NCBI RefSeq assembly: GCF_001194135.2
Contig: NC_068994.1
Span: forward strand, 16,169,850-16,216,457
DNA from: Octopus bimaculoides
Lineage: Eukaryota
DNA: 46,608 nt
Reading direction: 5' to 3'
Shown here piece by piece: positions 1 through 46,608 of this stretch. Numbering within the stretch: the first letter of the stretch is position 1; every line of letters starts with the position of its first letter. The notes below the pieces were generated by a model. That model was not told the DNA's origin and ran no database searches. It saw only the letters and a list, made by a program, of their open reading frames with translations. A program made the translations under genes and the position numbers.

Positions 1-72
1 ACCAGTATAAGCAACACTGCCAGCAGAAATCAGGACATCACCAGCAATGTGGCCCAACAGCTGATCAAATTC
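1..72 (-). CDS. DNAH6: Dynein heavy chain exon, running off the window edge: EFDQLLGHIAGDVLISAGSVAYTG
   Basis: ttttcag acceptor at 73-74; GDVL.SA..VAY.G motif that follows the stalk. Confidence 0.93.
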
Positions 73-716
73 CTGAAAACAGGGAATATAAATATGCAAA
101 TTTAAGTAAACTTAACTGCACACACACGCACACACACACACACACACACGCACGCACACACACACACACACACGACCTATATAGTAGATAAATAAACAGG
201 GTAAATTTATCTATTAAGCTCGATGTAATTAACTTACTCCTCCCCTAAAATTTCTGGCCTTGTGCCACAATTTGAAACCAATATTCATGACCACAAGAAG
301 TAATTAAAATATGACACAACATCCTCACAGGACACAGAAATGGAGCTTAGTCAGGATAAGGGCTCAATCATGCAAGAGTTCTGCGTGGCAGTGTGACCCC
401 TGCTACATGCAGCAACCAAATTTCCTTCAAATCACACCATACCATCTTAAGTTAGGATATGATGCACTGATCTTGGTGAGCTCTTTCTGCTACATGTCAC
501 AATGTGTATAGTGACATGACTGGGTCAGCAACTGCATATGTAGAACAATATGCTAACTCTTAGATGTGAACATGCTTATCTCTTTCTTTTTAATGAAGGG
601 ATAACATCAAAAAAGTTTTTTAAAAACTTTCCTTTCATTAAAATGTTAAGCTTACACTTTATTTCTTAAATTTTGTTCCTCTTATGCTGTCAACCACTCC
701 ATGACTAACTCAAGGA

Positions 717-767
717 ACCCCAGACTAGATTTAGTTTTGCCTATACTGTAGGAATCGTCAGTGAGTA
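717..767 (-). ncRNA. Degenerate type-I hammerhead ribozyme, family a (copy 1)
   Basis: Minus strand: TACTCA CTGACGA T TCCTA CAGTA TAGGC AAAA CTAAATCTAG TC TGGGGT. G12 is mutated to A. Inverted copy of 1133-1183. Confidence 0.75.
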
Positions 768-1132
768 CTGCTTGAATGGTGCATGATCAGCTAATCCCCT
801 CTGCCAGAATATCTGTATTTATCTTATAAGTTTATGAATGATTCAGTCCTCACAAGGTTGCCTCCTGTCAGCACGTGTGTATACATTTTGCGCTCTTCCT
901 ACTTGCATTAATGAGTATTTTAACTCTTATTTCTAGAAATGTAAGTACTTCCGTAACCTTAGTCATATTTAGTGATGATTAGATTTTTCCTTTAGGATAT
1001 CACATTGCACCTGACTGTTTATATTAACCTTTAGTATATGCATTAGCATTTTGGTAAACCATCCACAAATTTTCATGGTAAATACATATATGCTGGTTGA
1101 GGGAATTAGCCAATCATGTGCCATTCAAGCAG

Positions 1133-1183
1133 TCCTCACTGATGACACCTACAGTATAGGTGAAACTAGATCTCATCTGGGGA
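1133..1183 (+). ncRNA. Type-I hammerhead ribozyme motif, family a (copy 2, core nucleotides intact)
   Basis: TCCTCA CTGATGA C ACCTA CAGTA TAGGT GAAA CTAGATCTCA TC TGGGGA: stem I 6 bp, stem II 5 bp, near-palindromic stem III. Confidence 0.8.
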
Positions 1184-1378
1184 TCCTCAAGTTGGTTATG
1201 GGGCAGTTGCTTTCCCTGTCAGCATGTGTGTATACATATTGTACTCTTCCTACAACATAAAAAGTATTTTAACTCTTATTTCTGGCAATGTAGGTGCTTC
1301 GGCATCCTTAGTCAGACTTAGTAACAATTGAATTTTTCCTTTATGGTATCACATTGCGCCTGGCTGTTTATATTGATT

Positions 1379-1440
<62 letters not shown>

Positions 1441-2572
1441 TTCATACATATATATACACACATATATACATACACATATATATATATATACACACACACA
1501 CCACACACACATATGTAAGAGAAAAGAACAAGTTGTTACATATACTTCAGTATTCGGCAAAACATGACCTCATATTTTAAATGGAACCAGTAGATGGCCC
1601 CTATAAGCTGCACCTACTGGTTCCACCTATTAGCATGATGTAATGGGAAGCCAAATACTGATATACATTTGAAGAAAAGCAACAAAAATTCATTAGGTTA
1701 TAGCAGTATGTACGTTAAGATGTGCAATGAAAATGTACTCCTCAGCTGCATAATGGAAGTTCATTTTAGAAAGTCATTTTGTAGATGTGTGCAAATACAA
1801 GAGTAGGAGATGAAGAAAATACCATCTTGTCTGGGCTGTTAATCAACAGTCTAGGAGTACATTTTCATTGCACATCTTATGAGGTGTTCTCACTACAGGA
1901 ATAAATGAAGTTTGTACGAACGTACGTACTACTATAACCTATTGAATTTTTGTTGCTTTTCTTCAAATTTTATTCACCAAATCTCTTGATTTTGTTTTTG
2001 GTTTTTACCCTACCAAATTCTGGTGCCTCAAACATTTTAAGTACCACATTTAATCTTTTGATTAAATCTATANNNNNNNNNNNNNNNNNNNNNNNNNNNN
2101 NNNNNNNNNNNNNNNNNNNNNNNNNNNNNNNNNNNNNNNNNNNNNNNNNNNNNNNNNNNNNNNNNNNNNNNNNNNNNNNNNNNNNNNNNNNNNNNNNNNN
2201 NNNNNNNNNNNNNNNNNNNNNNNNNNNNNNNNNNNNNNNNNNNNNNNNNNNNNNNNNNNNNNNNNNNNNNNNNNNNNNNNNNNNNNNNNNNNNNNNNNNN
2301 NNNNNNNNNNNNNNNNNNNNNNNNNNNNNNNNNNNNNNNNNNNNNNNNNNNNNNNNNNNNNNNNNNNNNNNNNNNNNNNNNNNNNNNNNNNNNNNNNNNN
2401 NNNNNNNNNNNNNNNNNNNNNNNNNNNNNNNNNNNNNNGTATATATTCTTATTAATATGAGAAATGCTTTATCCTTAATTTTCATGAGTTCAGCTTAGCA
2501 GATAAATTTCAATTAAGCTTGAAAATTCTATACATAGCAATACAATGATATCATTTTCAATGTTTTCCTTAC

Positions 2573-2810
2573 AACGACGGTTTCTTTCCATTTTTCATGC
2601 TTATCTGCAAGAGCTTTGGTTAACTTGGTTGCTCGTTTCAATCTGACAGCTGTCTGGGTGATCTTACATTCAAGCCTTTCTTTCTCTTCTACACTTTCAT
2701 CATATGTTTTTTGCAGAGCAGCAATTTGTGCCACAACTTTAGCCAAAGCATCCTGGTGTACTTTCAGGTTAGCCATGACAATAGCAAGCTCTTCTTTAGC
2801 TTTTGCAAGC
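2573..2810 (-). CDS. DNAH6: Dynein heavy chain exon (stalk CC2): LAKAKEELAIVMANLKVHQDALAKVV...RLKRATKLTKALADKHEKWKETVV
   Basis: tgatag acceptor, gtaagg donor; 238 nt; RL.RA.KL..AL motif. Confidence 0.93.
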
Positions 2811-2842
2811 CTATCAAAAGAATAAAAATAAAAGTAATATAT

Positions 2843-3370
2843 ATATTGGGAACAAGAATGGGCCCCAACTATGCAAACCTATTTGTTTGCTACATTGAGG
2901 CCCAAATATTCTCATGATTCACTGGTCCCACTCCCGAATTATAAGGTCGTTATATTGATGACTGTATCAGTGCAACCTCACTCTACTACGAACAACTAGA
3001 CTCCTTCCTCTTTTTTGTCCAATCCTCCCATCCTGCCCTCAATTTCTCCTGCACTATTTCCAAAACTTCCATTACATTTCTCGACATTTCTGTTAGCATA
3101 AAACACTCCGCTCTCACTACCTCCATCCACTACAAACACACCGACTCACACTTCTACCTTAACTTCTCCTCCTCCCACCCTACCCACACCAAGCTCTCCA
3201 TCCTCTACTCTCAATTCCTCCGTCTGCGCAGGCTCTGCAGTGACAACCATGGCTTTAAAACTCAGTCTCAACTCATGGCTCACCACTTCATCCTTCGTGG
3301 ATATCCCTCCACCACTATCCAGACAGCCCTTGCCAGGGCACACTCCATGAACTGTGCTTCTGCTCTCTCT
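2843..3370 (+). pseudogene. Penelope-like element reverse transcriptase fragment
   Basis: One frame with two stops: GTRMGPNYANLF...GRYIDDC...TFLDI...HYKHTDSHFYL..SSSHP.HTK.SI.YSQFLRLRRLCS...RGYP. These are PLE RT and thumb motifs. Ends in microsatellite and an N gap. Confidence 0.88.
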
Positions 3371-3721
3371 CTCTTTATTATATATATTATATATATATAT
3401 ATNNNNNNNNNNNNNNNNNNNNNNNNNNNNNNNNNNNNNNNNNNNNNNNNNNNNNNNNNNNNNNNNNNNNNNNNNNNNNNNNNNNNNNNNNNNNNNNNNN
3501 NNNNNNNNNNNNNNNNNNNNNNNNNNNNNNNNNNNNNNNNNNNNNNNNNNNNNNNNNNNNNNNNNNNNNNNNNNNNNNNNNNNNNNNNNNNNNNNNNNNN
3601 NNNNNNNNNNNNNNNNNNNNNNNNNNNNNNNNNNNNNNNNNNNNNNNNNNNNNNNNNNNNNNNNNNNNNNNNNNNNNNNNNNNNNNNNNNNNNNNNNNNN
3701 NNNNNNNNNNNNNNNNNNNNN

Positions 3722-3782
<61 letters not shown>

Positions 3783-4266
3783 AATCAAAATATACACTAT
3801 TATAGATCCATTACACCCGATCTTACTAATCAGTTTCACACTGAGCTATAGACCTGGATGGTAGATAACAGCATGGTTAAGCCAGTTTTAGTACCCAATG
3901 CAAAAGCAACTGGTAAGATCAACTGTAATGGATCTATAATGCTGCATACTTTGTTTAATATACCCACTGTATTGCCAAATATACAAGTGCATCATTTTCC
4001 TAACTTATAGATTCTTAGATGACTATATACAATAAACAAGGAGCATTTAGACATCCAAGCATTTGTCAGCTAAATAATTTGAGCACTATCTGAAGTTTTA
4101 TAAAGAAGATATTTTTTATTCAATCAGGTCTGACAGTACACCTTCTGGTGCTATTGTGCAATATACATTACATAATATACATGACTAAATCATTGTTTTT
4201 GTCAATATATTTAATTGAATTAAATGGCAGTAGAAGACAGAAGTAAATTAATAAATCCATTCTTAC

Positions 4267-4349
4267 CGTTGCTGTTTGGGTTGGACTGCTCGAAAAACAT
4301 ATGCATACAAGTTAATAGCTCTCACCCACATACACAACGATTTACAAGC
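4267..4349 (-). CDS. DNAH6: Dynein heavy chain exon: ACKSLCMWVRAINLYAYVFRAVQPKQQ(R)
   Basis: Not in the ORF track. ttttcag acceptor, gtaaga donor; 83 nt; ACKS.C.WVRA motif. Confidence 0.95.
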
Positions 4350-5744
4350 CTGAAAATTGGAACAGACGTTTTATCAAGTAATACAGTAACTCTCACACAT
4401 AGTTAATTATGTTAACATTATGCAAATATTACTAAGTATTTCAAAGACTCGACAGCTACAAATTTTCTCAAATTATGTCAGACATGATTTATCAATATTG
4501 TAAATTATACAACTGCCAAAAGTGAGATATTTGCTTTCTGTTGTATAATAAGAAAAGCAAAAACTGAAAAGATGCTAAAATCACAGATTGCATTCATCTA
4601 ATTTTCATAATGTGCTGTTGTATTACAAAAGAATGATAAATATATAACTAGAAAAATCATTAATGTTTGGAAATAATTTTTAAGCTAATGATTTGCATAT
4701 ATTAAAATGTAATCAGTTAGGTAAAACAGGTCCTGTGTGCACACACGTAATTGTGCCCAGAAGAAAAACAAGAAATCACAGTTGCACATTGTTTTATCCA
4801 TTAACAAATTGTTAAATCATTTTTGAACTTTTATATTTGATTTTCACTAAAAAGGCTAAAGAGTTATGGGAATTTTTAAAATTTAAAAGCCATTGCTTAC
4901 ATAATTTCATCTTCGTTTTTTAAACAAAATACATTAAACAAAATATACACAGTATTAAAAAAAAATGTTATAAAATCAAAGATAACATTTCAATAAATCG
5001 CATTTGATGATTTAAAGAATTTTCTCAATGTTGAAGAAAATGTAAAATTAATCTCAATATATTCTTAGTGAAAACAAGGCATGTTTCTATAATAGAAGTT
5101 TATATTACACCTTCCAGCCAAAAATCACAAACTAGAATTAAATGAAAGCTGCTGGAAAATAGTAATTAATTTTTCTAAAAAAAAAAAAAAGAAATATATA
5201 AATAAATAAAAGAAAATCAAAAAGACAATGCAACTGTTCCTAAATTATATTTTGGAATAATACGGAAAGATTTCCTCGACTGATACTAAATAGTGGAAGT
5301 TTTTGCTTAGAGCTATATTAAATCCTAAAGGCCATGATCCCCATCAACCTGCCTTCTTTATTCAAACCAATATTAAGATTAACATCAACAATAACTAATA
5401 CCAGATACACAACATATTCTTTACTCATTTCAAATCTGGAAGCATTCTACATTTATCTACTGAAATCTTACAGAAGAAATCCTAACATCATTGATTTTAA
5501 CAACATAAAGTAAATTTTAGGTAGAATAAACAACCTACTAAACATAACAGGTAAACTTTGCTCCAATCATATTCTACCACCTTAAAAAGAGTTGGGGAAA
5601 CATTGAATAATGTAGTTTAAGATACACTATGTCTGAAAAATAAATGTGGTATTCTTGGCTAGAAAGCCTTTTATCAGAGACCTTTTCAGTTACAGTTGAT
5701 GCCTGTGATAGAATATTGTCACAGCCAATAAAAGAAAGTACAAA

Positions 5745-6300
5745 GGGGTGGCTGTGTGGTAAGAAGCCTGCTTCCCAACCATATGGTTCCGGGTTCAGTT
5801 CCAACTCGCGACACCTTGGGCAAGTGTCTTCTACTGTAGCCTTGGGCCAACCAGAGCCTTGTGAGTGAATTTGGTAGACAAAACCTGGAAAAAGCCCATC
5901 ATACATTCATTTTTCTGTATTGTATAGCAGAGGCAGCTTGGGGAAAACTGAATGAAATCTTTTACATTTGAATGAGAATCAATGCTTCTTAGTTACACTC
6001 TAAAGAAAACAAATGAATATTATTTGTAGACAGCTACATAGCCTAGAAATTAATTGTGCTAATATTAACATTTTCTATATGTATGTATATACATGTATAT
6101 ATCTGTTTGTCTTTGTGTTTGTGATTGACAATTGGTGTATTTAGATTCCCATAACTTAGTGGTTTGGTAAATTAGACTGACAGAATAAGTACTTGGCTTA
6201 AACAATAAGGCCTGGGGTCGATTTGTTCAAGTAAAAACTCTTCAAGGCAGTGCTCCAGCATGGCCACAGTCAAATGACTGAAATAAGTAAAAGAGTAAAA
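5745..6300 (+). mobile_element. tRNA-derived SINE (family A), interrupted by a 173-bp non-SINE insert at 5906-6078
   Basis: Head gtggctgtgtggtaagaagcctgcttcccaacc...ccgggttcagtt; the 3' half resumes after 6080 and ends ...gtaaaagagtaaaa. Confidence 0.8.
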
Positions 6301-7494
6301 AGAATAAAAGAATGTACGAATAGTACTTTAACTGAATGAACTAAATAATGAATGATTTTTCTGAAGAAAATTAAATTCACATAACATGTTAAGATTGGAT
6401 CAACAATCAGAAGCAGACAATGCATGTGTATAAGTGACAGGGAGACTATTTGTTAAGTGAGCTGAAATTTGAACAAAAAAAAACACATGTAGATTATGCA
6501 CACATACATATATAAATGGCTGAGTGAATGAGTAGAAAACAGTTCATTAACACCCATGTATACATTTAATGTAGCTTGCAATTTTCATATTTCATATAGA
6601 AAATAAGAATATTTCTCAAATTTTTTGCTAAAAACAACCATGGATTGACAGAAGCAAGACAAAAGAAAACACATACATACTTATACACACACACACACAC
6701 ACACACACACTTATACATACATACATANNNNNNNNNNTATATATATATATATATATATATGTGGCAAGAAGAAAATGGAGGGAATCCAGAGGTAGTATTC
6801 ATCAGCATTAGACATTATATTATGTCTATTTATTTATTTTAAACAGTTCAGATAATATATATAAATACATGTGTAAAGTAATAGTAATTTCAAGAATTAA
6901 TAGTTGGTTGAAGTTGAATTAATATTTTTTCTTCACTTATAGGGACCTTACTGTATTTTATAAGATATTTACTAAATGAGATTGGTTTCAAATTTTGGCA
7001 CAGGGCTAGCATTTTGAGGGAGTGGGGTAAGTTGATTATAATCACCACAGTGCTTAACTGGTACTTATTTTATCAACCTCAAAAGGATGAAAGGAAAAGT
7101 CAACCTTGGTGGAATTTGAACTCAGAACATAAAGATGGATAAAATACCATTAAGCATTTTACCCAGAGCTGTAATGATTCACCAGCTCACTGCCTTAGAA
7201 TATCTACTAGATAATATTTATTTATCATTGACAAGCCAATAACTGAAATCTGTAACTGAAGTTATAAAATATGCTTACTTTGCAGTGTGGACTGGATGCT
7301 TTTACACTTTTTACCATAAGAGAGAATCTTTTCTCTATGGTAATTGCAGTGAATTTACCTTTAGAAGTTAAAATATGTCACAAACATATTTTAACTAACC
7401 AAAAGTATATATATATATATTATTACTAGTACTATATATCTATATGATCACTACTATTGTTTGTAATGTCCCCTTTTCTATACTTTATGCATCA

Positions 7495-7810
7495 GATGGA
7501 ATTTGGTGAAGCAGATTTTCTACACACTTCCAGTTATCTACTCTCATCTGTTTCTATGCAAGGTTGTTTATGAAAGACCAGCAGTCACCCATGCATACCA
7601 GCCTCCCCTCTCCATACCACTGATGTTATCCAAAGGAAATGCAAAGATCAATACGGCTCAGCACAAGTGACACTGCAACTCATTTCTGAGTGAACTGGAG
7701 TAATGTGAAATAAAGTGTCTTGCTCAAAAACACAACACACGCCCTAGTCTGGGAATCAAACTTCAAGATTCTGAGCTCAATGCTTTAACCACTGAGCCAT
7801 GTGCCTTCAC
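7495..7810 (-). mobile_element. tRNA-derived SINE (family E), diverged; homologous to about 33650-33990
   Basis: Shared core cagcagtcacccatgcataccagcctcccctctcca; the head reads gaaggcacatggctcagtggtta on the minus strand. Confidence 0.7.
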
Positions 7811-8611
7811 AAGTGTGCAAGTGTGTATATATAAATAATCCTTCAGTTTCCATCTACCAGATTCACTCACAAGGTTTTGGTCAGCCCAGGACTAGAGAAA
7901 CAGACACATGACAAAGGGGCCATGCAGTGGGGCTAAACCAGAAATCGTGTGGTAAGAAAGCAAACTTCTTAGCAATACAGCTATGCCTGCACCTATGATC
8001 AAAGCCATTCCACTATGACCATCTCATCTTTGTTGTATATCTCAGACAGTATTATCCAAGGTGCTTTTCATTTTTAAAATAATAATATGCAATTTCAGGG
8101 AGATTAGGCTACTAAGTAGCCACATGAGGCCACATGAGGCAAAAGTCAGTGTGCATTGTATTCTGCAAAATTTCATGAAGCAAGTGCATCCAGCCCAAGC
8201 AAGCATAAATCATAAGCATTAAATAGATCATGTGCATGAAACAAAACCTCTTCCTTGCTATGTATCATATATTTCCATCGGAAGTACTAGTAACTTAAAA
8301 ATAAATGCAAATGTTTATTTCAATCAGATAGAAGCTGTCATAAACACTTGGAAATTAATATTTTTGTTTGTTTGTTTTTATTTTTGTTTTTGTTTTGTTT
8401 TGTTTTTTATTTGCTTTAATAGCTATATTTCCAATTTTTCAAAACTATCTCCTTTCATTTTCTTTCAACATCCTATAGATTCAGAAAATGCAATAAATTT
8501 AGAACAAAACAAAACTATGTATTAAAACTGTTAAATTTAATTCATAATTGGTTTTGTTTGAAAGAACATGTACAAAAAGAAAAAAAAAAAGCAACTTATA
8601 TACAAGACTAC

Positions 8612-8645
<34 letters not shown>

Positions 8646-9284
8646 GCAGTGTAATGCATAAAGGAACAATTCGTTGCCAATGGCTATTTCATTTTTCTGT
8701 ATTGTATAGCAGAGGCAGCTTGGGGAAAACTGAATGAAGTCTTTTACATTTGAATGAGAGTCAATGCTTCTTAGTTACACTTTAAAGAAAACAAATGATT
8801 ATTATTTGTAAACAGCTCCATAGCCTAGAAATTAATTAACTGTGTTAATATTAACATTTTCTATTTTTATTCATCATAATGTTGACCAAGAGAATTGTAT
8901 TCTCTAAAAAATCATAATGATTGTCATAGAACACTTTGGTTGGGTAGCTTTTCTTTTTTAAAGCAAAATTTTAAGAAAATTTTAATTAATTTATATCAGC
9001 ATTTTCCCCTTCTAGCAGTATTTTTATTTTGGTCATATGTAGTTAATTAGTAATATATACATTGAATAAATCAATCAACAATATTAATTAATACATACAA
9101 GAACAGTAGTCAGACTAATATGGACGTATTACTGTGTATAGATGCTATATGCTCAGTGAAAAATGCTGGAATTGATGATGGCATTGTTGTTGTTACTATG
9201 TTTTGAGTTAACTCTGATCAAGCTAAACAATGAGAAGTGACTCATTCATCCTTCTTTGCACTAATACCATGTCTTCATCTAACT

Positions 9285-9605
9285 CAGTGGTTCTCAATCA
9301 GTTTTTTCTTATGGACCTCTTTAATTCGTATTTTCCTCTGCTGGACCCCCAAAGTCATTCACTNNNNNNNNNNATATACATTCTTACTGATTTTTTATAA
9401 TTAAATATTATTAGGAATCAAAATATTTTGTGTACTGTAGAAGTATAAGCAATTTATAACACAAATTTTAACAACAAAATTTTATACAGATCCCCAAGGG
9501 ACATATGGACCCCCCAAGGAATATATGGACCCCCAAGGGACATATGGACCCCCAAAGGATATATGGACCCTCAAGGGACAAATGGGCCCCAGTTGAGAAC
9601 CACTG
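9285..9605. mobile_element. hAT-type MITE with an internal minisatellite of about 20 bp
   Basis: TIRs cagtggttctcaa / ttgagaaccactg; 8-bp TSD ATCTAACT/ATATAACT; about five ccccaagggacatatggac units at 9491-9590. Confidence 0.85.
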
Positions 9606-9645
9606 ATATAACTGAACAACCCAAAATATAAAAATGAATATTTAC

Positions 9646-9808
9646 CTTGGAGACATTCTCAACAATCTCAGGATAGAATTTTGGGTTATCAATATAGACT
9701 TTGAGTTTTCTCAATAACTGATCAGGTATATGATCCTTGTCGTAACTACGGAGTGTTTTCAAAAAGTTTTGGTCAGCTAACACACTTTTAGCAGCCTGCC
9801 AGTCAGTC
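9646..9808 (-). CDS. DNAH6: Dynein heavy chain exon (MTBD): TDWQAAKSVLADQNFLKTLRSYDKDHIPDQLLRKLKVYIDNPKFYPEIVENVSK
   Basis: tttcag acceptor, gtaaat donor; 163 nt; in frame with both flanking exons. Confidence 0.95.
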
Positions 9809-10346
9809 CTGAAATAGAGTATAGAAATAATATGCTTTAAAATGACAACAAAATAACAAAATGGTAAAATTGAACCTAACAAAGAAAAATAGCAATTTTA
9901 TAAATGATTTTTAAATCATTACAGTAGCTAGGACTTCATTCTGTTATGTTAAACTAAAAATCTCATCTAATAAACTTTATCAAAAGTAATTGCTTGCAGT
10001 CCTCTCACATAAGCATGAAACAGGCTTCAATTATAATTAACAAATATAAGCTTTTGTAGTGTTAAAGATACTCAGATTTCTACCCTTTTTTTGAAATCCA
10101 GTCTCTGCCTAATTCTTTTATTCTTTTACTTGTTTCAGTCATTTGACTGCAGCCATGCTGGAGCATATCAATACCTTCCTGAATTTTAATATTTTTATCA
10201 GTTCTGTTATTACCATTTCATTTTACTTTATTTTACAGTCTCCTTTATTGTCACCACATTCACCACATTTACTTACCACAAGTTTTTCTTATTACCATCA
10301 CATTTATATTTCTTTTAACCTGTTATCAGTCATCTTTTTTTTTTTT

Positions 10347-10570
10347 TATTGCCCACAAGGGGCTACACACAAAGGGGACAAACAAAGACAGACAAACGGA
10401 TTAAGTCGATTATATCGACCCCAGTGCATAACTGATACTTATTTAATCGACCCTGAAAGGATGAAAGGCAAAGTCGACCTCGGCGGAATTTGAACTCAGA
10501 ACGTAGCAGCAGACGAAATACTGTTAAGCATTTCGCCCAGCGTGCTAACGTTTCTGCCAACTCGCTGCCT
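10347..10570 (-). mobile_element. tRNA-derived SINE (family B); close copies at about 13350-13563, 17725-17937 and 43615-43848
   Basis: Shared gaaaggatgaaaggcaaagtcgacctcggcggaatttgaactcagaac core; the head reads ggcagcgagttggcagaaacgttagc on the minus strand. Confidence 0.85.
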
Positions 10571-10775
10571 TATCAGTCATCTTATTGCCATATTTTGCTT
10601 GCTGGCTTAAATAAACATATTTTTATTATTAAATACATATATTAATGTATATGCTTTGTGTATTTTCCAGTAGTTACAATGGTATAGCAGAGTATATAAA
10701 CTCTCATATCGCCAGTGTTAAAACAGCTTAGAGTCATTGACAGGTGAGATAACTCACCCTCAACCCCATTTGGGA

Positions 10776-10822
10776 GTGATGGACATCGATGTTTCACCAT
10801 TTTTGTGACTCGTCAACATCAT
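10776..10822 (-). ncRNA. Degenerate type-I hammerhead ribozyme, family b (copy 1)
   Basis: Minus strand: ATGATG TTGACGA GTCA CAAAAA TGGT GAAA CATCGATG TC CATCAC. Perfect palindromic stem III ACATCGATGT; C3 changed to U. Confidence 0.8.
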
Positions 10823-10966
10823 GCACTCACCTGGGTTGAAGGCAAGTCATCTAACCGGTCTGTTGACTTATATGCTTATGGCTTGTTTAATCATAAGCTG
10901 GTAACCCCGGAAATTGCATACCTAAGAGAAAATTTATATATGAAGTAAAAGCAGCTCTAGTGTCAT

Positions 10967-11210
10967 TATCATCATCATCATCATTGTTTAACGTCTGCTT
11001 TCCATGCTAGCATGGGTTGGACGATTTGATTGAGGACTGATGAACCAGATGGCTACACCAGGCTTTAATCTGATTTGGCAGAGTTTCTACAGCTAGATAC
11101 CCTTCCTAACGCCAACCACTCCGAGAGTGTAGTGGGTGCTTTTACGTGCCACCGGCACGAAGGCCAGTCAGGCAGTACTGGCAACGGCCATGCTCAAATG
11201 GTGTATTTTA
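10967..11210 (+). mobile_element. SINE-like repeat (family D, (CAT)n-ended); copies at about 18330-18640, 28985-29180, 39400-39790 (-), 40135-40350 (-) and 45143-45385
   Basis: Shared catcatcat...tttaacgtc.g.tttccatgctagcatgggttgga...tttctacagctggatgcccttcctaacgccaaccac. Confidence 0.8.
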
Positions 11211-11254
11211 CATAATAAATATTATTAAGTACATATACTAATATATACAGATGT

Positions 11255-11301
11255 GTGATGCTGACAAGCCACAAAAATGGCAAAACATTGCTGTCCATCA
11301 C
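11255..11301 (+). ncRNA. Degenerate type-I hammerhead ribozyme, family b (copy 2)
   Basis: GTGATG CTGACAA GCCA CAAAAA TGGC AAAA CATTGCTG TC CATCAC. Perfect stems I and II; G8 and G12 changed to A, both at CpG. Confidence 0.8.
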
Positions 11302-11612
11302 TCCTAAATGGGATTAAGGGTGAGTTATCTTGCCTGTCCATGACTAAGGTGTTTTAACACTGGCAACATGAGAGTTATATACTCCACTACGCCATTGCAG
11401 CTACCGGAAAATATACAAAGCATATACATTAGGATATGTACTTAATACTATTTATTATACTAGAGCTGTTTTTACTTCATATGTAAACATGTTTTTATAG
11501 TTTTCAGGTATCAGTACCATTCCTCACTTCCCCTAACTCTCTGTCGAGAGAGAGAGAGCCTGTGGGCCTTGTCTGAGATAATTTTAAATAAAGAAAAATA
11601 ATTCAAACCTAC

Positions 11613-11722
11613 TTTTGATGCAGAAGTATGCATACTGCTTCCATTACTGTTCTGACAAGTTCAGGAGGATTAGAGAAGACACGTATTTCAGCAATGTCAC
11701 TTTTGTCAAGAGCATCTAAAGC
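11613..11722 (-). CDS. DNAH6: Dynein heavy chain exon (microtubule-binding domain): [36 protein letters not shown](K)
   Basis: Not in the ORF track. taacag acceptor, gtaggt donor; 110 nt; LDK.DI.EIR...PP.LV..VMEAV motif. Confidence 0.95.
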
Positions 11723-12008
11723 CTGTTAGAAATGAATTTAAGTCACAGATAATAAAGAAACTTTGGAAAAGAAAACTAGTGCTTTATACATTACACACAT
11801 ATATATCATCATCATCATCATCATCATTTAATGTCCATTGTCCATGTTGACATGGGTTGGACAGTTTGCCCAGACTCCAGAATGATATATATGCTTTTTT
11901 CTAACTTATATATATACACACATACATATAGTTAAATGTTCTCTTAAACTAGGATCAATAAACCTGACTAATCTGAGTGTCTCTATGGCAAGAAACTATT
12001 AATAGCTC

Positions 12009-12355
12009 TTATTACCTTCACCTTAGCGAAGGTGGAGGTATTGTTTTCAGTCATGTTTGTTTGTTTGCTTGTTTGTCCGTGATATCTCAAGAACTGCTAG
12101 ATGGATTCAGATGAAACTTTCAGAGATATTTGGCCTCATGAATGGCACAAATTAAATAAATTTTGGGATCGATCCGGTACTGAACAAGGTTTCTGGATTA
12201 TTTTTCCGGATTTTTTACTTAATTTATGAGAGTGGTCAGGTTCATTTTTAGTATTCTCTTTTGTGAGAATTTTTTAAAATCATCTCAGGCTAATCGTTGA
12301 GAGGACGTTGGTGTTGCCTCGGCAGAGGTTTGCACTCTCTGAGTGCTCTTGTTTT
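12009..12355 (+). mobile_element. Helentron-associated non-autonomous element (HINE/DINE-like)
   Basis: T-rich ends; 5' palindrome accttcacctt-agcg-aaggtggaggt; (TTTG)n tract; 3' subterminal repeat cctcggcagaggtt followed by hairpin GCACTC-TCT-GAGTGC and tcttgttt. Confidence 0.65.
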
Positions 12356-12590
12356 TAAATACACTGTACATTAAATGATACATTCCTTTTCCTTTTTGTA
12401 GAAAAATGAAAGAGAAAGAGAAAACTATGTATACTAATGATGGAACAACTAGTGCTCATTAGACCTGCTAGAAATCTCCTGAAAATTATGCCATCTAAAA
12501 TTGAAAAAAAAAGGTAAATCACATTGCACAACTTAGTCTTAAATGCGTCATATCAGGAAAAAATGATGGGATGGAAATCCTTTCATCAGA

Positions 12591-12783
12591 CAGGGTGTCC
12601 ACAAAATCATTAAACAAATAGAAAAAATTTATTAAAATTATATTAACTGCAGTCTGAAACATAAACACATAGCATTTAAAAACTTTAATGATAACATATT
12701 AATATGCAACAAAATTTAGTTGCCACCTCTTCTAAATTTTTTATGACTCTTTGAAATTGTCTAAAGACTTTGTGGACACCCTG
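12591..12783. mobile_element. Tc1/mariner-type MITE
   Basis: TIRs cagggtgtccacaaa / tttgtggacaccctg; TA on the right flank (GA on the left). Confidence 0.75.
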
Positions 12784-13313
12784 TATTTTTATTTCATCAG
12801 GGTTGATATGGGGTCAAATAACAACATCAGACTTTATTGAATGAAGTGAAGCAGCATAGAAGTGGTCAGAGCATAACTATACAATGAAATACTTTGACTC
12901 TTAATAAAATGTCATTGCAAAATGTTAATAAATGATTACAGTGAATCTACACTGATGTGATAGTTTCCAATCCAATGAATAATCTCACTTGAAACCACTT
13001 GACAAAGACGTGCCGCTCAGGAATTTAGAGCACAGTTGGTATTAATAGAGGCGTCGCTATTTGGTTAAGAAATCCACTTTGCAGCCATGTCCATGTGATT
13101 TCAACCTCAATTGCATGTCATAGTCTCCTCAACCATAGGCTCAGATTGACTAATGTCTTGCAGTTGGAATTTGGTAGAAGAAAAGAATGCAACGGCACAT
13201 TTCATGCCTGTATGTTTGTGTATATTTTTCAGTAATGTATATCAATGGAAAACATAAATGCTGTTGAGAAAACTGGTCATCTAGTATGTTTTAACAAAGT
13301 CATAATAATAATG

Positions 13314-13351
<38 letters not shown>

Positions 13352-14191
13352 CCTTTCTACTATAGACACAAGGTCTGAAATTTGAGGGGAGGGGGCAGTC
13401 GATTACATCGATACCAGTGCGCAACTGGTACTTAATTTATCGACCCCGAAAGGATGAAAGGCAAAGTCGACCTCAGTGGAATTTGAACTCAGAATGTAGC
13501 AACAGGTAAAATACTGCTAAGCTTTTCATCCAGCATGCTAACAATTCTGCCAGCTCGCCACCTTGATAATAATAACAATAATAATAATNNNNNNNNNNNN
13601 NNNNNNNNNNNNNNNNNNNNNNNNNNNNNNNNNNNNNNNNNNNNNNNNNNNNNNNNNNNNNNNNNNNNNNNNNNNNNNNNNNNNNNNNNNNNNNNNNNNN
13701 NNNNNNNNNNNNNNNNNNNNNNNNNNNNNNNNNNNNNNNNNNNNNNNNNNNNNNNNNNNNNNNNNNNNNNNNNNNNNNNNNNNNNNNNNNNNNNNNNNNN
13801 NNNNNNNNNNNNNNNNNNNNNNNNNNNNNNNNNNNNNNNNNNNNNNNNNNNNNNNNNNNNNNNNNNNNNNNNNNNNNNNNNNNNNNNNNNNNNNNNNNNN
13901 NNNNNNNNNNNNNNNNNNNNNNNNNNNNNNNNNNNNNNNNNNNNNNNNNNNNNNNNNNNNNNNNNNNNNNNNNNNNNNNNNNNNNNNNNNNNNNNNNNNN
14001 NNNNNNNNNNNNNNNNNNNNNNNNNNNNNNNNNNNNNNNNNNNNNNNNNNNNNNNNNNNNNNNNNNNNNNNNNNNNNNNNNNNNNNNNNNNNNNNNNNNN
14101 NNNNNNNNNNNNNNNNNNNNNNNNNNNNNNNNNNNNNNNNNNNNNNNNNNNNNNNNNNNNNNNNNNNNNNNNNNNNNNNNNNNNNNNNNNN

Positions 14192-14550
14192 TTGTCATAG
14201 GTGCCCTGGGAATGACAGCGAAACGGGCTGATTACTACCTAGCTCAGATACCAGGAAACCCCAAAATGGCTGAAGTTCAAAAGATAGTGCTCATGGGAAC
14301 TGCCCATATCCTACGTAAAATACTGTCTATGTGATCTCAAATTTTAAAACAAACACATAATTTTCTCATGGTTTCTTAAACATTCACTAGAACAAAACTG
14401 TACAAATCCAAATATATGGTACCCTAGGCATAACACCTACATGAACTTCTAACTTGTTGTCTCTTGAGGTCTCTGGGTGAGACTTGGATCCAACTTGTAC
14501 AAATGCAAAACAAAAGTCAAACGTAAAATAATAATAATGATAATAATTCT
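14192..14550 (+). mobile_element. 3' end of an R4/Dong-like non-LTR retrotransposon
   Basis: VIGALGMTAKRADYYLAQIPGNPKMAEVQKIVLMGTAHILRKILSM*, then a 3' UTR and (AAT)n tail. (AAT)n also precedes the upstream gap. Confidence 0.75.
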
Positions 14551-15951
14551 TTCTACTAAAGGCACAAGGCCTGAAATTTGGGTTAAGGAGACTAGTTGGT
14601 TACATGAACCCCAGTGTTTCGCTGGTACTTAATTTATCAACCCCAAAAGGATGAAAGGCAAAGTTGACCATGGTGGAATTTGAACTCAGAACGTAATGGC
14701 AGTAGTACTGTTGGCCTCGTGAAACCCAATTTATCCTGTTCTACTGAACTTTATGTAAGAAAATTCTGTTACTTTGTTTGTTTTTTTTTAATCCACTTTA
14801 AATCTAGTTAAGGCTGTTGTGTTTTATTGCTTTGTACATTTTATTCTTAATTTTAATTAAGCTAGTGACCTGGCAGAATCTTTCAGAGAATCAGACAAAA
14901 TGCTTGGCTGCATTTCTTCCAGTTCTTTATATTCAGAGTTCAAATCCCACCGAACTTGACTTTGCTTTTCATCCTTTCAGGGTCAATAAGATAAGTACCA
15001 GTTGACCTTATAGCATTTAAGCTGGCTATATCAGGCCAAAATATTCTCCCTGTTTTATGTTCAAACTGGCCAGATTCAGCCCATCATTCCTATCCCACAC
15101 AATGTCATTCTAAAACTATGGAATCACATCACTGAAATCTCAAAGCTACAAGATAATGCATGATTAATTCAAAACAACATGAATTAACAAGCATTACATT
15201 TGACAGAGTAATCTGAATGTTTAAGGATTAAGCATTGAAGTGGATATCATCAATGTCTGCCTCCGCCTCCTCTAAATTGCTGGCCTTGTGTCAAAACTAG
15301 AAAGAATTATCAACTTAAATTAAAGTGGCAAGCAGACAGAATCACTAGCACATTGAACAGAATGTATTTCTTCCAGCTCTTTGTGTCCTGAGTTCAAATT
15401 TCACTGCAGTCACTCTGCCTTTCATCCTTACGGGTGTCAATAAAATTACCAGTTGAGCACTGACCCTCTACCCCTGAAACTTGTGGCCTCATACCAAAAT
15501 CTGAAACCATTATCAACTCAGATCTAAATAGATATCTAATATATAATGTAAACCAGATATATTAGTTTATTAAATTGAGAAATAGCATGACTTTGAAATG
15601 TAACTTAAACAATATAGGCGCAGGAGTGGCTGTGTGGTAAGTAGCTTGCTTACCAACCACATGGTTCCAAGTTCATTCCCACTGCATGGCACCTTGGGCT
15701 AGTGTCTTCTACTATAGCCTCGGGCCGACCAAAGCCTTGTGAGTGGATTTGGTAGACAGAAACTGAAAGAAGCCCGTCATATATATATATATATATATAT
15801 ATGTTTGTGTGTGTGTGTGTGAGTGTGTGTGTGTGTGTTTATGTGTCTGTGTTTGTCTCCCCAACATCGCTTGACAACCGATGCTGGTGTGTTTATGTCG
15901 CCGTAACTTAGCAATTAAGTAACAGTTGAGTACTGAAATTACTGTAATTAA

Positions 15952-16165
15952 CCCTTTAGCATTTAAACCAGCCATATCCAGGCCAAATATTCTAATTGTT
16001 TTTATCATCAAACTGACCAGATCTGGCCTCTTATACCTATTCTATAATGTCATTCTAAAAATAAACATTCATGTCATCAAAGTATTGCAACTGCAAGGAA
16101 ATGCACGGTTAATTCAAAGCAATGTTAGTAAATAAGCATTACATTTGACAGAATAATGCTTATTT
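15952..16165. mobile_element. piggyBac-like MITE; copies at about 15009-15228 and 33615-34177 (the latter with a nested SINE)
   Basis: TTAA|CCCTTTAGCATT start; the 34177 copy ends aatgcttaaggg; homologous interiors. Confidence 0.65.
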
Positions 16166-16872
16166 AATTAAGGAATCGACTAATTTAGCATTTATACATG
16201 AACAATTCATTTATTTTGTTATATTTTAGTTTATATTGCATTTTATCAAAAGTAGTTCAAGTTAAAAATTTCTGCTGAAGTAGTCATTGACTCACTGCAT
16301 TTACAATGGCGAGAGTAATAAGAAATTGTCAGGGCAACTTAGGCTAAACAGATATCTTAAGGTGTGGCTGTGTGGTAAGAAGTTTGCTTCCCAACCACAT
16401 GGTTTCAGGTTCAGTCCTACTGTGTGGAAGCCTGGGCATCAAACTGGTTAGTTTTATAACGTTGTATGTTCAATAGACCTTAAACAAATTACTTAACCGT
16501 TTTGTTGCCATATTTCTACTGAAATGCACTGCCTTGAATTCAATTAACTTTGAAAATAATGAAGAATTTAGTAAAATAATTCTGTCACAATTAAGCTGTG
16601 TTTGTAATATAATAAATTAACATGATATTTTTACAGGTTTTAATTTAGATCATGGAAAATGTACATCATAGAACCAGGGGGCATCTCAAACAGGCTGGTA
16701 TGAAAAGTGTTAGTCACATTGTACACAATAAAAATTCCTTAGGCAAAACCCTCATGCCCAAATGGGTTACATATCAAAATTGACAACATAGTAAAAGAAA
16801 TCACAAAAATGGTACTTGAATACTAAAGGTAGAATAATATGCTCTTTATTAATGCCAAAAGAAATCTTCAAT

Positions 16873-16915
16873 GACTGCTAATCAGAGTTTCACATTACCA
16901 TTCATCAGACAGCTG
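16873..16915 (-). ncRNA. Strongly degenerate hammerhead-like motif, family c
   Basis: Minus strand: CAGCTGT CTGATGA ATG GTAA TGT GAAA CTCTGAT TAGCAGTC. Core intact, all stems damaged. Confidence 0.4.
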
Positions 16916-17035
16916 TGACCATACTAAAGAGTATGATTACAACTGTCTTTTACATTTTGTTACAGTCATTAGACTGTGGCCATGCTAAAGCACCACCTTG
17001 AGGAATTTTTAGTCGAATGAATTGACTACCAGTAC

Positions 17036-17443
17036 TCTTTTACTCTCTTTTACTCTTTTACTTGTTTCAATCATTTGACTGCGGCCATGCTGGAGCACCG
17101 CCTTTAGTTGAGTAAATCGACCCCAGGACTTATTCTTTGTAAGCCTAGTACTTATTCTATCGGTCTCTTTTGCCAAACTGCTCAGTTACGGGGACGTAAA
17201 CACACCAGCATCGGTTGCCAAGCGATGGTGGGGGGACAAACACAGACACACAAACACACATATATACATATACATATATACTACGGGTTTCTTTCAGTTT
17301 CTGTCTACCAAATCTACTCACAAGGCTTTGGTCGGCCCGAGGCTATAGTAAAAGACACTTACCCAAGGTGCCATGCAGTGGGACTGAACCCGGAACCATG
17401 TGGTTGGTAAGCAAGCTACTTACCACACAGCCACTCCTGCGCC
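17036..17443 (-). mobile_element. Full-length tRNA-derived SINE (family A); other copies at about 15617-15911 (+), 30200-30620 (+), 36640-37035 (-) and 43190-43440 (+)
   Basis: Near-identical to 27644-28090 in the opposite orientation. Confidence 0.88.
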
Positions 17444-18674
17444 TATGTTTTAAATCTGGGACTTATTTTATTGGTCTCTATTGCCAAACCACTAGGTTAC
17501 AGGCACGCAAAGACACCAACAATGGTTGTCAAGCAGTGGTAGAGGAACAAAACCAAACACTAAGGCACACACACACACACACACACATACATACATACAT
17601 TTTCATCTACCAAATCCACTCACAAGATTTTGGTCACCCTGGGGCTATAGTAGAAGACACTTGTTCAAGGTGGCATGCCATGGGACTGGACCAGGAACCA
17701 TGTAGTTGGGAAGCAAGCTTCTTATTTCTTTATGACCCACAGGGGGCTAAACATAGAGGAGACAAACAAGGACAGACAAAGGGATTAAGTCAATTACATC
17801 GACCCCAGTGTGTAACTGGTACTTATTTTATCAACCCCGAAAGGATGAAAGGCAAAGTGGACCTCGGCGGAATTTGAACTCAGAACGTAAAGACAGACGA
17901 AATACCGCTAAGCATTTTGCCCTGCGTGCTAACGTTTNNNNNNNNNNNNNNNNNNNNNNNNNNNNNNNNNNNNNNNNNNNNNNNNNNNNNNNNNNNNNNN
18001 NNNNNNNNNNNNNNNNNNNNNNNNNNNNNNNNNNNNNNNNNNNNNNNNNNNNNNNNNNNNNNNNNNNNNNNNNNNNNNNNNNNNNNNNNNNNNNNNNNNN
18101 NNNNNNNNNNNNNNNNNNNNNNNNNNNNNNNNNNNNNNNNNNNNNNNNNNNNNNNNNNNNNNNNNNNNNNNNNNNNNNNNNNNNNNNNNNNNNNNAGAAA
18201 ACAGGTAATCAATTATAATAGACATCACAAACACCAATTTGAGACAGAATCTTTAAAAAAGACCTTCTAATATCAAAGGGCTTGATGCTCTTTTCTTTCT
18301 CAAATTGATGCTTATCATGCTTAATAACATTCAAATCATCATCATTTAATGTCTGTTTTCCATGCTGGCATGAGTTGGATGGTTTGATCGAAAACAGGCA
18401 AGCTGGGGAGCTGCACCAGGTTCCAATCTGATTTGGCATGGTTTCTACAACTTGATGCCCTTTCTAATGTCAACCACTCTAAGAGTGCAGCGGGTGCTTT
18501 TTATGTGCCCCTGGCAAGGGTGCCAGTTACATTAGCATTAGCTACAACCATGATTTCACTTGATATGAGAGGTCTTCTTGAGCATGGTATATTGCCAATG
18601 GTATTGACCACTTGTCACTGCCCCTGTAAGGGTGCTTTCTTCACATTAATTTATAAGAAGTAATAATACAACAT

Positions 18675-18890
18675 GGGGGTGCATGGCTTAGTGGCTAGGG
18701 TGTTGGACTCATGATTGTAACATTGTGGTTTTGATTCCTGGACTGGGCAACACATTGTGTTCTTGAGCAAAACACTTCATTTCACGTTGCTCCAACCACT
18801 CAGCTGGCAAAAATGAATAATCCTGCAACAGGCTGGCATCCTGTCTAGATGGGGAATATATACACCATGGAAACTGGAAAACTTCCCCCA
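18675..18890 (+). mobile_element. tRNA-derived SINE (family C); copies at about 29790-29990, 32165-32295 (-), 33262-33492 (-) and 34365-34570
   Basis: Head tggcttagtggctagggtg...gattcctggac; core tgtgttcttgagcaaaacacttcatttcacgttgctcca. Confidence 0.8.
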
Positions 18891-20159
18891 ATGAGTATTT
18901 ATGACTTGAGGAGGAACTTCACTTTACTTTTATTTTTATAATACAACAAAATTTACTTCCAGCACAACATTTGCTAACCTTCAACTTTATAAGCTTCAAA
19001 AATCTGCACTTTTGAAAGGAAAGTGTAAAACGAAATAAATATGAAGAAGATGGAAAATATTTCCAAAACTCATAGCAAAATCTCACCTTATCCATGAGCC
19101 ATCATTCTAAGTTATTAAGGGGCCTAGCAAGAAGAAAAAGAGCTATGCCAATGACTTTTCTACAGGGCATATATAATTGGAGGTTACAGATAAAGACTAC
19201 AACTAAAGAACAAATATAGTCCATCTGATGAATTTCTACACAGTTTTAGACTAACTTCAACCACAAGGTTTGGGTCAACCAGAGACTCTGATAGAAGAAA
19301 ATGGCATGTTGGAATTGAACCTAAAATCATGAAATTATCAAGAAACCTTCTTTAAACAGAGAGTCATACAAGCATCTCCAAGCCATGCCTAAGTACATTA
19401 CACTAAAGGTTGACAATTATTATCACTGCATCTTCATTATTAATTTTAAAGACACTGTAGCATAGAAAAGCTTATTTGCAAAGCAATGGCATATTTTATA
19501 CTTATTCTAGGAAAGCAGCAGCATAATATCTGACAGAAGTCATTAACTAAAATTTCTTTTGGTTTAATGAAGATAATTTTAATTGAAACACAATTTCCAT
19601 AGAAATAATTCTTTCAATTAATGGTTGTCTTAAAATTGGTTTCCTGTTATAAACAATTAAAACCTAATTGGTGTCTTTGATAACAAGACAGAGAAAGCAC
19701 CTTCCTGTAGTATCTCTCACATAAAATTTACTATAAAGAAATCAAGTTTTAAGTAAATTAAAATTTAAATTGCACTGAATAAAGTCAACTTTTAAAATTA
19801 ATTGTACTTTCAATTGAATCTATTTCAAATTCTATGCAAAAAAAAAGAAGAAAATTCTAGCTGCTTCCTAAACAGATTAAAATAAAATTCTAGTCATTAA
19901 CTTGGTAAAAAAAAAAAAAGAAATATCAAGTACAGTATTGTTTGATTTAGTACCAAGTACAGTACTGAGTAGCATACTGTGGGCAGTGAAACAATTAGCT
20001 GGACAATTTTAGATGAGCATAGTTTCATGAAATAACTGCCATATATAAAATGACAATGTATTCTACAAATAGTCTAATAATGCAAGATAGAAATAAAGAA
20101 AATTAATAGCATACAAGAAGTATATGCATCCATTGATAATATTACACAGGAGTGATTTT

Positions 20160-20830
20160 CAAGTGCTATTCTGAAAATAACACAAAAGCAAGCATGATGT
20201 TTTAATTAACAGGAAATTCAAATTGCATATGTTGGTAGAGTAACTCTTCTTGTTCTTCTTTGCTGCAAACAAATAATGAGTTGTAAGCCAAAGCAATATG
20301 CCATAACTGAGTTCTTGACAAGGGAAGGGTTCAAGATGTCTGACATCCACAAAAGATTGCAGGTTGGTTACGGAGATGATGTTATTGCCAAGAGCAATGT
20401 ACATAGATGGATGAAGAAGTTTAAAGAATGGGAAACAAGCATTGAAGATACAATGGGAGACCATCAACTGCAACTGCTGACACAAATCACCAATAAATGG
20501 ATGAAAGAATTTGCACTGACTGATAAGTCACAACCCATGAGTTTCCTACACAAATGGACTGTAATCATAATACAAAACAGATGGAGAAAGACTTTGGGTA
20601 TTAGGAAATGTGTGTAAAATGAGTACCTTGACAGCTGATACCTGATTTAAAAGAGAGAAAGGTGTTGTCTGCTCTGATCTGTCAGAATAGTTTAAAGCCA
20701 ATGAAGTCATAATTTTTTTTCAATCTAGTGACAAGAGATGAAACATAGTCATATCTTTACAATTTGGAAAGGAATGTACATTCCATAGTAAATCCCAATG
20801 GGATGTGAGAAATTCTGAAAGATCATGTGA
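20160..20830 (+). pseudogene. Degraded mariner transposase (5' half)
   Basis: KQYAITEFLTREG...IHKRLQVGYGDDVIAKSNVHRWMKKFKEWETSIED (HTH region), then frameshifted remnants of the WVPRQL and VTGDETW motifs. Confidence 0.85.
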
Positions 20831-21546
20831 TCAACAAGAAATAGCAAGCAAATATCCTTTAAATGACACTCTATAATCTTTAGATGTAAATATGAGGTAA
20901 ATAAGAAGTTCGTTTGCATCTTCATGGTTTTGTGTTTATCTGCACCATGCAGTACTGAGGTTGAATTAAGTATATCAGAGCTTTGAGCCAACCAAAGTCT
21001 CTTGAGTATAATTTGGTAGACAAATATTGTGTAGAAGATGGCTGGAGGGACTATTTCTTTTTTTGGCTGGTAATCTTAACCCACAGTCCAGTTTAAAATA
21101 ATCACTCAACTTTTAAATAATCTGCTACAAGCACTTAGGCTAGTGTGGCTGGTTCAAGGATATCTATCTCCTTATTACCCACCAAAGTTGGAGGCTTTAA
21201 AATTTATAGCTGCTGTCCTACCTCCACCAACTTTAGTCATAAATAAATGAAATGGAAAGACATATTAAGCTACTGTAGTCATAGCTACTCCTAAAAAGTC
21301 GGGATGGCCACGGCTGGAACATTTTCAATCATAGCTACGTCTGGTCAATGTTGACTAAAAACTGAACAACCACTACAAGTCACAAGTAAACCCCATTCCC
21401 AGACAACCCTAAGTCAATACAAACTGCCTCCCCATGCTCTGATGACAACTGCTCCTTATTTACTGTTCAACAGCAGAGATCAACAGTTCTTCAAAGTCTC
21501 AATTTGATCACAAAGAATTTCAACTCCTAAATCATTGAATACCTAC

Positions 21547-21727
21547 TTTATCTGCTGCATCTTGATCAACAACCAAGTTTTCAAGTAGTTCTATAGTGTT
21601 TGCAGATTTCTCTTTTAACTCTGGTTCAAGCGCCACCAGTTCTTTCTTCATTCTGTCGACCAAATCATTTGTTTCTTGAATTTTATCCAAACCATTTTGA
21701 ACTTGCTTAAGTCTTTGCCTTAGTTCC
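21547..21727 (-). CDS. DNAH6: Dynein heavy chain exon (stalk CC1): ELRQRLKQVQNGLDKIQETNDLVDRMKKELVALEPELKEKSANTIELLENLVVDQDAADK
   Basis: Not in the ORF track. Polypyrimidine tract plus ccag acceptor, gtaggt donor; 181 nt; NGL.K..ETN..V..MK.EL..LEP motif. Confidence 0.95.
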
Positions 21728-21759
21728 CTGGAGGAGGAAAGGAAAGTGGATTCAATTTA

Positions 21760-21807
<48 letters not shown>

Positions 21808-22559
21808 GTAAAATATAAAGAAAGTCAGGAGGTATGAGATGAACATATTTATCTCACCAGTTGATATCCATACGATTAAGATTATTTCACAGTCAACATC
21901 ATGGTAAAATAGTTTATTTTAGTGTATAATAAATAATATATACATGTTTTGTAGCCTGGTCCACTAAAGAAGTTTTTTTGTGAGTTCTACTGGATTAGTT
22001 AAATCCATATATTAAGCATNNNNNNNNNNNNNNNNNNNNNNNNNNNNNNNNNNNNNNNNNNNNNNNNNNNNNNNNNNNNNNNNNNNNNNNNNNNNNNNNN
22101 NNNNNNNNNNNNNNNNNNNNNNNNNNNNNNNNNNNNNNNNNNNNNNNNNNNNNNNNNNNNNNNNNNNNNNNNNNNNNNNNNNNNNNNNNNNNNNNNNNNN
22201 NNNNNNNNNNNNNNNNNNNNNNNNNNNNNNNNNNNNNNNNNNNNNNNNNNNNNNNNNNNATATATACTACCTGGTAATTCCCAGGGGTAAAGATGTTCTA
22301 TTGAAATGCCTTATTACTCTGATATAAGAAAGCAATTTCGTTATAACTGCCACAAAAGGTGTATTTTCTGTCACGAAAAAGTACAAAAAACTGTCAGTTG
22401 GAGGAGGAAGAGATTGTTGGAGGCTGGCAAGAGAGGTTTTCAGAGTTTGGCGAGAAAGATTGTCGGATGTTGGTGATAGGAAAAGATATTATTCTGCTTA
22501 GCGAAGGCCTCTGGGAAATGTATAACTGCTGTCACTCACAGATATGCGGCCCATATGAC

Positions 22560-22979
22560 ATCAGGACAGTATTCAAAAGTAATACAACACTTGGCAAATA
22601 TCTTCTTCGAGTAAAACCACCAATAGAAGAGAATATGACTGAGAACTGCATCTACTCCATCCCATGCAGCTGTGGTAGGTTATACAGAGGCGAAATATGC
22701 CACCCCCTCAAAAGAAGCGTAGAGGAACATCACAAAGCTGTGACATGGGGAGATATTGATAAATCGAGTATAGCTGATCATGTACGGAAAAATGGAGACC
22801 ACCTCCGCCTGTGGGATGAAGTTAAAATAATAGACAAACAACACCATTGGAAAATACAAAAACTAAAAGAAGCAGCACATATGCTAGGACACAACAACCT
22901 CCTAAGCAGACCGAGTGCAGATATGAACAGCATATGGGAACCAGTATTAAGGAAGGATAGGAAAATATTAGATTTATAA
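22560..22979 (+). pseudogene. Penelope-like element GIY-YIG endonuclease C-terminus
   Basis: RTVFKSNTTLGKYL...CIYSIPCSCGRLYRGE..HPLKRSVEEH...SSIADH...WDEVKIIDK..HWKIQKLKEAAH, typical of the PLE GIY-YIG domain. Confidence 0.9.
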
Positions 22980-23008
22980 GCCCTAGAACTCACTCCATAA
23001 TTGCCCAT

Positions 23009-23082
23009 GGGCATATGGTGTAGTGGGTAAGAGTGCAGGCTGCTAACCCCATGATTCTGAGTTTGATTCCAGGCAGGGACCT
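23009..23082 (+). promoter_or_regulatory. tRNA-like segment with Pol III A and B boxes in the Penelope 3' region
   Basis: A box TGGTGTAGTGG and B box GTTTGATTCC at tRNA spacing; followed by (AAT)n. Confidence 0.65.
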
Positions 23083-23084
23083 GA

Positions 23085-23115
<31 letters not shown>

Positions 23116-23150
23116 CATCGAATGAGAAACCAGGTTCAAAATTTCCCCAA

Positions 23151-23197
23151 GACACCTGACGAAGGCCTGGAAGGTATATCAGCCAAAACATTGTGTT
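23151..23197 (+). ncRNA. Degenerate minimal type-I hammerhead, family d (Penelope pseudo-LTR)
   Basis: GACAC CTGACGA A GGCCTG GAAGGTATAT CAGCC AAAA CA TT GTGTT. Reverting two CpG-type G>A changes gives GAAACGTT with palindromic stem III ACGT. Confidence 0.72.
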
Positions 23198-24296
23198 AAC
23201 AACAAACAAGATGAGAACAAATATCTATCAATTGTAAATAATGTAAATACTGTAGATAATTCCTCATCTCTTAAATATAGAAATATAGTATTTCCCCATG
23301 ACCAGACATGTTTTTCATTTGCATGACAGTGAAACTTGTTTACATCTATCAAACTATGTCAAAGCAATGGTATACACAAACACAAACATTCATATACGTT
23401 GGTATTTTGGAAATACATCATGGAGTGATAGCCATGCACTGCATAATTATGGGCAGCCCATTCACAAGGCATAGCTCCAATTATCCTGCCAGGGATATGG
23501 CAAAGTTATGGGACTGTAGCATCATAGATTGTGAAGAGGTAGCTAGAGAGCTCAACTGAACCAATGGTGCTGAGTGGAAGAATCCTAGAAGATCGACAAT
23601 CAGGATCACCAAGCTCTATCAAGAGAGTAACTGCAATGCATCCATAGAGGTGGCATCCATGGTTGTGTAATCAGCTAATGAAAGGTTCATTATGACTCAG
23701 GCTCCTAATTTAGATATGAATAAATAGAATTGGGTGGTGACAGAGAGTTACAGGAATCCATGCAAGCAACATGACTGAATGATTTGATGTTACTTATTTC
23801 AATTCCTGTCTATCAAATCCACTCACAAGACTTTGGCCAGCCTTGGGCAACAGTAGAAGACACTTGCCCAAAGTGCCACAGAGAGGTACTGAATCCAAGA
23901 TCACATGGTTAGGAACCCAGCTTCTCAACCACACAACCATGCCTGCAACTTATATTATTACAGTAACAAATGTGTTTCTAATCTGGCTAGAGTAGCTGTA
24001 GATTTTGATGCAGTCAGTAAATATTCTCCTTTGATTTTGAAAGAAATGTTAATGTATTTATAGGGCAGAGACTTTTAACTGTGTATAAATTTTTCTTTTC
24101 TGTCCCAAACAACTATATCAAGCCTGTTTGAATTTGGTAGAAGTTTTAATAGGAATGTTCCGCCAATATACCCTATGTTGATTCATATGTGCTTAACAAC
24201 AGAAATGTTCTTCTATTTACTCCAGAGCCATCTCTTTTTTCTTCTGTGGATGGCATTGTGTATTGTTTATGCAACAACATGATCATGCTGCTTAAA

Positions 24297-24695
24297 AGGA
24301 AGGAAGGAAGGAAGAAGGAAGGAAGGAAGGAAGAAGGAAGGAAGGAAGAAGGAAGGAAGGAAGGTTAGTTGGTTGGCAGGCATATGTATGTATGTATGTA
24401 TTTATGTATGTATGTGTATGTATGTATGTGTATGTATGTATGTATGTATGTATGTATGTATGTATGTATGTGTATATGTATGTATGTATGTGTGTATGTA
24501 CATATGTATGTATGTGTGTCTACGTATGTGTATGTATGCATACCCGCATGTGTGTGTGTTTTTGTGTGTTTGTATGCACGTGTGCATTTGCATGTGTACG
24601 TGTATATGTATATATGCATGTATGTGTACATGTGTGTTGTGTGAGTGTGGGCATTTGTAGACTGGAATGCATATATACACACACACACACATGCA
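24297..24695. repeat. (GGAA)n followed by a long compound (TATG)n/(TG)n microsatellite
   Basis: Seen directly; source of several spurious ORFs. Confidence 0.95.
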
Positions 24696-25424
24696 ATCAC
24701 ATATAAATAGATGGGGAGCTAGATGTATAGAGAGAGAGAGAGGTAGCTGTGTGGATTTTACAGATTGATGAAAGCTGGAAACATCGGAAGAGGAAGGAGT
24801 AGGCAGAGTGCCTTGTTGCAAATGAGCAGGTTCTAATGGTCCTGTCTGACGGTAGTAATATGACAATTTTAAGAGTATTTAAGCTTATTTTACAAAGGCC
24901 AGCTCTGTTAGACTGCAATCCACAATGGGATTTTCTGCTTGCATTCTCTTTGAGTTGATTCTCTCATTTGTCTTAACATTCGTCTTCTTTCCCTATAATG
25001 GAGATTTTGTCCCATAGAGGCATAGGATTACCATTCACATTTAATACTTTTAGAGGTTTAGGAAACAAAGAAAAGGATGGAAGTGAAAATATATTCAAAA
25101 CAAGACCTGCAGCATATTTATAAGAATTTGAATTAAGGATAACATTTTTATCAGAGGAATAAGAAAACTGAATGGCTAACTGAGACTCCAAGACTCCATT
25201 TAGATTCCAAATGAGGCAAATATAACCGTTTATATTGTTTGCCACGGAGCTAACACAAAGACCACTTTAATATCTCTATCAATGCCAAACACAATTCGAT
25301 TCTCTCAAAGAAAGTCGTTATGATTTTCTTTTCCTTACTTGGTTGCCAAATTCTTGCCATTGCCACTACACTGTCATCCTTGGGAGTTCCTGCATTTATT
25401 AGGAAGTTGATATACATATATATG

Positions 25425-25483
<59 letters not shown>

Positions 25484-26143
25484 NNNNNNNNNNNNNNNNN
25501 NNNNNNNNNNNNNNNNNNNNNNNNNNNNNNNNNNNNNNNNNNNNNNNNNNNNNNNNNNNNNNNNNNNNNNNNNNNNNNNNNNNNNNNNNNNNNNNNNNNN
25601 NNNNNNNNNNNNNNNNNNNNNNNNNNNNNNNNNNNNNNNNNNNNNNNNNNNNNNNNNNNNNNNNNNNNNNNNNNNNNNNNNNNNNNNNNNNNNNNNNNNN
25701 NNNNNNNNNNNNNNNNNNNNNNNNNNNNNNNNNNNNNNNNNNNNNNNNNNNNNNNNNNNNNNNNNNNNNNNNNNNNNNNNNNNNNNNNNNNNNNNNNNNN
25801 NNNNNNNNNNNNNNNNNNNNNNNNNNNNNNNNNNNNNNNNNNNNNNNNNNNNNNNNNNNNNNNNNNNNNNNNNNNNNNNNNNNNNNNNNNNNNNNNNNNN
25901 NNNNNNNNNNNNNNNNNNNNNNNNNNNNNNNNNNNNNNNNNNNNNNNNNNNNNNNNNNNNNNNNNNNNNNNNNNNNNNNNNNNNNNNNNNNNNNNNNNNN
26001 NNNNNNNNNNNNNNNNNNNNNNNNNNNNNNNNNNNNNNNTTAACAAATTGTTCTTATATACTTAAGTTTTATCATTTTTGTTACTATTTCTTTTTTTCTT
26101 TTTCAATTTTACCATGAAATTATTTCAGAAAAGATTGTTGTTG

Positions 26144-26201
<58 letters not shown>

Positions 26202-26739
26202 TAGTATTATTATTTACTATTATTATCGTTAGTATTTTTTTTTTAAGTAAAGCTCACATGGTTGGTTTAAACTGGATGCTGAGAAAAAATATCAATGAAA
26301 TCTAATGCTTTACAGTTCTGCTGTGAATAATGCATAGCTCCTATTATATTGATATGCCAATGACTACAGAATTATATTGACAGCTTATAGTTATTTCTTT
26401 TTTGCTTCTTCTTTTTCTCACATTTCTCTTTCAACTGAACTAAAGGAAAATTCAACAAAACAACAACAACAAATAAACAATTCATGTTTATGAATCCATA
26501 TATGCATGTGTCGGCTTATAACAATGTTTAATTTAAACCAAATAATCTACATGTGTGCAATTTCTGTGGATTATAAATGTCCACATGCACACAATAGACA
26601 CAAAAAATATCCTTTGCCTTGATCGGTTTACTTATTCTATATTAAAATGTACACTTCTAAATCTGTGTGCGTGTGTATGTATGTATTTATGTATGTANNN
26701 NNNNNNNTATTCAGTTTTATTTCAAGATTTCTTGCCAAT

Positions 26740-27024
26740 ATTTCTATGCAGCTCATACACTCCTCTCCATACACTTTCTGCAAATTTACCTAGGCGTCTG
26801 AGCAGGTATCACCATGACAACTTTCTCTGTTGTGGTCAATGTGACGATCACATGCTACACACCTTCCTTCCTAGCACTGCTATAAACAGAAGTGAGCGAG
26901 AACATTAAAACTCAGTGTCCATGCACAGCAGAGTTCAAAGTCAATCTTTGCCAAGTGGCTTCACTTTGCATGCTTTAGCTACGTTACTATAGCAACGGTC
27001 CAGATACTTATTGATCAGACCTCA
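26740..27024 (-). mobile_element. Mariner 5' end (TIR plus start of transposase)
   Basis: Minus strand TA|TGAGGTCTGATCAATAAGTATC TIR; downstream DTCSDA*VNLQKVYGEECMS resembles the mariner N-terminus. Confidence 0.7.
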
Positions 27025-27187
27025 TACATACATACGTACGTACAGAAATATGTGTGCTGATGTAAAGGTGATACTTGGTTACCCAGCCAGAGGGAAGAGC
27101 AAGAGAAGGAGAGAACAAGTGATCAAGGATGAGGGCAGAAACAGGTGTGCTGCTGTAGAGGAGATACATGGCTACCCAACCAGAAGG

Positions 27188-27224
<37 letters not shown>

Positions 27225-27643
27225 TGAGAAACAGCAAAAGGGCAAGAGAGAGTAAGAGAGAGATGGTGGTGAAGTGCCAGGGTATACTTACTAGTAACAA
27301 GGATCAGAGCATAAATGGAATGGTAGAGTAAGGAAGGGAGAGATAAATGATGGAAATTGCTAGGGCATGCCCTGAAGGTACAGAGGTCATGATATACGTA
27401 GCCAGGTATTGCTCAGAAGGTGTGAGTAGGGAGTGGGGATTGCAGTGACTGGTGAAAACCTGGGTATAAAGATGGGGTGGGGTAAAGCAGCAATACATTG
27501 AGCAGGGCAGTGAGGACAGGGATTGGGGAGAGGGAGACAATCATAGTGTATGAAGAAGAAATGCGAGGAAGAAAAAGATGCAGTTTAGAAGAGGAGATTT
27601 AGTTTGGATTCTAGGGGTAGGTTGTGTGAAAAGTTTATTGTTA

Positions 27644-28090
27644 GGCGCAGGAGTGGCTGTGTGGTAAGTAGCTTGCTTACCAACCACATGGTTCTGGGTT
27701 TATTCCCACTGCGTGGCACCTTGGGCAAGTGTCTTCTAATAATAGCCTCGGGCCGACCAAAGCCTTGTGAGTGGATTTGGTAGATAGAAACTGAAAGAAG
27801 CCCGTTGTATATATGTATATATATATATATATATGATGATGATGATGATGATATATATATATATATATGTATGTGTGTGTATATGTTTGTGTCTGTGTTT
27901 GTCCCCCCAACATCACTTGACAACCGATGCTGGTGTGTTTACATCCCCGTAACTTAGCGGTTTGGCAAAAGAGACCAATAGAATAAGTACTAGGCTTCCA
28001 AAGAATAAGTCCTGGAGTCGATTTGCTCAACTAAAGGCGGTGCTCCAGCATGGCCGCAGTCAAATGACTGAAACAAGTAAAAGAGTAAAA
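27644..28090 (+). mobile_element. Full-length young tRNA-derived SINE (family A)
   Basis: ggcgcaggagtggctgtgtggtaagtagcttgc head, central (TA)/(GAT) microsatellite, gtaaaagagtaaaa tail. Confidence 0.9.
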
Positions 28091-28109
28091 GAGAGAGAGA
28101 GAGTTACAT

Positions 28110-28395
28110 GTGGATGGGACACAATGTTTCTAGCACTCAGTTTTGCTGACGTGGGTGGGTCTTCTCTAAAACCTCATACCATCAGACATCTCACTCCATT
28201 GTCATTTCCTCAGTGAGCCCTAACATCGTGAGATCAGTCCTCACCACTTCATCCCATGTCTTCCAAGGTCTCCTTCTTCCACAGGTACCATCCATTTTCA
28301 GTGATAGGCACTTCTTTATACAGCTGTCTTTACTCATATGCATCACACGTCCAAACCAATGCATTCTCCTCTCCTGCATGCCAATATTTTCATGA
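28110..28395 (-). mobile_element. RTE-clade LINE 3' end
   Basis: RRMHWFGRVMHMSKDSCIKKC...GTCGRRRPWKTWDEVVRTDL..LGL, the characteristic RTE ORF C-terminus. Confidence 0.8.
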
Positions 28396-28479
28396 ACCTC
28401 ACTTTTTATTTGTCTTTCTTAATCCCCATCTTTTAGTTTTCCTCTTCCATGTTTATAGATTATTCTGACAGCCATATCA

Positions 28480-28860
28480 CAGGACACAAGGAAATGGTAA
28501 ATACAGTTGCTGATCACATGGTTGATTTCTTCATTTCTAATTTTGCACAATTTTTCATTTGTTGTCAATCATTTTCTGGAGAATGCTTTGTTTCTAGTTA
28601 AACTTCATTATTCTTGAACTGCATGAAAATAATTTTCAACATTTCAAGCTTCTGGTTTTGGTTCATCTTGTCTATAGTCTTTTTTATTTTCCATTTTAAA
28701 TATCAATGGCCTAATCTTCTGGTATTATTCATATTTATTTCACTAAGTCATTGTGTAGCGAAAGTACTGGTCGTTATGTTGGTGAAAGGCTTCGGTTAGT
28801 TTCTTACTGTATGCTTCCGGCAAGTTTTGTAGATATTTTAATAAGAAGAAAACCATTTGA
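28480..28860 (-). pseudogene. Possible degraded R4/Dong-like LINE fragment (pre-CCHC region)
   Basis: AVQE**SLTRNKAFSRK*LTTNEKLCKIRNEEINHVISNC resembles the C..C...ET..H...GC knuckle; many stops. Confidence 0.45.
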
Positions 28861-30661
28861 TGATTATGAACATCTGCAAAATACATGCTCATTTGCTATT
28901 TCTGTCAAATGAAAGAATGAGTCAGTGATGAATGGATGAATGAATGAATGAATGGATGGATGGACGGATGGATACAGCATCATCACCATCATCATGCTCA
29001 TGATCATTTAACAATCATTTTTTAATCCTGGCATGGGTTGGACACTTTAAGAGGATCCAATGGGCTCAAGGACTGTACCATTCTCCAGTGTCAGCTTTGG
29101 CATGGTTTCTACAGCTGGATGTCTTTCCTAACAGCAATCACTTTGCAACATGTACTGGGTGCTTTTTATGTGCTACTGGCACTAATAAGGCTACAAGACT
29201 ATAAAACATGAGGTTGGTGGCAGGGTAGCTTTATGCCAAGAGACAAGAGATGAGAGGAGTGGCGACAAGCAAGTTCTTGTTATATACATACATAAATTTG
29301 TAATTACATGAGTGGGAGCACCATGAAGTAGTAAAAACTGAATCCAATTTCTTATTCAACTTAATCACTCACTATTTATGCCAATTGTTGTTTAGCCCCA
29401 AGTCATCTTTTTTTCTCCCCAGACACTGCATATCTAAACCTACATTATCTAATGTCCCTCCTTCTCACTTCAAAATGATAGGGTATACTTTTAGGGAAAT
29501 CTTTTTAACTGCTATTTCTAGCAAGTCAAGCAGTCCTACAGAGGCTCCTTAACTGGTTCTCTATTCCAGTGAGTTCAGAGAGTAGTTAATAGCATGTAGC
29601 AGGAAGGATTCACTAGCCTTTTACAGATTATATGAAAAAGCTTTGTGAGATGTTCCAAAAGTTCATTAATGGTTCCAAGACATTTTTCAACAACAATCTC
29701 TGCACCCTGGAGTCAGTTAGTTGCATTCCTGCTCAACATGTCCATCACTCCTCTTTTCATCAGCCATTTTGTGTAACACATCAAAGTGGAGATGCATGGC
29801 TCAGCGGTTAGGCTGTTAAATTCATGATTGTAAGATTGTGGTTTTGGTTCCTGGACCAGGCAATGCATTGTGGTCTTGAGCAAAACACTTCATTTCTCAT
29901 TGCTCCTGTCCATTAAGCTACTAAAAATGAGTAGTCCTGCGATCAACTGGCATCCTGTCCAGAGAGGAATATACACACCAGAGAAACCAGGAGTAATAAG
30001 CCCCTGCACTAACTACCATATCCAATCTTTCCACTTTGCAGCATCAACTCATTGGAATTCTCTTTCAATCCACATTGATTTGCAGTTGTTAAGACTGAAC
30101 GTCAACAGTGCTTGCAAAGTGCCCTGGAAACAACTTCACCTTTTCAACTAAATCAATTAAAATAGTAAAAAAAAAAAAAATCCACTTTGTAAGTGCAAAC
30201 CTGGTTGTATGGTTAAGAAACTCACTTTGCAACCATGTGCCAATGGGTTTAGTCACACTGTGTGGCACCTTGTGCATGTATCTTCTACTATAGCCCTGAA
30301 CTAACCAATGCCTTGTGAGTAGCTTTGGTAGATGGAAACTGTGCAAGACCATTGTGTGCATATGTATGTGTGTCTGACTCTCTGTGTTAGTCTGTTTGTC
30401 TGTCTGTTTGTCTGTCTGTGTCAGTTTGTCTTCCTGTTTATTCCCCACCATCACCATTTGACATTCAGTGATGTTTTGTTTATATCCCCATAACTTAGCA
30501 GTTCGGTAAAAGGTACTGACAGAATAAGTACCAGACTTAAAAACATAAGTATTATAGTCAATTTGTTCTAACTGAAACCCTTCAAGTCAGTGCCTGAGCC
30601 TGGCTGCAATCCAATGACTGAAATATATTAAAAATACAAAAGATAAAACTGTGATGCTTAC

Positions 30662-30816
30662 TTGCTTTTGGAAGTCAGCATCGTTTCGTAGAGATTAATA
30701 AGCTCCAAGTAGCTGGTGGGTGTGATATAGTAACGGCGTTTCAAGGCATTATAGAAGTCTTCAGATATTTTCCTTGTACTAATATGCATGGTCACGCAAA
30801 CAGAAGCAAGTTGCTC
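30662..30816 (-). CDS. DNAH6: Dynein heavy chain exon: EQLASVCVTMHISTRKISEDFYNALKRRYYITPTSYLELINLYETMLTSKS(K)
   Basis: Not in the ORF track. acatag acceptor, gtaagc donor; 155 nt; conserved YY.TPTSYLELI motif. Confidence 0.95.
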
Positions 30817-31102
30817 CTATGTTTAATGAAAGAAAATCATGATTAATTTAAAAACAAACACACACACACACAAACATAAGATCCAAGGAATGAGGCGTAG
30901 GAAGAAAGTTAGCTTCAAGCAATCCATAATAAATATAAAAAACAACTTTTCCAGGGACAATAGTGGTTTATTGAGATGGAAGGTTGTGGGGTTTTTTTGC
31001 ATCAAAGTACGATAAACAGAAAAAAGTTCTTTCTATATTTCATGGTAGGTGACCAGGGTGGCAAATAAGAATACAAGAGTTAAGGAATGGAGCAGATAAA
31101 AT

Positions 31103-31192
31103 CCGGGCTACATATGTTTCATAGTGAGCAGAACCTTGGAAGTGGTAAATATTCAAGCGAGGTGTCTACCGCAGGCTACTCATCAGGCCAAG
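31103..31192 (-). ncRNA. Hammerhead-like motif with a large structured loop II, family e
   Basis: Minus strand: CTTGGC CTGATGA GTAG [about 52 nt] CTAT GAAA CATATG TA GCCCGG; palindromic stem III ACATATGT. Confidence 0.5.
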
Positions 31193-31557
31193 GGTATCTT
31201 GATTGAATGAAAGTTTACATTGTTGCAAGGAGGTACTTGTTAATACATGGAAGAATTGATCCTTGTGACAATGTAAACTTTCATTCACTCAAGATACCCT
31301 CAGCCTGACAAGTAGCCTATGGTATACATGTTAAGAAAAAAGCTTAATGTCATAATAATTTTTCAACCCAATCACATGAAGGAATAAAGGCACTCAATAC
31401 ATTTAGTAGGAGTTACTTGTATTATTTAAAACAGTTTGATTCAGCTCCACAGTTTTGCAGGCCATTCGATAATCTAAGCCTAAAGAGATGGGTTTCTGTT
31501 AGGGTCCATGAAACTTTAAGTCAACTGTTTTAAATAATATATTACATGTATTATTTA

Positions 31558-31598
<41 letters not shown>

Positions 31599-31773
31599 TG
31601 TGCTCTATAGAAAGGCTGGCCTTGTTAGTCACATTCAACACTGGCTAATGTCCCTCAGATTTGAGGGACAAGCCATTAATGAGATATATATATATATATC
31701 AGTGGCTTGTTCCTTATACTTCGTTTTTGTATCTGGTTTTCAAGGTTCTTTGTGTGAATTTGTGTGTTGAAAG

Positions 31774-32091
31774 AAATTTTGTTGTGTCTAGAGAGAGTCA
31801 TTATTCCAATATAATTAACACATACACTTGTTCATTTCTACTCCTTTATTATTAGACAATTGGTAAAATATCTAACTAATCGATTATTTAATTTCTTTTG
31901 TTTTGTTTGTCAAAGCTCTTTCTTGAAAAGGTTGCAAGTAGCAACGAAAGAGCATTGACAAACGAAAACAAAAGAAATTAAATAATCGATTAGTTAGATA
32001 TTTAACCAATTGTCTAATAATAAAGGAGTAGAAATAAATCAGTGTCTGTTAATTATATTGGCATAATGACTCTCCCTAGATAGCAAAATTT
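31774..32091. repeat. Long foldback palindrome (arms about 148 bp, 23-nt spacer)
   Basis: 31774-31922 is the reverse complement of 31946-32091; the inner part is almost perfect. Confidence 0.9.
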
Positions 32092-32753
32092 GTCCCTTGT
32101 ATATGTATATATATATATATAATATAAGATATGTATATATGAGTGTGTGTGTGTGTGTGTGCATATATATGTGAAAGTCATTTACAGCTGAGTGAACTGA
32201 AGCAACATGAAATAAAGTGTTATGCTCAAGAATACAACACACAACCTGGTTTAGGAACCAAAACCAACATTTTATGATCATGAGTGCAACACCCAAAACA
32301 TTAGGCCACTCACCTTTACAATCAATACAGAAGACCACAAAACACACACACACAGAAAAAATTGACAGTTTCTATATTGCTCAACTGACCTTAATGCAAT
32401 TCTTTTGGTATATTGAATTCAGCAATAATGCATCTTTCAGCAAGATGCTTAAGTCCCCCTTGCCTAATTATCAAATGAATATAACCCTATAAGTGGAAGC
32501 CATGTGGCATTGAAATGTCTGGTTCCCATCATCTGTCTCAAGTAAAGTGATATCTAGAAAGGTTTATTATTCAGAGGTATAAAGGATATTTGGAATTCAT
32601 TTACTGCTGCAAGAGATAATTTGTAATTTATTGATTTCAAATAGCTAAAATTGCCATCTGTATTGTGTGTGTGTGTATGTGTGTGTATATGTAAGTACAC
32701 ATTTGTGAGTGTGTCTATGTGTGTGTGAGTTTAGGTGTACATGTGTGTGTTTG

Positions 32754-32790
<37 letters not shown>

Positions 32791-32800
32791 NNNNNNNNNN

Positions 32801-32834
<34 letters not shown>

Positions 32835-34759
32835 GTATGTATGTATGTACAAATATATGTATATATATACAGTAGCTGCAGCATTCACAATTTAGTAGAG
32901 TAAATATATATTTATGAAAAAAACTCCCCATAATCTACTTCCTAAGCTAAAAACCACTCCCAGCATTATTAAGTGTCCTACACTAAATTTCACAAATTGA
33001 CATAAGAAAACAGGTATCCATTTTAAACAAGAGGAAAGTTATATAAGGAAAGATAGTTTTTTGCTTAAGGTTCCAAGTTACACACACTCACAAGTTTAAA
33101 GTGACATTGAGTGTGTGCTTCTCTTTCTGGGCACAACACTACACTGCATTGCTTCAGTAGTTGCTATAGCTGCTGGGACTATGAACCAGTTTAAAACCAG
33201 AGTCCATCAGTTGTTTCAGTACCTTTTGGCAGTATGAATAAATAAATGTGCTCTTTTAAAGCCTAGCCAGGCTCATGGGCCCGGTTTCTATGGTGTATGT
33301 ATTCCCCCCTCCAGCTGGACAAGACGCCAGTCCATCGCAGCGTTACTCGTTTTTGCCAGCTGAGTGAACTGGAGCAACGTGAAATGAAGTGTTTTGCTCA
33401 AGAACACAACGCGTTGCCCGGTCCAGGAATCGAAACCACAATCTTACAATCATGAGGCTGACACCCTAACCACTAAGCCACGTGCCTCCACACCTTTTGG
33501 CAGTAGAGCAGTAATATGATTCTGAATGAGCACAGATCACACACCGAGAGAAACAAATTCTTTTCATCTAATGAATTAAAGCTTACATCAGTAAACATAC
33601 TGGTTAGATTTTAACCTTTTAGCATTTAAACTTCTGGTCCAAATAAAAAGGGTAAGGGTAAAGACTCCCTTTGGTCATGAATGACCATGGGGTTGCACCT
33701 AGAATGTCACCCTCTGAGGCACAAGTCCGGGCAAGGTTGTTTATGGAAGACCAACAGTCACCTTGCATACCAGCCTCCCCTCTCCATGCACCAATGTTAT
33801 CCAAGGGAAAGGCAAAGGCTGACACAGCTTGGCACCAGTGATGCTGCAATTCATTTCTACAGCAGAGTGAACTGAAGCAACATCTTATAAAGTGTCTTGC
33901 TAAAGAACACAACACACAGCTCGGTCTGGGAGTCGAACTCACTACCTCATGATTATGAACCTGATGCTCTAACAACTGAGCCATGCACCTTCAAATATTT
34001 TACCTGCTTTTCATTCAAACTGGCTATATCTGGCCCCTTACACCTATCCTACACAGCCATGCTAAAAATAACCAATCAACTTCAAAATCTCAAAACCACA
34101 AGATAATGCATGATTAATTCAAAACAACAAGAATAAATAAACATTACATTTGACAGAGTAATCTGAATGCTTAAGGGTTCACCAGTTTCCAGATAAAGTA
34201 ATATTTCCCGTGGCCAAGCATGTCTTAGAAGGATACTGTTTGCATGGTGGGGAGGACTAGGAGGATGAGGGTGAAGAAGAGAGGAAGAAGGGAGGAAGAG
34301 GGTGGGGGCTGATGATGCTGGTGATATTCAGGGAAACTAACCTATTGGGAGGGAAGGCACATGGCTCAGTGGTTAGGGTGTTGGACTCATGATCGTAAGA
34401 TTGTGGTTTCAATTCATGGACCAGATGATGCATTGCGTTCTTGAACAAAACACTTCATTTCATGTTGCTTCAGTCCTCTCAGCTGGTAAAAATGAATAAT
34501 CCTGCAATGGGCCAGTGTCCTGTCCAGGGAGGAATGTATAACCAGAGAAAGTGGGAAAACTGTCCCTATGCCCCTTACAGAATAACATGAACTAACATTC
34601 ATTTGAAAATACTTTTTTATAGAAGTGATCGTATAATTTACATTTTACAATGAATTTCATGTTTGTCATATACAAAAAGACAAAAGGACTTAAAGTTTGG
34701 ACAAAGAATTGGTTTTGCATGAAATGTTAAAAACAAAAACAAAAACAAAAAAGACCTAC

Positions 34760-34946
34760 ACTCATGCTTTGTACAGATGTATCTGCTTCTTGGAAAAAAA
34801 GTTCAGCCACAGAATATAAAGCTTCTTCAGGCCATTCAGTGAACCAATCAATGGAGCAACAATTCACTAGAGATGGAAACATGCGGCATCGTGCTCTAAA
34901 AGCTGTTCCGACTGGACTCATGCAGAGCACAATATGGAGGTTTGTC
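34760..34946 (-). CDS. DNAH6: Dynein heavy chain exon: TNLHIVLCMSPVGTAFRARCRMFPSLVNCCSIDWFTEWPEEALYSVAELFFQEADTSVQSMS
   Basis: taacag acceptor, gtaggt donor; 187 nt; conserved LHIVLCMSPVG and FPSLVNCC.IDWF motifs; phase matches both neighbours. Confidence 0.95.
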
Positions 34947-35096
34947 CTGTTATGATGGATATTAAAAAAATACATAAAATACAAAAATATTCCTTACTAC
35001 AATATGCACAAGGCCTGAAATTTGGTGGGAGGGAGCTAGTCAATTACATCGACCCCAGTGTGTAACAGGTACGTATTTCACTGTCCCCAAAAAGAC

Positions 35097-35550
35097 TGTA
35101 GTGACGCCTAATACCAGTCGCCATTTTGGAGAGTTCGCCCATGCATGCGCAGGGACATGTTTTCCGGAAGGTATGCAGGAAGTCCCTCATGCACATGCAT
35201 GGTCATCCTATATCCAAGCGTTCCCGCCTTTTCTCTACCTCTTAGCGCTGCACATTCGAGGACACCAGACCACTAAGAGCCACTCTGTCAACTCTGCTTT
35301 GAGTCAACACAGTCTACCACGGAGACAGTGAAGAATGGCTTAACCATCCAGCAACTATACTAATGCTGTCTTCACACCAACCATAAAGGGCGACCTAGCA
35401 AAGCCGTTATCCTGAGATGTAAGGCTGAGCACCTCGTAATAAATATTTGTTATGCTGTTATTCAATTCATTCAGCGTTTTCGTTTCCTTATTGAAGAAAA
35501 TTGATTGTACGGGATAGGGTTACCCAAAGATGGTGGCCCTATCACCTACA
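35097..35550 (+). mobile_element. Solo LTR (Ty3/gypsy-like) inserted in a family B SINE
   Basis: TGTAG...CTACA termini; 4-bp TSD AGAC at 35093-35096 and 35551-35554; AATAAA near 35439; SINE sequence continues on both sides. Confidence 0.85.
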
Positions 35551-36203
35551 AGACGAAAGGCAAAATCGACTTCAGTGAAATTTGAACTCAGGACGTTAAG
35601 GACAGATGAAACGCTGCTGAGTATTTTGCCTGATATGCTAATAGTTCTGCTACTCACCATCTTAAAAAAAGAGAAATNNNNNNNNNNNNNNNNNNNNNNN
35701 NNNNNNNNNNNNNNNNNNNNNNNNNNNNNNNNNNNNNNNNNNNNNNNNNNNNNNNNNNNNNNNNNNNNNNNNNNNNNNNNNNNNNNNNNNNNNNNNNNNN
35801 NNNNNNNNNNNNNNNNNNNNNNNNNNNNNNNNNNNNNNNNNNNNNNNNNNNNNNNNNNNNNNNNNNNNNNNNNNNNNNNNNNNNNNNNNNNNNNNNNNNN
35901 NNNNNNNNNNNNNNNNNNNNNNNNNNNNNNNNNNNNNNNNNNNNNNNNNNNNNNNNNNNNNNNNNNNNNNNNNNNNNNNNNNNNNNNNNNNNNNNNNNNN
36001 NNNNNNNNNNNNNNNNNNNNNNNNNNNNNNNNNNNNNNNNNNNNNNNNNNNNNNNNNNNNNNNNNNNNNNNNNNNNNNNNNNNNNNNNNNNNNNNNNNNN
36101 NNNNNNNNNNNNNNNNNNNNNNNNNNNNNNNNNNNNNNNNNNNNNNNNNNNNNNNNNNNNNNNNNNNNNNNNNNNNNNNNNNNNNNNNNNNNNNNNNNNN
36201 NNN

Positions 36204-36253
<50 letters not shown>

Positions 36254-37200
36254 ATTAAGCATATACATCAATAATTATTTACTCCTGACTTCAAATCTTG
36301 TTAGGGTTATCTTTGCCTTTCATCCTTTCAGGTAAAGGTACACTGGACTGTTGCCCAGGGTCCTCTTGGGTACAGGGGCCAAATTCTGATCTAAGTATGC
36401 CAGGGCTTGTTGTCAATAAATAAACATTATAAGGCTCAGTGCAATAATTTGCTTCAGGTCTCATAATGCAGCTAAGATAGCTCCGCCTTCAAGATCAATA
36501 AAACCAAGTAAACCAGTCAAGTACTAGAGTTGATGTTATTGACTAAACCCTCCCACTCAAACTTGCGGGCCTTGTGCCTAAATCAGAAATCATAATAGCA
36601 ACATGAGCTGGTAGAAACATTAGAGCATTTATCTTTCATCTTTTAGTTGTTTCAGTCATTTGACAGTGGCCATGCTGGAGCACCGCATTGGAGAATTTTT
36701 ACTCAAATAAATTGGCCCCAGAACATTGTTTTTTTCAAGCCCGTTACTTATCTTATTGATCTCTTTTGCTGAACCACTAAGTTATGAGCACATAAACACA
36801 CCAACACCAGTTGTCAAGCAGTAGTGGAAGACAAACACAGACACAAAAATACGCACACACACACACACACACACATATATACATGATGGGCTTCTTTCAG
36901 TTTCTGATTCCCAAATCCACTTACAAGGCTTTGGTTGGCCCAAGACTATAGCAGAAAACACTTGCTCAAGATGCAATGCAGTAGGACTGAACCTGAAACC
37001 ATGTAGTCGGGAAGCAAACTTCTTACCACACAGCCACAAATGCAATCTCTTCACCCTGTTTATTGTTTAATGCAGTCTTCAATTGATGCAGTTAACATAC
37101 ACATAACCATATTAGGAATTAAATGGAATGGTTATTAAATCCGAGAATTTTTGTCTATTATTTTCAAGAATGAAATATGAATTATTGAACAAAAGCTCAC

Positions 37201-37382
37201 CGGACTAGATTAATAGCATAGTTAAGTACTAAATCTCTGTTCTGTTCTGGAATACCAATGTCTTTGGCAGCAGGTCGACAGGCGTTAATCAGTTTTTCAT
37301 TATCCTCTGCTTCCAGGAGGTTTGGAACTTCTCCAGAATTTAACATATTATTTATGTCCTCCAGAAATTCTTCCATCACAAT
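37201..37382 (-). CDS. DNAH6: Dynein heavy chain exon: IVMEEFLEDINNMLNSGEVPNLLEAED...NYAINLV(R)
   Basis: aattag acceptor, gtgagc donor; 182 nt; conserved FLEDINN.LNSGEVPNL motif. Confidence 0.95.
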
Positions 37383-37556
37383 CTAATTTTAACAAATGAT
37401 TAAAGCTATAATTAATAAATTTTTATATAAACACAGTTGCCTAATTAAATTCCTAAGGAAGAACTAAAAGATATGCACACACACACACACACTCATGTAA
37501 CTGTATACATGTATACTAGTCTGTGTTTGATATATGTGTGTGTATACATATATATG

Positions 37557-37622
<66 letters not shown>

Positions 37623-37894
37623 CATATATATATATACATACACATATTAATGAAGTAAATGCATGCATGTATTAATGAAGTAAATGAGCACACACACACA
37701 AACATACAAAATACATACACACACGAAATAAGAGATTTAAATCAAAAGAAGAAATGTAGCTAAGGTTCAGAAGAAAATTATAAATGCAATTAAAAGTGAT
37801 GTTATAAAACACTGACACATTACTGATACATATAACAAACAACAAGCCGGATAAATTTGTCTGCTTTTCCTATCAGGTACTAGAAAAAACAGAC

Positions 37895-38300
37895 ACGTGT
37901 GTAACACACTTGTCATCGTTGTTGGCACTCCGTCACTCACGACGTCGAGGGTTCCAGTTGATCCGATCAATGGAACAGCCTGCTTGTGAAATTAACGTGC
38001 AAGTGGCTGAACACTCCACAGACACGTGTACCCTTAACATAGTTCTCGGGGATATTCAGCATGACACAGTGTGACAAGGCTGGCCCTTTGAATTACAGGC
38101 ACAACAGAAACAGGAAGTAAGAGTGAGAGAAAGTTGTGGTGAAAGAGTACGGCAGGGTTCGCCACCATCCCCTGCTGGAGCCTCGTGGAGCTTTAGGTGT
38201 TTTCGCTCAATAAACACTCACAACGCCCGGTCTGGGAATCAAAACCACGATCCTATGACCGTGAGCCCGCTGCCCTAACCACTGGGCCATTGCGCCTCCA
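37895..38300 (-). mobile_element. Young tRNA-derived SINE with head ggaggcgcaatggcccagtggttaggg; second copy at about 41613-41980
   Basis: Two highly similar copies with A and B boxes on the minus strand. Confidence 0.88.
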
Positions 38301-39019
38301 CACACACTAGTCATATGAGCCAAATTAACCACACTTACTTCTTTTTGACCTAGTTTTTTTGAATTAGACATTTGAGCTTGATATCTTTTGAGTATCAAAC
38401 CTTACTGACTAGAAAACAGGAAACCTACCAGTTCCCTGCTTTTCTTTTGTTTTTTTATTTAGATATCTTCTCACATCAAATTTATCTTCAAATTAAGCTT
38501 TGGCTCTCTGGGATAGTAATATCATACCCATAGCAAGGAACTGTGGTTTTGCTTACTTAACCAACTTATTTTGTGTAATTCTCTAATTGTCTTCTTAATA
38601 AATAAGCAAGGACTTTCTAAGTACAACATTCAAGAAACTGTCAACTTTCCTCAGAGTCAGTATTTGCAGTCCAGTTCACAAGGTAAGTATAACTGATTCA
38701 GACAATGCCCTCATCTAAAACGTTTCCTACTATAAACATGGAATTTCCCATTTGTTGAATAGATTTGCCACAGCTTTGAATATTACCACAGCTAGAGCCA
38801 ATGTAAGGGGGATAACCCTTACTTTTATTTATTTGTATATTTTCTATTTACAAACCAATTACGTATTTCTTCCTCTAGTTGTAGAGAGGTTATGCACCTT
38901 CAGCCGTTTGAATCTGATGAGTCAGCGATACTGCTAAGTGCTTTATCGGTGCAAAATCAATGGCCACTCTATGACTGGTCATAACTTTCGACTTCCTTAA
39001 AAGTGCATTTACTGCTCTA

Positions 39020-39325
39020 ATACTTTAGAGTGTGCTTCTTTTTCAAATATATGAAACTAATGACAATGATCTCATTTTTGTGGCTGGTGATTTTAATGGG
39101 CACGTTGGACAGCAACCTGGTATCTTCCATGATGTTAATGGGGGGGAGGCATGGAATTGGTTCCCGAATTGAAGAGGGAACTAGGTTGCTGGAGTTCTGT
39201 GATGCAAGCAGCCAATTGACTTGCAACACCAACTTCAGGAAGCCAGCCAACCACCTGATAAACTATCAATCATGTGATTCTGCTAGCCAGATTGATTTCA
39301 TTCTCACCAAACAGAGAGATATGTT
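39020..39325 (+). pseudogene. RTE-clade LINE AP-endonuclease fragment
   Basis: VAGDFNGHVG...HGIGSRIEEGTRLLEFC...CNTNFRK...SQIDFIL with a frameshift. Confidence 0.85.
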
Positions 39326-39854
39326 GTAATTTTGGAGATATGCTGTAATTGAGAAGACCCTGCAAGTAAAGTGAGATTGCAGCTGTGGCCAATACCTGTG
39401 TCACATAACCAGCCTATTTAAAAGTACCCTTAAATCACCAGGCAACACACTGTGCTTGAGAAGACCTGTTGAGACAAGTGAAATCAAAATCGAAATCATA
39501 GTCGTAGCCAATGCCAGTGCCACCTGACTGGTAACTGTGCTGGTGGCATGTAATAAGCACCATTCAAGCATGGGTTGATACCAGTGATGCGTGACTGGCT
39601 CTCTATGTCCGTGGTATGTAATAAGCACCCACTACACTCTCAGATTGGTTGGCATTAGGAAGGGCAACCAGCTGTAGAAACCTTGCCAGATCAGATTGGA
39701 GCCTGGTGCAGCCTACTGGCTTGCCAGTCCTCAATCAAACTGTCCAACCCATGCCAGCATAGAAAACGGACATTAAACAATGATGATGATCATGATGATA
39801 TATATAGATATATATATATGTATGTGTGTGCATGTATGTGTGTGTGTATGTGCG

Positions 39855-39874
<20 letters not shown>

Positions 39875-39885
<11 letters not shown>

Positions 39886-40124
39886 ATAAGAGTGAAAAAA
39901 CTACAGAAGGCTTGTGTTACTTGGTTAAAGTATATATTTAAATTATGTCAGAAAAATGTTAGCTTTTATCTCTCTTTCTCTTTCTTTTTTTCTGCAAAAG
40001 ATTGCAGAAAAAAAGAAAGAGAAAGAGAGATAAAAGCTAACATTTTTCTGACATAATTTAAATATATACTTTAACCAAGTAACACAAGCCTTCTGTAGTT
40101 TTTTCACTCTTATTATCTTTTATA
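39875..40124. repeat. Perfect 250-bp palindrome (123-bp arms, 4-nt loop AAGA)
   Basis: 39875-39997 is the exact reverse complement of 40002-40124 by manual comparison. Confidence 0.93.
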
Positions 40125-40373
40125 CATCCAACCACGTGCTTTCACATACCAACTTTCTCACACACATACATATATATATGTATGTATATTTGTAAAGTGG
40201 TTGACATGAGGAAGGGCATCAAGCTGTAGAAACCAACCCAAAATAGACTATTGAACGTGGTACGGGCACTGGTCTTGGCAGTTCCTGTCAAGTTGTCCAA
40301 TCTACAGCAGCATGGAAAACGGACATTAAATGTTGATGATGATAATGATGATGATATACAGACACACACATAC

Positions 40374-40524
40374 CTGAGTATCGTTAAATAAGAAGACAAT
40401 GTTTTCATTTTTGCAACCAGCCAGCTCATATAACTTTTTCAAATCCTCACGAAAAGCCAGGTAATCATAGCCACGCCTCAGTTCAATCTGAAAACACTGA
40501 TAACCACATATATGGGCAGCCAAC
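40374..40524 (-). CDS. DNAH6: Dynein heavy chain exon: LAAHICGYQCFQIELRRGYDYLAFREDLKKLYELAGCKNENIVFLFNDTQ
   Basis: tttctag acceptor, gtatgt donor; 151 nt; joins the previous exon in frame (AA+G = K). Confidence 0.95.
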
Positions 40525-40578
40525 CTAGAAATAAGAAGAGACAGAGAGAGTGAGAGAGAGATAAAGAAACAAAGTTAT

Positions 40579-41134
40579 AGTATTCAGTGGCATGTGACAA
40601 CTTGCTGGGGCTACTTGCTGGAGCCTAGCAGCAGGAAGTTTAGACAGTGTCATGTGACAACTAGCTGGTGCTGCCTACTGGACCCTAGCAGCGGGAAATT
40701 TAGACAGTGTCACGTGACAACTAGCTGGGGCTGCCTGCTGGAGACTAGCAGTAGATATAAAAAGGGGAACTTGACATGACGATCAGTCGGACGCTGACAC
40801 TCGTTGATGCTGCATCGAAGAGGCCAGGGAATAGAAGAAAGAACACATGCACCCAACACCAGAGCTGAAGACACCTCCAAAAGGAGGGGCCCCCCCACGT
40901 CAAAACGGTAGAGGAGTAGGGGCTGAAACCGGACGTGGTTCCTCCTGATGATGTCTTGAGCTAACTGGATCCTATAAAGGAGCTGTTGTGGTAGCAGACC
41001 ACGAAACATGGTTGAAATTCCTCCCCTTATTCTTTTACAAATTCCAATCACTGGAATGCAGGAATGCAGCAATGCTGTGGTACAACATTCATAGATTTTA
41101 ATCGGTAATATCAACCCTAGCAATTTGTCTAATA
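40579..41134 (+). mobile_element. LTR-like element with three 60-bp tandem units upstream of a TATA box
   Basis: Units register at 40591, 40651 and 40711; TATAAAA at 40756. The end ...taataca is restored at 41403 once the hAT MITE is removed. No convincing TSD. Confidence 0.55.
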
Positions 41135-41393
41135 CAGTGATCCTCAACCATTTTTTGCCTGTGGATCCCTTTGATTTCCATTTTACTCAACTGGACCCTG
41201 ATAAGCCATTCACTGTTTAGAAAAAATCCCATTATATCTTTATAATTAAATATTATTAGGAATTGTATTAAAAAATTGTTTAAAATATTTTGTGTGTTGT
41301 GGAAGTATAATGAATTTATTGCACATAAATTTCAACAGCAAAATTTTATGTGGACCCCGCAAGGGCCATCTGGACACTGATTGAGTACCACAA
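41135..41393. mobile_element. hAT-type MITE, same family as 9285-9605
   Basis: Degenerate TIRs cagtgatcctcaa / ttgagtaccacaa; 8-bp TSD GTCTAATA/ATCTAATA; homologous interior. Confidence 0.8.
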
Positions 41394-41534
41394 ATCTAAT
41401 ACATCTTTTATTGATCTTCTAAGAATGAAAAGGCAAGTCTTCTTTAGTAAAAATGTCAAAACTAAATATCATAAGGTAATTTTGCTCACCACACCAGTTT
41501 TGGTAATTCATTACCAATACACACACACACACAC

Positions 41535-41571
<37 letters not shown>

Positions 41572-43351
41572 GCCAAGCTTCCACATAATCTATTGTTGTA
41601 TTTCAGAAGGATCATTGTTGTTGGCACTCCGTCGCTTATGACGTCGAGGGTTCCAGTTGATCCGATCAACGGAACAGCCTGCTTGTGAAATTAACGTGTA
41701 AATGGCTGAGCACTCCACAGACACGTGTGCCCTTAATGTAGTTCTCGGTGATATTCAGTGTGACACAGTGTGACAAGGCTGACCCTTTGAATTACAGGCA
41801 CAACAGAAACAGGAAGTAAGAGTGAGAGAAAGTTGTGGTGGAAGAGTACAGCAGGGTTCGCCACCATCCCCTGCCGGAGCCTCGTGGACCTTTAGGTGTT
41901 TTCCCCGGTCTGGGAATCGAAACCGCAATCTTATGAGTGTGAGTCCGCTGCCCTAACCACTGGGCCATTGCCCCTCCACTGATGGATCATTATGCCAATA
42001 ATAAACAACACACTCACTGGTTTTATTTAACTTCTTTTATATTTATTAACCAACTGGCAAGCTGGAAGGATCATTAGTATGCTGGGCAAAATGCTCAGCA
42101 GCATTTTGTCTATCTATACATTCTGAGTTCAAATTCTGCCAAGGCCAAGTTTGCCTTTCCTCATTTCAAGGTCAATAAAATAAGTACTGATTAAGTACTG
42201 GGGTCAATGTAATTGACTTACCTACTCCCTCGAAATTGCAAACCTTGTGCTAAAATTTGAAATCATTATTAGTAGTCAACTAGATAACCATTTAACCAAT
42301 TAACTAATTAGTTGTTTGGTCAATCAATCAGTCAGTCATGTTTGTCAAATGCCTTTCATTGCCACTCGTGACCTCATAAATGAAATGCCCTTTCCTATCA
42401 ACATCTACTTCAAGTCTGATAAGGTCATGAAAAAGGCCTTTGACAAACTTAGATGATTGATTGATTGATTGATTGATTGACTGACCCAACTATTAATCAA
42501 ACAACTGATTAGTTACTTAATCAAATGGTTAACTAGTTGACTAATAGTAATGATTTCAAATTTTCAAACGAAGCCAGAAACTTCAAGGGAGTGGGGAAGT
42601 CGATTACATCAACCCCAGTACTCAACTTGTATCTATTTTATTAACCCCAAAAAGATGAAAGGCACAGTCGACCTCAGAGGATTTGAACTCAGAACATAAA
42701 GACGAACAAAACGCCACTAAGCATTTTGCCTGGAATGCTAACAATTCTGCTAGATCACCATCTTAAAATTTGTACCTCACACTGGGACTGATCCTGGAAC
42801 CATGTGGGTGGGAAGCAAACTTCCTACCACACAGCCACACCTGCTAGTTGACTAATAATAATAAAAGAAGTGAAATACAACCAGAACATGTATTTATTAT
42901 TGGCATAATGACCCTCCCAAGATACAGTAAAATCTGTTTCAACACATAAATTCATATCAAGCATCGTGCAAGCCAAACAAAAAAACAAGGTTTATTCTTT
43001 AGATATTTTTATAGATTCCTATCATAAACAATGTCCAATGGCCATACTGGGGCACTGCTTTTAAGGATATTGTCAATTGTGTATCAACACCAGTATTTTT
43101 ACTGGTATTTATTTTCTTGACTTTGGAACAATAAAAGACCAAATTGACCTGGGTGAGATCTGAACTCAGAATGTAAAGAGACATAGGCACAGGCATGGCT
43201 GTGAGATAAGAAACTTGCTGCTCAACCACATAGTTCCAAGTTCAGTCCCACTGTGTGGCATCTTGGGCAAATGTCTTTTACTATAGCTTTGGACTGGCCA
43301 AAGCCTCGTGAGTGGATTTGGTAGACAAAAACTGAAAGAAGCCTCTCGTGT

Positions 43352-43387
<36 letters not shown>

Positions 43388-43487
43388 ATTACGTATGTAT
43401 GTATGTGTATACATCTACCTGTGTCTTTGTATCTGTTTGTTATATATATAATTATATATATATATATATATATATATNNNNNNNNNN

Positions 43488-43536
<49 letters not shown>

Positions 43537-44478
43537 AAATACACACACACACACATATATATATACAAACTCTATACATACACACATATATACACAGGCT
43601 TCCACACAGTTTCTTATTTCTTTATGACCCACAAGGGGCTAAACACAGAGGGGACAAACAAGGACAGACAAAGGGATTAAATCGATTACATCGACCCCAG
43701 TGCGTAACTGGTACTTAATTTATCGACCCCGAAAGGATGAAAGGCAAAGTCGACCTCGGCGGAATTTGAACTCAGAACATAAAGACAGACGAAATACTGC
43801 TAAGCATTTCGCCCGGCGTGCTAACGGTTCTGCCAACTCACCGCCTTCAACAGTTTCTGCCAACCTAATTGACTCATAAGGCTTTTGTAAATGGTTGGCC
43901 TGGGACTATAGTATAAGGCACGAGCCCAAGGTTCCACACAGTGGGATTGAATCTCAAACTACATAGGTTCCAAGTGAGCTTGTGAACCAATTTTAATGCT
44001 AAGCTCAATTTATTTTCACACACACACGAAGATAACAGGGGAAAAAACATTTTGACTCTTTCTGCTAAATCAATATATAAGCAATAGGTCTTTAGTGACA
44101 CCCTAATTACCTCATGGATAGCAATATGTCATGTAAATGATGTCCATAAAAACTTTCAGTAAGTCAGTGATATGAAGAACTTAAAGAAAGAATGAAAGAA
44201 TGAAAATATGTGGTCTGTCTATGTAAGGAAAAATATAAATTCCAGTCACTACATTTCAATTGACAAAACTCATTAATTGTACAACAGGGGTACATAAGTC
44301 TAAGTAATTAATGTTACATATAGCATTGAATAAAATATATTTCGGTGAAGTCATATTTAACACATTCAAGAGCATTTGGACATGATAAGACCTTCCATTG
44401 CAGAAACAGTCCCAGGAGAAATTTTACTCCTAGACAGGTGTGAAAACACATTTTGGGCTGTGAATAATGTCACAGGGT

Positions 44479-44523
44479 CATAGGATGCATGTGTTTCGAC
44501 ATCATTTTGCTTCATCAGCTACA
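44479..44523 (-). ncRNA. Degenerate type-I hammerhead, family f
   Basis: Minus strand: TGTAG CTGATGA A GCAAAATGATGTC GAAA CACATGCA TC CTATG. Core intact; stem III reverts to palindrome ACGCATGCGT by two CpG changes. Confidence 0.55.
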
Positions 44524-44743
44524 AGCACCAAGTCTGTCATTCACAGCCTGATAAGAATAAAGTTCTTCTTATTAAACAGAATACAGTTTGTTTGCTGATG
44601 CACATGAAGTTGGTCAAGCTAGAATTAAATAAAGAAGGTCACACAAATAAGTCTTACTCATGTAAAGTCACATTTAATATGTTTGAGCACAATAATATTC
44701 TAATCTTGCAGAAATTTAAGACAAATATTATAAAGTTTCTTAC

Positions 44744-44904
44744 TTGGTCAGAGACTGTTTGCCAACACCACCAACACCTACGAGTAAAGCATTGCCTCGG
44801 TTCTGTCGAATAAGCCGAATAATACGAGAAATATGGGAAATTGCATCAGCGAAAAAGACCAACTTCAGTTCTTTAGGAGATTGTAAATTGAAGTCATCTA
44901 GATA
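44744..44904 (-). CDS. DNAH6: Axonemal dynein heavy chain exon (AAA4 P-loop): [53 protein letters not shown](K)
   Basis: ctacag acceptor and gtaag donor; 161 nt, ends in phase 2. Walker [10 protein letters not shown] in the typical dynein AAA4 context. The DNAH6 assignment rests on recalled similarity across all exons. Confidence 0.95.
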
Positions 44905-45406
44905 CTGTAGTAAGAGAAAATTTTTTAAATGTTTTAGTGAAGTAGGAATGGTATATTGTAAGTAAGATATGTTTATGCAAAGATGAAGTGTTTTCTTTAA
45001 TCCTTTTGATACTAATCCCACCGAGACCATCCTTGGGTCTATGGTACAAACTTAGAGTTTTAAAAGGATCTCAGTTAAAACGCCCTCCTAAAATTTCATA
45101 AAAATTCATGTCCCAAACTCCTGTGAAATAACGACAAAATTCATCATCATCAACATCATTTAACATCTGTTTTCTATGCTGGCATGAGTTGGATAGTTTG
45201 AGCAGGGCTGACAAGCTGGAGATCTGCTCAAGTCCTAGTCTGATTTGGCATGGCTTCTACAGCTGGATGCCCTTCCTAACACCAACCACTTTACAGAGTG
45301 TGCTGGGTGCTTTTATGTGGCACCACACAAGCACTTTTATGTGGCACCAGTATGGGTGTTTTTTTATGTGGCGCCGGCACATGACTCTTGCAGGACAATC
45401 CCCTTC

Positions 45407-46052
45407 ACCAGGCGGAGTGGTCTTAACACTTCTGCTGTGGAGTACAGGCTTTGTTGAGTACAACAAAGTACCAGGTATCTCAGTCCTTTCTAAATTATTC
45501 ATTATTTTCAAAATTAATTGAAGTAAAGGCAGTGTATTTCAACAGGAATATAGTATCAAAAGGGTTGATGAGGTTCAATTATTGATAAGAAAACAGCAAA
45601 GGATTAGAACTCCTGAACATAGGATTTTTTGTCCTAGATATTCTATTCTAGAAAAGCATTAATATTGGTTTCAAATTTTGGCACAAGGCCAGCAATTTAA
45701 TGGAAGGGGTTAGTTGATTACATTNNNNNNNNNNACCAGGCGGAGTGGTCTTAACACTTCTGCTGTGGAGTACAGGCTTTGTTGAGTACAACAAAGTACC
45801 AGGTATCTCAGTCCTTTCTAAATTATTCATTATTTTCAAAATTAATTGAAGTAAAGGCAGTGTATTTCAACAGGAATATAGTATCAAAAGGGTTGATGAG
45901 GTTCAATTATTGATAAGAAAACAGCAAAGGATTAGAACTCCTGAACATAGGATTTTTTGTCCTAGATATTCTATTCTAGAAAAGCATTAATATTGGTTTC
46001 AAATTTTGGCACAAGGCCAGCAATTTAATGGAAGGGGTTAGTTGATTACATT
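45407..46052. repeat. Identical 318-bp tandem duplication across a 10-N gap (probable assembly overlap)
   Basis: 45407-45724 equals 45735-46052; the copies are separated only by Ns. Confidence 0.85.
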
Positions 46053-46608
46053 GACACCAATGCACAACTGGTACTTATTTTATCATCCCCCCTCCCCACA
46101 TGACAGGTTTCTTTCAGTTTCCACCTACAAAATCTATGACAAGGCATTGGTCAGTCCAAGACTACAGCAGAAGACACTTGCCCAAGGTGCTACACAGTGG
46201 AACTGAACCTGGAACTATGTGGCTGGGAGGCAAGCTTCTTAACACACACCTACACCTGCACCTATGGAAACAAAAATAAACTTGAACCAATCAACAAAAC
46301 TCTACAAACTTGCTCAACCTGCAAGAAATATCAGATAAATCTCCCTTGGATGTGTTAGATATTGTAGTTCTAAGTCACTTAAAAAGATGGGGTGGGATGG
46401 TCACAGCAAGAATGTCTATGATTATAGCTTTGTTCAATTAGTTATGACTTGGGGTTGAACAACACTGAAGAAGGAATTGTAATTCCGAAATATCATCGGA
46501 CTATAGATAACCAAATTACAACAGGTATATAGTCCATTTCTTGTTTTATAGTGCATTGTTGTATCATTCTAAACTTTTATTCTTTACAAACACTATCATA
46601 ATTTTTCT

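What the first reader, a model, noticed from the sequence alone, without database searches (positions are those of the whole stretch)
689..44523. At least six unrelated hammerhead-ribozyme element families in the introns of one dynein gene
Seen: eight motifs with the hammerhead layout stem I - CUGANGA - stem II - GAAA - palindromic stem III - UH - stem I, at 717, 1133, 10776, 11255, 16873, 23151, 31103 and 44479, with six different stem sequences. Many lesions are CpG transitions that revert to a canonical ribozyme. Established: minimal type-I hammerheads with palindromic stem III mark Penelope-like pseudo-LTRs and metazoan non-LTR retrozymes, which self-cleave (often as dimers) and can form circular RNAs. 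Inference: this genome carries a diverse, largely ORF-less set of ribozyme-bearing mini-elements mobilised by Penelope RT; Penelope RT and GIY-YIG remnants are in the same window. Five copies are sense to the DNAH6 pre-mRNA.
Basis: partly seen in the sequence, partly recalled or inferred. Interest (0 to 1): 0.85.

Follow-up and report, generated by a model that had tools for sequence, protein, structure and literature searches.

The report
Decayed Penelope-type hammerhead relics in octopus introns
Seven of the eight reported sites are mutated leftovers of hammerhead ribozymes carried by Penelope-like retrotransposons that landed in the introns of an octopus dynein gene, a known and ordinary kind of genomic debris; none looks able to cut RNA today.

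Summary
Seven fit the type-I hammerhead layout; 16873 has only the two core boxes. None is intact.

- **Chance:** descriptors that allow CpG decay recover 11255, 23151, 44479, 1133 and 31103, and 10776 with one core mismatch. Dinucleotide shuffles give 0 to 0.18 hits per window.
- **Families:** five unrelated stem sets, A (717/1133), B (10776/11255), C (23151), E (31103) and F (44479), not "at least six".
- **Penelope link:** shown for C only. Its ribozyme lies about 175 nt after a Penelope-like ORF remnant.
- **Architecture:** A and B are head-to-head inverted pairs of 5'-truncated 3' ends. A and E end in microsatellites. This is the published Penelope insertion pattern.
- **Open point:** whether A, B, E and F are ORF-less families or truncated autonomous elements.
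- **Retrozyme test:** no two same-strand ribozymes lie in tandem, so none qualifies here.
- **Context:** ten dynein exons on the minus strand are collinear across the internal gaps.

Verdict: real, and a new member of a known kind; low interest.

The parts
717..767 (-). Family A hammerhead relic, sense to the dynein gene. TACTCA CTGACGA T TCCTA-CAGTA-TAGGC AAAA CTA-AATC-TAG T C TGGGGT. G12 is now A at a CpG position; the 10.1-11.1 pair and the outer two helix I pairs are broken; helix III is intact.
1133..1183 (+). Family A hammerhead relic. Both core boxes intact, extra C after A9, helix II 5 bp, helix I 6 bp, helix III broken (TCA where the other copy has TAG). The helix III inferred for the ancestor, ACTAGATCTAGT, is a perfect palindrome.
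691..1375 (.). Family A insertion complex: inverted arm 691-843(-); abutting partial direct copy of the tail 843-1030(+) that lacks the ribozyme core; unit 1057-1375(+) with the ribozyme; it ends at a (TA)n(CA)n microsatellite, 1376-1520.
   Evidence: the hairpin formed by the two arms has z = -15.6
10776..10822 (-). Family B hammerhead relic, sense to the gene. ATGATG TTGACGA GTCA-CAAAAA-TGGT GAAA C-ATCGAT-G T C CATCAC. The only core lesion is C3 to U; loop 3 is palindromic.
11255..11301 (+). Family B hammerhead relic. G8 and G12 are both A, each at a former CpG; helix I 6 bp; helix II 4 bp.
10615..11490 (.). Family B insertion complex: arm 10624-10821(-), extending 5' to about 10870; arm 11256-11450(+), with its tail running to about 11490; a third inverted fragment holding only the last ~65 nt of the tail (11212-11247 plus 10933-10966), split by a later SINE-like insertion at 10965-11213.
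22347..22976 (+). Remnant of a Penelope-like ORF (RT C-terminal region, linker and a GIY-YIG-type motif, IYSIPCSCGRLYRGE...EEH). It begins just after gap 22020-22259, so its 5' extent is unknown.
   Evidence: (homologues 53-76% identical, some carrying RVT_1 and HTH_animal; Octopus vulgaris and O. sinensis named)
23150..23197 (+). Family C minimal hammerhead relic, about 175 nt after the ORF stop and about 95 nt before the element's 3' end (~23290). G12 and G16.2 are both A at former CpGs, and helix II has one inserted C.
2850..3400 (+). 5'-truncated RT fragment of a second Penelope-like lineage (RT motifs MGP..AN and RYIDD, then FLD...YLNFSSSHP). It is cut by gap 3403-3721 and starts about 40 nt from the acceptor side of exon 2576-2812.
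   Evidence: (24% identity to P0001, E = 1e-12)
31103..31192 (-). Family E probable hammerhead relic, sense to the gene. Core boxes intact, helix III the palindrome ACATATGT, helix I 5 of 6 pairs, helix II 4-5 bp closing an atypical insert of about 50 nt. The tail runs to a (TG)n tract at about 30855-30875, just upstream of exon 30661-30816.
44456..44548 (-). Family F hammerhead relic (core motif 44478-44524), sense to the gene, about 220 nt into the intron. Core boxes intact, extra A, G10.1-C11.1, bulged 3-bp helix II. Helix III ACACATGCAT becomes the palindrome ACGCATGCGT if two CpGs are restored. Helix I is 6 bp, followed by a 10-bp closing stem GGCTGTGAAT/ATTCACAGCC.
16873..16916 (-). Site D, not supported. 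It has CTGATGA-N10-GAAAC only, with no helix I and no palindromic helix III, and the boxes lie inside two unrelated hairpins.
2576..44955 (-). Ten DNAH6-like dynein heavy-chain exons covering AAA4 to the stalk: 44743-44955, 40365-40526, 37200-37379, 34751-34978, 30661-30816, 21544-21744, 11612-11725, 9619-9849, 4266-4352, 2576-2812.

Best explanation
The sites are dead remnants of type-I hammerhead ribozymes. They arrived as part of the 3'-terminal non-coding region of Penelope-like retroelements, or of elements that depend on them, inserted into the large introns of an octopus DNAH6-like gene.

In a live element the ribozyme lies in the pseudo-LTR or 3' UTR. It is thought to cut multimeric transcripts after the UH site, and its short palindromic helix III lets two copies pair into an active dimer. 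This role is established knowledge about the family and was not tested here.

Because the ribozyme lies near the 3' end, target-primed reverse transcription with frequent 5' truncation leaves short fragments of ribozyme plus tail. Penelope integration often also adds an inverted 5'-truncated copy next to the first. That explains the head-to-head pairs in A and B, the partial tandem in A, and the ends at microsatellites.

At least five unrelated families inserted independently. All have since decayed, largely through CpG transitions. No copy has an intact core together with intact helices. In the inverted pairs the ribozyme strand is also locked in a roughly 150-bp duplex with its antisense copy. 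They most likely have no present function in the dynein pre-mRNA.

Shown here: the motifs, their excess over chance, the link of C to a Penelope-like ORF, and the insertion architecture. Inferred: past self-cleavage, mobilisation by Penelope RT for A, B, E and F, and present inactivity.
For: - **Above chance:** CpG-aware descriptors give 3-4 hits where shuffles give 0-0.18. Intact core boxes 7-17 nt apart occur 6 times against 1.13 expected.
- **Penelope link for C:** the ribozyme follows the ORF remnant at 22347-22976, whose homologues carry RVT_1 and HTH_animal. The same ORF-then-ribozyme arrangement recurs in O. sinensis L001 and O. vulgaris L003, with partial tandem and inverted copies.
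- **C consensus:** L003:11872-11931(-) is a perfect minimal hammerhead. In the five-copy alignment 86.7% of cells are paired, against 15-56% when partners are slid, and two pairs show compensatory changes.
- **CpG decay:**
- **Published minimal-hammerhead features present:** an extra nucleotide after A9 (A, C, F), G10.1-C11.1 (B, C, F) and palindromic helix III or loop 3 (all five).
- **Penelope-type architecture:** head-to-head inverted arms, a third tail-only inverted fragment in B, ends at microsatellites for A and E, matching PMC8557442 and the opposite-strand pairs 100-700 bp apart in PMC4209133.
- **Same architecture elsewhere:** an unrelated family in O. vulgaris shows it too, L003 6648-6920(-) and 6989-7260(+), ending in (CA)n.
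- **Duplex:** the A pair folds at -216 kcal/mol, z = -15.6.
Against: - Only C is physically tied to a Penelope-like ORF.
- A, B, E and F have no copies outside the window in the roughly 66 kb of other DNA I could fetch, of which only 33 kb is Octopus. Their family consensi, copy numbers and 5' ends are therefore unknown.
- E and F are single copies supported only by descriptor statistics, and those descriptors were relaxed after seeing the sites. E has an unusually long helix II insert.
- Pfam does not recognise a GIY-YIG domain in the ORF remnant or its homologues. That call rests on reading the motif.
- Rfam gives no above-threshold hammerhead. This carries little weight, because Rfam also misses the perfect O. 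vulgaris copy.
- No cleavage assay or RNA data were available.
Confidence: 0.8

Rival explanations
1. A, B, E and F are true ORF-less non-autonomous elements (retrozyme-like or SINE-like) that carry their own hammerheads and are mobilised in trans by Penelope RT.
For: - Units are short, about 235-330 nt from ribozyme to 3' end.
- The families share no sequence with the 3' end of the C element or with each other.
- Both arms of the O. vulgaris family G pair start at the same position, which hints at a defined short unit.
- Recent work derives animal retrozymes from Penelope pseudo-LTRs.
Against: - No tandem same-strand ribozyme pair exists in the window, so the defining retrozyme arrangement is absent.
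- Arms of different lengths in A and B, and the 65-nt tail-only fragment in B, look like random 5' truncation.
- A second, very divergent Penelope-like lineage is present, so unsampled autonomous families with other 3' ends are likely.
- The full-length form of these families cannot be seen from 46 kb.
Confidence: 0.3
2. The motifs are chance matches that a permissive reading allows in an AT-rich, repeat-rich sequence.
For: - No copy is intact and Rfam is silent at gathering score.
- With two free core mismatches a loose descriptor returns about 17 obviously spurious hits.
- Core boxes alone are expected about once per window.
- This explanation does fit 16873, and probably 34309, 46465 and the exon hit at 30738.
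Against: - Structured descriptors give 0-0.18 hits per shuffled window against 3-4 real hits.
- Independent copies of C in two other species restore a perfect ribozyme.
- A and B each occur twice with the motif conserved.
Confidence: 0.04
3. The inverted pairs A and B are foldback or MITE-type DNA transposons whose terminal inverted repeats happen to contain a hammerhead-like sequence.
For: The arms are inverted, with the tails at the outer ends. They fold into a long hairpin.
Against: - The outer ends do not coincide: the left B arm stops about 40 nt short of the right one.
- B has an extra tail-only fragment, and A an additional direct partial copy.
- Units end in microsatellites rather than defined termini.
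- The same ribozyme-plus-tail architecture is seen on ORF-bearing family C in O. sinensis, including an inverted copy.
Confidence: 0.04
4. One or more sense-strand intronic copies, F above all, is a working ribozyme or structured element used in dynein pre-mRNA processing, like the conserved intronic hammerheads of amniotes.
For: F and E keep both core boxes. F has a 10-bp closing stem and lies about 220 nt from a donor site. The B copies give weak HH9 matches.
Against: - Helix III of F has two mismatches.
- E needs a dimer partner that is absent.
- 717 has lost G12 and 10776 has lost C3.
- Sense and antisense copies are equally decayed.
- Conservation at the orthologous introns could not be tested.
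Confidence: 0.03

Closest known systems
Minimal type-I hammerheads of Penelope-like elements (Cervera and De la Pena 2014, PMC4209133)
   Same: - Core boxes, with an extra nucleotide between A9 and 10.1.
- G10.1-C11.1, and a palindromic 15.2-16.2 or loop 3.
- Several unrelated consensus families per genome.
- Mostly solitary motifs from truncated elements.
- Pairs on opposite strands 100-700 bp apart.
- Family C is an exact case: helix III is just ACGU and the motif lies 3' of the RT/EN ORF.
   Different: B and E lack the extra nucleotide. A, B, E and F have a helix III with a palindromic loop, closer to canonical metazoan type-I motifs. Only C is shown to sit on an ORF-bearing element. I found no paper describing octopus families.
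Metazoan non-LTR retrozymes (Cervera and de la Pena 2020, PMC7229834; Li et al. 2026 preprint, 10.64898/2026.07.22.740005)
   Same: Type-I hammerhead with a short palindromic helix III, low GC, units of a few hundred nt, co-occurrence with Penelope-like elements, many families, frequent monomers, and common intronic copies (42-44% of copies in Xenopus).
   Different: Retrozymes are head-to-tail tandem repeats, each unit with a ribozyme, and are expressed as circular RNAs. Here there is no same-strand tandem pair; the arrangements are solitary or inverted. Expression is unknown.
Penelope-like element insertion architecture (Craig et al. 2021, PMC8557442)
   Same: Strong 5' truncation, partial tandems that form pseudo-LTRs, an inverted 5'-truncated copy abutting the 5' end, a bias for (CA)n and (TA)n microsatellites, and the hammerhead in the pseudo-LTR.
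   Different: Full-length copies are not present in the window, and both ORF remnants are cut by assembly gaps.
[quoted passage not shown]
   Same: Type-I hammerheads in the sense orientation inside introns of protein-coding genes. The B copies give weak HH9 matches.
   Different: Those are single-copy, ultraconserved and intact. These are multi-family, repeat-derived and mutated, and score far below the family cut-off.

Membership tests
Hammerhead ribozyme, type I | CUGANGA box | tested here: met
   Intact in 1133, 717, 23151, 31103 and 44479. There is one lesion each in 10776 (C3 to U) and 11255 (G8 to A at a CpG).
Hammerhead ribozyme, type I | GAAA box with G12 | tested here: inconclusive
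   Intact in 1133, 10776, 31103 and 44479. G12 is A in 717, 11255 and 23151, each preceded by C, which fits CpG decay. For C the G is confirmed by copies in two other species.
Hammerhead ribozyme, type I | Three helices around the core, helix I open, UH cleavage site | tested here: met
   Met for seven sites, allowing 0-2 mismatches per helix. Not met for 16873.
Hammerhead ribozyme, type I | Self-cleavage | not testable with these tools
   No assay was possible. Every window copy has at least one core or helix lesion.
Hammerhead ribozyme, type I | Match to curated Rfam hammerhead models | tested here: not met
   There are no hits at gathering score, and HH9 reaches only 28 and 21.6 bits against a cut-off of 52. 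The control shows the models also miss the perfect O. vulgaris minimal hammerhead.
Penelope-type minimal hammerhead | Unpaired nucleotide between A9 and 10.1 | tested here: inconclusive
   Present in A, C and F; absent in B and E.
Penelope-type minimal hammerhead | Palindromic 15.2-16.2 or loop 3, allowing a dimer | tested here: met
   Present as read in B 10776 (ATCGAT loop) and E (ACATATGT). It is reached only after inferring the ancestral bases in A (ACTAGATCTAGT), C (ACGT, confirmed by other copies) and F (ACGCATGCGT).
Penelope-type minimal hammerhead | Location in the pseudo-LTR or 3' non-coding end of an RT/EN element | tested here: inconclusive
   Met for C, in the window and in L001 and L003. 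Unknown for A, B, E and F.
Penelope-like element | Penelope-type RT | tested here: met
   The ORF at 22347-22976 is homologous to proteins with RVT_1 plus HTH_animal. The fragment at 2850-3400 aligns collinearly to the RT motifs of P0001, E = 1e-12. Pfam does not score the window fragments themselves.
Penelope-like element | GIY-YIG endonuclease | tested here: inconclusive
   The motif IYSIPCSCGRLYRGE...R...EEH is conserved across 19 homologues. Neither Pfam nor PDB sequence searches match it, so the assignment rests on my knowledge of the Penelope endonuclease motif.
Penelope-like element | Complex tandem or inverted 5'-truncated insertions and a microsatellite bias | tested here: met
   also L001 and L003.
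Non-LTR retrozyme | Head-to-tail tandem units, each with a hammerhead | tested here: not met
   No two same-strand ribozymes of one family occur in the window. The upstream partial unit of A (843-1030) lacks the ribozyme core.
Non-LTR retrozyme | Expression as circular RNA of 170-400 nt | not testable with these tools
   No RNA data were available.

The most novel reading that the evidence does not exclude
Octopus genomes may carry many distinct short hammerhead elements whose usual integration product is a head-to-head inverted dimer rather than a tandem array. When such a dimer sits in an intron it is transcribed into a perfect-length double-stranded RNA hairpin (z = -15.6 for the A pair), which would be a ready substrate for the very active cephalopod ADAR editing system. 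A-to-I editing could even mask the G-to-A lesions at the RNA level. The evidence does not exclude this, and nothing here tests it.
Probability: 0.08. Interest if true: 0.5.

Novelty: new member of a known kind. Interest (0 to 1): 0.22.

Why it matters
The result adds octopus to the animals in which Penelope-type hammerheads occur as many unrelated families. It also gives a worked case of CpG decay being confirmed against copies in sister species. For annotation, it shows that these relics are invisible to Rfam and need dedicated descriptors. It does not open a new question: family diversity, solitary and inverted copies, and intronic locations have all been described for other animals.

Tried and rejected
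- **Rfam:** gathering and E-value searches gave only microsatellite-driven miRNA noise plus two weak HH9 hits. The control on L001 and L003 showed Rfam cannot see this hammerhead variant.
- **Loose descriptor:** allowing two free core mismatches returned about 17 spurious hits, so I dropped it.
- **Site 16873:** I tried type-I, type-III and long-range pairings by hand and by folding. None fits.
- **More copies of A, B, E and F:** self-BLAST of the window, BLAST against four fetched loci and one exact-pattern scan of metagenome contigs for family B found nothing beyond the window.
- **Orthologous dynein locus:** the protein search returned no Octopus dynein, so orthologous introns could not be compared.
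- **ENA loci L002 and L004:** these are not Octopus, since they share no SINEs with the window, and were of little use.
- **Protein domain searches:** Pfam and PDB sequence searches did not recognise the decayed RT and EN fragments. The first two RT searches timed out.
- **Similarity between families:** none was found outside the core.
- **Covariance model:** I considered building one from the candidates but did not, because it would be circular.

Full report
**What the window is.** It is 46.6 kb at 36% GC with 13 runs of N. A Penelope-like ORF remnant in it matches proteins named from Octopus vulgaris and O. sinensis at 74-76% identity. The window shares dozens of SINE copies with O. sinensis and O. 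vulgaris loci. It is therefore from an Octopus genome or a close relative.

**Gaps and gene structure, tested first.** tblastn with DNAH6-like homologues maps ten exons on the minus strand: 44743-44955, 40365-40526, 37200-37379, 34751-34978, 30661-30816, 21544-21744, 11612-11725, 9619-9849, 4266-4352 and 2576-2812. The best named relatives are "dynein heavy chain 6, axonemal". The exons run in strictly increasing protein order, and plausible splice sites can be read at several of them.
- Every gap that lies between two exons is thus bracketed by collinear coding sequence.
- About 40 residues of the stalk, expected between the exons at 21544 and 11725, were not found. One exon may lie in gap 13589-14191 or 17938-18195, or be too diverged to detect.
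- Gaps 2073-2438 and 45725-45734 are not bracketed within the window.
- No motif lies within about 890 nt of a gap. Both Penelope-like ORF remnants, however, are cut by gaps (3403-3721 and 22020-22259).

**The observation.** None is intact.
- A strict type-I descriptor finds nothing.
- Rfam finds nothing at gathering score, and only sub-threshold HH9 matches at the two B copies.
- Rfam's silence carries little weight. It also fails to report, even at E = 1, a perfectly canonical minimal hammerhead that I later found in O. vulgaris.

**Chance.** I wrote descriptors in which TG may stand for an older CG and CA for an older CG, and compared the window with dinucleotide-preserving shuffles.

| Descriptor | Sites recovered | Expected per shuffled window |
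|---|---|---|
| Compact, CpG-aware | 11255, 23151 | 0 (0 of 100 shuffled windows with a hit) |
| One core mismatch allowed | adds 10776 | 0.07 |
| Bulged 3-bp helix II allowed | adds 44479 | 0 to 0.05 |
| Longer helix III remainder | adds 1133 | 0 |
| Long helix II insert, one helix I mismatch | adds 31103 | 0.017 (loosest form: 4 real hits against 0.18) |

- The later descriptors were relaxed after seeing the sites, so their figures flatter E and F somewhat.
- Site 717 is a 78%-identical inverted copy of 1133.
- Site 16873 passes nothing. It has only CTGATGA-N10-GAAAC, and the boxes sit inside two unrelated hairpins.
- Intact box pairs 7-17 nt apart occur 6 times against 1.13 expected. One of the six lies inside a dynein exon. 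I treat 16873 as a chance match.

**Anatomy of the five supported families.**
- **A:** TCCTCA-CUGAYGA-N-(N)CCUA/UAGG(N)-GAAA. The inferred helix III, ACUAGAUCUAGU, is a perfect 12-nt palindrome. Copy 1133 has an intact core but a broken helix III. Copy 717 has lost G12.
- **B:** GUGAUG-CUGACGA-GCCA/UGGC-GAAA-C-AUCGAU-G-UC-CAUCAC. Copy 10776 has U3. Copy 11255 has A8 and A12.
- **C:** a true minimal hammerhead with helix III reduced to ACGU.
- **E:** intact boxes, helix III ACAUAUGU, and a helix II insert of about 50 nt.
- **F:** intact boxes, an extra A, G10.1-C11.1, a 6-bp helix I and a 10-bp closing stem. Helix III becomes a palindrome if two CpGs are restored.

The families share nothing outside the core. 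Their features match the list that Cervera and De la Pena gave as arguing against chance: an extra nucleotide after A9, G10.1-C11.1, and palindromic 15.2-16.2 or loop 3.

**The Penelope link.**
- The C ribozyme lies about 175 nt after the stop of the ORF at 22347-22976. Homologues of that ORF carry RVT_1 and HTH_animal and share the conserved IPCSCG..Y.GE...R..EH motif.
- O. sinensis L001 and O. vulgaris L003 hold further copies with the same ORF-then-ribozyme order, in partial tandem and inverted arrangements.
- In the five-copy alignment the consensus is a canonical minimal hammerhead. 86.7% of cells are paired, against 15-56% when partners are slid, and two pairs show compensatory changes. 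This is a small sample.
- Between the B arms 14 of 35 differences are CpG-context transitions; between the A arms, 12 of 45.
- A second, very divergent Penelope-like RT fragment lies at about 2850-3400(+). It is 24% identical to P0001 with collinear motifs, E = 1e-12, and its relatives carry HTH_animal.

**Architecture and mechanism.**
- A is an inverted arm (691-843, minus) that abuts a partial direct copy of the tail (843-1030). A full unit with the ribozyme follows (1057-1375), ending in (TA)n(CA)n.
- B is two inverted arms of unequal length plus a third inverted fragment holding only the last ~65 nt of the tail. A later SINE-like insertion splits that fragment.
- The tail of E ends in (TG)n.
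- An unrelated hammerhead family in an O. vulgaris intron shows the same head-to-head pair ending in (CA)n.
- This is the published Penelope insertion pattern: heavy 5' truncation, partial tandems, an inverted 5'-truncated copy at the 5' end, and a microsatellite bias. It also matches the opposite-strand ribozyme pairs 100-700 bp apart reported in Schistosoma.
- Because the ribozyme sits near the element's 3' end, truncated copies keep it.

**Activity and orientation.**
- Five reported sites are on the gene strand; four remain if 16873 is dropped.
- Sense and antisense copies are equally damaged.
- No two same-strand ribozymes lie in tandem, so no circular RNA could be released.
- In the inverted pairs the ribozyme strand would be held in a long duplex with its antisense copy (-216 kcal/mol, z = -15.6).
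- I infer that all copies are inactive relics.

**Comparison with what is known.**
- These work like, and family C is a member of, the Penelope minimal hammerheads.
- A, B, E and F are Penelope-type or retrozyme-type hammerhead relics whose parent elements are unknown.
- They fail the retrozyme definition as seen here, because no tandem units are present.
- Many families per genome (57 in Xenopus), frequent monomers and common intronic copies (42-44%) are already documented. The giant squid genome paper reports 235 Rfam hammerhead hits.
- I found no paper describing octopus hammerhead families.
- The finding is real but ordinary: a new member of a known kind.

Noticed in passing
window 45407-45706 and 45735-46034: Two 300-nt stretches are 100% identical and lie on either side of the 10-N gap at 45725-45734. 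This is most likely an assembly duplication at a scaffold join, not biology.
   Followed up: partly
window 46465-46494 (+): An unlisted hammerhead-like site, CTGAAGA-A-GGAAT-TGTA-ATTCC-GAAA-TATC. It has intact boxes, an extra A, a 5-bp helix II with G10.1-C11.1 and an AUAU helix III, but no helix I. It may be a further relic or chance.
   Followed up: partly
window 34309-34337 (+) and 30738-30764 (-): Two more intact box pairs. The first loosely resembles family C and sits just upstream of a tRNA-like SINE head. The second lies inside dynein exon 30661-30816 and is certainly chance.
   Followed up: partly
window 843-870 compared with 1128-1214: The upstream partial A unit begins with CAGTCCTCA and then jumps to the post-ribozyme sequence. 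Either the ribozyme core was deleted between two TCCTCA repeats, or the copy starts within a few nt of the predicted cleavage site. The alignment is too ambiguous to decide.
   Followed up: partly
L003 6648-6920 (-) and 6989-7260 (+), Octopus vulgaris: A further hammerhead family, CTGATGA-T-GGGA..TCCC-T-GAAA-CAGCTG-T-A, forms a head-to-head inverted pair with arms 86% identical. It lies in an intron of a pyridoxal-decarboxylase gene and ends in (CA)n next to a SINE. Both arms start at the same position.
   Followed up: partly
window between 11725 and 21544: About 40 residues of the dynein stalk, present in all homologues, are not found. One exon is probably hidden in gap 13589-14191 or 17938-18195.
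   Followed up: partly
window 20210-20614 (+): A mariner/Mos1-type transposase N-terminal remnant. HTH_48 scores 22.8 bits, just under the cut-off of 24.1.
   Followed up: partly
window 28194-28418 (-): An ORF with a ...RMHWFGRVMHM...GRRRPWKTWDEVV... motif that looks like the C-terminal tail of a non-LTR (LINE) ORF2. Pfam found nothing, so this rests on reading only.
   Followed up: no
window, e.g. 15615-15817, 27642-27800, 43184-43386, 5737-5939; and 10335-10571, 13328-13564, 17719-17955, 43611-43847: Two abundant SINE-like families, at least five and eight copies respectively. Both also occur in the O. sinensis and O. vulgaris loci. A third repeat (10965-11213, 39548-39799, 18335-18527, 45141-45324) is inserted between the B arms.
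   Followed up: partly
window 2850-2914 compared with exon 2576-2812: The Penelope-like RT fragment starts only about 40 nt from the acceptor side of a dynein exon, on the opposite strand.
   Followed up: no
window 1375-1445, 24380-24712, 37530-37724, 39810-40052 and others: All the Rfam E-value hits to mir-297, mir-466, mir-3149, Phe_leader and similar models fall on (TA)n, (CA)n or (TATG)n microsatellites or on a low-complexity palindrome. They are artefacts.
   Followed up: yes
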